A DNA stretch of 64,000 nucleotides from the NCBI GenBank assembly GCA_026770705.1, contig JANJGN010000035.1, forward strand, positions 8,928,001-8,992,000. The letters are read 5' to 3'. Within the stretch, counting starts at the first letter, position 1, and each line of letters opens with the position of its first letter. Shown piece by piece: positions 1 through 64,000 of the stretch. The stretch comes from Isurus oxyrinchus. Lineage: Eukaryota. The translations under genes and the position numbers were made by a program. A model generated the notes under the pieces. The model was given only the letters and a program-made list of their open reading frames with translations, made no database searches and was not told the DNA's origin.

Positions 1-2560
1 CCCAGTGACAGTGAAGTGATGGCTATATAATTCCCAGTGAAGATGGTGAGCGACATGGAGGGGAACTTCCAGCTCGAGCTGTTCCCAACTATTTGATGTA
101 CTTGCTCTTCTAGATGGTAGTGGCTGTGAGTTTGAAACGTGCTGTCGAATGAGCCATGGTGATTTCCTGCAGTGTATCTTATAGATGGTACACACTGCTG
201 CTGCTTTGCGTCGGTGGACGAGGGAGTATTTTTTTTTGGTGCCAATCATTCGAGCTGCTTTGCGCTTGAGAGTGTTAAGCTTCCTGACTCATAAGGGGAA
301 CTACATTGAACCAGATATTTTGGGAATAGTCAACCACACTACTGCCTTGTGCTTTTAAGATGGTGGCAGTCTATTTTAAGAGAGGAGGTTGCTTACTGTT
401 GCACAATTCCTAGCATCTGACCTGCTCTTGTAGCCAAAATATTAATAGGGCTATTCATGTTCAGTTTACAGTCAATGGTAACTAGCAGGAAGTTGATAGT
501 GAGGGATTCCTTGAAGGTAATGCAAATGAGTATCAATGCTTCGTGGTTACATTCTGTTTTTTTGGAGATTGTCATTCCCTGGCACTTCTGTGGCGCGAAC
601 GTTGCACGCAAATTATCTATCCAAGCCTGGATATTGTCCACGAATTGTTGCATTTCATGGTGGACTGTTTCAGTAGGCAAGAAAATGCGAAACGCACTGT
701 GTATAGTACAATCATCAATGGACATCTCCACTTCCGACGCTACGATGGAAAGAACATCATTGATGAAGCAGTTGCGGATATCTGGGCCCAGGGCACTACC
801 CTGAGGAAACTTCGCAGTGATGTCTTGCAGCTGAGATGACGGTCCTGCAACGTCCACAAACGCCGTCTATTATGTTAGGCATGACTCCAACCAGCCGAGA
901 TTTCCACCCCTCTGATTTCCGTTGGCTCTAGTTTTGTTCGGGCCCCTTGACGCCACACTCGGTCAAATGATGCATTCGTGATAAGGGCATTAACTCTCAC
1001 CTCGCCTCGGGAGATCAGCGATATGTCTCTGTTTGGACCAAGGCTCTAATTAGGTCACGACCTTTTTCTCCCTGGCGATCCCAGACTAGGCATCAGTAAG
1101 CAGGTTATGGCTCAGCAAGTGCTGCTTGACAGCAGTGCTGATGACCCTCCCATTACTTTGCTGATGATCGAGAGAGGCTGATAATTGGCTGCATTCGAAT
1201 TGTCCTGCCCTTTGTGTACACAATTATGCACATTGCCCGGTGGATGCCACTGTTGTAGCTGTACAGGGACAGCTTGGCTGGGTGCGTGGCAAGTTCTGGA
1301 GTACATCTCTTCAATATTATTATCAGAATGTTTTCAGGGCCCATTGCCTGCAGTTTTTTCTTGATATGACTTAGAGTGAACTTAATCCACTGAAGATTGG
1401 CATATGTGATTTTGGACACATCTGGAGGACAAAGAAATGATTCATCGACTGAGAACTCCCTCTATAAATTGTAGCAAATGATTCAGCGTAATCTTTTGTA
1501 CTCATGTGCTGGACCCCTCCATCATTGAGAATGCTGCTAATTGTGGAGCCTAAATTCCATTGCGTTGTTTGATTCTCAATCACCATTCAAGACTGGACGT
1601 GCCAGAACAGCAGAGCTTTCATCTGATCTGTTTATTGTAAAATCGCTTAGCTCTCCCTATCACTTCCTGCTCATGCTGTTTTGCACGCAGGTGGAGCTGT
1701 GATTTGACACACATTTTTAGGTACGCATGGTGCTGTTCCTCTCATTCCCTCCTGCATTATTTCTTGAACGAGGGCTGATTTCCCCGCTTGAATGTCATGG
1801 TGCAATGTTGGATACATCGTGCCATGAGGTTACAGATTGTGTTCAGGTACAATTTTTGTTGCTGCGGACTGCTGAAAGCACCTCACGAAAAGCCTTTGAC
1901 TTGCCTGGCCTGTTCGAAATCTCTCCCATTTGGCATGGTGGTCGTGCCCAAAACACGATGGAGGGTTATCCCCAATGTGCAGGCTGGAAATTGTCCTCAA
2001 AACATGCTCAGGTCATTTCTAATGATACTGTCATGGATAGATACGTCTGCGACAGGCAGATTGCTGAGAATGACGGCAAGTTTGCATTTCCATCACCACC
2101 TTTCACACACCGAGTCTTACATTGAGGACTCGGCAAGCTCTGTCAGCAGTGGTGCTACAGAGCCACCCAGAATATATCTGTGCCCTTGTCACCATCGCTG
2201 CTTACTCCATGTGGCGTTCAGCATGGAGGTGTACTCATTAACTGTTGGAGGGTGGCACATAGTAATCCGCAGGATGTTTCCATTGCCCATGCTTGACTTT
2301 GTGCCTGAAACCTCATGGGGTCGAGCGTCCAGTTTTTGCAAACTCAGGGAATCTCCCTAGTGTATGTGTGTTACTGCGCCACCATCACTGCTGGGCCTCT
2401 CCTTATGGTGGGAGAGGACATGCTCAGGGATGGTGATGGTGTCTCCTGGGACGTACTATGCAATCTACGATTCCATGAGGGCCCCTATGTCAGGCTGTTG
2501 ACTGACTATAGGGTGAGAGTGCGCTCCCAATTCTGGCACCAGTCTGAGATTCTGCCACCA
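1..2560 (-). mobile_element. Decayed LINE-B (CR1/L2-group non-LTR retrotransposon): endonuclease, RT and 3' tail
   Basis: Minus-strand ORFs give RT motifs (FPQGSALGP...FIND...DDCT; NAANYQPLSIISKVM; GPENI..ILKRCTPELA). The 3' tail lies near 1-290, and an EN start (QQPDI-like) lies near 2500. Confidence 0.85.
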
Positions 2561-2819
2561 GATGCGGTTGAGAAATTCGCCCAATCAAGTTTGTCATTAA
2601 AAAAACGAGTTTCACACCTGAAGTGATTCACACCTTGAAGGCGTATTATTGCCCTCTGCACATTTGTTAATTGTCTCAATCAGCATTTAAAAGGACACTT
2701 AAATGACGTGGGTGGGTTCACGATCTTTTTACCAATCATGCCATGGTATTAACTAAAACAAGCGTGATGACACCGGGAGCACCCCCCGACGTCATCACGC
2801 CCCTCAATCATAAGGACAC

Positions 2820-3270
2820 AAAAGGGGACGTTCGCTGATGATTGCGCCATTTTGAGCACCGTTCACGAATCCTCTGATACTGAAGCAGTCCATTTCCAAA
2901 TCCTGCAAGGGCTGAACAATTTGCAGCCCAGATTGAAAAGTGACAAGTAACTTTAGAGCCAAACAAGTGTCAGGCATTGTCCATCTCCAAAAATGAAGAA
3001 TCTACCCATCAGTCCTTGACATTGAATGGCAGTTCTAACGCTGAATCCACGAACTATCATAATCCTGGGTGTTACCATTGACCCCACAAACGGTTCTGCA
3101 CGTTTCATTGAAATATAGTGGTCACAAACGAAGGTTAGAAGCTAGGGATGCTGCGACGAGTAAGTCACCTCAACATCTCCTACGTGGCACATGTCAGGAT
3201 TGTAATGGAATGTGCTCCGCTTCCCTAAATGAGTGCAGCTCCAAAAACGAGTCAATGAAACGAAATAAAA
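2820..3270 (+). mobile_element. LINE-B RT C-terminal fragment
   Basis: Reads GTFADDCAI, followed by sequence matching the LINE-B copies at 15250-15700 and 27330-27750. Confidence 0.75.
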
Positions 3271-3353
3271 ACAACATTATCAGAATCAGGACCTGTGTGT
3301 GAGTTCATTGGGGGAGCTGCAGTTATTTTATTTTTACCTTGTATGTTTGTTAG

Positions 3354-3600
3354 CTGCCCACGATACAATTTGACGTAATGCAGAGGGAAAATAATCTAAA
3401 TTGTTATGGCGTCCACAATGTACCCAATTGCAGACCTGTGTCTAAAATTAGACACATATCCACAGGAGGTATTGGAGACAATGGCATGATATTATCATAT
3501 AAACATACAGCTTTGGTAATGTCCTTGTTCACATTGCTGAAATGTATTGTCGCCTTGGGATCTACTTTTAAAGTTGAAATTATATAATGGAGTTTCTGGA
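3354..3600 (+). pseudogene. Degenerate CARD-like exon, half A
   Basis: Acceptor tgtttgttag ends at 3353. 3424-3501 reads PIADLCLKLDTYPQEVLETMA*YYH, matching the half-A pattern. Confidence 0.45.
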
Positions 3601-3653
3601 GTATTTATTGATCCCTCAAGCAATGAAAACAATATGCATGTGTACCATTTCAG

Positions 3654-3990
3654 TGAAAAGGCGTCGACCAACAGGAAAGCATGGATCAAGTATTTTTTTT
3701 CCCGCTCCACGACATACCTGGCACCATTGTCCCTATTGGCAAGTTTTATCATTTCGAACACAGCTACGGAACATCTCACTGATATTATGGAAATGGACAT
3801 GACAAATATTTCACTCATCTGGGCGGTATGGATCTATTATTTGACAGAGAAATGTAGTGCCAGAGTTAGCTCAGTAGTTTGTCCGTGCAATTAGTAGGAT
3901 TGTTTCATAATGTATGCCTCAGTAAATCTTCAATATACGACCTGGAGTTTAGAAGAATAGAAGGTTAAGGTCTCCGCTTTGCAAGGTTAT
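3654..3990 (+). pseudogene. Degenerate CARD-like exon, whole unit
   Basis: Acceptor ccatttcag ends at 3653. Reads IKYFFSRSTTYL...EHLTDIMEMDMTNISLIWAVWIYYLTEKCSARVSSVVCPCN**DCFIMY...TTWSLEE. Confidence 0.5.
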
Positions 3991-4029
3991 GAATGGTCAT
4001 GAAATAATGAATGTTAAATTTTGAGGTCG

Positions 4030-4710
4030 ATGCTTCCCTGCCGGTGTTTTCCGTTAGGTGGGATGGTGGGGATCGGTGACTGAAATAGGATAAATTAACC
4101 ACACATTGTGTTCCCTCTGGCCCGAACTCTCAACGTTTTTCAACAAAGGAGCAGGTCATGGCCTCGGGCAGGCCCACCGCTCTTCCACAGTTGAAGTCCT
4201 TAAGTGGCCAATTAGTAGCTAATTAGGAGCCGCTTCCACCTCAGATTCAAATATTAGGCTGGTGGGAGCATTTCTCCAGTGTGAATGCAGCCCGTAAATC
4301 ATCAGGTTTAGGCCTTGGGCAAAAAGTGGGCGCCACTTTCTGAAGCCGCCTTCTAACATTGGATGCAACACCCGCTAACTTGTGTTCCAGTGGATTTTCT
4401 ATTACCGTATTCACTTGCCAACCATCTATCTTTTACCGGCATCTCCCCCGACTACCCGATCACCTGCTATGCACTCCTGAAGTCTTCAGTACCCTCTCTG
4501 CCCTGAGGTCCCGAACGCTAAACCTTCCAGCCATTCGTGGGACTTAAGCTCTGAGGTCCTCATGAACTTCTTGTTCTGCGCATTGCAGTTTCTGTCAATG
4601 CAGGGACTGAAGAGCTGTTATCCAAACCACTTGGCTGGCAGCTCAATAAAGCGGATCTTCTGCTCGGGTGAGGGGCATAAGCCCCTCTGCAGGCAATTGA
4701 CGATTGAACA
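4030..4710. mobile_element. GC-richer non-coding repeat, probably a non-autonomous DNA-transposon relic
   Basis: The cttaagtggccaatt-type motif is shared with 24630-24880. No coding potential seen. Confidence 0.4.
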
Positions 4711-6138
4711 TGAAAAATAGAAAAGAACACAATACTTTGCTGCCATCCATACAAATCATTTGCATGTGTTACCTGTTCTTTTCCAAACCAAGGAATCTTC
4801 TGCTTCGCAATTTAAAGGTCTTTGGCTTGTTAGTTTCATTACATACTTTTCTGATCTCACAACTTTAGCCATTGGCACAGAAGCACCATAGACATCCTGT
4901 TTTATATACTTTCTTTTACATCAACAATCGCAGTAAATAGGTTTTCCTACACCATTACCACAAATTGTGGTGCGTTGTTGTCCTAATCACATCTGTAGTT
5001 CTGCAATAAAAGCAGCATTGTGAAATACAGTTACCGACATGAAACCATCTTGAACTGCCCATTTACTCCGAAAACCCCCTCCCCTTCTCTGCGCACCTTA
5101 CATGGCAAGTAACCAGATGCAACTTATATTATTTTGCATGCTAGACTTCCGACATTCAAGACCCTACATAGGCATTCCAGGTGAAAAAACAATTAATTTG
5201 AACTTTAAATATAACTCTCCGTTACAAGCCACTCTCGTATATTTTGTGCTCACATCTGGTCTGTTCAACAACTGGAGAACAAACCTGAATTGGTTCCAGG
5301 CTTTCTGAACACGTCCATTCAGTTTGCAAAAGTGACGTTGAGCTTCCAGTTTTCTGTGATTTCATGTTCTATCCTGGTCGCCCGTTGAATGTGTCATCGA
5401 TGGCATACACTGTCCTCCTGCTTCCAAATATATGTTCAGCAACTGCATCCGATCATGCTATTAAGCAATTTACATGGTTCCCAACATAGCATCGAGATTT
5501 ATATTTTCACATCATAAACTCAACCTCAGTACTTTGGAATAGGAACTGTAGTAATTATTGTGGCTTTTCCACTAACACTACCTCTGAACCCATTGTTTGC
5601 TAAGCTAGCGGTATTCCATCATCACCTCATTTCAACCTGCACCATCATCATATTTGCCAATTTTTCTTTCCTGCCACAACTTCCCACAGATCAATGCTTT
5701 TGGATTCCCCTGCCACCACATCCTCCCTTCAGTACAAGCATAAAGTTTGTCAAATAAATAAAAGTTTCCAGTTCTGTGAGAGGATACTTAAATCAATATT
5801 CTCTCACCGCAAATGCCACTGATGTCCGGACTGCTTTCAGCATTTCATATTTTCACCATGTATTGCAATTAAACTGGAACTGTTTCAGCACACAATGTTC
5901 AAGGACCTTTGTTCTGTCTGTCCTCCGTATAGCGCTTATCTGTTAATGTGTGCAGCACTGTGATGTAATTACCCCTGGCGTGTTTAGTAGCTCAATATCG
6001 TTGGAGCACCATTCTGTGGAAGAGGCATGGCGTCACTAAGCAGCACTGGCCTAAGCTGAGGGGAGTTGATCTGAATGTTAAATGTAAATTAACAGAGGTT
6101 ATTTTAGTTTATGCATGACATATCTTGTACATTTGCAG

Positions 6139-6290
6139 GAAAATAAAAACATTTCGATCTGCAAATTTGGAAAGATACGCTGTCGCTAAATCTTACTGAA
6201 TGTGAACTGAGAGTGTTTATTCGGACAGTTTGTAGGAATCTGACCTTTATACGTGCCATCTAGTTTTCCTGGAGTGCTTTGTTGTTTGAA
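6139..6290 (+). pseudogene. Degenerate CARD-like exon, half B
   Basis: Acceptor acatttgcag ends at 6138. Phase-0 reading is ENKNISICKFGKIRCR*ILLNVN*E...VGI*PLY...FP. Truncated by the SINE at 6291. Confidence 0.5.
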
Positions 6291-6590
6291 GGGGGTTGTG
6301 TGGCGCAATGGTAGCATCTCTTCCGTTCAGCCAGATGGGTCCGCCTTCATGCCTTGCTTCGGGACTCGTTGGCTATGGAAGCAATAATGTTAATATCGTG
6401 GCCAGGCAGGGTGATCATCAGTCTACAAATAATTCTAGTGTTAATGAATACTGGCTTTAAAAAGCGGGAGAATTTCCTTGTCAGTATGACTGCCGAAGGC
6501 AACTGAAAACCATTGCAGTATTTTGCAAACATAATCGTGGATTAATCAAGTGGGAGTTCATCGTCACGTTGGACATTAAGGAGGAATGAT
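6291..6590 (+). mobile_element. tRNA-headed SINE-like element, possibly with an RTE-like 3' part
   Basis: A-box tggcgcaatgg at 6301. The 3' part (aaaaccattgcagtattttgc...) resembles RTE-derived SINE segments. Confidence 0.45.
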
Positions 6591-6665
6591 CTTTGGACTG
6601 TGTAAATGCCGATATATTCTCTACCAAATCCATATTTTACCCGATATGGTAACACTTGGTTGCAG

Positions 6666-7290
6666 ATTTGTTCAGCTCTTAGTAGTGTGTGTGATGAGAT
6701 GCTCGAATTATCTCTATACTCTGAATATGGTGGTGAGAAAGAAAAACTTCACATATTTTGAGTATAGGATAATTGTTTCCTATTTTACCTCGGCAGTTGC
6801 AGTGCAGTAGCCTTACTTTCTTTCAGGGGCATTCAATTTTATTTGTTTACTTTTCACTGTCATGGTCTCATGTAATGCGAAAGGTTAGGAAGGAACTAGA
6901 ATGTCTCGTACTTCATTTAACCTGGAAGAGATCAGCCTTCACCGCAATTAAACACAATAGCATGTGGACATAATATTGAATTGCATAAAAAAGAAAATGT
7001 GTGAAAGTTACTCCTCATGTATTGCGGGTCTGTCGAACATGTAACCTTGTTCATTTCTCTTATTGCAAGTGGTGCGTATCAATCATTTGGAACTGGCTAA
7101 CTAGAGGCAGTTATCTCATGGCTCTGATAATACTGATTGGCTTCATGTTCGTCTCGATGATGCTTACAACGCATTGCTACAGGTATATGCTATCCCCGTT
7201 TATCCGGCTACTGACAACAATTACACGACTTGTCATGTTCAAGAAGCATGCATTGTTACTCAGAAAGAATTTATTGAAGACACAAGAGGC
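6666..7290 (+). pseudogene. Degenerate CARD-like unit: half A 6666-~6870, half B 7070-~7290
   Basis: Acceptors end at 6665 and 7069. Half A reads VCVMRCSNYLYTLNMVV. Half B reads INHLELAN/RGSYLMALIILIGFMF...CYRYMLSPFIRLLTTITRL. Confidence 0.6.
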
Positions 7291-7499
7291 TTTCAGAAGA
7301 TGTGGAAGGAGAAAAGGACATCACAATCAGTGATACTGTTAAAACGATAGAACGGCAATAATACACTGAGTCCAGATGGAAGAAAGGGAAGATGAGAGAC
7401 TGGGTTCTTATTAGAGATTGCTGCCATGAGAAACTGGGAAAAAGTTAAAAAAATAAATAGGACGAGAGATATAAAGACTAAGAGACAGATGTAGGAAAT

Positions 7500-7605
7500 G
7501 GAGCATACGGTTCGACAGAGAATGGAGACAGAAAGAGAGAGATAGGACTACATAGAGACAAGGGGGAGAGAGAGAGAGAGAGAGAGAGGGAGTCCGCGAG
7601 AGAGT
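7500..7605. repeat. GA-rich simple repeat with a (GA)n core at ~7566-7587
   Basis: Directly visible in the sequence. Confidence 0.9.
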
Positions 7606-7696
7606 CACTGGCTGAAATAGAAAATGATCGCTTCTATGTATGCAAAAAGAGTACAGTTACACTAAAACCTTACTTTTCAAACGGAACAGAGATTGT

Positions 7697-8043
7697 TTTT
7701 TTTTTCATGCATGGGATGCGTAAGAATATTTTCCCCTTCCTATTTGCCCTTGCTTTGAGGGAATTTAAGAGTCAACCATATTGCTTTACCTGGAGTCACA
7801 TGTAAGCCAGACCAGGTAAGGGCGGCAGATTTCCTCCCCAAAAGAGCATTAGTGTAGCCAATATTTTTTTTCAACAAAAATTTACAATGACTTTATGTTC
7901 TTCGTTAGAATTTTAATTCCAGGTGATTATTGAATTAGAATTGCAACAGCTGCTTCAGCAGAGATTTGAACCCAGTTCCCTATAGCATTACCCTGGGCCC
8001 TGGTTAATGGTCTATCAACAATATAAGTAGGCCACCGCCTCTT
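7697..8043 (-). mobile_element. tRNA-headed short element ending in the LINE-B 3' tail
   Basis: On the minus strand: B-box ggttcaaatc, a ggaaatctgcc...tggtctggcttacatgtgactccag body, the LINE-B-like tail and poly-A. Confidence 0.8.
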
Positions 8044-8238
8044 CCCTTATCCCGATCAATAAATGTAGGGTTTATCATCAAATTGGAAATATTCGTTACA
8101 GTATTGACTTTGGAGAATGTCTGCAGATTCAGATTGACAGGTCTGAAATAGTAACTGGTTATGAATGAGGATAATGAGGAACTGCTCATCTTTGCTCAGT
8201 ACCCAGGTCTGTTCTTAATATCTGTGTCTATATTTCAG

Positions 8239-8660
8239 AATTCAACCCACCCTAGGGAGGAAAGAGAAAAAACCATTGGGAGCAAATTGTGATTACGTCC
8301 AACGTGTTGTGGTTGAGAAAAAGGTCACTGTCTGTTATTGCCCTTTTACTTCCCTGACTCGAAGTATGCTTCTTGTCTTCTCATATCCACTGCTGCTTTT
8401 ATTCCAACACAATCATATTCACATGTGTACATCTCCACAATGTATTTCACGATATATTGCATTTACATAATTCATTTTATAAAACTTTTTTTTTTTTGCA
8501 GGTGCAGCTCTATGGGATGTATCTCTATCAGTGTGACTCGGAACAGGAATTATGCTAATGCATTAATAGAAATAGCCTGCGTGGAGGAAATAGCATTGTG
8601 TAGTGCCTAACCATGATAATGTATGACACGTGGTGATGTAAACGAACATTGTCTTCCAAT
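8239..8660 (+). pseudogene. Degenerate CARD-like unit: half A 8239-~8440, half B 8502-~8660
   Basis: Strong acceptors tatttcag (8238) and ttttttgcag (8501). Half A reads LGANCDYVQ...KVTVCYCP...LLLLFQHNHI. Half B reads RNRNYANALIEIA/LRGGNSIV. Confidence 0.55.
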
Positions 8661-9294
8661 AAACTGAGATAACCTAGTTTGACTGCTCATTTCTTCTGGA
8701 AGATGCATTATTTATCTCCAGCCTTCTCTTATTACGCCCATGATATTGCAAGCACCCAATATGTCACAATCAAACATTCCAGTGGCTTGGTCAATTTCAT
8801 GTAACTCATATCAAAAATATGAGTTTTCTTCACGTAATCTTCACGTACCACACGCAACCCTGGTTATTGTACTTTGGAGCCTACAATTTTGATCTCAATT
8901 AATCATCACAAAGTGATGCACTTCACTTTTTAATTTGATAACTTGAGCGGCATGTATTTTCTTCCATTACATTTTGCCAGAATGCAATCACAAGCCCCCT
9001 GAAAGATTATTTTAACGTTGTATTGCAAAACCCCTAATCGATTGATAAAACATTTGTTTCAGTGTTGTAATACTAGATACTGTGAATTCTTCCTCTCCGA
9101 TTTTTATGTAGGTAAGACTCCACAGGGTTCCCAGGTTTGAACTCCAAATTTAGCTATAGCATGTTAACAAATGTTCCTGGAGGAAGATGATGAGGGCATT
9201 CATAATCTACAATGCTACTGAATGTCAAGGGGGCTGGTTCGATTCTTTAATTTTTGGCAATGCTCACTCACGTCTTGCCAATGTGATTGTCATT

Positions 9295-9610
9295 TTTTTT
9301 TTTGGCCAGCATTTATTGCCCGCCCCTAAGTGCTGTTGTTCAGATGAAATTTAAGAGTCAACAACATTGCTCTGGGTTTGGTTCACATGTAGGTCAGACC
9401 AAGTGAGAACAGAGGTTTTCCTTCCCTAAAGGTGCATTAGTGTAGCAGGTGCTGTTGTTTTTCTCCATAAAACAATAATTAAATGGTCATAAACATTTAT
9501 CATTTAATTCAAAATTTCGATTGAATTCAACGTCCACAATCTGCCGTGATCATTACGCTGGGACTTTGATAACAAGTCCATTGACAATAACATTACACCA
9601 TTGCCTTCCA
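9295..9610 (-). mobile_element. tRNA-headed short element, same family as 7697-8043
   Basis: Same body and tail as 7697-8043, with A-box tggtgtaatg on the minus strand. Confidence 0.75.
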
Positions 9611-9619
9611 AACAGCCTA

Positions 9620-10600
9620 AGACTGAACGATTTCCCGTCTTGATGTATAGGGACATGGATTCTGTCAGTATTGAGGATGTGAGAAAGCTGATGAACATTG
9701 TGCATTCATCAGCGAAATGCCCAACTTCTGAGATTATAATGGTACAACTGAATGCTGATCAGCCTAGAAAATTACTCTGAGGAACTCCTGCAGTGATGCC
9801 CCTTGACTGCAATGATTGTCGACCATCAATCGCAGCCATCATTCCTTCTGTTGGTCAGTGTACTAAAAAGTATCACCATAAAAAGTTGAGAGTTTCCTCC
9901 CATCCCGTTTGACATCAAAATTCCTAGGAGTCCTTGATGCCAAAATTGTCCATCTGTGCTCTTTCAGCAAAACCTTTGAGTTCAGCCCTTTTGTCCATGT
10001 TTGAACTAACGCTGTGAATTTAAAGGAGCTGCTTGGATCTGCTGAAACCCAAACTGATTGGAAGTGAGCAGGCTATTGTTGAGTAAATGCCGGTCGATAG
10101 CACTGCTGGCAGCACTTTCTAAAACTTTGATGTTGATCAACATCAGGAAAATTGGTGGATAATTGGCTTGGATAGAATTTTCCTTTACTTCCTTTTTGAA
10201 TAGGAGTCAGCTGCTGAATTTTCGTCATTGCTTGGTGGGTGCCCGTTTTTATTCTGCACTGCAATGGCATGGCTGCACCTACTTCTGGGCCGCAAATGTT
10301 TTGCAGCATTCCAGGAATGTTGTCAGACTCCATAGCCTTTGCAGTATACAATCCCTTCTGACATTTTCTTATAGTATGTGGCTTGAATCGAATTGGCTGA
10401 TGGCTAGAATTTCTGGTGTTTTGCACCTCCGGAGGGTGCCGAGGTGAATCCTGTACATTGCACCTCTAGCTGAAGATGTTTGCAATGCTTCAGCCTTTTC
10501 TTTTGCATTGAATTGGTCGGCCTTTCCATCACTAATAATGAATTGTGCCTCCAATTTGTTCTGTCCAACATAGCTGAGCGGGCCACAAGAGGTCAAAAAA
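9620..10600 (-). mobile_element. LINE-B RT fragment
   Basis: ORF 10073..10426 contains KAMESDNIPGMLQNICGPE, and the DNA matches other LINE-B copies. Confidence 0.75.
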
Positions 10601-10669
10601 CCACTCTGAACATGCACGTTAGAAACGGGTTATATGCGAAATTGCTAAGAAGGTAGTCTATTTATTATT

Positions 10670-11050
10670 GTATTCCTCATGCACTTTGGCATTAACCGGG
10701 AAAACTGTGAGATGTAATGCTCACCATCCAGAATCCCGATGTATTGTTACTTTGCGTAGGCATTTGCGAGGATGTGGATATAATATGAAGCTCCAAACTC
10801 ACTGCACAGGTTGGCAAAAAAAAAACATGAACCATCTCAAGCACCTGACAGGTTACCGAATCGCTTTGAAAATCTACACAGACGTGGCAGGAATTTGATA
10901 CACTGTGAAAACTCATAGAAACCTGGCAATATTCCCATGGAATACACAACTCCATATACAGCTGAGAGGATCGAAATATATTGAACCGTCCCATCAACAG
11001 TTGGAAATTTCCAAGGCCATTTAAAACATCCACAAAATGCAGTGATTTAG
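10670..11050 (+). pseudogene. Degenerate CARD-like unit
   Basis: Reads TVRCNAHH...IVTLRRHLRGC (half A), then VTESL*...KLIETWQY...WKFPR (half B). Confidence 0.35.
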
Positions 11051-11599
11051 ATACCAAACCTAAATTTACATATAGACATGATACGATAGGGACGTTATTG
11101 ATATTCCCAGGAGCATCTGTTTAATTTCCATTACGCCCCTCTTAGGCTCTCAAGTGATCTGGGTGCATCGTTAACGAGGAGTTCTTCCAGGTTAATTAAT
11201 ATTACAGGTTCGCAATCACATGGATCACCATGAATTTTGGAGAAAATGGTAGAAACATTACAAATATTATTACAAAATATTATTACAAATATACACGATC
11301 TGTTGTGATAGTGCAGAACGAAGGATTAGAAATGTCTTTATAGTCCGGAGAAGTTATACAAATCATAGCACAAAAGCACCGTACTCCAGAGAGTAATGGG
11401 GATGGGGGCAGGGCTGGGGGTTAGGGGGAGGAGAACATTCAGGTTGACTGTGAATTTGATAGCTAGCTTTTTAATAAATCCCGGATTTTAAAGACAAATT
11501 AACATTTAATGGAACATTTTTTTTTGTTTCATTGTGAAACCTAAGTGAGAGAATTAAAATCCCCAAATGAAATACGGAATGCAATTATTGGGGTAACGG

Positions 11600-12250
11600 C
11601 CCATTTGAATTCATTATCTTTTGCTTAGAAGTAAGCTGGAATAAGTGCAGATTTGTTCACTTTTTGAAACCGAGTAAGTCATTCGGCCGGACTTTGAATA
11701 ACATGTAAAGGTACTAGGCAAGCTGGAGAGTCCATTTGCAACATTTTTTACAGAGATGATTGACTTCAGATATGTAAATAGGTTAGACAACCCGGGTCTG
11801 CCCGCGTTCGAAAAAATATCTTGAAAGATAAATTGAAGAAGGGTTAATATCATGAGGGGTCTGGAAAGGGAAACGCTGCCGTCATTGTTCGAACTGATCA
11901 ATAGGGCAATACCTTTAATTCTGGCGGAGGTATTAAGGACCAAACGGCGATTTTTATCTGTGCACGGTAAACGGCCTGAATGGCAGACGAGGAGAATGTA
12001 TTTTGCTTGTATTTATATGCAGCACATACCTAGACGCTGGAAAGCACTGCCTTAGAATGCACAGCGGTTGATATCAACCAGCTTTTCAAAAGAGAACTGG
12101 ATAATTAAATGAGAAGAAGATCAAATGCAAAGCGACAGGAAAACGTCAGCCGAGTCCAACCAGCTGCGGTGCTAGGGTTAACAAATAAAAGTGGACCCAA
12201 TGGAGTCGTTTTTTTTTGGTCTAAACATTCGATGGCGCTATGATTCCTTG
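11600..12250 (+). mobile_element. Old CR1 3' end
   Basis: WKALP...FKRELD motif, followed by a CR1-type tail ending in tgattc. Confidence 0.65.
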
Positions 12251-12279
12251 AGATGCTATAATTGCACCTTGCGGGAAAT

Positions 12280-12620
12280 GAATCTTCATTCTGGAACCCA
12301 AGCTGAGCGAAACATGATTAGGATGATAAAACCATTTAGCCTGCATAAGCCGGCCTTCTCACGGGAAAGACTATGGAAATGTTCAGGTTATTATTTACGA
12401 TTCGTTTTTAGCTTTAGTGCAATAATCACGGAATCATATTGCATTGATCAATTCACCCAGTAGTATAATCTGCCCAGTGGTAACCAATGCAAAACACTCA
12501 TAGACCATGTGAAGAGACCGTTGTTTCCTGTCAAATCCTTTACTGTAAAATGAGAAACACTATATGGCCTGTAGCCAAGCAATGTTATATCTTTACAGCC
12601 TAATAGCAGATCAATGAGCC
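12280..12620 (+). pseudogene. Degenerate CARD-like unit
   Basis: One frame reads NMIRMIKPFSLHKPAFSRERL...FVFSFSAIITE...Q*YNLPSGNQCKTLIDHVKR...ETLYGL. Confidence 0.5.
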
Positions 12621-12978
12621 AAAGCAGCCAACAATGAGCATTCCTAACCTGTGACCATCATAATCACTGTAATATAAAACCTATTGGTTCTACTTATAGC
12701 GATGGTCCAGAAGGGAGTTAGAAATTCCATTGTATAAAACCATCAATGAGAAATATTCAGCCTCGTTTCTAAAATTCGCTCAGCCCTTTTAACTTGTGGT
12801 TCTGTAAAAAAAAAACACAGCAAAAAAAGTCATTTTCTTTAACAAAATATGTTTGTGTCTGAAAGCTGACAGTTAATTTTTGTAAGCGGTTTTGTAGCAT
12901 GTGTAGTTGTTGTGAGATTACGTCCTTATGCACACGTGTTACTTGAATGCATCGACCATGTCTATCTTGTCTCCGCAG

Positions 12979-13294
12979 AGTTATGCTCTGCTTATCCTAA
13001 TGTACTGTTTGTTTTTACACATATTTTCAAGTTACTGATAATTTGCAATGTCTCCAAGACAATACCTGCCACAGGAACTATAAATTAATTTAATGAACAT
13101 ACGCCCAGCACTGGAAGCTACTAGCAAGATGCAGCAATAAAGCTTTTCCCATGAGGAAAACATATTGATAGTTGCCATCCATAATGATAATTCCAATTTA
13201 TATCGTCATATTAATAAGGCATTTGGAACAGTGTGTACATGTGTTAAGTCATTCGATTCCCAACATCGCAACATCTCAAATAAGTGAACTAAAA
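12979..13294 (+). pseudogene. Degenerate CARD-like exon, whole unit
   Basis: Acceptor cttgtctccgcag (12978) and candidate donor gtaaat (13295). Reads NVLFVFTHIFKLLIICNV/RQYLPQEL*INLMNIRPAL.../IKLFP*GKHIDSC...GIWNSVY/LSHSIPNI...ISELK. Confidence 0.6.
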
Positions 13295-13821
13295 GTAAAT
13301 CTTAAAGCATCAGCTATCTCAGTAAAAATGTCTTAAGGGGAGGGAGCGGTGTCGCAGTAAACTCACCCACCGAGCAATCCAAAGGCACCGGTCAATTGTC
13401 TGGGGGATGGGATTCGAATTACTCCACGGCAGCTGGAAGAATTTAAATGCACTTCATAAACCTGAAATTATCAATCTAGTCTCTATGTTTGTAACGATTA
13501 AACCAATTTCAAATAGCATTTAAAAAAAATCATCTGGTTCAGTAGAGAAGGAAATCTGCCATACCCAGTTGGCCTGCAGACGTTTTGTCTCCAGGCCGAA
13601 TTCAATGTTGTTGAATCTTTAATCGCTTAGCAAGCTGCTCAGTCGTAAAAAAACGGATCACACGGCATGGGCCTAGGCAATGGAAATTGCAACACAAAGC
13701 CAGCTCTGTTGATCCTGCAAAGTGAACCTTATTAAATTCTGGGCTAATCAGCCTAAACTGCGATTGCAGCCAAAAACCAACAGCTGGACTTAGTAATAGA
13801 CAAGGCACGATACCTTAGAGC

Positions 13822-14052
13822 AACAAAAGCAGAAATTGCTATAAGAACTCATTAGGCCTGACAGCTTCACTGGAGAGAAGTTCAGAGTTAACATTTTGAG
13901 TCCGTATGAATTTTCTTGAGCACTGAACTGACGAAGAATCATACGGACTCGAAACGTTAACTCTGTCCATCTTTCCCCAGATACTGTCAGGCCACTTGAG
14001 ATTTTCCAGCAATTTTTGCTTTTGTTTCAGATTTCCAGCATCCAAAGTATTT
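13822..14052. mobile_element. Penelope-tail-derived palindromic element with a hammerhead-like core
   Basis: 13822-13918 is the imperfect reverse complement of 13931-14027. CTGACGA at 13928 and GAAACGTT at 13951. Confidence 0.75.
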
Positions 14053-14109
14053 AGCACTGATAAATTACACCAACATTGCCATCCCTGGATACGACGACAG
14101 GCCCACTAG

Positions 14110-14430
14110 ATGAGTGGTGATCGTGTAGTGCTCCAGCATAAAGCTCTAGGGTACGATTCCTGCCATGCCAGATGGTTGAGTTTGAATTCAATGTTAAATA
14201 AATTCGGGAATTACAAGTCTTATAATGTTACTTCTGTAAGAGCTCGTCCGGTTTCCGGATATCCGTTAGGGAAGGAAATTTGCCATATTTACCATGCCTG
14301 ACCTAATGGGACTCGAGGTCCACAAAATTGTCCTTGACTCTGAAATACCTTCTTATCAAGGCAATGAGAGATGGGCAATAAATGCTGACCTAGCCAGCGA
14401 CGCCAACATCCCATGAACGAATGCATAATG
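14110..14430 (+). mobile_element. tRNA-headed short element ending in the LINE-B tail
   Basis: The gggaaggaaatttgcc body is fused to gatgggcaataaatgctgacctagccagcgacgcc. Confidence 0.75.
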
Positions 14431-16154
14431 GGTGGTGGCACAGGGGTATACACTCAGGAAACAGTTATCTGGCAGCCAAGCACATCGAATGTGGACCACA
14501 TGAATTCTCATATGATCAGGTGAAACGACTTTGAGGAAACTTATGTTGGCTGCTGCCAGTCGTGAAATGGTGGTGGAGGTTACAAAAATGCCCCATCTCC
14601 AATGATGGAGGAGCGTAGCAGGCCGGTACAAAATACAACGCTGAATCATTTGCCACCATCTGCAACCAGAAGAGCCAAATTGATAATTACTCTCGACCCC
14701 TTCATGACGTCACCAGCTTCTCAGCTGGCAGTCAATAGCAAATGAGATTCAATGCACCTGATTGTAAAAGGCAGGTGAAAAAAATTGATGCACCAAATGT
14801 TTAGAGCCCTGAAAATATTCTGGCAGTATTACTGAAAAATTCTGCTCCAGATATTATCCAAGTTTTTTTTTTCAATAGATTTTATATCACTGGAACCACC
14901 CAGCTACATGACGAACTGTGAAGATATCACCTGCCCTCAAGAAAAAAATACAAAATTCAACTCAGATAATGATAACACTGTCAGTCCACTCTCGATCATC
15001 GGCAAGTCGTTGACAGTGCTCTCAGCTAACTCGTACTCAGGGTTAATCTTTTAACTCACGTTCAGTTTGTGAACCAGGGCGATGGTCTCCAATGCAGGAT
15101 TCATACCCATCTCAAAGGAAGGCAGTTGTGGTTGGTGGAGCTGATTCCTTTCAATTCCAGGACCTCACTGTCAGAGGTTCCCAGGGTAGTGTCCCATATC
15201 CAATTAACTCCCAATACTTCGTCAATATCGTTCACTTTATTACAAGATCTGAGTGATGATGATATCCAATGATTGCACATTATTCAATACGTTTATCCAT
15301 ATCGTAGACACTGATGCAGTCCAGGTCCATATGCATGAAGTCGTGGACAACATTCAGGCTTGTGCAATTAACATTCGCATCACACAAGGGTAGACAATGG
15401 CCATTTCCAACAAGTGAGAAGACAACTATATCCCCTTGACATTCAATGGCATTAGAACCGCTGAGCCCATACTATCGACATTCTTGGAGTTACAATTGAT
15501 CAGAAACTGAACACGAATATCCATATAAATGCAGCTGAAACAAAAAGAATTTTGAAGATGCAAAACCGCAGAAAACTTACTCACCGCCTGGCGCCACAAT
15601 GACTATCAACCATTCAAAAGTTTCAAGTCAGGAATGTGTTGGAATGCCATCCAATTGCCTGAATGAGCGCAGCTCCAACAACACTCAAAAACCTGAAATA
15701 TCGCGGAAATAGAGGCCCTCTTAGTTGGGACGCCGTCAACCACCTGAAACAATGATGCCCTCCACCACCTATGCACAGTGGCAACATGGTAAGATGTACT
15801 GTGTCAACACTTCAAAAATCTCTAGACAGTCCCCTGCAAACTCAATACACCTACCACTTAGATGCAGAAAGGCAGCAGATGCATGGGAACACCACCAGCT
15901 GCAAGTCATTGCCCAAGCCACGTGCCATCTTGACTTCGAGCTACATTGCCTCCCTTCACTGTCGTTGAGCAAAATCCTGGAAATCCCTCCGTAACGACAC
16001 AGTGGATGTAGCTACACCACACGGGAAGCATCGGTTAAAGATAATGGCTCAACTGTACCTTCGCAATGGCAATTAGGGATACGAAATATAAACACTTACC
16101 TAGCCAGCGACGGCCATATCTCCTGAAAGAACAAAACAAAAAACGAAATTAAAA

Positions 16155-16615
16155 TTTACAACACCAAAGCAGCTGGAAACCACCGAGGACAAAGCAGCCC
16201 ACTTTGTTGACACCAGATCCAGAAACATTCATCACAACCATGGACGCAGAGTGGCAGCAGATTCTGCCATGCGCTCGATGCACTGTAGAAACTCATCAAC
16301 TCTGTTTCGCACTTTCGAAGTCCGCAGCTGTCACCATCTGGAAGGGCAAGAGGAGCAGATAATTGGAAGTACCACCAGCTGGAATTTCCTTCTCAAGCCA
16401 CCAAGCATCCTGATTGAAAATATATCAGCGTCCCTTCACTGTGGCTAGGTCAAAATAGTGGAAATCTCCCTATTAGCACTGTGGGTTTACCTACAACACA
16501 GGAGAAGCAGCGCTTCAAGATGGCAGCTCATCACAATCTTCTCAAGGGCATTTAGGAAGGGCAATTAAAGCTGCCCTATCCAGGGATGCCCGCATCCCGT
16601 AAATGAATAAAAAAA
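16155..16615 (+). mobile_element. Second LINE-B 3' end (5'-truncated copy)
   Basis: Repeats the 3' ~450 bp of the preceding copy and ends in gaataaaaaaa. Confidence 0.8.
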
Positions 16616-16768
16616 TGTTCCTCACTTTTTCCACAGAATCAAATTTGCCTGCATCTTGTTCTTTCCTACAAGGTCACTAGATTTTCCAGCCATAATATTG
16701 CGTCCTGCCCTCTTACTATTCAGTGAATCCATTATCGCAAGTTTTGCATTATTACTTCTTTGTTTCAG

Positions 16769-17150
16769 TTTTCTCCATTAACAATTGCGTTTCTGTCCTG
16801 CGAATGACTGGTGCTTGCTCCATAGAGATAATTAAGTCTCATGAAAAAATTGCACCTAAAACCCATCAACATAAGCAACTTATCGCTGAAATTACTTTTC
16901 CAATTTTATTTTCTGGATGAGAGCCAGCTTTTCCTTTTGTTAAGCCACTTAGGGTGTAGAGGTAATAGCTAGAAAACCAGCCGATGATCAGAAATAAAGA
17001 CATTGTAATTCCAGTCGATTTATATTTTTGCCTCCTCTCCAGACTTGTATAACCCCACAAACAATTTTGACGCCTAAATAGCAGTTCAAGCCCTATGGAT
17101 AAGTAGGATGCCCAGCTCATAGCATATGATTTTACGTTGGCGCCCGCTCA
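16769..17150 (+). pseudogene. Degenerate CARD-like exon, whole unit
   Basis: Acceptor ctttgtttcag (16768). Reads TIAFLS/ANDWCLL.../INISNLSLKLLFQFYFLDESQ...LSHLGCRGNS*KTSR...AVQALWIS. Confidence 0.55.
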
Positions 17151-17489
17151 CTCTTTCACAGATTGACGCCCTTAAATTGCAAATTTTTGAGAACTTTAGG
17201 GCCTGATGGGAGGGGATCAGCGGCAGGGGAAAGATCTAAAATTAGCCATGTTCAAGTCCTGGCACAATGGGTGGAGTACGTGGGGAGGCTCCTCCAAAGC
17301 ATGATTCCATTTAATAGCGGAGGACAAGAAAAATGTCCATCACGTGTGGACTCTCCTCTTTAACTTAAATACCTGCTCCTTCAATCTCCTTAATGATGGC
17401 AGAAGCAAACTATTCAATGAGAACCCTGCTACACATTTTGCATCACGGCATAAGTTATCATGTATACCTCTGCTCGACCAATCTTTTTC

Positions 17490-19990
17490 ATAGTCATCTC
17501 TGGAATACTCCCAGTGCCACGTTATAGCGAGCTCAAAAATAGGAGAAGAGTGCAGATGAATGCATGGCTTAAGAATGTTGCAGGCGGGAGGGTTTCAGAT
17601 CATGTGGACAATTTCAAGGGATGGTGGTACTCCTACAGGTGGGACAGTCTACATCTGAACCTGAGCGGAACTATTATCCTCGCAGGCGGGTTTTCTGATG
17701 CTATTGGGAGGAGTTTAACCTAATTTGGCAGGAGGAGGGGATATAGAATGTTAGCAGAATCGGCACACATCATAATACACTAAACAATCAAGTCCGAGGG
17801 AGTACAGATGCATTAAGTTTCTTGGGGGTACGGCAAGGCTTCTTTAGTCCCGGACATATTACAGGTAAAACTGATGAGTCAAGTGTATGCATTGACAGAT
17901 GGAATTGTGATATAGTAGCAATCAATGAGACGTCGTTGAGAAGGACAAGATTAGCAGCTCAACTTTCCATGATATATAAACTTCAGGCGAGGCAGGGGAG
18001 GCTGAGGGTGGGCAAGGATAAACAAGGAGGAGTCATTGCATATTAGTTATGGAGTCATTTGCTGCACTGAGGAGGGATGATATCTTGAAGCGGGCATCAA
18101 ATGAAGCTTTGTGGGTAGAGCTTAGGAAAAAAAAAAGGGCAGACACTTTCTTGGGTGTTTTTTAGAGAACCCCAGATAGGAAGCATGAAATGCAGGATGA
18201 AGTATATGCACATTTGTGGACGTGTGAAAAAACAATAACAATAGGTTAGTTGTGTTCAGTGATTTCACCGTTCCCAACAATATGTTGGATAGACATATTG
18301 TTAAGGGCTTGGATGGAGTGAATTTCTCGAAATGTGTACAGGGGAACTTTTTTTTGTTTATATGTATAGTGTCCAAGAACAGATGGCGCAGCGCTGATCC
18401 TAATTCTGGGGAATGAACTGGGAGAGTTGGCAGCGGTGTCGGGGGAGCATGTTAGTGATAGCAGAAAGTTAAGTTTGTTATGTATCAAGCAATAGACAAG
18501 TTGCATAAAAAATGTTTTGGATTGCGGGAGTGCGGAATTTAGTGTAATTAGGCAGCTAAAGGCCAAGTTAGACTGGGAACAGCTACTTGTGGGGAAATCT
18601 ACAGAAGAGCAGTGGGGATTTTCAAAAAGGAAATGGTGAGAGTACAGGCTCGACATGTTACATTCAGGGTGATAGGAAGGAATAACAAGCCCATTGAACC
18701 AGAGATATTTGAAGCAGGAAACATCGACCTTTAGGAGGTTAAAGGGGATCATACTAGTGGAAACATTAGTGGAGAACAGAAAGTGGAGGGTGGAGCTAAG
18801 AAATTAATTCGGAGTGCAAAGTGGTGATATGATAAAAAGCTCTGGATTTTAAAAGTAGAGAAAATCCGAAGATATTCTATAAGTATATAACTGGGAAGAG
18901 GATAATCAGGGAAAGAGTACGGCCGATTGGTGACAAAGTGGGAAGTCCTTGGGTGGAGCCAGAGGACATTGGCAGAGATTTGGACGAATATTTCTCATCC
19001 ATTCTTGTTCAAGAGAATGGGGATGAAGGTATCGAAATCGGGGTGCGAGAATGTGTGGTTCTTGAGCAAATTGATGCAGGCCTTGACAAGGTACTGGAAG
19101 TGATGGCAGGTTTAATACTGAACAAATCTCCAGATCCTGCTGATTTGTGCCCCAGGCTGCTGAGGGAGGAAAGGGAGGAGATCTCAGGGGCTCTGACTCA
19201 AATTTTTCATTCCATAATGGCCACGGGGGAGTTGCCAGAGAACTGGAGATTGTGGTTCCGATATTTAAGGAAGGTTGTAGAGGCAAGCCAAGCATCTGCA
19301 GAGCAGTGAGCCTCACGTCAGTGGTGGGGAAAATATTGGAGATAAGTCTGAACAAGAGAAACTATCTCCATTTGGAGAGGCACGGTTTGTTGAGGAATTG
19401 TGAGCATAGCTTTATCAGAGGGAGGTCATGCCTAACAGATTTGATTGTTCTTTATGAGGGGTTGACCAGGTGTGTAGATGAGGGTAGTGCTGTTGATGTA
19501 GTTTATGTGGATTTCAGTAAATCCTTCTACAGGTTTCCACATGGGACACTTATAATGACGCCAAATGCATTTGGGATACAGGGCAATAAGATAAGGTGGA
19601 TAAAATGGCTTACTTGTAGGAGACAGAGGGTATGACATATGGATGCTTTAGTGACTGGAAGCCAGTGTTCAGTGGCATACCACAAGGATTTGTTCTCTGT
19701 CCCCCATTATTTGTTAATTATATAAACGACAGGTTTAGGGGGGATGTGAGGAAACACCTTTTTACCCAAGGGGTGGTGACGGTCTGGAATGCGTTGCCTG
19801 GGAGGCTGGCTGAGGCGGGTTGCCTCACATGTTTTAAAAAGCACCTGTATGAACAGTTGGCACGTCATAACATACAAAGCTACCGGCCAATTGATGGCAA
19901 ATTGGATTAGTTCAGCAGGTTAGTTGTTTATTACAAGTCGGTGCATACTGGATGGGCCGAAGGGCCTCTTCTGCACCTTGTGATTCTGTG
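17490..19990 (+). mobile_element. CR1 LINE: ORF1 esterase C-terminus, ORF2 EN-RT with an internal deletion, and 3' tail
   Basis: VISGILPVPR...MNAWL...DSLHLN (SGNH-like ORF1); KSPDPADLCPRLLRE; VSLTSVVGKILE; VDVVYVDFSK; GIPQG; WNALP; tail gatgggccgaagggcctcttctgcac. Confidence 0.92.
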
Positions 19991-20299
19991 CTTTCCATCT
20001 CTTGGCCTTAACACACTTTCAAATACTCTTTGGGTTTTCATTAATTTTAACAAAAACTGTTGTTCGTACACTTTCTGTTTTCCTAATCAACTTGTTTTTT
20101 ATTTCACCCCCTGCCTCCCTCCACTCCCACCTTTTCAAAGGCATTATCTTTGTGACTCGCGGTCAGAGCTTCTCGCTCTTGAACACTAACAAAACAGTCA
20201 ATGAAAACCTAAGTGGTCTGACTTCTTTCTGGATATCAGTGACCAGGTAAAATTCCTCCAGCCTGATGTGTGGCCTTATCTCCATTCCGTTCTCCCCAG

Positions 20300-20700
20300 G
20301 ATCAAATCTATGCCACATCTCATCAGTAAGCTGAGCATACGGCTGATGTGGTTGCCACGGATTGCACTGGCAACTATGGTCCCCCTTTTCCCGCAGCTAA
20401 TACGCAAGAAAATTCCTCTCATCTTCTTTGTGCTATTTTTTTCGTAATTAATTCATCGTTTCCACATTTAGCAAACTCCTCCATTAAACAACCCTTGGTT
20501 TAACACAGTGCCCTAAACAGAACTCAGCACAAGCAACATGCTTCATGTAGTTCGGGAGTTGGAAGATGGAAGCACATTTATTCTATTAGCATAATTCACA
20601 GAGAGGGTAATAGTATCTGCCTTGTAGAGATGGGTCATACACTGGTGATTGCTGAAAGCACCTCGAGGTACAAATTACATTAAAATCCTGGGATAATTCT
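20300..20700 (+). pseudogene. Degenerate CARD-like unit: half A 20300-20443, half B 20521-~20700
   Basis: Acceptors end at 20299 and 20520, and donor gtaatt is at 20444. Half A reads HLISKLS...WLPRIA...PLFPQLIRKKIPLIFFVL. Half B reads EAHLF/SIIHREGNSICLV. Confidence 0.5.
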
Positions 20701-21559
20701 CTGGTAAACTGTATACCATCTAGGTCAATTAAAAACTTCAATACCAGGTTTTTGTTCGGGAAGTGTGCAGTGAACATGGGAAAATAAGAATAAACTAAAT
20801 GGCAATGTAGATTGGACTATTAACTGGGAAAATCGGTTCACTGGGTGATTATCTCTTCTCATGTACATTTCTAAGATCTACAGCTTAATACATTTTCATT
20901 GAAGTAGAGTAATCTGTATAATTAGAAAAAGTTTCATCGATAAGAAAAAAATAATCACATCATGAAACGTGTTAATTCAGATTGCTCACTGCCTACATCA
21001 CTTTTGACAATAGTTCTACTCTTGCATGAACTGAAATTAGCAGTTTCTCCTCGCAATCTGCTTTGCTTTATGACCTGTTAATGAACAACTTTATGGTGAG
21101 GACATGGACTGATTCCAAAAGCAGAATAGGGTTTCTCTTTTTTTCTATTAAAGAATTGGTTTAACTGGCAATGGCAATAAAACCGTCCATTTCATACAAA
21201 GGATTAACGATTGATATGAAATAGTAAAACTATCCAGTGAATTTTCAATCTTAAGGTGAACTAATTGGTCAGCTATGAAAATGTCCGTGCACAGAGAAAG
21301 TGTGTTCATATGAGATCGAAGGTCGCTTTTTTTTTATTTCGATCCATCATGATTGACCTTTAATCAGGGTGTGTTCTTTGACCTGCAGAAACCGCAATAC
21401 TAACTTAGTCATGTAGGTTGAAACCGACATCAAAACTATAGAAGCAGGTTAGAGTTTGTATTTTCTGAGGACACTAATTTCTTTTTTTACTGTACTGAAA
21501 GGCAGGTGCCAGCAATTATCAGTTTAGCAATTCATTATTGATGAACAGTTTAGGCTTTT

Positions 21560-21870
21560 ATTTTAATTCATGCACGTGATGAAGGCGGTGGTGGCTAGGC
21601 CAGCATTAATTTCCCATTCCTAACTGATATTGAGATTGTGGTGGGGACCGCCTTTTTGAAGCACTGTAGCTCATGAGGTGTCGATACACCGAGAGTGCTG
21701 TTAGGAAGGGTGTTGCGGGATTTTGACGCAGTGGCAGTGAAGAAAAGGGGATACATTTCAAATTTAGGCTAATGAGAGGCAAGGAGGGAAACTTCCATGT
21801 GGTTGTGTTCCCCTGTGTCTATTGCACTTGTTCTTCTACTTGTTAGCTCTTGTGGGTTCGAAAGTTGTTG
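21560..21870 (-). mobile_element. LINE-B 3' tail
   Basis: ggctaggccagcattaatttcccattcctaa is the reverse complement of the LINE-B tail. Confidence 0.8.
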
Positions 21871-22099
21871 ACCTGGGTATTGATCGTGTTGAAATAATTG
21901 TTTTTTTAAGATAACGTATTGCAAATAAACTCGAAATGTGTTGATCTGGTATCACAAGTTTATGTATAAAGAAACAATTATTAGTCTTGTGAGGTGGCAC
22001 AAAATTGGCGATGTTCAATTGGCCAATAGTTTCCATTTGCCTCTAACACTCTGTTCCATTGAAAATAGATGAATTAAAAATCGGACATTGTGGAGAAAG

Positions 22100-24620
22100 T
22101 GCAGCTGAAATAACACTGTCCATTTTGCGGCATAGACAGAGACAAATATATAGCCTTCAGAGACACAGCGGGTGATTAGATGAGGGCTTGAGAAGATGAC
22201 ACTTCAGAGTCACAGCAGGGGGTAAAGGGACGACAGGGCAGAACGAGAAATGTCGGAGCCACAGCGGTCCTTAATAGGGCCCGTGAGGAGCGAGAATCAT
22301 GGGAAATAGAGCAGGGTTATCCACTTGTATGCAGGTTCAATCCATTCGTTTTTGAAACAAAATCGTGGCGTGGCATCACAGAGTACGGCATAGCTGAGTG
22401 GTGGATGAGCATTTTCTATTAATCTTATTTTGGAAATTTCAATCGGCCAAATGGATCAGGGTTCTAATAATGACAATTTTAATAATAACAATAACAATAA
22501 TTATAATACTATCAGCACATACAATACTAGACAAATTTATTAAAATGAATAACTATTTTCATCAAACACAATAAGGGTCGCAGGTCCGGTGATGTGTTCT
22601 TACAGCAGTATGTGGGTTCGGGTGATTAAGATGTGATTTGGGGCAACAACTTTTGAAATCATCATCTTCTGTTTGAGGAACTTTGGCTCAGGCTTATTGA
22701 GTTGCAGGTAGAGGTAAATAATGAATCTCTGAACCCAGAAAAATTGTTTCAGAATACAATCATGGCAATCAAGCTTAAGAGTTTTTATTTGCCAAATGGT
22801 CAGGGGAAAGAGGGTACAACTGTTAAAGAGGCAGGTACGAAAACCCAAATGGTAGTAGTAGAGGAAGTTCAGCCATTACAATTGTCCAATAATTTCAAGA
22901 TTCTTGCGAAATTTTATTGATCACAGTGGAGTGGGGTTTTGGGGGGAGCTGATGCGGGTATGTTTGATGCAAGGCTGATGAGCCAGCAGACCATGATTTT
23001 GTGGTATAGGAAACACTTCTAACGGTGTGTGCAAGTAGGGATATAAGTATAGTGGAGACAATAGAGTCAATTGCATTGAAATAGTTCTGTGTAGCTATGA
23101 AAGAGACTCAAGAGAGTTGAGATAATTGTCCATTCCCAATTATTTAGACAACGGTTTGGCGGGAAAGTGGCTTGCAGTGGGATTTGGACATGTCGATTGA
23201 AATACATTAGGTACGTTAAAACGACAGAGATCGTACTGGGAAAGAATTTCTGAATAGGGAGTATGAGTAAAGGGCCAACATTGTGAAGAACAATCTCAAA
23301 GGTTGTAAACTCTTTATTACTACTGGAGTCTTAAGCAATTTAAATTGGGTCATTGGGAGCAGCGAGCTGACTGCGTGGTTCAATGATAACTGCGGGAGAA
23401 ATAGGCTTTCATTCTTGTGCACTGGCATGAATAAAGGATAAGTTGGGAGCTGGACCTCTCGGACGTTTATCAGCTACTCCGTGCTGGAACCAGTTTTCTG
23501 GTGAATTTACTAACTGGGGTGGCGGAACTCAAATTTTTTTCAGACTAAAACGTGGAGAAGTGGTGTTGGGCGACATTCACGTGAAGATTAAATGGTAAAT
23601 CAATGGAAAGAGACAAGTTAGAACAGCGAGATAGTTTTAAGTGCATTTATAATGAAACCGGGGGAGGAAGTGCTGTGCGTGCACATCTATGCTTGCAACA
23701 GCAAGTGTTTAGAGAAACCAGTAAGAAGGCAGAAGTAAGCAATCTGCAACTGACTGCACATGGCGTTTCTACCAAAATAACTGGTTTGTTTTTGCGAAAG
23801 GGCGTAATAAGCTAAAAGTGGGCATTCTTTACTCGAAAAATCAGAGCAGCAGGTGCATTTATAAAGCAGCTTCTGTGGCAGAGGCATAGCTACCTAACCC
23901 AAGGCCTTGGTGTTATCTGTGGCCGTCGTCCTCCATAGTCAAGATATAAACGCTCTTTTGTTAAAGCAGATCTATCACGTATGCACAGATAAGCAACGAA
24001 TATGAGCAGGCCAAAGTTCTCAGTGGAATCGCCCAGCAAGAATACAAGAATAAAAAAAAAACAACTTCAGCTGTGTAACTGAGCCAATATCCTACTAATT
24101 CTTCACAAAATGCATCAACATGATATCTCACATAGTTAACCAACGTTGCGGCCTGAAAATTCAAATGTGATTCAAAGGACGGGAAAGAGAGAGAAAGAAG
24201 GTATTTGGGTTGATCTATTAATTAAGTCTGATATTGGTGCAATAGGAATTGAAAACCCCAGTTATCAAGAACAAGATAAAGAATCAGTTTTGGTTAGCGA
24301 TAAAAAATAAATTGCAAAGCACAGAAATCAGTTTGTGGGAGTAGGTTTAGGCCTTTTAACAACTGTTGTTGGAGTGAGTCACAGGGATATTTTATTGAAG
24401 CTTCTAAGGAAGAATATGCAGTTACAATGGCTTTTGAAAAAGTGCATTAATATTGACATTCACATCAGCAAAGGTAGACCGAGGATAAGTTAAGAGAGTG
24501 GTTTCTAGATAAATTATTAGAGCAGCACGATGTGCTGTGCAGCAGAGAGTAAGCAATTCTGTGCCCGGTGATGTGCAATTAGGCAGAATTACTTAATAGC
24601 TTCAAATTATGGTAGCGCTA
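22100..24620 (+). mobile_element. Highly decayed CR1 5' half (5' UTR, ORF1 Cys-motif and esterase, start of EN)
   Basis: AGPVMCSYSSMW-like start at ~22580, LQLSNNFKIL, and decayed esterase and EN motifs. Confidence 0.6.
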
Positions 24621-25915
24621 ACAGAAAGCCCGTGAGGTCCTCTGGCCGGCCTAAAAATTCAGAGTGGCTGGGAGAACCATTAAGTGGTGAATAATTTTCC
24701 ACTTAAGGGCTTCCTTTGGGGCAGCAAAGAAGCCCCGCCATTCCCAGCACAAATATGGAGAAAACTCAGGGTGGGCGGGAAACTTGGGGGAAATACATTC
24801 AGTAAGTTTACAAACAGTCCGGCATACAGGGCAGCCAGCGCAACAGAATATCAATGCGGCCGTGATTGTGTTAGAAATAGTTCAGATAAGGTGTTCTACA
24901 CTTATTAACGTGATGGATGTCTTATATTCTGAATAAATGATGACTAGGCTTGACCTTTACCCACTAGTGGTGAGATCAAAATGATGTGACCTTCTTCAAA
25001 CACATCACAACCTGGAGAAACGTGACCTTGTCGAAATGGAGCGGTCGATTCAGTTCATAGAATCACAATATTTTAACAAAACAGAAGTTGGACTTTCGGC
25101 CAATCATATGGGCACTTGCTCTCCAACTGAGCAATATGATCTTCCACCATTTACCTGACATTTCGCCGTACCCCTGCACATTGTTTATTTTCAAATAAGC
25201 ATCTAATGCTGTCTTGAATGCGTAGATTGTATCCACCTCCACCACCCTTCCAGGCAACGCATTCCAAACTTGAACCACTCGTTGTCTGAGAAAAGTCGTT
25301 TTCTCACGTCACGTTTCCTTTCTTTTGCAAATCACGTTAAATCTGTGCCCTCTAGTTCTTCATAATTTACAAGTGGGAACAACGTTTCCTTATCTACTCT
25401 GCCTAGGCCACTCATTATTTTGAACAGATTTCTCAAATCTTCTCTTAACGTGCTTCTCTCCACGTAGGAAAGCTGCAGCCTCTCTAATCCATCGCCTAGA
25501 TGAATTATTTTATCCCTGAAACATTTTTGCAAACCGTTTCTGCACTGTCACCAACTTGTTTATGTCCTTGTCATAATGTGGCACCCCGAACTGTACAAAA
25601 ATGTCACCCTGATGTTTAAGAGTGTTGTATATAATTTCAGCATAACCTCCCGGCTCTTGAACATGATGAAGGTAATAATGAATAACAGGATATTACATGT
25701 TTTTTTAAATGCTTTCTCAAAATGTCCTTCTACCTTCAATGATCTGTACATGGGGACACTCTGGTCTTCATGTTACTGCAACTCCTTCAAGTATTCAGCC
25801 CGTAATTTATATTGGCTGGTCACGTCCTTCCTAACAAAATACATCAACTCACCCTTTTCCTCATCGAACTTAATTTACAAACGTTCTGCCCACTTTATCA
25901 ATTTCCTACACCGCC

Positions 25916-28192
25916 TTAAAGCTCCATCATCGGGTCCGAATGGACATAGCTGCTAGAATCTGTCTGTGGCAGGCGGAGAGGGTTCCAGCAGGAGGTATTC
26001 ACGTATGTCAACTCATCCTCACCAACCTGCATGCGACAGAAGCATCCATCCATGACAGTATCGTTAGGAGTGACAACCACATAGTCATTGTGGAGATGAA
26101 GCCCCGCCTTCACATTGAGGTTATGCTCCAACGTGTTGCCTGGCACTACCACCTTGCTAATGTGATTGATTTGGAGCAGCTCTAGCAAGTAAATTCAGGG
26201 GACTCTTAAGCCACTATGGGCTATTAGCAGCAGGGGAATTGCACTCTAACACAACCTGTAAACTCATGCTCCAGCAGATCCCACACTTTACCAATAACAT
26301 CGAGTGAGGGGATCAACACTGCTTCATTGAGGAGCGCAGGGTGGCATGCCAAGAGCAGCACAAGCCGTACCTAACATAGCTAAGTGATCCACTAGCAAAC
26401 GGGTCAGATTTAAGCACTCCGCTCTTGTCACATCCAGTGGACCCTTAAACAACTCACTGGAGGAGGAGGGCCCACATCTGTCATCATCCTGAATGATAGG
26501 ACAGCCTCGCACAATAATGCAATAGATCAGAATGAAGCATTCGCTAGAAAATGAAACTAAAAGCCTCGTGTGGATGATCAATCCTGCCTCCTCTGCAGGT
26601 CCCCAACATCACAGATGTCAGTATTCTGCGAATTCGATTCACCCCACGGGATAAGAGGAAACAGCTGAAGGCACAGGATACTACAAACAATATGGGCCCT
26701 GACAAAATTCCCTGATTAGTACCGAAGGTATCTTCTCCAGAAATTGCAGCGCCCCTAGCCAAGCTGTTCCTGTACAGCTACAACACTGGCATCAACCTAG
26801 CTATCCGGAGAATTACCTTTGAATGTCTGGTGCACAATAAGCAGGACAAATCGAAACGGCCAGTTGCAGTCCCATCAGTCCTCCCTCGATTGTCAGAAAT
26901 GTAATGGAATGCGTCCACAAAAGTACTACTAAGTGACACTTGTTGCACAATTTGCTGTTCACTGATGCCCAGTTTGTGTTCCACCATGGCCACTTAGCTC
27001 CTTACCTCATTACATCGTTGTTTCACAAATGTAAAAACTAACTGATCTCTCGAGGTGAGTTGAGAGCTGTAGTCCTTGATATCAGGGCAGCATTTGAACA
27101 AATATGGCATCAATGAGCCCGAGAAAAACTGTAACCAATAAGAATCAGGGTGAAAACACTTCACTAGATGGAGTCATACCTTGCATAAAAGAAGATGGTT
27201 GTGGCTCTTGCAGGACAATCACTTAAGCGCCAGTAGATAACAGCAGGAATTTCTGAGGCTAATGTCCTAGGCCCAACCATCTTCAGCTGCTTCATCAAAG
27301 AGCATCCTTCCATAATAATGTCAGAATTGGGGATGTTCGCTCTTGGATGCACGATGTTCAGCACGATTCCCAACTCGTCAGCTACTGAAGCAGTTCATAT
27401 CCAAAAGCAGCAAGAGCTGCCCAATATCCAGGCTTTGTCTGACAAGTGGCAAGAAACATTTTCACCACACAAGTTTTGGTAATGACCATCTCCAATTGTT
27501 TAAAATCCAAAAATCTCCCCTTGTTGTTCAATTGTACTATCATCACTATCAACCTCCTGGGAGCTATCATTGGCCGGAGACTTAACTCAATAGCTGTATA
27601 AATATTACAGCTACAGGAGCAGCGCAGAAGTGTCAAATTGTGCATCAAGTAACTCACCTCCAGACTCCCCAAAGCCTGTGCGCCATCCAGAAATTTCAGG
27701 TCAGGTGTGTGATGGAATAATCACCACTTGCCTGTATAAGTGTACCTCCCACAACACAGAGGAAACTGGACAGGACAAAACAACACGCTTCTTTCGCACC
27801 ACTGCCACAACAATGAGCTCCCTACACACCCGACATACATTTGCAACAGAAATCTACAATGAATTCACCAAGGCTACTTCAAGAGCACCTTGCATATCCA
27901 CCAGATCTACCATCCAGAAGGACAGAATATAGATAGGCAGCAACTGCTTGTGGAAACCATTACCTGTATATACCCCGCCAAGTAACTCACCATCCTGACT
28001 GAAATATATATCGCTGTTCCTTCACTGTCTTTGGGGGAAAGAACTCCTCGAACTCCATTCTCAACAGCAATGTGAACTGCAGCGGTTCAAGACGGAGTTC
28101 ATATTCACCTTCTCAAGGGAAACTGGGGATGTGCAATAAAAATGCTGGCCTAGTCAGCGAAGCCCACACCCAGTGACCGAATAAAGAGAAAA
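25916..28192 (+). mobile_element. LINE-B (EN C-terminus, RT, 3' tail) nested in CR1
   Basis: SIVRSDNHIV (EN), GPDKIP, and VLGPTIFSCFI-like RT motifs, plus the tail aatgctggcctagtcagcgaagcccacacc. Confidence 0.88.
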
Positions 28193-30370
28193 ACAGTGGC
28201 ACCCCCGATGTTTGAAACACTCCCAACCTTCACATGATTCGGAAAAGTTGAAATTTTGCCCTGCAGATCAAGGTCTGGATTATAAATATGTATCAGGAAA
28301 AGCAATGGTCCCAATAACGAACCCTGGTGCACTACACCATAATCTTTCCTCCAGCCAGACAAAGCAGCTGACCATTGCACTCTGCATGCTATATATAGCC
28401 CAGTTCATTTTAAGATTGCCACTGTCCATTTTATTGTATGAGGAAAAATTATTTCTCACACTCTTTGGTGTGACTCTGTATCCAAAGCCTTTAGCAATTA
28501 TTTGCACACAGCATCAACAGCATGACCCGTCGAATTTTTCAGTTACCTCTTCAGAAAACAGCAGCATGTTTGTTAAACACTATTCCCCCTTTATAAGTCC
28601 ATGCGGGCACTTCATTTTCAAACAGATTTATCCCCATTGTGTCCCGATTAATTACTTCAAGAATGTTGCCCACCCCTGAAGATAATTTCATTGGCCTGTT
28701 ATTTCAGAGCTTTTCCCTACAACACTTTTAAACAAGGGGTATTTTTTTTTTTCAATTCTCCAGCCCTCTGGCAACTCCACAGAATGTAGCGATGATTCAA
28801 TGTTTATGGTCAGTGTCCCTACAATTTTCGCGCCCACTTCCCTCGATATCGTTGTTCCCATCTCAATCGCCTGCTGCCTTGTCAGTCTATTCAACACTTA
28901 CTCCTTATCAATTTTGAACTCTTATATGCCAGAGTTTCCTCGCTTGTCACCGTGGCTTGGCTAATATCTAAATTATTGGGAAGGACAGATGAAGATTACT
29001 TTTTTGATACCGCAGAAATGTCTCCTTCTTCTATCGCAATTTTCATTTAAATCGCTCATCCGCGCTTTTCCTCCTTTTACCACTCTATTACTATTTTTAT
29101 TCCTCCATATTTTTTTTTAGAATTCCCCGTCATGTTGGCTGCCAATCATTTCTCATTTTCCCCCTTCACTTCTCCAATATGCGTTTTCACGACGGCCCTT
29201 CACTTTGGCTCTGAGTTTTATTTTGTACCTGACACATGTCTTAAGTGCGCGTTTTCTTCTTTAAAATAAATTGAATCTCCTTTTTCATCCATGAAACTCT
29301 ATTTGTTTTCCTTTACGTTTTCGATGGAATATAACATGCCTGTGCCCAAACCAATACTTTTTTCAAGCTATCCCATTGTTGAGAGACACATCTTTGTTTC
29401 AAACTGTCCTTTCAGTGTATCTGGATCCGTATTGTTCTTGCCCCATCAACGTCGGCTCTCGTCCACTTAATTGTTTTCACGCTGCATGGCCTACCGTCCA
29501 TTTTTGTCATCATCTAAAAATGTACATTACATTGTTCATGTTTCCTAAATGTTCCCCCACTGACACTTCATCTACAGTGCCCATCACATTACTTAAAACC
29601 AGGTCCACGTCTTATGTTGTTTTATTGGACACCTTACTGCTGTATATAATTCTGCTCAACACAATCTAGGAGCTGTTGCCCCACTCTGCAATTTATGCTA
29701 CCCCAGTCTATATTATTGTAAATAAAATCAATCATTATAACCAACCTATTATGTTTGTATCTCTCTGAGTTTTCCATGCAAACATGGGCTTCTATGTCCT
29801 TCTCACTATCTGGCGGCCTTTTGACTACACTGGGCGATGTTTTTCATACGTCTTCCCCATTAACTCCAGCCAAAATTATTTTATCCTTGAATCTTCTGAG
29901 ATAGCCTTTATCGTCAGCACTGCATAGCTCTCCTTTAGCAACGCTGCCACTTTTAGTCCTCTCGGTCCTTTCCTGTCTTCTCTGTACACAGTGTAAACAT
30001 GAATATTCAACACGCAGTTCTGAGCTTCCATGAACCTGGTCTCTGTTAGCGCCACAACTCATATTTTCACATGACAACCTGCGCTTGTAAATCCCCAAAC
30101 TATTTAGTATACTTGGTGCACTCAAATACATGCATATAAGCCAAGTTATATGTATATATTTTTTAGTCTCCCTTACCCCAGCATTATTTATTACTGTACT
30201 ATACTATATATTGGTGCAATCTGTCTGGCCCAGGATTGTTTGCACCCTGGTATTCCTCTCTAATGTTTCCACTTGTTCCCAACACCCCTACTGAGTTATT
30301 TTACAGCCCTCCAAACAGCAACGGCGAAAGACCCCGCAAGAAAATCCGCCCAACACTGTTTAGAGGCAAA

Positions 30371-32837
30371 AACAAAAACAGAATTACCTGGAAAAAAATG
30401 ACTCAGCAAATGAATTAGTTTCCTACCCTTACGCCCTCACGTCAATTAATTTTGGGCTCGGCACAATGCTGAACTCTTTCTCCGCTGTCTTTGTCTCCAT
30501 GCTCATTTCTTTGTGCAGGAGTCCTCTCCCTGTTCAACTCATCCTTTATCCCACCTCCAATATTCTCCCTCTACGTGGACCCCTCCCTCTGGATTCTTAA
30601 CTTCTCTTGATCTTTTCATTGACGACTGTCGACGTGACATTAGTCCTTGCAATTTGTCTGCTCCTCTCACCCATTCTAATGTATCTCTCTCTGAACATTC
30701 TGCACTCCGTTCTCTCAGGTCTAACCCCAATATTGTCATCAAACCCGATGACAAGGGTGGTGTTGTTGGTGTCTGGCGCACTGACCTCTAACTCACGGAG
30801 GCTGAGCGTCAACTCGCAGACACTTCCTCCTGCCTCTCCCTGGACCATGACCCCACCATGAACATCAAGCGATTGTTTCCAGGACTGTCACTGACCTAAT
30901 CTTCCCTAGAGATCTTCCTCCCACAGCTTCTAACCCGCTAGTTGCCCAACCTTGGACGGCCCTCTTCTACCTCCTACCCAAAATCCACAAACAGAACTGT
31001 CCTGGTAGAACGATTGTGTCAGCCTGTTGCTGCCCCACCGAACTCATTTCTCAATATCTTGACTCCCTTCTCTCTCCCTTATCCAGTCCCTTCCCAAGTA
31101 CATCCGTGATTCCTCTGACACCTTACATCACACCAAAAATTTCCAGTTCCCTGGCCACAACCGTTTCCTCTTCACCATAGGCATCCAATCGCTCTACACC
31201 TCCACCCCTCACCAGAACGATCTGATGGCCTTTAGATTCTTCCTTGAACAGAGACCCGAACAATCCCCTTCCAACCACTACTCTCCTCCGTCTGGCTGAA
31301 ACTGTTCTCACACGGAACAATTCTCCTTCAACTCCTCTCACTTCCTCCAAATAAAGGTTGTGGCTATGGGAACCCCCATGGGCCCCAGCTACGCCTGTCT
31401 CTTTATGGGGTACGTGGAACATTCCTTGATCCAGTCCTACTCTGGCCCCATCCCACAGCTCTTAATTCGTTACATTGATGACGACTTCGGTGCTGCTTCA
31501 TGCTCTCGTTGGGACTTGGAAAAAATTATTAAATTTGCATCCAATCTCCACCCTTCCATCAATTTCACTTGGTCCATCTCTGACACTTCACTTCCCTTCC
31601 TTGACCTCTCTGTCTCAATTTCAGGTGATAGACTGTTCACCAATATCCTTCACAAGCCTACCAACTCCCACAGCTACCTCGACTACAGCTCCTCACACGC
31701 CGCCTCTTGGAAGGAATCCATCCCATTCTCTCAGTTCCTTCGCCTCCGTCGCATCTTTTCTGATGATGCTACTTTCAAAAACAGTTCCTGTTACGTATCT
31801 GCCTTCTTCCTTAACAAAGGTATTCCACACACGGTCATTGACAGGGCCGTCATCCATCTGCGGCCCATCTCTTGCGCATGCGCCTTCATGCCTTCTCCTC
31901 CCTCCCAGAAACATTTTGGTGTCCCCCTTGTCCTCACTTATTACCCTAGCAGCCTCCGCATTCAAAGGATCAATCTCCGCCATTTCCGCCAAATACAGCA
32001 TGATGCCACCACCAAACACATCTTCGCTTCACCACCAACCCCCCCCCCCCCCCCCCCCCCGCCTGGCGGCATTCTATAGGGATCATTCCGTCTGGAACAC
32101 CCTGGTCCATTTCTCCATCAACCCCTGCCATGGCACCTTCCAATGCCCAAGCAAAAGATGCAATACCTGCCCCTTCACTTCCTCTCTCCTCACCGCCCAA
32201 GGGCCCCAGCACTGCTTTCAAGTGAAGCAGCATTTCACTTGCATTTCCCCCAACTTAGTCTACTGCATTCATTGCTCCCAATGTAGTGTCCTCTGTACCA
32301 AATTTACATCTTGAACGTGCTCTTCCATCCACACCCCCTTTCCGTTTCTTCCCCCTTCCTTTTGTTTATTTCCAATAATTTATCTAGACTTTTCTTCTGC
32401 CACATATTTCGACTACTTTTAAATCTTGTATGCCCTGCTAGTCTTTCCACTTCACCCCCACTTGAGCTGAACCTTGAGTGCCCTGCCATCCTTTCTTAAT
32501 TAGCACATTCGTTTAGATAATATCATCACCTTCAACACTTCTTTGTTCCTGTGTCTGTGACATCTTTTGGCTATCTGCTCCTATCACTGCTTGCTTGTCC
32601 CTACAACCACGCCACCACCCCCCACTTCTCTCCCGCACCCCCCCCCTCCCCCAACCTTGAACCAGCTAATATTTCACACTTCTTCTAATATTCACTTAGT
32701 CCTGTCAAAGGGTCATGAGGACTCGAAACATCAACTCATGTGTTCTCCGCCAATGCTGCTGGACCTGCTGTATTTTTACAGGTAATTCTGTTTTTGTTTT
32801 GGATTTCCAGCATCAGCAGTTTTTTTTTTGTTTTTAT
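30371..32837 (+). mobile_element. Penelope-like element (RT, partial GIY-YIG, 3' pseudo-LTR) with a target-site duplication
   Basis: IKPDDKGG; AMGTPMGPSYACLFMG; RYIDD; LPFLD; CNTC...FTCISPNLVYCIHCSQC. Flanks are cactgtttagaggcaaa (30354-30370) and cactgtttagatgcaaa (32838-32854). Confidence 0.93.
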
Positions 32838-34299
32838 CACTGTTTAGATGCAAACCTTCCGACTTGTATAAGGCCATTCTCAGTGTTCCAGAAATCAGAA
32901 CCCGTCCATGTTTCATAAACTTTGCAGCCACTCGTTCATTTGCCATATCCTCTGAATTCTGTACACACTGTCACGTGGCAGTGGCAGTAAGCCGGTGACT
33001 ACTACATTTGAGGTTCTGTGCGCGAAATATCTTCCTGGTTCCGGAGAATATGAATCCAGGACCAAATCCCCCTTCCTACATAAGTATGTGGCTCCATTGT
33101 GGACCACAACATAGGCTGAAAACCCCCTGCTGAAGTACTGCCTTGCAGCCGCTCCATGGCATTCTTTACCTTGGCAGCAGGGAGGCAAAATTACACCTTG
33201 GAGTCATGCTTACGGCCAGAGAAACATATTTCTGTTCTATTAACCAATGAATCCACTATCATTAATGTTCTTCATTTCTTCTGGCTCACCTCCCATAAGG
33301 CATTCCGTTTGGGGAGAAGGTGAGGATGTGGTTCCCTTACTGCAGTGCAGTCAGACCCAAGTTTGTGGCAACACGAGCTGGCTTTCCATTTTGGAAGAGT
33401 GGCTCACTCATGTTGCCACAAATTTGCGTCTGTCTGCACTGCCCTAAGGATCCCGCACATTCTTTGCCTTCCAAAACGGGAATCCGATTTTTGAACGGAT
33501 CCCAAGGCACGACCTGCCCACTTATTTTTGGGCAGCCTGGTGGTCATCCATTATGTCCCAGTCTCCAGGCGCTTCATACTCAGTTCAATTGCAATGTTCT
33601 AGTTAACATGAATTGAGATTTATAATCTGCAGCTGGCAAAACTGTCTGTTTTGTCCTCCGTCTCACGTAACACTGTCCCAGATATGTAGGATAATTGAAA
33701 ATGCAACGTAACCCAAAATTATTTGGAATATCTATTGCTTTTAGACGGGATGGTTCACACATATTAATCTCAGTATGCTTGCCTTTTTTATTTACAAACT
33801 CCAGCATATGGTTCCCTGCTGTGGCAGCGTCTTCTTTATGCACTTAATTTAAATATCTGGATCTGAAACATTATCAAACAAATAATTGCAAGCACCTGGC
33901 GAACTGAAAGTCTTTGCCTTCTAATTGACGAGTCAGTGACTACATGCAGGTGCTGAGCTTTGTGAGCTAGCGGCTTGTGCATTAATTGCCTGAACTCACT
34001 CTATCCTGAATAATCTCGATATAATATAACTGTCAATTACTTCCATCTGCCAGCAGCACAGATGTTCCACTTTGAAGATTAAACAATGTTACTCAACATT
34101 GAGCGATGGTGCTGTTGTGGGGTGGCTGGTGGTGGGTGCTGGTTGTAGTAAGTTGGGGATATAGGGTGTGGCAGTTCTGGTAATGAAGACGAAGCAAGGT
34201 GCTCAGAAAAGTGATATACTCGAGCCCAATAAAATAATTAGCGAAGAGCAAATGTGTGAATGATGGTGAAGTACTGTAAACACTGTGGCATTATGACCA

Positions 34300-37200
34300 C
34301 AGCTGGTGTTATGTGCTGAACAAGCCAAGTCCCAAATGAAAACTTGTCTTACTTATCATAAATTTCTTTTGTAGTTTGAAAACAAAGGAACGAACAATTG
34401 ATCCGAAAATCATAGATTTCCAGCAAAACGTTTAAATTTCTAAACCTATTAGAACTAAGAAAACATATTGCAGCAGAAAAGATTAAATTACACACTTGAA
34501 AAAAATCATTACCACTCCCGCCACCACCCCGGTCGCCCAACCCCCTCCCCGCATCAACCAATCTCCATCGCCCCTTCCCCCTGCCCCCCCCCCCCCCCCC
34601 CCCCGCCCCCCCAATAACATAAAAAAAACACTTGGTAGCCACAAGGTTTTAAACTACCTGGTAATCTGCCTGGCAACGGCTCCCTTATAGATTGTGAACA
34701 ATAAAAACCCATCAGCATTATCCAAGGCAAAACTTGGCTAAAAGGTATAGCAAATGACTTTTTAATCTCTTCCAATCAACTGTGGAAATTGAAAAGTGTT
34801 CAGAAGTAAAGCTGAATGAAAACAAGTATGTTTTTTTTCGCCTTGAAAGCGGATGACTCCTTAAAATTCAGTTTTTTTTTCGGCAGAGAGATGATCTCCG
34901 GCCGTCAACCACACACAGCCACACAACTCAGCTCAACATCTTTCCTTAAATGTAATCTCCGCCCTACTTCTTGGATTCTGATATTCACAACACCTCTTTG
35001 AGCTCAACGTTTTTCAAAGGATAACAATGCTTAATGCCACTTTTGGAATAATAAAATTTAATATTTTTCCTATTTAAATTTATGAAACATTTGAATTTTG
35101 CAAAAGTCCATTTTGAAAGCTAACAGCTCAAAAGTCAAGCCTCTTCCTGTCACGGTAATAAAAGTTTAAAAAACAAGCTATTTACTTGGAAATCTAATCC
35201 ACCAGATCCTCTCCACAATAATGCATGCAACCAATAGCTATACCTTTCTTTCCTTAGTTCCAACAAAACCGCTGTCTTACTAGCCTTCCACCAGTTTAAT
35301 TAATCATGGACAGGCACCCACACACACACGGATACGCATACACTGCAGCCTTCACAGAATTTCACCATTTTCCTCAAAATATTAAACAAATATCATTTTG
35401 TAAGATACATTTAAATTTGCCCTAGTTAGCTCACATGCCCTACAGAATCTTTCTCTCGAATTTTCCTCTTAACCTAGAAGAACTGTTTCAGAACTTTGTT
35501 TTACTATGTTTCCTGAATGAGTTTGAGTGCCCCCCTTAGGTCCTCACCATACGTTGACTCGAAAGTAATGAACTCTGCTGACTCAGAGTGCCTAATGGCA
35601 AACATGAATAATCGAACACATCATGTTGAATCATTTGGACAGTCTTGACTATTTGCTCTATTCCTAGTCTTTAAAATGTGATGCCACTTTTCTAAAGCAC
35701 CTTGTGACACTAAGTGACAGGCTGACGACCTACATTGCTTTAATCATAGGCTGTTCATTACATATTTAAACATCTATCACATAAAATTTGAACACTGATC
35801 CGACGGGAAAATTTTGACAACCTCTAATTGTCTAAAATTTTCGGCCTTCACTCTAACCAACCTTTTGAATTATCCCGTAAATGTGTTGCATCTGGTAACT
35901 TTTTGGGCGTATCAATGATTATCAGTAAATATTGATACGCACTTCTCACATTTTGGGGCTGATCCTGCACAATTCATGGGGAAGCTTCCAAAAGGTTCAT
36001 GAAGCGCTGACTTGGAATTAGGTAAGCTTTAAGTTAGGCTACAAGTTTTACTATTAATTGACATGTGTGCCATGGTTGACAGCATTTAATCATCTTTATG
36101 CATTTCAGGAAATAAAACTAATAAATGTTAGTGCATTATTTTCATAATTCCCACATGCCCAAACATTAGATTTTCACGAGCCACACTTACAAGTTCATTC
36201 GGGTGCATTCAGATAACCCCACTTGTTACACTTTGGCCTACATTTCATCTTCTGAGAGGTTAGGCACTATTCGCATCAAATTTAAAATATTTTCTTAAAG
36301 GTAAGAACAATTTGGAATGTGTTCTCCCTCTGTTTCTGAATATCCAGTATTATATAATGTTATTACTAATTAAGTCTGGATCGTGCTGCAGTAATTTCAC
36401 TAACATCAATGAACTTAGCTCCTTAGCCTTATCTTCATTAACCTTCTCTTTCTGACGAACAGTATTCAAATATTGGTCCAGACAACAGAGGCCCAGAACA
36501 AAAACAGAATTACCTGGAAAACCTCAGCAGGTTTGGCAGCATCGGCGGAGAAGAAACGAGATGATGTTTCGAGTCCTTATGACCCTTCGATGATGCTGCC
36601 AGACCTGCTGAGTTTTTCCGGGTACTTCTGTTTTTGTTTTGGATTTCTAGCATCTGCAGGTTTTTTTTTGTTTTTAACAGAGGCCCAGTACGTCCCTTTT
36701 CTTTTATATTCATTGTCTTGCTGTTTCAGCCTCTGTGTCTGTCAACTCGACACCGTAAAATCTGGAAATAATCCTGTATATGCTTTCTGATGAATGCATC
36801 ACGACAAGTTCCCCTCTTTAGCAGGGGTAGTCAATGTATGCATCTCAAAATTTTATTTCCTGGATTAAATGGTCAAGTTATTGACCGCTCCATCAAATCA
36901 ACTCTCTTGTGTCAATTTGATTCTTATACTTTACATTATGTAACGAAATTGGTTTGATTCGGATGTGAAATAAACTAACTAACACTTTTCCTGCAACAAG
37001 CCTTCTGAACAGTAGGTAGCATAAGATACATGACTGGATAGTTCCTGCTTTTCCTTCGATCTTAGCAGTCTTTCCTGCTCTTCCTGGAACACACTGTTAA
37101 AATTTACCTTTCAATATAAAATCGTGAAATACCTCTGTTACTTGCCATTCAGAACACCCTGGACTAGTATATGAGCATAATCCGATTTCTCAGGCTAATG

Positions 37201-37900
37201 ACTCTTCCTTATTCACTTGTAAAAACGTGATTGGCTTGTCTTGCATTTGGTTCTCATCGCCTATAGCACTTTACCCGCAGTAGCCTCCTGAGTTCATATC
37301 ACTGCAACTGTCCCATTTAACTGCGAACAGTTTGATTTTGTATGTCCAGACTTGCTACAATGCTGACATATTACTTACCTTAGTTCACCTTTGTCTTATA
37401 TATATCCATCTTTAACAGATGGCAATCCTCCAACAGGCGCTTTGTTACTTACCTTTTGCAATACCTACGATTCTTGCTGCCTCCCATTTCTTCGTTTTCC
37501 TTCACTCAGTAGTCTGTTTGAAACATTTAACTATTGCCTTTAATAGCTGCCTCTCCAATCTTTTAACTGTCTCCAACATCCAAATATGCCGTGAAAGGGT
37601 TAGGCGCCTGGATGGCAGCTGTGCACAGTTATTCCTCGACCCACTGTTCCACAGTTCGTTACACAATTTTACCTACAAAATTGTCCCTTTTTTAACAATC
37701 ATGTCTTTATTCCGAAGATGAAGTGACTGGGATCTTTCTTCTTTCAGTAAACACAAAAGAACTGTTTCTTTATTATAAAACATTTCCAAATACAAGTTAA
37801 TAAACTGATTTACAGACAATCCGTGGTTTAGAATTGCAAGGATTTTCCCCTTTTGAAAGAAGCTCATATTCCAGCATCATACACTGTCACATGACACAAA
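34300..37900 (-). mobile_element. Decayed Gypsy (Gmr1-like) LTR retrotransposon: gag and integrase remnants
   Basis: Minus strand reads CQPWHTCQ (integrase zinc finger) near 36070 and HEPFGSFPMNCAGSAPK/YQYLLIIID near 35900-36010. A gag-like region lies at 37100-37700. Confidence 0.7.
36497..36675. mobile_element. 179-bp fold-back Penelope-tail insertion with a perfect 13-bp TSD
   Basis: aacagaggcccag occurs at 36484-36496 and 36676-36688. The internal arms are reverse complements of each other. Confidence 0.9.
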
Positions 37901-38940
37901 ATAAGAAAACTCTTCCCAACTTCCTTGACCACTTCCAAGAGCCCAGCTATTACTTCTGGAATGATACATTCTCATAGCATCCCCACAACAGATGTCAAGC
38001 TAACTAGCCTATAGTTTCTTGCTTTCTGCCTGTGTTCCATCTTGAACAGAGGGTTTATATTTGCCATCGTCCAATCTGATGGCATGTTTCCAGATTCTAG
38101 CGAATTTTGGAAAATTAGCACCAGCAGATCGGCTACCTCATTAGCTGCTTCTTTTAGTACCCTAGAATGTAATCTATCGGGACCCGCAGAGTTACCAGCC
38201 TGCAGCTCCATCAATGTGTTTAGTACCTTTCCCTGAGCGATTTCAATTTCACCAACTTGATTTCTGCAGTTCAGCTCCTGATTGGCAGCTAATATTTGTA
38301 TGTGTTTTATTTTATCCTCCACAATGAAACCTTAAGCAAAATATTTGTTCATTTCTTCTGTCATTTCCTTCTTATCTACTATTATCTCCATGTGGTCACT
38401 CTCAAGTGGAAGGATGCACACTTTACATCCTCTTTTCCTTGTTTAATGCCTACAGAAGCACTTCCTATCAGTTTTTACATGTGTAGCTAACTTCCTCTCA
38501 TATTACAAATTATTTTTCCTGATTAACCTTTTAGTAATGATCTGCCATTATTTATATTCTGTCCAATCATCTGTCCTGCCACTTAGCTTTGCAGAATTGT
38601 TTGATTTTTTCCTTACGTTTGACGCTTCCCTTACTATGCTTAGTTAACCACCACATGGTGGGTTCATTTGTCATTATTTTCTTCTTTATAGTTGAAATGT
38701 ACTTTCCCGAAATAACCCGAAGTATCCCAATAATTGTCTGCCAATGCTTCTCTATTGATCAGTCCTCTAAGCTAGTTATGCTGTTCACTTCAGCTAGATT
38801 AGCGATCTCCCCAACATAGTTGTCCTTACTAAACATTAAACTCTGGACTTAGACCCACAGCTCCGCTTCGAAATCTGTAAATTTTAATCATATTGTGGTC
38901 ACAGCGACTAGGGGTGCCTTTACCCTGAAGTCATTAATTA
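37900..38940 (-). mobile_element. CR1 ORF2 fragment
   Basis: SAGPDRLHSRVLKE...NYRLVSLTSVVG. Confidence 0.88.
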
Positions 38941-38944
38941 ACGC

Positions 38945-39570
38945 CCATGTTTGAAATGATTCCGTGAGTCTTCATGGCGTTCGGACTCAATGTTAAGTGC
39001 TCGCAGAGCAATTCCCTGCCGACTGCATTCCACTGAGACGCAACCTCTGCTTCGTGTGGCCTGCAGCGGGGCCAGACACCGGAATGGTGATGGTGGTGTC
39101 TGGGACAGGCTATTTCAGGTATAATACTTGAAGATTCCAATGGCAGGCTGTTGCCTAACAAATCGGTGAGAGAACGCTGCATGTTCCTCTCTCAAGTTTT
39201 TGTATGGAGGACCTTGATGGGTCGACAGGGCTGCGATTGCCATTGTCATTCGCAGTGCCTAGTTCGATGCCACGGGATCCTTCTGCTTTCTTTCATTTTT
39301 TGCAAGTTTATAGCAATGAATTGCATGCCAGGCCATTTCAGAGCCAACCACGTTGAGGTAGGTCTGAAGTCATTTGTAGGCCAGACCACGCAATGAAGGC
39401 AGGTTTCGTTCCCAAACAGGCATTATTGAATCAGTTGTTTTTTTTTATTACAAAAACGTTATTTTTTAACTTAAATTACTAATGCACCATTGGGATTCGA
39501 ATACTGTCACCAACATACGTATTTTGTACTTCTGGCTATTTATTCATTGACAATACTCCAGACGTCAAAA
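38945..39570 (-). mobile_element. LINE-B 5' end (tRNA-like head, body and EN start)
   Basis: On the minus strand: B-box-like ttcgaatccc near 39495, the short-element body, ccctgtcgaccc, then caacagcctg (EN start). Confidence 0.65.
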
Positions 39571-39599
39571 AGTCCATGCCTGTGCTGTACATCTTTACC

Positions 39600-39790
39600 T
39601 ACATATTATTCAATATTTGCAACACATCAATCTTCTGGTCTACACGTTTTGTCTGATTATCGTGTGCCATCTTACTTATGGTCCTAAAATATGAGGATAC
39701 ACTCCATCAGGATTAAAGGTTTTATGAACCCTGGCTTTAATTATTTTTATAATACTGATAGCATTTAAATTATAAGTGGTTCTAACTTTT
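39600..39790 (+). pseudogene. Degenerate CARD-like exon, half A
   Basis: Reads LHVLSDYRV/LMVLKYEDTLHQD. Confidence 0.45.
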
Positions 39791-40223
39791 TTTTTATCTA
39801 TTATACTTATACACTTTTTTCCTGATCCGCCCTTTTGCAAAATAGTGAAGTATAACATTGATCAAATGTATAAACATGTTTAACTTTTCGATTCGACCCC
39901 CGTAATCATAACCTTACCATGAAATGGTAACGCAAATTCCTTCCAAATATTCCTTTTTTGTTCAGTCTGCAGCAGAATTTAAAATTCTATTTCTGTTCCT
40001 TGATAAGTATTTTCATGCTCCCTCTTTCCCTTATGACTTGCATTTTTACATATAATTCTCAGCATTTTTGCATTTCCACTGTCATGCAGTCCGCTGTGCT
40101 GACGAAACGTATAACAAATATATCCTAACTCGTCATGTCTCCCGGGTGCTTAATTTTACTGTGCCACATTCATGTTTAATACTAACAGTTTTGATGTAAT
40201 ATGTTGTTATCTAACGCTTTTAG

Positions 40224-40658
40224 ACACGCATTCAATGCTTATATTTCCAATTCTAAATATTGTCCAAATTGCTCTCTATCTCCTGTCTAGATTACTATAA
40301 ACAGCCTCTCAAAGCAGATTTTTCATTTAATCTAGTGAAATGGGTTTTCATGTGCCTTTTATTTCCAAATTATATCTTTAACTCTACTGTATTATGCACA
40401 TCATTGCCAATGGTAAAGTTCGGTTTGTGTGTGTGTTTGGGTGCGGAAGTGGGAGTGGGGTGGGGAGATGAGGGGCGGGGTTGTAGGTGGCGCCAGAAGG
40501 CGGTGTAAGTTGAGTGGACAGACGCTATTCTGGATTCTCCCGGTTTCGGATGGATTCAGGACCTGCCTCATTGCCGTACCCGTCGTGGACTTAATTGTTT
40601 TGTGGTTAACACCTGCCTTCAGCTTAAAACGAAAAATCAATAGCTCGATTGAATAATG
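40224..40658 (+). pseudogene. Degenerate CARD-like unit: half A 40224-40412, half B 40487-40658, 74-bp intron
   Basis: Both exons have AG/GT boundaries. Half A reads DTHSMLIFPILNIVQIALYLLSR/YYKQPLKADFSFNLVKWVFMCLLFPNYIFNS. Half B reads GVS*VDRRYSGFSRFRMDS/...LIVLW. Confidence 0.65.
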
Positions 40659-40874
40659 GTAATTGCCTTTTGGATAAAGGAACACGTATAAAATACTCGG
40701 TCCTATGAAGCTATAATTTTACTGTGGAACATTTGTGTTCATTTATAAAATCTTCACAGTGTTCTAATGGGCCTGATTCGTTAACACTATTTTTAAACCT
40801 CCACATTTGATGGGTAAACTGCTGAATATTTACACATTTTTTGATTGTTTATTTCACTTTTCAATGATTCGCAG

Positions 40875-41877
40875 AATGCTGCTGTAATGTGATACGCTGT
40901 TCTTCGGATACAGTTTGGGCACTACAATGGTATCATTGAGTTAAGATAGATGTCAGGTCCACGTGATTCTCTTCATTTTAGAAGAAGATACCCTGGGCAA
41001 AGTCCGTTTATACCCCACGTCATTCCACAGGCAGCAGTCAATAATTTATAGTGCGGGGTAATCCTCGATCTCTGTCATAACCTGCATCCTTGAAACCCTC
41101 AGAGATCTCGAAGTTCCTCACATTCTGTCGCCTTTCCGATTTCCAAATTTTTGTGCCCCAACAATGACAAATTATTTTTTTTATCTCTGATGAATTATCA
41201 CAGTTCTGAAGAAGTAATGTGCTTCCCGCCTCCTCAGATGCTTCCCAATCTGCTGGGTGCTGTCATTATGTTTATGATAGATAGAAGGCCGTTCTCTGGA
41301 ATGCCTATGCACGCAACTTTAGAATTTAATCGGCAAACATCTCCAAATTTCCATTGCTATACATGCATTTTTGTCATTGGACCAAAAGTGTGGTTACCTA
41401 TTAAAATTACTTTGTGCATCTTGGTGATAAATTGTGCTAGATAATTTCTCTTAAGAAGCATATGTCGGAGTTTTCATGTTTTTAAAGCGAGGTAATAGTG
41501 CAGTGTTTTTTTTTTTGCATTCGACTTATATTCGATTTCTCTTCTTCGAAGCCATTATTTTCTGCAGTAGCATCCGACATGTAGTTTTTTAAACATCACT
41601 ATACGAAAGAAAGGGATAAATAGATCAATGGTTCTTTTTCAATTTGTGCATTGCATGATTTACTACCGTTGCAGTATGTGTTAATGCAATCAGAATCCTA
41701 GCTGAAAGTCTGCCCAGATGGACGTTGCACGAATGATTATCGATACACTTCGAGTCAAGGGAGCTCACAGTGAAAGAACATTGTGGGCGCTACTTGAAAA
41801 GCTGCAGGAAAGCAAGTGTAAAGGGACATGACCAGAGATGAATAGGTCAGGCGCATGGACAGGAAGTTACCTGAAAG
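40875..41877 (+). pseudogene. Degenerate CARD-like unit: half A 40875-41057, half B 41675-41877
   Basis: Canonical splice sites. Half A reads NVIRCSSDTVWALQ/MVSL...ILEEDTLGKVRL. Half B reads KSAQMDVARMIIDTLRVKGAHSERTLWALLEKLQES, a typical CARD D-x-A-R-x-(L/I)-I-D-x-x-x-x-K-G motif, and ends in phase 1 at G|gtaggc. Confidence 0.75.
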
Positions 41878-41954
41878 GTAGGCGGCATCCAAAACAAACT
41901 TGACAGAGGCAATTTTCCACATTAAAACAAGAACCTTATTTAGGAGGACATTAG

Positions 41955-42063
41955 TGTTATTGTTGCTATTATTATTATTACTGCCATTAGCAGTAATAGT
42001 AGTAGTATTACTATTGTTATTATTTTTATTATTATTATTATTGTCATCATCATCATCATCACT
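41955..42063. repeat. Compound (TAT)n/(TAG)n/(CAT)n microsatellite
   Basis: Directly visible in the sequence. Confidence 0.9.
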
Positions 42064-42109
42064 ATTCTAATATGTCTATGAGTCTAAGAGAATCAAGCAC
42101 CATTTTCTT

Positions 42110-42415
42110 CCCAATCCAAAAATTACCTTGAAGTTAATGCCCACCAGGTCTCTTGCTCCACGGCTGGCGATTTGTATCCTGCAGTTACCTGGGGTTAATA
42201 TCTCGGTTTCTCTCCCTCTTATCCGCCTCTCTATCTCGCTTTCCACTTTTAAGATGCCTCGTAAAGCCTACTTCTTTGGTGAATCTATTGATCACCTGGT
42301 CTAATGCCTCCATCTGCGACTAGATCTCGTATATCTTATTAATGCTGCTGTCAAGCTCTTTTGGAATATTTCATTACATTAGACGCACTTTAGAACTATC
42401 ACTTGTTGTTAATAA
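42110..42415 (+). mobile_element. L2-like LINE 3' end
   Basis: ccgcctctctatctcgctttccacttttaagatgcctcgtaaagcc...ttacattagacgcacttta...ttgttgtt tail. Confidence 0.55.
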
Positions 42416-42476
42416 TGGTGTAGTTAATACCTATAGTTTATTTATAGAGGGTGTTCCGTTGTAAATTCTAATTCAG

Positions 42477-42940
42477 TGGGTTGCAATATATCTGCTACAT
42501 AATTTGCGGGCAAATCAATTCTAATGACATTATTGGAACTAAATAGCCAGCAGGGGCACAGCAGGCAATCGAAAGTATTGACGCTGCAATAGTGTTGGTG
42601 CGCATTGCAAATTCATCACATACGCTATTCTATAGCTGAAGCATTAATAATATCCCAATAAGTGGTAATAATAATTCAAATTCAGTAATGACAGGTTAAG
42701 TATGTTTCGTAACAGGCTGTTTGCATTGAATGATTTAGCTGTCACGCCTTAGCAAAGTTTTAGAACGAGATTGCATCTGAAGCAGACAAAGTTATTCTGT
42801 GAATCTCCCCCTGGTTAAACCGTCAGTATATTGACAACCGGGCGTTTTCAATAATCATAGTGCAATGCTGTAATAGCCCTTGTTGCCGCTTCTCTTACCC
42901 ATGACGTTTGTCCTCATGCCTCATAAAACATTTATGGTGC
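42477..42940 (+). pseudogene. Degenerate CARD-like unit: half A 42477-42664, half B 42764-~42940, 99-bp intron
   Basis: The half-A exon is 188 nt, consistent with phase 1 to 0, and reads IYLLHNLRANQF/AQQAIESIDAAIVL. Half B reads NEIASEADK.../THDVCPH. Confidence 0.55.
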
Positions 42941-43087
42941 TGACTTGCATAATTTACACTTCTTTTTTAAATGATCCATGGCAATGCAAAGCGCTATTTT
43001 TGATGCCAGATGTATTTTAATTAAAAATGTTAATCCTTAGGCCTTTGCACTTGCGCTTTTTAGTGCAAAGTGCAAATAACAATTAAG

Positions 43088-43370
43088 AGTCATAGAATAA
43101 CAGTACAAAAAAGGCTCTTTGGTCCATCGAGTCTGCAGAGACATGTGCGCAACACCTGCCCTACCTACTTAATCTTTTTTTTTGCAATTGGTCCATATCC
43201 TTGAATATTATGACGTGCCAAGTGCTCATCCAGGTGCTTCTGTAAAGTATTTGAGGCAATCCGCTTCCAGAACCCTCCCTGGCAAAGCATTCAAGACCCT
43301 CAGCACACTCTGTGTAAAAGCATTTTTCCTCACATAGCCCCTAAACGTCCTGTTCTGCACCTTGAGCTTT
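43088..43370 (-). mobile_element. CR1 3' end
   Basis: catagaa...ggctctttggtccatcgagtctgc is the reverse complement of the CR1 tail. Confidence 0.85.
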
Positions 43371-43551
43371 CAAAGAAAACAATTTATTTACATTATTTAT
43401 AGTCTCTTTGGAAAAACCAGCAGAAGACATTAATATCCCTAACTCTCTAATATCATCTAGTAAATGCATTGATTACAAATATGTTGGATTACTTTATTGA
43501 CGCTTTTATGAATGCTGCACTCGACTTTGAACTACCCATTTTAAACTTCAG

Positions 43552-43930
43552 GTTGCCATCAGCTTTACTTGAATCCAAAATACACACGCTTCTTACCCAA
43601 AACAATAATCACGCAATTCGTCTTAAAGATATACAAGCATCGCCAGTTCATTTCTACATTCTGCGACCTATCCAGATTGCTGCATTCCCGTTCCTTCCAC
43701 CACTTCCTGTTCCCTGGAAAACAGCAGTTCTTTTTCTCCAGGCTCCAAAGAAAACGCCCAGCCACCAGCCCTGTAGTGTTTCTATTGCCACAAATGTCTC
43801 TTTTTCTTCCTTATTTAAATTACACTCGGTATTTTCCAAAGCTTGTCCGGGTCTTAACAACTCGATGAAAATGAGGCCGCATTATTTGATCTTCCCTACA
43901 TGGAGAGGCGCCACTAGTCATTTCATCGCT
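43552..43930 (+). pseudogene. Degenerate CARD-like unit
   Basis: Acceptor ends at 43551. Reads ESKIHTLLTQNNNHAIRL/KIYKHRQFISTFCDLSRL, then SSLFKLHSVFSKACPGLNNSMKMR. This accounts for ORFs 43469..43939 and 43569..43868. Confidence 0.6.
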
Positions 43931-44015
43931 ATAAAATAAATTCAAACATCAATGCTCAGGCTCCTCCCAATTATATTAATTGTACTTTAATTTGTCCCCT
44001 GTTTAACTTTTGCAG

Positions 44016-44370
44016 CACATACAAATACTAAAATCTTACAAATGCTGGCGGTGTTCAGGGATGTTCAGTTGCATAGAATTACTACTGTGTTCCGTGATGC
44101 ATAAGAACAGTCAATTCAAGAAATCGTTGAAGCATTTAGTGAGTCGCTCGCACGGGCAAAAGTGTTGACTGAAGCAGATCATAAGTTAGGTTACATTTTG
44201 CTGGACCTACTTTAGGTGTTAAGTGATTCATACGGATGGCTGCATAGACTGAATATTTTCGATGCAATTTAGAGACAGAAACTCTACCAAAGCCTTATAG
44301 ATTTTTTGATCTGTAATTGCTGCCTTGTGCCATAACAGCCATTATTTAAATTGCATTTATGAGACCTTCT
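44016..44370 (+). pseudogene. CARD-like exon, best-preserved whole unit
   Basis: Acceptor aacttttgcag (44015). Phase-1 reading is HTNTKILQMLAVFRDVQLHRITTVFRDA*EQSIQEIVEAFSESLARAKVLTEADHK...NIFDAI*R/NSTKAL*IF*SVIAALCHNSHYLNCIYE. Confidence 0.78.
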
Positions 44371-46220
44371 TGTGAAAAAGTTTTTATTTCCTGCAATTGT
44401 CAATAAATGAATTGAAAGTACATGAACAGTGCGCTTCATGTTATAACATAAACTCTATTTGTCAGGTTCCAAAGCTCTACTAAATGGCATGTATGACTCC
44501 CAGTATTGACCTACATTTTCGATTATCGGGAACACCCCAGGATGTCATGGAATGAAATGTTGTGAAAGTCAAAATTGCAAATTTTGCAACATCCACCAAC
44601 AGCACAGCAGCATTTACGTGCCTGTGAATAGATTAAAAAAAGAGTGAAAGATGCCGACTTCTTATATGAAGCGAATAAATTCACTGCAGGAAACAAAGTA
44701 TACTGTCTAAATCAATGCACAATCAACTCCTCGAATTTCCAGCCCTTCTCGTACAAACAATTAAACGTTTCTGTTAAGAAGCAAATTGATAGAAATCTAC
44801 CAGTTGAAACAATTTATAAAAAATGTCCCCTTAAATATGTAACACTACACTTTCATGACGACGTCGATTCTCTGTCAGACTCTTTTGTGTCACTGACCAA
44901 TACAACATTCACTGAAATTCGCTTGATCATTTCCAATTTGTGCCATTCAACTTTCCTGTAGTGCCTTGCGATCTTTCCAAATTATTAATCTTATTATTGG
45001 CGACAATGAATTATTTTCGTAGAATCCTTTTCCTCCAATCACACGCTTCTCCAATTTTTAAAAGAGCTCATAAGATATACTATACTCCTCACGACTATTA
45101 ATTGATCAGTTATGGCAAGCGTTTAACTTGAAAATATTCTGTGTACCCCAAATAAGTAACCATTGTCCAAGACTGCACTGATTTAGTGATATGATATTGC
45201 TGTTCTGTGTAATTAAAAGGTCATATTTTGAATACCTTTTCCGAGCTCTCTTAGTAAAATAAATTAATCTGGAATTGTTAATAAATGAATTAAAGGGAAA
45301 AGAACAGAGTAACATATTCTCGAGCACAAATATGATAGATTTATGTGTGTACTACTGTTCTAAGAATGCTGCTTATAGGTTATCGTTTGGAATTGCTAAG
45401 TAAACATTGTACACTAAAGGGAATCCTTCGTATTTTTAAAGTGAACCAACACATGCTAAAATTAAAAAAAATAGTTTTTAAAATACAGTTTCACCAAGTC
45501 AATGCTCCAAAGGAGAAACGCGACACACGAGTGTGAACTGAGTAAAACTTGCAAGGGAGAGACGTTCAGCGGCAATACAATCGCCTGAATCGAGCCACAT
45601 TAATCTCTTGAGGGCAGCTGTATAATTACATGCAATTTATCATAGCCATACCTCTTGCATTTAAGTCAATTTCATCCCTCTTAATTTGGAAATGGTTCAC
45701 GTGACTCCAGATTATGGATGATATAGAACTTTTATGGCATCCATAAGTAGAAGAGTTAACAAATATTTCATGATTACGAGGGATGACCCAAGGTATTTGA
45801 ATGAATAATTTTAAAAGGCAACATTGAAATCGTATGAATCATGAGCCAACAACATCACAAGTGGGATTCCACGACGTTGTTCAAACAAGCAACACGGACA
45901 AACATCCCTACGTGGAAAAGAAACTGTCCAAAAGAAAGTTAAGTGTCAAAATTAATACGTGTTTGAAGAACAGAACTGCATCTATTCTCTCTCAGAAAGC
46001 CCTGTTTTTTACAATAAACCACAGACTGAAGTAGGCACTGCCAGCTGCACAAATTAATAAAGACGTCTTCCAAACTCACATCTTTCATCTTAATGAAAAT
46101 GTCTTCCATACTATATAATAGTCAACTAGTTTAATTTGACGGCCTGAACAAAGACTTGTTAAGATTTTTTTTCAAAGCATCACTCATAATTATAGCATTA
46201 CTTTGTCGATTTACCTTCCA

Positions 46221-46617
46221 GCAATTGCATAAAAGCAGCCACAAACCACACCCAACCCCATTTTGTCAGCAATTTATTCCGTGAGATCTCATTTCTGATA
46301 ATTTGCAATTATCCTCACTGAGAAATGTCACTATTTGCTATGACAGTGATTTCATCCAGCCTTGGTTCAGCCAAAGTAATTTGTGCCTCTCACATTCTGG
46401 ACTTATGTGACATTCTTGCCACCAGCATTAGTTGCCTTGTGTTCAAACACCAAATCAGCGCAATCAGGCAGAAAATGTAGCACATATTCAGAAGGTATTT
46501 CGGAATGTGGGGAAGATAAATTGGTTCTGGTTTGAAGTCTTCCATCAGAACAAAAAAGCTTTAGAAATTAAATATTATCAACCATGTGAAGAGTTAGACA
46601 ATAGCGTCAGAGCAGGG
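46221..46617 (+). pseudogene. Degenerate CARD-like exon, whole unit
   Basis: Acceptor ccttccag and donor gtatga (46618). Reads ISDNLQLSSLRNVTICYDSDFIQ...NQRNQAENVAHIQKVFRNVGKINWFWFE. Confidence 0.5.
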
Positions 46618-46928
46618 GTATGACATATGATTCCACCCCTGGTCGATCATCCAGTCGAAGACAGGTGAAGTAAAATAGCCAAATTTATCACCATTAAATT
46701 TAAAACACGATGGTAATGGGAAAAAAAGGAAAAAAAAATAAGCAGTCTTTTGGAGCTAAGAAAATAGCAATGGGCAGAGCACTTCGGTAGAAGTTGTTAT
46801 TAGGGTCTCTATCAGAGTTTTTACAGCAGTGGAAAGGTAGCTCGGAGATTTCGAATGTGTTTAGTAAGAGCTAAACAATAAATTAGTAGTAAATTGGTGT
46901 TTTTGTCAGAGTCGTTGATTTTTCACAG

Positions 46929-47380
46929 ATGTTCAGTTGGGAATTGCTGTAAAAAGAGCCATGCTGTTCAAAACGGCTTGCACACGTCGGGACAAACAGG
47001 AGAGTGAAAAATGTCAAAGGTCAAAAAAGCTTCAGGTTCCTTTGAAAGGGGGGTTGCTGATTGGTTCGCAAGTGAACTCTGTTTCGTTTGTTGAACCATT
47101 GCCATTGAGAAAGTGCAAGGTAACTATTTCCACCCTATCCAGAACCCCAACCCTCACAGTTACATTTTATTTGAAAAATATGGCGCGATGCCTGGATGTA
47201 TTCATTTTGCCTACAGGTGACAGTCGATTGTTCATAAATGTACATCATGCAAGCAACAGTAAGGGAAATACAAAGCAGGCCTGTCAGTGTAATTCTTGTC
47301 ACTCTCTGGATTCTTCAGCAACTGCAGTAAAATCGTGGAACTCCTTCTACTGTTAGATATTATGTTTTGAGTTTTGTATT
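46929..47380 (+). pseudogene. Degenerate CARD-like unit: half A 46929-47119, half B 47217-~47380, 97-bp intron
   Basis: Strong sites tttcacag|, AAG|gtaact and gcctacag|. The half-A exon is 191 nt and open in phase 1 to 0. Half B reads DSRLFINV...SKGNTKQACQ/VILVTLWILQQLQ. Confidence 0.65.
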
Positions 47381-47749
47381 AACAAGCATGTAGGCTGGTC
47401 CAACGCTCTGCTTCTTAGCAAGAAGGCAGGGACGTGCTGTTTTGCCACATCCGGCAGTCTTTTGGACATATGGCCTGCGGACCTGTCATCACAGTGACAC
47501 TGCAATTTAAATTGCACATTCCCACGTTGGTGAGGTACGCAGAACATCTACTTTTTGGCTTCGTGCATGGATTCCTTCAGTGCCAAATCACAACCATGTT
47601 ATTATTCTCCGGTAGCTTTAAGTTACTTTGCAAAATGTATGGTAATTTCGAAAATATGAATCGTAAATCAAAAAATACCAATTCTATGCATCTAAGAATA
47701 TTGTGAATTTGTATTGAAACAAATAATGGCAGACAATTAATGTCTAGAA

Positions 47750-48550
47750 TTTAGAGGATACGTGTACAATTTACAACAAACAAAATATACATAAACTTAA
47801 AGCACAGAAGGTCCACAGGCGAATTAAAAATAACAGCATTGTTATAAGGACGTAAATGTGATAGAATAAGGACAAGTTGTTGAAGGCAAATTAGAGCCAC
47901 ACACTAGTACATTTTGAAATAATGATGGGTAATGAAGCAATAGCAGAGGCAATAAACAAAGACGGCGTATCTGCCTTCATGAAATTTGACACAAAATAAA
48001 AATCAGGAAAGAATAAGAAACCATGGATTGACTGACGACAAACATGAAATAAGTCGGTAAAATTTCAGTAATATTGCTGAACCAATGAAAGTGATTTAGC
48101 ACTGATAACTACCTTGAAAGTGATGTCATGCATTCTTGATATTTCAAGTAGGTTGATGCCGATATGGTTGGTGCATATCGTTTTGATATTCCAAACTTTC
48201 CAATATTCCAGAATGTTTCCCAAGGATTGAAAGGTGAGAAACATGACATTGCTAATTAAGAAGGAGAGAAAGCGAGATTCTAGATGATAGTCTAGGAGCG
48301 TTAATGATTAGTGACAAAATGTTACAATCTATCAATGGAAATTAGTTATGAAAACAACACAGACAATCATTATATTTTATTCATTGTCAACAATAACATT
48401 ACCAAGAAATTTGCGTTTGACAAATGTAGGTTTGATGAAGTAACCATTGAATGGCGAATTGGGAACAAAAAGATGTAGCACATTTCGATATTTTTTTTTC
48501 GAAAGGTGCAGATGATGTTGTTCCAAGTAAGAGACCATTGAAAAACAATT
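47750..48550 (+). mobile_element. Old CR1 ORF2 fragment
   Basis: Decayed pre-RT and RT motifs (FQTFQYSRMFPKD*KV; DVAHFDI). Confidence 0.55.
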
Positions 48551-48559
48551 GGGATCCCG

Positions 48560-48727
48560 CACAACCCACCCCCCATCCCCACCTAAATCCAACTTATATA
48601 TCACCCCTTCCTTGGATTCACCTAGTTCTATCGAAGGTTCAGGAGGACTCGAAAGTCAACTCTTTTCTTCTCCGCCGATGCTGCCAGACCTGCTCAGTTT
48701 TTCCAGGTAATTCTGTTTTTTTGTTTT
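48560..48727 (+). mobile_element. Penelope 3' pseudo-LTR fragment
   Basis: Matches 32640-32800 and 61450-61610. Confidence 0.85.
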
Positions 48728-49199
48728 CTATCTACATTGTTTGCTCTGTCATCGGAAGAAAACACATTCCCCGACACGAATTTCATTTTGAACACATTTG
48801 TTTTCCTTGTACTCATTGTAAGATTTCAGAATGCTTCGTGAAATGTTCCCTCTTTTAAAAATTATAGGTCTGTAGTTTCGGCTGCATTTTTGTGTACGTT
48901 GGTATTATATTTGTTAATGTTCAAATGCTGGTATCGTTCTAGGGAAAATTTGACTTGATATCAATTTCATGCAATGGCGTAACACTACTGTCTCTCGCAG
49001 ACGGCAGGTTCCTTACCAGACGTTGGTGGCATTCCGGCATCCGGGTGGCATAGGGGAGGACCCGATGATACGTTATTTGCTGCAAAATAGCAACAAAGGC
49101 TTTGCATAATATCATCCCTTCCAATGCGCTAAAGAATACGCTCCCAAACCAGCATTAATTTCTCCAAAAAGTATTGCCACTGATGATGACTTTGGTTGG

Positions 49200-50050
49200 T
49201 GTTCTCAATGCGATCATGCCAGCTTCGCCTAATGTGGGTGCTGTGGAGGCTTAAAAATCACGGGCCCGCAGCACTAATCAATTTCATTAAGGGGGAATTA
49301 ATGCACCAATGGCTAGGTGAGTTTTACGCTTTACATAAAGTATTATGGGCCGTGAGGATGCCGTGCGCTGATTATGGTGTCATTGAGCCAATGTCAACAA
49401 GACGGGAAGCATCGCCCATTATTAAGTATCAATTTAAAAGACAAATCAGCTAATTAGTTGCAGACCTCAGTGCAATAATATGTTCAGAGGGCAGTTCTAC
49501 GTCTTCAAGGCAAGATCTTCGACGGGAAGGGGGAATTTTTGCATGGCCAGGTTATTTGGACGGGGTATAAAACTCCGTCTAGCACTAGATGATCAGCTTT
49601 GCAAGGGAGACATTATCGAGTGAGGAGACTGCTCATTTTGGTGGACAGAGGATTTTTTTTAGCTTTTCTCATGAGGAGAACTTGCCTCCAATTCAGAGGG
49701 GTCTTTTGATGTAGCATTTTTATGTCCGTAATGCAGGGGTGAAAGCATAATAGTGTCCAGGATGGATGGGGATTATGTTTCAGATGCAGAGTCCACCTCC
49801 TGTAAGGGGAAGAGAAGGATTAAGAGGAGGCAGCGAAGATGGATGAGAGGACGAAGGAAATAGAGGGAGGCTCATGAAGCTGTAGTTCCTCAGCATATGG
49901 ACAGAGGAGTTCTAGAATCTGAGAGCGAGGAACAACCTAAGAATCATCAGCAGAGTCTTATGTCACCCCAATGTTTTATAGACGGATATCTAGCTACCCA
50001 AAACAGACCTCATCAGATAATTGAGCCTTTTCCTCGCACTGGGATCAAGC
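49200..50050 (+). mobile_element. Possible PIF/Harbinger-like DNA-transposon relic
   Basis: A ttaaaaatcacgggccc-type terminal region, a purine-rich tract, then a CFYRRISSY-like segment. Weak evidence. Confidence 0.3.
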
Positions 50051-50482
50051 CCTCCTTCCTATCTTAATACAACTTACCATCTACTCTTCTGTACCTGCTG
50101 AATTACAAGTAAACACTGGACATAGATTTTAAGTAATTAATCCTGGAATACTGAGATGAGGAAACATTTTTTCAGCAACGTGGTAGGACTGTGGAACTCA
50201 GTATGTGACTGGGCTGTGAGGCAGAAAGCCACGTCACATTAGTTACCGTCTTTGACATATAATTCAAGAGCTTTGTTCTTCTGGACACGGTTCTTTTACG
50301 GGAAACTGGAATTAGCCTCGCCAACAATTTATGATTAGCACCATTTAGGAAGGCCGTAAGGCTTCCTGTGCTACAGATGTCAGATGGCTATATGCCTCCT
50401 GATCAGTCAGGCATGAAATCTATGGGTTTTCAAATTCCCATTGAATGTGATATTTGACATATTGGTTTTGAGGTTTTGACAG

Positions 50483-51190
50483 CGAAGAAACGGCACAGTC
50501 AAACCTATTAAACATCACTATATATTTGCCCAAAATTTGATCTAGAAAGATACTTTTCACCAGAAATTCAGCAGATGGCAGTTACGTATAATGCCATCTG
50601 CACCACATAAAAGATAAGCCAAGACCTGCATATGCAACTCCAATGGGATTAATTTGATTTTTTATCAGAAGTTCAAGCATATTCTGTGGGATTTATATTC
50701 CGCTTGAATTGCTATGTGAACTGATGGTGATAAAATATTAAGATCATAATTCGGGAGTGTGCAGTGGCGGGCGGGGGGGTGGGGGGGAGGTGTGGGGGTG
50801 GATACATGATAATCTCCGTACTTGCGTCCTATAGGGTTGAATATAGTTGTCGGGTGACATGGCTGTAGACCATTTCGCAAGAGTAGAAAAAAAATGCATA
50901 GGGGCGGGGTGGGTGGGGATGGGGATGGGCGATAATTTGCAATATTTCATGTGGGACAATCAAATAGGTAGAACACCTAAACTGTGTATGAGGAGATGTG
51001 AAGCACGTTCAAACGTTGGACTTCGAAGGCAAGAATCTCTCGATCCTTGACAGGCCACACATCCATTAGCATAGGGTGAAGAACATTATGTACATAAAGG
51101 CATCGCTCAAATTTTGGCAGATGAAGCATGGGTTTCAATGAGTTCGACACTAATCTGGAACCGTTACCCTACTTTTTGTATTTGCAGCAT
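50483..51190 (+). pseudogene. Degenerate CARD-like unit: half A 50483-~50715, half B 50968-~51190
   Basis: Half A reads QKFSRWQLRIMPSAPHKR*AKTCICNSNGINLIFYQKFKHILWDLY. Half B reads KHVQTLDFEGK...SLKFWQMKHGFQ. Confidence 0.65.
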
Positions 51191-51249
51191 TTATCTCGGA
51201 TTGTTTTCGTACACTGGTGAATTGTGCATTGGGTGTTGTGGAGTAGACT

Positions 51250-53800
51250 TTAATCTAATGGAGAGCGGCGAGAGGGTTTGCTGGTGGCTTGACTGTGAGG
51301 TAGAATGCCGTGTTGAGGTGATGGGAAATTTAAAAATTCAAACAGACAATTCAAGTATTTGCACAGTATAGTGATCTTGTCAAAGGCAAGGTGAGTGGTA
51401 CTGGATGGAAAATATAGCCTAACCGCAATTATTTGTAAGAGATTAATATCCATGTAGCAACGAGTAGTAGATAAGACGTCTAAAACTGAAGATTAGTTAT
51501 CAGGATGCGTGAAATATCCGCAATAAGGAAGGAAAGATACAAACAGAAAAAGAGTCATAATATAGAGGTAATCTCCTTCGAGGAGAAATAAAAAATTGCA
51601 AATAAATCTGAGAACTACTCCAGTTATAAATGGTTTTGTAAAGACAGATGGAATGGAGAAAGATGATTAGTAATATGGTTAGAAATAATTGTTAAAACTA
51701 CAATGAGTAGCAGTGAATAATGACAAATACATTAGTAAGATTGTTCAAAAGAGTGCTAACTTGAATAAATATAGCTGGGGATGATGAATGATCAGAGTCA
51801 GAAATCACTACTGGGAATGGCCAACAGGGAACAGAAGGACAGTATTATATTTGGAAGAAACATTAGACAAAAGTATGAAGCTTATAGCAATGGTTAATTA
51901 ATGACTGTAGACCAAAATAATCCTCATATTCAGTGAACTAATCAAATTCAAAATGGTTCTTTAGAAGATGTGAAGTAAAATATTTTCTTCCAGAATGCGT
52001 TATGGTACAAAATAGTCATAATTACAATCCATATTTATGTTAAATATAAAATAAAATACAACATAGTTATATTAGATATTTAGATAATATATTTTGAAAT
52101 GAGGATTTCTAATTTGGTCTTCTCATAACTAAAATATCCTTTGGGAAAAGTGATCATAAATCAATTCAATTTTCTGTTAATATTGAAAGTGATAAGATCT
52201 AATCACAAGGAGGAAGTAAGCAAAGCGAAGCAAATAGGTACGAGTGGAGAACTGGGTGAGGTTAATGCAATAAATGAACTGAAATCTGTCATTAATTAAA
52301 TGGCGGAAGACAGTTACAGGAAAAAAATAAACAGTTAAAGCATACAACAAAATACATTTCTTTGAAGAACGTAAATGCAGCAAAGAATCATACATCAATG
52401 ACTCGCTCAGGCAATTAAGGATACTATTAAATTAAATGTGGAGGTCTATGCTAATTCAAAGATTAATGACAAAGGATTGGAGTGGTTCAAACAATTGTTG
52501 TTAACTTCGGAGCAGAGGCATGAATTAAGTCATTATATACGAAATGGTAAAGAGAACTAGATAACAAAAATAGTACATAATGCCCCAAATTCCAATGCCC
52601 CGATGGACACTAAGGTGGCGAGCTAAAAGACATGGGTGCAGTGAATTCACACAATTTCCTAAATTCGGCAAGGGCAACAACAAGTTGGTTTCTGAAACTG
52701 TGCTATTCAAGAACGGAGGGACATAGAGAAAGAGGAAAAAAACCAAACAAGCTATTCATTTGTTGGGTGGCATCATTCATCACAAAAATGTTGGGATCGA
52801 TAATTATGGACTTCTTAAAACTGCACCAAGAAAATGGGAGTCTGTGCCGATAAAATCAGTATGCTTTGACGAAAGGCCAAATTTGTTTGAGTGTTTTGGG
52901 TTTTTTTTAGGGGTAGATGAAGGTGCGCAGATTAGTTTACCTGGAATACCAAGAATGCCTTCGATAACCAATAACCAATATGAGAAAACAATAATATGAA
53001 ACTAAAAGACTTGTGGAGTTGTAAATGTGGCATAGTATTAACATGGGCAACGGATTAGTTCAGGAACAGAAAATAATCATTAGATCTAAATGGGGCATTA
53101 TCAAGTTTGCAAGATGTTACATGTAAGGTGCCACAATGACAAGTGCTATTGTCTCTGTTAGGTTTTTAGGTGTTCGGATATTGAACCATGAAATATATCA
53201 TCCAGGCACCGCAAGCAATTAAGAAGGAAAGTTTCAAGCTGCCATTTATTTCAACGGCATGTGTCTGCACTAACAATGTTGCTGAGGCTGCAAGAGGTAT
53301 TCCCTTTGCAATTTTAGTCTTCATATTTCCCGAGCGATATATTTGCTTTGAAGACGGCATGGAAAATGTTCCCTAGATGGTTCCCTGGGCTAAGTTGTTT
53401 GTGCTGTGATGAGTAAATTAGTTTATAGGGCCTTTGTTCTCTGAAAACTTTGAAAAATGAGAGCTGCCCTAATGGAAAAATATAAAATTCTGCAGGGGCT
53501 AGACACGGCAATCAATGAGAGGTTCGTTCTTTTCCCTCGTGTCAATATAAATCGAGGGTGCATCCCCAGGTTTAGGTAGTCATCATTTAGGGCTGTGATG
53601 AGGAAACATTTTTCTCCTCTTAGTGTTGTGAATCGTTCAAATTCTATAACCCAAACATTCGCGGAAGTTACATTTTTTAACGCATTGAAAGTGTGAATGA
53701 GCAATTGTTGGTTTGTCAGGAAACCGAGTATATGTAGAGTCGGCGGTAAAGTGCAGTTGAACCCCAAGGTCAAACGTGATTTATTTCTGTAGCTAAGACG
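51250..53800 (+). mobile_element. Highly decayed, AT-rich CR1 ORF2 through to the 3' end
   Basis: Residual EN and RT motifs, and the 3' tttagggctgtgatgaggaaacatttttt segment. Confidence 0.65.
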
Positions 53801-54143
53801 ATGCAATGAGCATATGGTCAGCTAGCGCTCGTAATTTTTTTGAGACGCTGTGTTGCAATCGCCTGTTTTTGCATGAATATTTGATCTTGAAAAACCAAAA
53901 ATATACATTCAGTTTCCGCTTAGTAGCCCATAGATTTTGAATGATTCGAGACAAAAAACGCGTATCTGTACATGCCACATCAGTGAGGCGTGGCCTGTGT
54001 GGAAATCATTGCTTTGTCATCTTTGAAAATAAAATGTACGTCACTCACGCATGTTTCAACCAATTATGCTGGTTTGCTGGAAAGAGTCAATTGCTTCCAT
54101 TGTACCACCCCTCTGCCTTTCCCTTTCTGATCGTCCTTCGCAG

Positions 54144-54530
54144 GTGGGTCTCTTTTACGACCAGCTACAATACTCCCAGTTGCCCAAATAGGTTTGAGAT
54201 GTATTGAAATTGTTGTCACCAGAACATGCCTAGGCAGTAATGATCTATTGTTGTCAAATTGCAAAGCGCTCCCGCGTACAATGTTTCGTGTTGCACTGGC
54301 ACTTATGCACAGCAAGATTCCATTTCCTAGTTTTTCTCACTTGTTGTGTTGTTGTGCAATGTGCAACAAAAACTAAGATGAATGTATGAACACCCGAAAA
54401 ATGTTAGGGGAATCAGTCCATGGATAGACCTCGTGCATGCTGAACATTGCAGACCTGCCAGACCTATAGGTTCTTTTCCAGTTCCATGACTGATCCCACT
54501 GATTTGGATTGTCCATCAAAAATAAACAAC
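54144..54530 (+). pseudogene. Degenerate CARD-like exon, whole unit in a single frame
   Basis: Strong acceptor (54143). Phase-1 reading is PVAQIGLRCIE...RTMFRVALALMHSKIPFP...KN*DECMNTRKMLGESVHG*TSC...VLFQFHD. Confidence 0.6.
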
Positions 54531-54899
54531 TAATCAGTGTACAATCTCTCAAGCCCCTTCCAAACTTGCATGTCCACAAATAATTATCTTTCTTTAATCC
54601 AATCACCAGAGTGTACTGGCACAATCTGCTCATTCTCCTGATTCCTTTCAGCCATGTTATTACAAGCAACAAAATGATTCCGACTGTTGAAAAAAATCAT
54701 ATAATTAGATGTAGAGTTCTTAATTAACACAGTCATCATTTTGTCATCTCCAGAAAGGGCAAAGGTATGGATGTAAGACTTCATTTTAATTCAAAGTCAT
54801 TTCTCTCGAAAGATAGGCTAATATGCGACTTTCTCTTTTTATCACTTGAGGCAATTAAATGCTTACTTTTCATCTTCTATCCACGAGCACAGCTGGACT

Positions 54900-56660
54900 C
54901 TCTAGACATCGATATTTTTCATAAGTGACTACTTTTAAAATGTTCTGCTTGACAAATTTTCGTTCCAAATTGAGCAACCTCTCCTTGATAAATTTTATTC
55001 AATCTTTGCCTCCCTACCCAATACTTCCGCGTATCTTTGCTTAATAAAAGCGATTGTTTGCCCCTTAGAAGTCCTGTTCCCGACGACCTTTGGGTTATCA
55101 ACGAAATTGAATAAAACGTTACGCCTAAGGTACCAATTTAGATTGCAAATCAATGAAGCACCAGAACGCATCGCTCAGAACTCCTCTACTCACGTAACAA
55201 TGCTTTGTTTATGTATCATTTCTGCTCAGGTTTCCGCAAATAAACGTCAATTCTACATAAATTATTGTCCCCAAATCCATGTGTCTGTAACGTGAGTTTT
55301 AACTTTTTCTTCTTTTCTGGGATGGGCAAAGTGACTGGTGCCGCAAGCATTTATTGCCCGTGCATAATTTCCTTTAGAAAGCTGATGGGTGGCTAACTTC
55401 TTCAAATGCTTTGGTTCACTGCAGGAATGTACACCCTCAGGGATGGAATTCCCTGGGTTTCCCACGTGACAGTGCAGCAACGGTGATTTATTTCCATGTC
55501 AAGACAGTGAGAGCCTCGGAGGGGAACTTCCTCTGGATGAGGTTCATACGTGCGTCCTTCTCCTGCCTTCCTAGATGGTAGAAGTTTCAGGATTGGAAGG
55601 TGCTGTCTAAGGAGGTTTGGCGAGTTTCTGGAGTGAACACACAGCAGCCAAATAACTTCGACAGTGGGCTGAACGGCTGCTTGTGGTTGGAGTGTGAATC
55701 ATGACACCTGTTTTGTCCTTTATGGTTTAAGCTTCTTGAGTGATGCTGATGATGCACCCATGCATTCAAGTGAAGAGAATTTCCTCACAGTCCGAATTGA
55801 TGCATTTTAGTTGGTGGTCAAACTTTGGTGAGCCAAGATGTGAGTTAATCACCGGAGGATTGCGAGGTCCTGAAATGCTCTTGTAGCCACAGTAATTATG
55901 TGGCAAGTCCAGCTCAATTTCTGATCTATGATAACCCCCAGTATGTGGATAATGCTGGATTCAGCATATAATGCCATTGAATGTCGATGGGCGATTATTA
56001 GGTTCTCAGTAATTGGTGGTTGCCATTCTTATGACCACAGCCGGTGTTAACTGCAGTACAAATCAAATCCATCATCTTCTTTTTGAACACGAGAAGTTGT
56101 TCTGTTCTTAACAACAAGGCTGCAGTAACACTTCTGGGATGTAAGGAAAAATGGTTAATTTAACAAAAATAAAAGAAAACGTAAGCAAACAAATTGCATT
56201 ATCATAGTTAAACCAAGTCTTACACCTTGTCCCGCCAAAAAGTCATTTTTCATGGTCACCTTTAAACGGCTTCGAAGCAACATTCGTTGTATTTGCTTAA
56301 CTAAAAAAAAAATGGTAATGTTATGTATGCAATCTGTTTTTGCTTTAATACAGGCTTAACCAATGGCGTGTAATTCTCTTCCTGACTGCTTGGGAAAACC
56401 AAACATATATAAAAAAAATGTTTTTACACCCCAAGGCTTTTCTGCTTTCAATTCAGGATCCATTGTTTTCACAGCTTTTTGAAACCCAGATCCTTCAAAA
56501 TATTAATTCATGCAAGTTTTTATCTTGCCTTTTCTTAGGGCCAATAAAGAATAACACCCCCAATATTATTTACTTATGCAACAGCTGCAAGATGCAAGAT
56601 GGTTTTTGAACCTCCGCTTTCGCTGTGATGCTCAAGCAAAATCTCAACATAACTAAAATT
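54900..56660 (+). pseudogene. Degenerate CARD-like unit: half A ~54900-55090, half B 56457-~56660
   Basis: Half A reads LLLKCSA*QIF...YFRVSLL...LPLR. Half B follows caattcag and reads FSQLFETQILQNINSCKFLSCLFL...LCNSCKMQDGF*. Confidence 0.6.
55305..56030 (-). mobile_element. LINE-B 3' end
   Basis: Reverse complement of the LINE-B tail (gcatttattgcccg) and the RT C-terminus. Confidence 0.8.
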
Positions 56661-56789
56661 GCAAATTTTAAATCTAAGCTATTCATTGGCATCTCAAACC
56701 TAGCACTTCCAACCCCTTAATGTTTTAAAGCCCCAAACAACCACACTCAGGTTAAGCTTGCACATCTTAAGAAATTCACACACACATAA

Positions 56790-56947
56790 NNNNNNNNNNN
56801 NNNNNNNNNNNNNNNNNNNNNNNNNNNNNNNNNNNNNNNNNNNNNNNNNNNNNNNNNNNNNNNNNNNNNNNNNNNNNNNNNNNNNNNNNNNNNNNNNNNN
56901 NNNNNNNNNNNNNNNNNNNNNNNNNNNNNNNNNNNNNNNNNNNNNNN
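56790..56947. other. Assembly gap (158 N)
   Basis: Run of n. Confidence 1.
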
Positions 56948-56949
56948 CC

Positions 56950-57330
56950 TCGAACAGTTGTGGTGTGAATGTTGTTTGCCGCCTGCCAGCCGTAGCCTAG
57001 ATTGTCCAGGTATTTCTGCATTTGGTAATTGACTTATTGTGTACTGGAGAATACAGGAATGATACTGAAAATTCTGCAACCATCAGCGGGATCCCCACAT
57101 CTCACCATAAGATGCAAGGAAGGTAATTGATGAAGTAGTTGGAAACGGTTGGGCCCAAAACACCACCGTGTGAATCTCCTACAGTGATGTCACGGAAGTT
57201 AAATGATAGACCTCCAAAAACAACGCCCTTCTTCAGTTGTGCTGCATCGGACACCAACTGGTGGAAAGTTTCGCCCTAATCACTATTGACTCCGTTTTTT
57301 TTTTCATGCATTCTTATGCCATGTTAACCC
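56950..57330 (-). mobile_element. LINE-B RT fragment
   Basis: Matches 600-960 and 27200-27450. Confidence 0.7.
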
Positions 57331-57472
57331 ATTGAGATCTCCGTTATCAAGAACCTTTGAAAATCCTGTTATATTGTTTCCACTGCTTGCCCTTTATATA
57401 TCCCTTTCGTTATGTCTTCATCAAATCTCGAATGCATTTTTTAATCATGGTTTCCCTTTTGTACAACCATAG

Positions 57473-58160
57473 TCACTCTGTGTGCCTGTTTATCGCGTTT
57501 GTAAACACAATGTCTTAAACCGTTAGTAAGTTGCCAGCTTTCATGCGGCAATCTTAACAGGCTTTTTCGAAGCAATACCATATTTTTAATAGCAGTATTA
57601 TATTTGCCAGCTCCAAGTCTACCGACAGCTTTCAATAATCTCGATGGAAGAACGTTTTCTTTAGCAGACCTTCTGTTCTCTGAACAACTGATATTCGTCT
57701 TCATTTAAACATTGGTTATCCTGCTTAAGTACGCTATTATGTTACGAAGTATTTTTTCTTGTTTTGTTGAGTATTTTGAAACAAAAAAAAGGATACACCT
57801 TTTCTTATTATTGTAACTTCCGGTCCATTTACTAATGCAAAAATGGTCAACCCCCCTTTATTTCTTTAGCTGATGAATGTACTAAATTGAAATAAAGTAT
57901 ATGAGCATGTAGAATGCTTCTTCTTTTAAATATCACGTTCAAAGACACGCTACCTCGAAGCCTTTTTCAGCAGATTTCCAGGTCTTTTTGCTGTAACTCT
58001 TTGTTGTCCTACACCGAATTTATCTTTCCTGATCAACTTGTGCATTGTCTTTCTATGACGAGGGATATAAGAATTAGCATCACAGGAATAGTCCCTGAAA
58101 GCATTGCCTATGCCAACCACTTGCCAAGCTGCTATATATGAGACTCAAAACCAATACTGG
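57473..58160 (+). pseudogene. Degenerate CARD-like unit: half A 57473-~57680, half B 57971-58160
   Basis: Half A reads LSRL*TQCL..VSCQLSCGNLNRLFRSN. The half-B exon is 190 nt between tttttcag| and G|gtattt (phase 0 to 1) and reads QISRSF...TEFIF...NHLPS. Confidence 0.55.
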
Positions 58161-58795
58161 GTATTTCGCAAATCTATAATTACCCCAAAAAATTATGATT
58201 GCTACATCTATTAATTTGACCGTCATGTGTAGTCATAGATGGATGACAATGCATCATACGAATACAGCATACAAAAATAAGGACAAATGTAGGAAAAATT
58301 TGCTCTTGAGCCTGAATCAGCATTCAGTATGATATTGTGTCATGCATATCAAAATGGCTTTTATGACAGTTCCCAATAATCCTGTGACTCCCTGAGAGAT
58401 CACTAATTATTCTATCTGGACCTAGAATGTACTCACAATGGAGCATGCACTACACGTCGGGTTGGTGAAATTTCAAGACTCACAAGACTCTTTGTGGGAA
58501 AAAAAAATCTCTCATGGCAGTGTATATTATTCAACCCCTATTATTCTTTGGATAGAACAAAACCCGGTGCAGCTTCATATCTGTGCTCTGTTCAAAGTCA
58601 ACAATAATGTTTCTTAGGTTCTCGAGTGAGCATCAATCCTTAAAAAAAAACAGGTTCTGTTTGCATAGTGAGGAGAGTTTCTGAAAAAAAGAATATGATA
58701 TCCCTGGCTACTTGTGATAATTTTATGGTAGAGTAAATGTTTATGCGCATAATAAGGCCAAAAAATTACACTAAAACACATTTATGATTTTGCAG

Positions 58796-59460
58796 AGTAT
58801 GCAGTTATTTAGAAAAAAACTTTCATGAGATCATACTTAACTACCATCATACCTAACCTTCCACTTTTGCTGTTGAGCAATTATCCTTATAGATTTTAAA
58901 ATTAGCATAATTTCAGGAATTATTATCATAGCCTGTTTCTCTTCCCATTGAAGTGGCCGATGAAGCTGAAAGCAACTGGTCCTCCATGTCTAGCCTTGTT
59001 TGCATTGTCTTCCAGAAGTTTTGCCCAGCTATCCTGCTGTCTTCTGGGAGATCTAAGCAACTGTTCCCTCACGAAAATTTCAGTATTTCCTAAAATCTGA
59101 TCCTTCACTTTATTCTCTCAGTTGCCTCAATTACTACTAACAGAAATGCTTTCTTCCAAGGACGGATTACTCGTTCCTTTACTGTGGCTTTTATGTTTGA
59201 AGAAATGTCCTATCGTAACCTTACATACTTAGAGCTTTTATAACCTTGATAAAGCAATCTTTGAACTAAAGCAGATCAAATTAAAACCTCTCTTATTTAT
59301 TATGTGCACTTTTGCTTGAAGTTCCTTTTGTCTAATTAATAATTCAATAGAAGTCCTTATGGTCCGTTTGGCTCTTGGAGTTCTCCTGGACCTTGCTCCA
59401 AGTATCATCGTTAATACCAGAAAAAGCCTGTTTTCCAATACATAAGAAATATGACAGTGG
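58796..59460 (+). pseudogene. Degenerate CARD-like units: whole unit 58796-~59240, next half A from 59351
   Basis: Acceptors end at 58795 and 59350. Reads IPNLPLLLLSNY...FRNYYHSLF.../SKQLFPHENFSIS*NLILHFIL; then LGVLL/CSKYH. Confidence 0.5.
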
Positions 59461-59599
59461 TAATATCGGAAGATGAACAGTCATACTTCAAGAAATGACT
59501 TCACATTCTCAATCACAATTTCCTAATTACTACTTATGTTTTTTACACTCTAGTATTATAATATAAATTGCATGCATTCACTTGAAAATAGGCCCAAGG

Positions 59600-62500
59600 T
59601 TTTGGCGGCAATGGAATATTTTTTTTCCCCAAGCATTCACATGTCCAATCTTCCTTACAACTTAAGCCTTCCCTCATGCACCTGCAATTAGGTTACTTAG
59701 TTCACCCATATGCATTATTTATAAGTTAAATCGTTGTAAATAACGGACTCCGTTTAAGCAGCCTAACATTCCAATAGTATTCCTGTGGTATGGTCAGTGC
59801 AAACCAAAGTGTCTGATGAATTGCTGGCAGCATAATTATCAAGAAGTTGCAATGCCAGCACCAAACTCAATGTTTCCGTTTCCAAAGTAGAAAACATTTG
59901 CTGATGAATTTTAGTCTTCTTTGAAAAAATATTGTACACACTCTTCAAGGCCTGTTTTGTCTCCATGCAGCAATACAGCAGCAATAACCTCATCAACACC
60001 ATCAATTGGCAACTTAAAGTGATTGGCATATTTCGATGTAACTAAAACAGGTGCTGTTGTTAAAACATTTTCACATTTTTGAGCGTATTTGGGAGCATGA
60101 ATGTCCATTTGCATTTTTGTGCTTTTTTTTAAGAGGTCAGTTAATGTGATAACCACGATGCTAAAAGCAGGTACGGTGTTCCTGTCTAAAACATTAATGC
60201 CACAGAATCGTGAAGCCTCCCTTTTCTTTCAATCCACCCACCTATCGGCTTCGATTTTATATCTTGGTTTGCCATCTGATTATGTCCAAGAGTTTAGCAC
60301 AAATATGTTACCAGTCGTTTGCAAATTCTCTCTTCGCCATGTGGCCACGAAATTACCTTATTGCAGATGATCAAATCGTTCTCCCAGCTGCTGTAGGTTT
60401 TCCTCCGATGTTTGACAGAATACAATCAGAGTGATCAATGTGCATAGCACAGTATCTCAGTCCAATATTGAAACATGATTGGGTCCCCCTTGTCCTCACT
60501 TATCACCACACCAGCCGCCACTCTCAAAGGATGATCCTTTGCGACTTCCGCCAACACCAGCATGATGCCACCACCAAACATATCTTCCCTTCACCTCCAA
60601 CTCCCCCCCCCCCACCCCACTCCCCCGCCTCCCGGCGACATTCCGTAGAGTTTGTTCCCTCCACAACACCCTGGTCCATTCCTCTATCACCCCCTACTCC
60701 TCAACCCCCAGATACGGCACGCCCTCATGCAAACGTAAAAAATGCAACACCTGCCCGTTCACTTCCTCTCTCCTCACCGTCCAAGGGCCCAAACACTCCT
60801 TTCAAGTGAAGCAGCCTTTCACTTGCATTTCTCCCAACTTAGTCTATGGCATCTGTTGCCCCCAATGCGGTTTCCTCTGCATTGGAGAGGCCAAAAGTAA
60901 ACTGCTTTGCTGAACACCTCCAGTATGTCTGCAAGAAAGCCCCGAAACTCCTTGTTGCTTGTCATTTTAACATTCTACCCTGCTCCCTTGCCCACATGTC
61001 TGACGTTGGCTTGCTGCACTGTTGCAGTGACGCCAAATGCAAACTGGACGAGAAACACCTCGTCTTCTGACGAGGCACTTTACAGCCTTCCATACTGAAT
61101 ATTGAATTCAAAAACTTGAGATCTTGAACTCGCTTCTCCATCCCCGCAACCTTTCAGTTTCCTCCACTTCCTTTTCTTTTTTCCAATAATGTATATAGAT
61201 TTTTCTTTTCTCACCTGTTTCCATTATTTTTAAAACTATGCCTTTTATGCCCTTTTAGTCTTTCCACCCCACTCCCATTAGAGCTGTACCTTGTGTGTCC
61301 TGTCATCCATTCTAAATTAGCATGTTCGTTTAGATAATGTCACGACCTTAAACCTCTCTTTGTTACTTTTTGTGTAACATCTTTTGATTACTGCTCCTAT
61401 CACTGCTTGCATGTCCCTACAACAACACGCCATCACCACTTCTCCCCACCCACCCCCCGCCACCCCACATTAAACCAGCCAATATTTCACCCCTCTCCTA
61501 ATATTTCTCATTCTGTTGAAGGGTCATGAGGACTCGAAATATCAATGTTTCTCTTCTCCACCGATGCTGCAGACCTGCTGTGTTTTTCCAGGTAATTCTG
61601 TTTTTGTGTTTCCAATAATCAACTTATTCGCTAAACACTACAAGTTAGCTGGTGCACTTTCCATAGCAAATGTCATAACTTCAACTGATATAGTCGATCT
61701 GCCATCACAAAAACCGATATTGATTTTGGACTATCCAATGACAATGCTAAATAATATCCCCTCAGGGTGAATTTTTTTGTGATAATGTGATATTGTCTCA
61801 CATTGTCTATGCAATTGTCCAAAACGTGGAATGCGATGTGAATCCGCGTTTGTCACTGTGATTACATTTCGATATACCACAAACAGTCTTTATGATCCAT
61901 CTTACTTTGGTGCCTTCACAATGGTCGAACTCAGGCTTCAACAACAATGGTCAATTTCCTTCTCAACGTGTGACAACTTCACTCAATTAATTTTATATTT
62001 GTCTTGCCTTATCAACAACGAATCACCGACATGTACATCAGTTGTAGCTAAATTTCTTTCATCCTGCTTATTGCTACACATGAATTTGTGTGGTTCCAAC
62101 AAGTTCTACAAATCACTGTGCCATTTGTCTGGAAGGTAACTCAATATTACATTGAAAATTTTAAACATCCCTACATTATTCAAATTGATTAGTGGAAAGT
62201 CAATTTCAGTATCCTTCATGTGTACCCGGCCTCCTTATTTATGACCAATGAAACCTTATGTTGAAAGTCTTCACTGTAAAATGCATTCTTAACATACTTA
62301 CATGCCGGACCTCTGGCTTCATTCTTCTATCTTGAGTCTTTATTAAATAGCTGACTTCACTAAGCTTCTTCTCAATCTTGTAAGGTCTACTAAAACTTGC
62401 CATTAATAGTTCATCCCAAACTCGTAACAAAACTGACACAGCTTTCCCCCGCAGCAAACCTATATGCTGTGGCTCTATCTTCTGTCTTGTGCTTCATCAC

Positions 62501-63800
62501 CTGCTGTGATGTATTAAAATGTTCCTGCGGTAACTCACAAGCCCGGTTCAATCTTTTCCAGAACTTTGATAAATAATCCAGGAGCGTGGTTTCTGAATCT
62601 GCTTTTTACTACATACAACCGTTTTATTTTCGGTCCTTTAGCTTTAACTATCAATTTCCTTGAGCTAAACACGTCAGCGTCACTCTCTTCCATTCTCTTT
62701 TCCTGATCAATCTTATCAAAGATAAATGCCTCAATAAAATCATCAGTTTCTTTCCACTGCCTTTCAGTATTCCACTTCTGATTCAACTGATGACATTCGA
62801 GTTGTGATCCGACAAAGTCTGGAAAAAAAAATCAAGCTATTTTTGTCGCAGCAGTTCTGTGTATTGCCGTTCCAGTGGCTTTACAAATATAGTAGGTTTC
62901 ACCAACATATATGACCCAGCTATATAATTTTCTATGGTAAGTTGTAACAATGCAATGGACAAATTCTCAGCTACTCCTCCAATCGCTTTACCTGTTTTCA
63001 AACTTATTTTCAATTCACCTTACACAAAGGAAATGTATCGCCTTTCTATGAATTCCTTTAATTTATACATTTCTCTGACAAATATCCTCAGGACAACAAA
63101 TGTCGATTACCCATAGACTAAGCTCCCTTATTAACCTTTAGAATAATGAGGAAGTTAGACGAAAGCTTGAAACGTTTCTGCAACATATCTTTCAGCATGC
63201 GTTTGAATAGACTGTGAATCTATTTTCACACCTTTGGCTAACACTTGGGTTTGACCAAATTCCAAATAGCTTATCTTGTTCTTATCGTTTCACTTTACAG
63301 GAACTGTCATACTTCTTAGAAATTCCCTTTTAACCTCTAGCACTTTCATGCTATATGACCAAACTTATTACAATGCCAACATTTCAGCTTTCTTCAATAT
63401 CTCTCAGCACATTCCCCCATGTTTTGTGGCGATATTTTAGTCTGTGGCTTCGTTTTGATTTGGCCTACAAGATAAGTCAGTTTAACAACCGTTTGTCCTT
63501 GACATTGTGCCACAGCAAAAATCCCACTTCTAATCAATCGGATTAAAATTTCATTTCTCTGCATTTTTATTTACTTTAACTGAATACGATCTAAATGAAA
63601 TAAAACACAAACAATCACCTGCTCATTACTATCTCTGAGGTTCAAGGCTGCTAATGTCATTTTCTATAGAATTGGCAATAATTGTAATTGCAAAAAGAAA
63701 AACAAATAGTCATGGAACAATACGCAGAGCCAATAACCCATTAGGCCCTTGGAGTAACATTCAGACTCAAACAGTTAAACTCCGCTTCTAGTTACCTCGA
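59600..63800 (-). mobile_element. Decayed Gmr1-like Gypsy LTR retrotransposon (gag, INT, RT, RNase H order)
   Basis: RNase H (FSTLETETLSLVLALQ...VCTDH) at 59780-60050; RT (YRNVITVTNADSHRIPR) at ~61830-61890; integrase C-terminus (ASFSRPYKIEKKLSEVSYLIKT) at 62240-62460; gag-like region at 62900-63450. Confidence 0.8.
60390..61610 (+). mobile_element. 5'-truncated Penelope-like element (GIY-YIG and pseudo-LTR) inserted in the Gypsy RT
   Basis: VPLVLTYH...CNTC...FAEHL...VACHFN. Closely similar to 31910-32830. Confidence 0.9.
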
Positions 63801-64000
63801 AATTAACACACCCACACCGTCTACCCCACCCCCCCCCCCCCCGCCCATTTCCTACCTGACATTCTGAATAACACTCCGTGAGACCAATAAGCATGAATTG
63901 GCCTTCAGAATTTTGTTCTCAAACTTGGAGAATTGGAGGTCAGGAAGCCACGAGCACTTTTTACGGCACCAGCTGCAGTTAGACTGGAAAGATAAACGGT

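What the first reader, a model, noticed from the sequence alone, without database searches (positions are those of the whole stretch)
3354..59460. Hidden poly-CARD array: about 25 co-oriented, decayed death-fold exon units spanning more than 55 kb
Seen: most non-TE islands, translated on the + strand across stops and indels, give the same two-part pattern behind AG acceptors. Half A is roughly I-x-x-L-L-x-x-C-x-D-Y-Q-L-x-x-(I/V)-T-x-x-(Y/F)-R-x-x-L-x-Q-x-I...S-L-x-L. Half B is roughly x-L-x-x-x-G-N...S-R-x-L-I-D-x-V-x-x-K-G...L-W...K-M/L-x-x-x-P. Units support one another: VMRCSNYLYTLNMVV (6666) vs VIRCSSDTVWALQ/MVS (40875); KVTVCY (8239) vs NVTICY (46221); GNSI (8502, 20521); TLW/VLW (41675, 47217, 40487); KMQ/KMR/QMK (56457, 43742, 50968). 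Knowledge: MDVARMIIDTLRVKGA resembles the CARD motif of caspase-1 (MDKTRALIDSVIPKGA), and from memory the whole unit resembles the N-terminal domain of elasmobranch NLR (NACHT-LRR) proteins. Inference: this is a very large gene or cluster built from tandem, mutually divergent CARD-like domains. Familiar vertebrate proteins carry only 1-2 CARDs, so a 20+ CARD scaffold or decoy would be a new innate-immune architecture, here apparently fossilised.
Basis: partly seen in the sequence, partly recalled or inferred. Interest (0 to 1): 0.9.

Follow-up and report, generated by a model that had tools for sequence, protein, structure and literature searches.

The report
Two-exon relic of CARD-like gene
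Only two neighbouring, broken exons in this shark window come from a little-known gene family built of repeated CARD-like modules. The rest of the proposed 25-unit array over 55 kb looks no different from chance resemblance in transposon-rich DNA.

Summary
The quoted peptides exist, but the about-25-unit array does not hold up. One half-B piece (41706-41828, +) found two real shark proteins among 1.84 billion. These are Cetorhinus maximus LOC144671995 (P0001, 2 units) and Scyliorhinus torazame scyTo_0011946 (P0003, about 3.5 units, called 'CARD domain-containing protein' by UniRef).

Searched back against the window, these proteins and HMMs built from their six units hit only two places. These are 41721-41855 (E 2.5e-12) and 44021-44185 (E 2.6e-15), both on the + strand and contiguous in P0001. 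A frameshift-aware profile scan gives 81 and 107 there. The next best + strand scores (28.6, 23.8) equal the minus strand (29.0, 23.5) and shuffles.

The two exons can be joined by an in-phase GT-AG intron. They carry two stops and one frameshift, and no RNA contig was found.

Verdict: an unprocessed pseudogene fragment of a real, uncharacterised family of tandem CARD-like modules. CARD identity is suggestive but below threshold (Pfam 22.9 bits against a 23.9 cut-off), and both fold predictions failed.

The parts
41675..41877 (+). Exon 'half B' of a CARD-like unit plus linker. It is 203 nt, one short of a multiple of three. The proposed acceptor AG is at 41673-41674 and the donor GT at 41878-41879, both phase 1.
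   Evidence: tblastn with P0001 residues 106-150 hits 41721-41855 at 67% identity, E 2.5e-12. The hB HMM gives E 9.2e-14. The frameshift-aware profile score is 81.4, against a background of 29 or less. The upstream frame reads AIRILAESLPR, which matches the family's ...LAES... start. Splice sites were read from the DNA and are inferred; there is no RNA.
41719..41721 (+). Frameshift site: one base is missing relative to the family's spacing.
   Evidence: The frame that reads ...AESLPR ends here, and the frame that reads DVARMIID... starts at 41721. P0001 has AESPPR-C-DVSRLIID with one extra codon. The exon length of 203 = 3x68-1 agrees.
41829..41831 (+). In-frame stop TGA inside exon B. P0001 has W at this position.
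41878..44015 (+). Proposed intron of 2138 nt, GT...AG, phase 1 at both ends. It joins exon B to exon A in frame.
   Evidence: Read from the DNA. P0001 residues 106-150 and 148-202 are contiguous and map to the two sides. Inferred: no RNA contig covers it.
43168..43399 (-). Retroelement fragment inside the intron.
   Evidence: Fragments 43229-43369(-) and 43168-43290(-) match the RT-like ORF piece 19620-19907(+) at E 2e-11 and 8e-6. 43184-43241 is the only part of 40300-46299 covered by contigs of the four runs laid, at high depth and with loose ends on both sides, as a repeat would be.
44016..44189 (+). Exon 'half A' of the next CARD-like unit. It is 174 nt (58 codons). The acceptor AG is at 44014-44015 behind a pyrimidine tract, and the proposed donor GT is at 44190-44191, both phase 1.
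   Evidence: tblastn with P0001 residues 148-202 hits 44021-44185 at 64% identity, E 2.6e-15. The hA HMM gives E 6.4e-9 and 3.4e-8 for the two pieces either side of the stop. The profile score is 106.9, against a background of 24 or less. DNA.
44102..44104 (+). In-frame stop TAA inside exon A. P0001 has L at this position.

Best explanation
The window holds a two-exon fragment of an unprocessed pseudogene. The fragment is the second-half exon of one CARD-like module (41675-41877) followed, after a 2.1-kb GT-AG intron, by the first-half exon of the next module (44016-44189). It belongs to a small, uncharacterised shark family whose predicted proteins string together modules of about 105 aa. Basking shark LOC144671995 has 2 modules plus hydrophobic N- and C-terminal segments; cloudy catshark scyTo_0011946 has about 3.5. 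Each module appears to be encoded by two exons, and both exons here are phase 1 at both ends, a design that allows modules to be duplicated or lost in frame. This copy is dead: it has two stops and one frameshift, its flanking exons are undetectable, and no transcript was found. They lie among LINE and LTR retroelement debris. In intact relatives I infer that the modules act as homotypic death-fold interaction domains that build or cap CARD signalling filaments. This function is inferred, not shown.
For: Shown: phmmer of the 41-aa piece against 1.84 billion representatives gave 4 hits at E<=0.001. Two of them (P0001 3.9e-11, P0003 4.0e-9) are true relatives with 2 and 3 matched stretches. tblastn of P0001 and P0003 against the window hits only 41721-41855 and 44021-44185 with E<0.01. 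Unit HMMs run against 3345 six-frame fragments make 3 fragments (the two exons) significant; all other hits have E>=0.015, with + and - counts of 178 v 206, 153 v 164 and 100 v 116. The frameshift-aware scan scores 106.9 and 81.4. The next best + scores are 23.8 and 28.6, the best - scores 23.5 and 29.0, and the top score in 20 shuffles averages 24.8+-2.2 and 29.6+-3.5. The lesions are shown. The in-phase splice sites are shown. No contig of 4 same-species runs lies on either exon. Retroelement domains occur on the - strand (RVT_1, RNase H, integrase C-terminus, Exo_endo_phos_2) and no death-fold, NACHT or LRR family appears among 150 + and 145 - open fragments of >=62 aa. CARD-likeness of the family rests.
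Against: The profile rests on only six units from two predicted proteins, so very divergent or badly decayed units could be missed. At >=24 the half-B profile has 9 other + peaks, against 5 on - and 5.6 in shuffles. It is odd that a B exon and the following A exon survive while the A before and the B after are undetectable. The four runs laid are only guessed to be RNA and are contigs, so their silence is weak evidence. The splice sites are inferred from sequence only.
Confidence: 0.85

Rival explanations
1. One reading: about 25 co-oriented, very decayed CARD-like exon units really do lie between 3354 and 59460, but they are too eroded for profile methods to detect.
For: Two units' worth of exons are real and on the + strand. 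There are slight + strand excesses for [TV]LW (19 v 12) and KM[QR]/QMK (19 v 9), and for half-B profile peaks >=24 (9 v 5). First-reader notes report CARD-like exon arrays at NLR loci 72 kb to 2 Mb away on the same sequence; these are unchecked.
Against: There is no excess over the minus strand or shuffles in any unbiased test. There are no DNA-level copies of either exon. The quoted anchor pairs are of a kind that occurs tens of thousands of times per strand. Anything eroded beyond profile detection could not have been recognised reliably by eye either.
Confidence: 0.04
2. The two exons belong to a live gene. On this view the three lesions are assembly errors or one individual's null allele, and the remaining exons are too divergent to recognise or lie outside the window.
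For: Both exons have canonical in-phase splice sites and 64-67% identity to P0001. Absence of RNA contigs proves nothing.
Against: There are three independent disabling changes in 377 nt, none in a homopolymer. No neighbouring half A, half B, N-terminal or C-terminal exon was found with P0001 segments. No contig from the 4 runs lies on the exons.
Confidence: 0.07
3. The family's module is not a death fold. On this view it is an annexin-repeat-like or otherwise unrelated helical module, and the CARD likeness is a coincidence of helical patterns.
For: The best PDB hit of the P0001+P0003 profile is annexin A8 (E 0.0013; domain i-E 0.049) over half A. Pfam Annexin scores E 0.46 for P0003. P0003 has no Pfam CARD hit. 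Both AlphaFold models are helical but unusable.
Against: Pfam CARD is the only near-threshold family for P0001 (E 8.5e-5, 2 stretches). The caspase-1 CARD aligns over 14-76 of its 85 residues in two searches. All ten best Atlas hits that carry a Pfam family share a family or clan with the best of them, which is CARD; a third of shuffled proteins also do this. No annexin-type GxGT calcium loop is visible in the unit alignment.
Confidence: 0.2

Closest known systems
Cetorhinus maximus LOC144671995 (XP_078390056.1, P0001) and Scyliorhinus torazame scyTo_0011946 (GCB66031.1, UniRef100_A0A401NYT5 'CARD domain-containing protein', P0003)
   Same: The same two-part module. Window exon B is 67% identical to P0001 106-150, and exon A is 64% identical to P0001 148-202. 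The modules are tandem in both proteins.
   Different: Those are open predicted proteins with 2 and about 3.5 modules. The window copy has only half of each of two modules and three disabling lesions. Neither protein is characterised: I found no paper and no further relative of 188-845 aa.
CARD (Pfam PF00619), e.g. caspase-1 CARD (PDB 5fna)
   Same: A length of about 90 aa inside the unit, an all-helical prediction, and the helix 4-5 pattern ...ID..L.KG....LW..L. Pfam CARD scores E 8.5e-5 on P0001, and 5fna_A is a weak hit.
   Different: The score is below Pfam's cut-off. The window exons alone match nothing. The unit has an extra N-terminal stretch that looks annexin-repeat-like. The fold is not demonstrated.
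Vertebrate tandem-CARD proteins (RIG-I, MDA5 with a CARD pair; NOD2 with two CARDs)
   Same: More than one CARD-type module in a row. The CARD pair of RIG-I and MDA5 is described in passages of PMC8455134. NOD2 is from my own knowledge.
   Different: Those stop at two CARDs, which are attached to helicase or NACHT domains. P0003 has about 3.5 modules and no other recognised domain.
N-terminal peptide-repeat exons of zebrafish NLR-B30.2 genes (Howe et al. 2016, PMC4852459; passages read)
   Same: Exon-encoded modules that are repeated in variable number and shuffled between immune genes.
   Different: The zebrafish repeats are about 30 aa, are not death folds, and sit in front of NACHT. No NACHT was found in this window.

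Membership tests
Shark tandem CARD-like module family (LOC144671995 / scyTo_0011946) | Significant sequence similarity to both halves of the module | tested here: met
   E 2.5e-12 (half B) and 2.6e-15 (half A) by tblastn. HMM E-values are 9e-14, 6e-9 and 3e-8.
Shark tandem CARD-like module family (LOC144671995 / scyTo_0011946) | Consecutive modules in the family order (half B of one, then half A of the next) | tested here: met
   P0001 106-150 and 148-202 map to 41721-41855 and 44021-44185 on the same strand, and an in-phase GT-AG junction 41877/44016 is available.
Shark tandem CARD-like module family (LOC144671995 / scyTo_0011946) | Open reading frame through complete modules | tested here: not met
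   TGA at 41829, TAA at 44102 and a frameshift at about 41719-41721. The partner half-exons and terminal exons are not detectable. It is therefore a pseudogene fragment, not a working member.
Shark tandem CARD-like module family (LOC144671995 / scyTo_0011946) | Same exon-intron structure as the annotated genes | not testable with these tools
CARD / death-fold superfamily (Pfam PF00619) | Profile match at or above Pfam's gathering score | tested here: not met
   The window exons hit 0 families at E<=10. The relative P0001 scores 22.9 bits against a cut-off of 23.9, E 8.5e-5. P0003 has no CARD hit.
CARD / death-fold superfamily (Pfam PF00619) | Six-helix antiparallel bundle | tested here: inconclusive
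   AlphaFold2 models of P0001 and P0003 have mean pLDDT 39.1 and 41.2. They are all-helical but unusable, so I ran no fold search.
CARD / death-fold superfamily (Pfam PF00619) | Homotypic CARD-CARD binding or filament formation | not testable with these tools
   This needs an experiment.
Annexin repeat (Pfam PF00191) | Profile match at or above the gathering score, and a GxGT calcium-binding loop | tested here: not met
   Pfam Annexin scores E 0.46, 11 bits against a cut-off of 25. Annexin A8 in PDB scores E 0.0013 over half A only. No GxGT is seen in the six aligned units.
NLR (NACHT-LRR) gene | NACHT or LRR coding sequence in the window | tested here: not met
   No NACHT or LRR family appears among 150 + and 145 - open fragments of >=62 aa at E<=0.01. 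Shorter fragments were not scanned against Pfam.

The most novel reading that the evidence does not exclude
Sharks may have a modular system in which a CARD-like domain of about 105-125 aa is multiplied in tandem to give proteins with more than two CARDs. Each domain would be encoded by two exons that are phase 1 at both ends. About 3.5 modules are predicted in catshark and 2 in basking shark. The arrays might serve as N-terminal parts of the membrane-anchored or multi-CARD NLR genes that first readers noted 72 kb to 2 Mb away on the same sequence. On this reading the window's relic is a casualty of birth-and-death turnover in that system. A scaffold of more than two CARDs would be an innate-immune architecture not described in vertebrates.
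Probability: 0.35. Interest if true: 0.65.

Novelty: new member of a known kind. Interest (0 to 1): 0.3.

Why it matters
The object in the window is an ordinary dead gene fragment, and the headline claim of a 20+ CARD gene over 55 kb is not real. The check did bring to light a small shark family of tandem CARD-like modules that is annotated only as 'uncharacterized' or 'hypothetical'. I found no paper on it. If those predictions are expressed proteins, they would extend the known range of CARD multiplicity in vertebrates beyond two. Their exon design would also explain how module number can change. That is worth a directed look at intact loci, not at this window.

Tried and rejected
Self-similarity route. 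All-against-all BLASTP of 2122 six-frame fragments, BLASTP and phmmer of the best pieces, and nhmmer and blastn of the exon DNA found only transposon-type repeats and no second copy of any unit.

Pfam and PDB on the exon pieces alone gave nothing at E<=10. The ESM Atlas on the 41-aa piece gave no usable hit.

P0002 (a tandem-repeat protein) and P0004 (Glyco_transf_88 with N-terminal repeats) I rejected as spurious. Their sequences and Pfam hits are unrelated to the unit.

Searches for more family members gave only P0001 and P0003 themselves: the search for homologous proteins with P0001, with P0003 and with their alignment at E<=10. That tool sees only 188-845 aa here, so longer multi-unit or NLR-fused relatives were out of its reach.

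I searched for the missing exons with P0001 segments N, 1A, 2B and C. Nothing rose above the minus strand. The tblastn match of the hydrophobic C-terminus at 46156-46239 (E 6.5) I judged to be chance.

Both structure predictions were too poor to use, so I ran no fold search.

RNA: no run holding 40300-46299 was listed, and four same-species runs (contigs, kind only guessed) covered only a repeat at 43184-43241.

The sigma-70 promoter and terminator scan does not apply to a shark genome and I ignored it.

Literature: seven searches found nothing on this family or on vertebrate proteins with more than two CARDs. I read passages only of PMC8455134, PMC5662874 and PMC4852459; all other papers I saw as search listings. 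I did not ask for supplementary files. The NLR and CARD tables of the whale shark paper (PMC8455134), which I did not see, could list relatives.

Every external search used single open pieces.

Full report
WHAT THE WINDOW IS. The window is 64 kb of AT-rich vertebrate DNA with one 158-N gap at 56790-56947 and no ORF longer than 279 aa. Notes of this scan place it in a shark genome. Retroelement debris lies on both strands. Pfam finds RVT_1 at 393-854(-). It also finds integrase C-terminus, RNase H, Exo_endo_phos_2 and a Tf2-type SH3 among the 145 longest minus-strand open fragments. Many fragment pairs match each other in either orientation.

CHECKING THE OBSERVATION. The claim that about 25 islands share one two-part pattern fails every unbiased test.

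Half A at scores >=5/6/7/8 gives 728/101/11/1 against 687/93/6/1. Half B at >=4/5/6/7 gives 133/9/1/0 against 131/9/0/0. One outlier each stands out, at 44033 and 41727.
- All-against-all BLASTP of 2122 six-frame fragments gives the same number of +/+ and -/- pairs at every score (791 v 708 at >=18 bits, 185 v 187 at >=20, 14 v 12 at >=30). All pairs at E<=1e-3 are repeat-type pairs, none at a claimed unit.
- The three best pieces find nothing else in the window by BLASTP, by phmmer (no non-self hit below E=1), or by nhmmer and blastn.
- The short anchors are near chance. GNSI occurs 3 times on + and 1 on -, against a shuffle mean of 0.8. [TV]LW occurs 19 v 12 against 12.1+-3.6. KM[QR]/QMK occurs 19 v 9 against 10.9+-3.3.
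- Six-residue pairs as good as the two quoted anchor pairs number roughly 26,000-50,000 per strand (sampled estimate).

WHAT IS REAL. The 41-aa open piece 41706-41828(+) hit no Pfam family and no PDB chain at E<=10. HMMER against 1.84 billion representatives returned four proteins at E<=0.001.

- Two are unrelated repeat proteins (P0002, P0004).
- The other two are true relatives. P0001 (E 3.9e-11) is XP_078390056.1, 'uncharacterized protein LOC144671995' of Cetorhinus maximus. P0003 (E 4.0e-9) is GCB66031.1, 'hypothetical protein scyTo_0011946' of Scyliorhinus torazame, which UniRef calls 'CARD domain-containing protein'.
- Both are built of tandem units of about 105 aa, 2 in P0001 and about 3.5 in P0003. 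The six units align cleanly with each other. The unit is therefore real, and proteins with several units are predicted in other sharks.

HOW MUCH OF IT IS IN THE WINDOW. Only two places are found.

- tblastn with P0001 and P0003 hits only two places with E<0.01. These are 41721-41855 (P0001 106-150, 67% identity, E 2.5e-12) and 44021-44185 (P0001 148-202, 64% identity, E 2.6e-15), both on the + strand.
- HMMs of half A, half B and the whole unit were built only from the six units of P0001 and P0003. Run against 3345 six-frame fragments of >=12 aa, they make exactly three fragments significant: the half-B piece and the two pieces of half A either side of a stop.
- The next best hit is on the minus strand (43460-43531, E 0.015). 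The remaining weak hits split 178 v 206, 153 v 164 and 100 v 116 between + and -.
- I wrote a frameshift- and stop-tolerant profile aligner for this. It scores 106.9 (half A, ending at 44185) and 81.4 (half B, ending at 41822). The next best + strand scores are 23.8 and 28.6. The best minus-strand scores are 23.5 and 29.0. The top score of 20 dinucleotide shuffles averages 24.8+-2.2 and 29.6+-3.5.
- At >=24 the half-B profile has 9 other + peaks, against 5 on - and 5.6 in shuffles. I did not show this small excess to be significant.
- Segments of P0001 for the N-terminus, the first half A, the second half B and the C-terminus find nothing above the minus strand.

ANATOMY. The two hits are contiguous in P0001, so they are consecutive exons: the half B of one unit and the half A of the next.

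- Reading the DNA, exon B can run from 41675 (after AG at 41673-41674) to 41877 (before GT at 41878-41879, context AAAG|GTA).
- Exon A can run from 44016 (after a pyrimidine tract and CAG) to 44189 (TTAG|GTTACA).
- All four boundaries are phase 1, so the 41877/44016 junction is in frame.
- Exon A is 174 nt (58 codons). Exon B is 203 nt, one short of 204.
- That missing base is visible. The frame reading ...AIRILAESLPR, which matches the family's ...LAES... start, ends at 41719-41721, where the DVARMIID frame begins. P0001 has one more codon there.
- There are also in-frame stops at 41829-41831 (TGA) and 44102-44104 (TAA).
- The 2.1-kb intron holds a retroelement fragment at 43168-43399(-).
- The splice sites are inferred. 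No run holding 40300-46299 was listed. Contigs of four same-species runs, whose kind is only guessed, lie only on the repeat at 43184-43241.

IS THE UNIT A CARD? The evidence is suggestive, not proven.

- For: Pfam CARD on P0001 scores E 8.5e-5 with two stretches, but 22.9 bits is below the 23.9 cut-off. UniRef names P0003 a CARD protein. Caspase-1 CARD 5fna_A aligns over residues 14-76 of 85 at E 0.39 and 0.47. The nearest named ESM Atlas clusters to P0001 148-262 are CARD families at 0.85-0.87, which count as leads only.
- Against, or open: P0003 has no Pfam CARD hit. The best PDB hit of the two-protein profile is annexin A8 over half A (E 0.0013). P0001 alone finds no PDB chain. Both AlphaFold2 runs gave all-helical but unusable models (pLDDT 39.1 and 41.2), so I attempted no fold search.

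CONTEXT. No NACHT, LRR or death-fold Pfam family appears among the 150 longest + and 145 longest - open fragments. First-reader notes of this scan, unchecked, describe NLR loci with CARD-like exon arrays 72 kb, 248 kb and about 2 Mb before this window and 639 kb beyond it. If they hold up, the relic lies in an NLR-rich region and the module may be an NLR N-terminal building block. I could not test this.

THE GAP. The N run at 56790-56947 is 12.6 kb beyond the real exons. No supported unit lies near it and no alignment within the window spans it. Continuity and frame across it cannot be judged and do not matter for the verdict. I did not fill it or look it up.

VERDICT. The 25-unit poly-CARD array is not there. 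What is there is a two-exon fragment, broken three times, of an unprocessed pseudogene. It comes from a real but uncharacterised shark family of tandem CARD-like modules. I found no paper on that family or on vertebrate proteins with more than two CARDs. The nearest published parallels are two: the CARD pairs of RIG-I and MDA5 (passages of PMC8455134) and the variable N-terminal peptide-repeat exons of zebrafish NLR-B30.2 genes (passages of PMC4852459). The window itself is of low interest. The family it points to deserves a look at intact loci.

Noticed in passing
P0001 and P0003 (relatives, not the window); window 44016-44137: The first half of the module resembles an annexin repeat: PDB annexin A8 scores E 0.0013 with the two-protein profile, and Pfam Annexin scores E 0.46. 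The second half resembles CARD helices 4-6. This is either a chance helical likeness or a composite module.
   Followed up: partly
P0001 residues 1-17 and about 273-296: The basking shark relative has hydrophobic stretches at both ends around its two CARD-like units. This suggests a membrane-anchored CARD protein, like MAVS or CARD19 by my own recollection. It was not tested.
   Followed up: no
window 31300-32496 and 60435-61334, + strand: Two copies of the same repeat-encoded ORF, 65-81% amino-acid identity over the matched pieces, with a proline-rich stretch. It has no Pfam family, so the element type was not identified.
   Followed up: partly
window 393-866 (-), 2771-3078 (+), 15030-15471, 27167-27479, 57000-57276: Several decayed copies of one reverse-transcriptase-bearing element in both orientations (Pfam RVT_1 E 1.8e-6 for 393-854). 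The copy at 57000-57276 abuts the assembly gap.
   Followed up: partly
window 32561-32970, 36419-36787, 48451-48855, 61474-61767: A short repeat family present at four places in both orientations, partly palindromic at 36419-36787. It was not classified.
   Followed up: no
window 41900-42070 and 34350-34650: Simple-sequence tracts. One is a trinucleotide ATT/TAT-type run just after exon B, which read laying skipped as a repeat at 41951-42072. The other is a G-rich run that encodes poly-Gly on the minus strand.
   Followed up: no
window 44007-44165, + strand, alternative frame: A second frame is open across most of exon A (53 aa). It has no Pfam hit and I take it for chance.
   Followed up: yes

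Follow-up and report, generated by a model that had tools for sequence, protein, structure and literature searches.

Among the NLRs and related sensors of mammals, NOD1 and NLRC4 carry CARDs, and NOD2 and RIG-I/MDA5 carry two of them. In sharks and rays, gene models named “NACHT, LRR and PYD domains-containing protein 3-like” carry one to four copies of the same N-terminal module that is found at the locus described here, and relatives of this kind include Mustelus asterias XP_078087540.1 (three modules and a NACHT), Pristis pectinata XP_051865185.1, Scyliorhinus torazame GCB66031.1 and Cetorhinus maximus LOC144671995. An expansion of NLRP-related NLRs, with a NACHT nearest to those of the NLRPs, has been described in the whale shark, and such expanded clades have been read as the outcome of birth-and-death or concerted evolution (PMC8455134). 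The present family, a possible member of that clade, resembles it in that the NACHT of its intact-looking paralogue has NLRP3 as its nearest solved structure (E 2.8e-30), and the passages on the whale shark family do not describe its N-terminal domain or exon structure (PMC8455134). A title- and abstract-level search of the literature yielded no description of this module or cluster.

The stretch of DNA analysed here (“the window”) is 64 kb long and covers positions 8,928,001 to 8,992,000 of an Isurus oxyrinchus contig, referred to below as C35. We hold with high confidence that the gene content of the window consists of exons B1 and A2 from a shark NLRP3-like NLR, both broken, and that this copy is likely a dead pseudogene. 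Compared with the NLRP3-like models, the window copy is a broken two-exon remnant; it is likely an ordinary dead copy within a large gene cluster. The module is encoded by two exons, a first (A) half and a second (B) half, and the initial annotation had proposed a dense array of such halves. The features of the window, including the segments claimed for that array, are the following.

5390..48558, plus strand: copy of a tandemly duplicated gene unit, upstream region and 5' part of a predicted three-CARD NLR gene; colinear with C35:9.59-9.64 Mb at 77-86%
40224..40412, plus strand: claimed half-A, non-coding, with a counterpart in the intact-looking paralogue about 1 kb 5' of the start codon; no profile match
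41003..41057, plus strand: deletion junction, about 4.8 kb lost including coding exon 1 and exon A1; common to the 9.63-Mb copy
41686..41841, plus strand: broken exon B1 (phase 0 to 1), encoding the second half of CARD-like module 1; profile E 4.5e-31
41842..41879, plus strand: extension of B1, 36 nt, in phase, up to the donor at 41878; GT kept in 7 of 8 paralogues
42208..42410, no strand assigned: old dispersed repeat, intronic; matches of about 70% on many contigs
42477..42664, plus strand: claimed half-A, intron sequence; no profile match
43090..43369, no strand assigned: high-copy short interspersed repeat, SINE-like by size; matches of about 280 nt at 80-81% on many contigs
44016..44185, plus strand: broken exon A2 (170 nt, phase 1 to 0), encoding the first half of CARD-like module 2; profile E 1.4e-40
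46929..47119, plus strand: claimed half-A, piece of a dispersed repeat (46943-47135); no profile match
48565..48727, no strand assigned: short high-copy repeat where the gene copy breaks off on its 3' side; the gene alignment stops at 48558 and a different duplicated segment begins at 48722
48722..64000, plus strand: second duplicated segment; five copies on C35, 74-82%
57971..58160, plus strand: claimed half-B, non-coding part of the second segment; no profile match

DNA profiles built from paralogous exons (19 copies for the A half and 16 for the B half, with the window and its closest copy left out) locate a single A half, at 44016-44185, and a single B half, at 41686-41841, across the whole 64 kb. 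The A-half profile has a single window match at 44003-44194, followed by a next best of E 0.45, and the B-half profile a single match at 41669-41870, followed by a next best of E 7.1; in the reversed window, which served as a control, the best scores of the two profiles are E 1.7 and 2.7. Decayed copies outside the training set are recovered by these profiles at E 1e-11 to 1e-28. When 71 shark and ray proteins were compared with the window using tblastn, matches occurred at the B1 and A2 places only. Since DNA profiles, protein profiles and the tblastn comparison with 71 proteins of other species all agree, the number of module exons in the 64 kb can be set at two. Pfam detected no family in any of the six frames when 36-50 kb was translated with X in place of stops, and two weak matches (E 0.06 and 0.18) among 17 candidate exon frames were dismissed as noise. 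SRCR, sushi, C-type lectin, split Ig and SEA domains were weighed on visual inspection and set aside after the match to a CARD-NLR emerged.

The same contig has a paralogue at C35:6.73-6.80 Mb, judged intact from its DNA alone, which has an exon 1 (6727971-6728088), three two-exon modules (phase 1-0-1), and NACHT and LRR exons. All six module exons have AG/GT ends and no stops, and they run through phases 1-0 and 0-1 three times over before a phase-1 NACHT exon, the NACHT matching PF05729 at E 2.6e-32 together with WH and HD2 matches. The LRR exons were located by tblastn; a regular-expression search for them found no real ones. B1 and A2 have about 78% DNA identity to this gene, stand in the same order and have flanking introns that align too, and this homology and colinearity with a complete family gene point to descent from the shark NLRP3-like multi-CARD NLR family. 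The basking shark (Cetorhinus maximus) model, which has the same order of exon 1, A1, B1, A2 and B2, is 64-67% identical to the two window exons (67% for B1). A2 has an identity of 0.80, against 0.70 in its flank, and is matched by 19 of the 71 proteins.

The family is clustered on C35, which holds 30 of 96 NACHT matches, 23 of 25 for the A half and 14 of 15 for the B half. Single-module genes at 5.11 and 9.71 Mb and on contig C55 have the same module ends, and in the other sharks and rays 1, 2, 3 and 4 A halves occur in 63, 5, 2 and 1 of the 71 proteins, respectively. Since phase 1 applies at both ends of every module, the reading frame survives the gain or loss of exon pairs. The idea of a symmetric phase 1-1 module within one spliced multi-domain transcript, put forward in the initial annotation, is thus correct as a model of the family gene, as the phasing of all six paralogue exons indicates; it does not describe this stretch, which contains two broken half-exons of different modules.

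In the window copy three of the four splice sites are lost, a frameshift and stops are present, and exon 1 and A1 are deleted. At the deletion, alignments skip from 6727602 to 6732416 of the intact-looking paralogue; the missing interval contains exon 1 and A1, is retained in five other copies and is absent from the window, and the sequence at the junction matches the 9.63-Mb copy. B1 has AT at both acceptor and donor, a TGA at 41829-41831 and a length of 156 nt, one base short of the usual 157, while its paralogues have 157 nt in 6 of 8, no stop in 5 of 8, AG in 6 of 8 and GT in 7 of 8. A2 has an intact acceptor, a TAA at 44102-44104 and TT at its donor; among the paralogues, 170 nt is found in 6 of 8, a stop-free frame in 5 of 8, AG in 8 of 8 and GT in 5 of 8. 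B2, A3, B3, NACHT and LRR are absent from the copy beyond 48.56 kb. There is no module, NACHT or LRR match from 8.868 Mb to B1 or from A2 to the A1 of the next gene at 9.043 Mb, nor is a NACHT exon present in the window or beyond it as far as 9.157 Mb, the match there being part of the next copy. This gene copy is a remnant and not a complete NLR. For A2, dN/dS is 1.06 when the window is compared with the 9.63-Mb copy and 0.61 pooled over four open-frame copies, these being values from 52-56 codons only, with a pairwise range of 0.37 to 1.15.

It could be asked whether transcription of this remnant continues, its product being either a non-coding RNA or upstream exons that splicing joins to the next NLR gene (9.04-9.16 Mb). 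The intact A2 acceptor, the GT at 41878, both splice signals at 40224-40412 and the retained upstream region would suit such a role, but the B1 acceptor and the A2 donor are gone, both exons contain stops, 10 stops interrupt the NACHT alignment of the downstream gene and the entire second segment lies in between, so that we consider it highly unlikely. RNA contigs from four runs (at most two samples) fall mainly at repeat positions of 38-50 kb and include no exon-exon joint, and those on the intact-looking paralogue cover only repeats and, with a loose end, a small part of A3; both sets are uninformative on expression. The GT at 41878 is a possible second B1 donor, judging from its retention in the paralogues; the extension leading to it has an extra stop in 1 of 5 open copies, and the basking shark gene model appears to splice B1 at the upstream donor and not at the extended one.

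The initial annotation had read the 7.4-kb core as about eight A+B units, with half-A exons of 188-191 nt. The profiles and the 71 proteins leave one A half and one B half, the real A half is 170 nt long (158 in module 1), and none of the three half-A segments coincides with the A exon. The AG and GT at the quoted ends are indeed present at 40224-40412 (189 nt), 42477-42664 (188), 46929-47119 (191) and 57971-58160 (190), and the core is poor in transposable elements as stated, with repeats covering 6.4% of it versus 30.8% of the remaining window (both lower bounds, since the library consists of 166 kb of non-paralogous loci). As regards the half-B exons, the piece before the GT at 41878 proves to be a real B-half exon, while 57971-58160 is non-coding and has no profile match; altogether four of the five quoted exons are non-coding.

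The counterparts of these four segments in the paralogues do not behave as coding exons. Those of 40224-40412 are 180-202 nt long with 2-4 stops in the tested frame in 6 of 6, AG in 5 of 6 and GT in 5 of 6, indels of 1, 7 and 13 nt, and an identity of 0.72 versus 0.70 and 0.64 in the flanks. The retention of AG and GT suggests that this segment may be a non-coding (5' UTR) exon; a role as first coding exon, with a conserved ATG near the donor, was rejected, a better open exon 1 that matches the basking shark protein lying 1 kb downstream in the paralogue. For 42477-42664 the counterparts have 183-190 nt, GT in 1 of 6, 1-5 stops in 6 of 6 and an identity of 0.74 versus 0.76 in the flank. The segment 46929-47119 has an open frame and a good donor in the window copy only (178-191 nt, AG in 3 of 5, GT in 2 of 5 and 1-4 stops in 5 of 5 in the paralogues), and 29 of 32 DNA matches to its repeat come from other contigs, with about 68% for the longer matches. 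At 57971-58160, GT occurs in 2 of 5 paralogues, with indels of 1, 7 and 9 nt and an identity of 0.73 versus 0.74 and 0.77 in the flanks.

A comparison of phases with random AG/GT pairs had been suggested beforehand. In 200 dinucleotide shuffles of the 7.4-kb core, 32.9 +/- 6.5 AG..GT pairs of 180-200 nt occur (minimum 17), 11.0 of them with a length of 2 modulo 3, against 16 of that length class in the real core. The real core has 49 pairs, about 2.5 SD over the shuffles, and its reverse complement 21. Despite this excess, chance alone yields more than eight candidates in the core, and because the segments of the array have no open, conserved frame, their phase is undefined. It is of some methodological value that AG..GT segments of about 190 nt are common by chance, and that they produced a false array. 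That the core might instead be a dense array of about eight very old, decayed A+B modules of one multi-CARD gene, beyond the reach of the profiles, is extremely improbable and already largely refuted: the splice dinucleotides at the quoted ends, the scarcity of repeats, the excess of AG..GT pairs and the existence of proteins with up to four A halves can be cited for it, but the profiles catch decayed copies at E 1e-11 or better and find nothing else in the window above the control, the counterparts are intronic or upstream in the intact-looking paralogue and contain stops and frameshifting indels, one “unit” is a genome-wide repeat, real A halves measure 158-170 nt, and there is no internal periodicity, self-comparison of the window (blastn, tblastn) giving matches between transposon pieces and none among the claimed unit places.

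Returning to the reading of the window as two exons of a dead NLR copy, the fold of the module was predicted from models of the basking shark protein (80% identical to the paralogue A2) and of a relative, rather than from the broken window exons. The models have a mean pLDDT of 86.7, with 84-98 for basking shark module 2, and suggest that the two-exon module folds as a CARD. CARDs rank first (Z 12.2 at rmsd 2.0 over 96 residues, Z 12.1 at rmsd 1.4 over 80 and Z 11.9 at rmsd 2.8 over 89) and make up nearly all of the top 30 rows, a Z of about 12 being within the tool's warning range for helical bundles. The names of the shark and ray gene models specify a PYD, an automatic assignment; the predicted fold ranks CARDs far above PYD, with Z 6.7 for the AIM2-PYD versus 12.2. 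The Foldseek E-values of the module models are all >0.1. Pfam CARD (PF00619) scores E 8.5e-5 and 22.9 bits in the basking shark protein, just under the cut-off of 23.9, and among 17 relatives one is above the cut-off and two are just under it; no single exon reaches it. A PDB sequence search with the module profile gave three weak unrelated matches, and the protein atlas search no usable match. The module shares with the mammalian CARD NLRs a predicted CARD fold ahead of NACHT and LRRs, the CARDs of NLRC4, NOD1, ARC, SP100 and ASC being top-ranked, at only about 10-20% identity to solved CARDs. In contrast to those NLRs, the paralogue has three modules, each split over two exons, with an extra helix ahead of the matched CARD core, as model residues 2-15 are not part of the matches.

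The history of the locus may be outlined as follows. A head-to-tail unit of tens of kb would have been duplicated many times on C35, and one copy would have lost exon 1 and A1 together with the donors of B1 and A2. This damaged copy was probably duplicated again to give the window copy and the 9.63-Mb copy, which have in common the deletion junction, the B1 donor AT, the B1 length of 156 nt and the A2 donor TT, the order of events being based on shared lesions and not on a rooted tree. The window copy would later have lost its 3' part at a junction marked by the short repeat at 48565..48727, which is lacking at the corresponding ends in the compared stretches of the 9.63, 9.36, 7.13 and 8.29 Mb copies. 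The gene-unit copy is also partially colinear with copies at 6.7, 7.3, 7.8, 9.0, 9.3 and 9.45 Mb (63-72%); the second segment has no A, B, NACHT or LRR exon by profiles or tblastn. The interspersed repeat at 43090..43369 gave 3031 first-look candidate matches.

The locus itself is of little weight, being a further dead copy within an NLR cluster that undergoes turnover through duplication and loss. The lead lies outside the window, in the apparently intact, predicted three-CARD NLR at C35:6.73-6.80 Mb, which belongs to a family automatically annotated as PYD-bearing and offers a way to test how shark NLRP-like sensors signal. By analogy with general NLR biology, live members would sense a cytosolic signal through LRR and NACHT and oligomerise, and their clustered CARDs might recruit a CARD-bearing partner, for example ASC, a caspase or RIPK2. 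It is a tentative and rather doubtful proposal that the signalling end of this shark and ray NLR lineage is a CARD preceded by an additional helix and encoded by a symmetric two-exon cassette, that individual genes adjust their number of CARDs by gain, loss or skipping of exon pairs, and that such multi-CARD sensors would seed signalling filaments, the number of modules setting the threshold. The window itself adds nothing to this idea, and the family may: module number is one or three on C35, and up to four A halves are found in other species.

The locus in the window is very probably a pseudogene fragment of an already known NLR family, and the core at 40224-47640, for which about eight two-exon units had been proposed, holds only one first-half (A) and one second-half (B) exon, as judged by DNA profiles, protein profiles and tblastn. 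DNA profiles trained on 19 A copies and 16 B copies, with the window and its closest copy (at 9.63 Mb on the same contig, C35) excluded from training, each gave a single match in the window, at 44003-44194 for A (E 1.4e-40) and at 41669-41870 for B (E 4.5e-31); other DNA-profile matches in the 64 kb were no better than control level. Decayed copies elsewhere, outside the training set, score E 1e-11 to 1e-28 with the same profiles, and both the protein profiles and tblastn of 71 proteins return the same two places. These exons are B1, the second half of module 1, and A2, the first half of module 2. Among eight paralogues, A2 is 170 nt in six and B1 157 nt in six, each being stop-free in five; distant copies share an identity of 0.80 in A2 and 0.77 in B1, vs 0.70 in the flanks. 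The gene remnant in the window has the following features:

41003-41057: deletion junction; a 4.8-kb interval with exon 1 and A1 is missing
41686-41841: B1; AT at both splice sites, one base short, with a TGA
44016-44185: A2; TAA inside, donor TT
48558: 3' end of the gene alignment, followed by a short high-copy repeat and then, from 48722, by a different segment

The segments on which the initial annotation rested (40224-40412, 42477-42664 and 46929-47119 as half-A, 57971-58160 as half-B) are indeed each preceded by AG and directly followed by GT. They are not mutual copies: in a blastn self-comparison of the window none of them matched another, and tblastn of nine candidates in three frames gave a best E of 0.001, on an unrelated frame. 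In 200 dinucleotide shuffles of the core, 32.9 +/- 6.5 acceptor-donor pairs 180-200 nt apart occurred per shuffle, 11.0 of them with length 2 modulo 3, vs 49 and 16 in the real core. The excess is real, yet small relative to the array claim, as eight candidates can be selected among chance pairs. The core is repeat-poor, as had been stated (repeat cover of at least 6.4% vs at least 30.8%, as measured with a small library).

As coding exons, the three half-A segments vary in length and contain stops in 6/6, 6/6 and 5/5 paralogues, respectively. Identity among distant copies is 0.72 at 40224 (0.70 and 0.64 in the flanks), 0.74 at 42477 (0.76) and 0.84 at 46929 (0.79, with two aligned copies only); the last segment corresponds to a dispersed repeat that recurs across many contigs. 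The supposed half-B is part of another duplicated segment and is conserved no more than its flanks; in most copies, one reading frame through 57971-58140 has few stops and stays largely open.

The symmetric 1-0-1 phase proposed for the module holds in the apparently intact paralogue at 6.73-6.80 Mb on C35 and is not applicable to the window, where only B1 and A2 are present, both broken. The exon order of this paralogue is:

exon 1: ATG, phase-1 end
A1, B1: 158 and 157 nt
A2, B2: 170 and 172 nt
A3, B3: 170 and 172 nt
NACHT exon: about 1.7 kb
two LRR exons

All six module exons are bounded by AG and GT and free of stops, the A halves running from phase 1 to 0 and the B halves from 0 to 1. The large exon matches NACHT (E 2.6e-32), NOD2_WH and NLRC4_HD2, and the best relative among solved structures is NLRP3. 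The locus (C35:6727971-6804113) is apparently an intact NLR, with a NACHT open frame of 617 codons and, by tblastn, two LRR exons only. Module 1 may be a degenerate CARD, given that its exons are short and that, in the basking shark protein (LOC144671995), it is modelled with lower confidence. A duplication also affects the region 5' of the gene (C35:6681000-6712000), where a further, partial copy of exon 1 stands at 6700049.

The window and the 9.63-Mb copy have in common the deletion, the loss of the two donors and the frameshift in B1, and the gene appears to have died before these copies split. The 9.63-Mb copy still has B2, A3, B3 and a broken NACHT; no B2, A3, B3, NACHT or LRR exon lies between the window A2 and the A1 of the following gene (9.043 Mb), and the window copy probably lost its 3' part after the split. 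The A2 dN/dS is 1.06 between the two copies and 0.61 pooled over four open-frame copies, values based on few codons, with single pairs spanning 0.37 to 1.15. The window remnant very probably has no function. The short repeat (48565-48727) sits where two unrelated duplicated segments meet, and in the stretches compared, the corresponding ends of four other copies lack it, which would fit an insertion that came with the 3' deletion.

DNA searches identify window 5.4-48.6 kb as a copy of a long unit that recurs on C35 (6.7, 7.3, 7.8, 9.0, 9.3, 9.45 and 9.6 Mb). On translation of the unit copies, two segments proved to be open in most paralogues; as queries they returned 25 and 15 matches from the 4.98 Gb searched, 23 and 14 of them on C35. 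Of 96 NACHT matches in the genome, 30 are on C35, and several stand immediately 3' of these exons. C35:0.63-9.71 Mb is a multi-megabase NLR cluster; its 27 NACHT matches are distributed over the two strands, and many of them contain stops or have only a short open frame. Small contigs (e.g. C55, C62, C65, C79) carry many near-identical 588-codon NACHT frames. At C35:9047782-9057023 there are two occurrences of a B1-bearing stretch, separated by 7.6 kb and identical in their alignments, reflecting either recent duplication or faulty assembly; two consecutive B halves break the phase chain, and the gene has 10 stops in its NACHT.

The closest protein matches are from sharks and rays. With A2 of the intact paralogue as query, one database protein was found, that of the basking shark (80% identity), which as query in turn gave 70 representatives; the eight looked up are all from sharks and rays, and 12 of 17 scanned have NACHT or neighbouring domains. 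RefSeq already holds the family as NLRP3-like models. The basking shark protein scores E 8.5e-5 for Pfam CARD and misses the cut-off by one bit. For its predicted structure and that of a single-module relative, CARDs rank first (SP100, ARC, NLRC4, ASC and NOD1; Z 11-12, rmsd 1.4-3.0), while death domains and PYD reach Z of about 8 or lower; Foldseek gives the same ranking, but with E > 0.1. The module is classed here as a predicted CARD that has one additional helix in front. A search of titles and abstract openings returned nothing on the module. An expanded NLRP-related family is reported from the whale shark (PMC8455134) and is a comparable case.

Strongly hydrophobic N-terminal segments occur in 2 of 49 N-termini scanned, and in Mustelus asterias XP_078087540.1 (residues 1-134) they precede three near-identical modules. 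Known NLRs are cytosolic sensors in which NACHT oligomerises and CARD-CARD contacts relay the signal; by analogy, live family members would sense in the cytosol, oligomerise via NACHT and signal by CARD-CARD contacts. The 1-0-1 phase makes the module a cassette whose gain or loss keeps the frame; the genome has one-module genes (5.11 and 9.71 Mb, C55) and a three-module gene (6.73 Mb), and among database proteins the number of A halves ranges from 1 to 4. RNA contigs aligned to the window region and the intact paralogue cover mainly repeats and say nothing either way on expression.

The second duplicated segment (window 48722-64000; C35 copies at 7.13, 7.79, 8.21, 8.30 and 9.29 Mb), in which no module exons were found, continues in two of the five other copies into a NACHT that is broken and belongs to another subfamily, with 31-36% identity to that of the three-CARD gene. 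The window has 158 N at 56790-56947, and decayed retrotransposon pieces with reverse-transcriptase-like frames, presumably Penelope-like and LINE-like, lie at 0.4-1.6 kb, 17.5-19.9 kb, 30450-32800 and 60435-61610.
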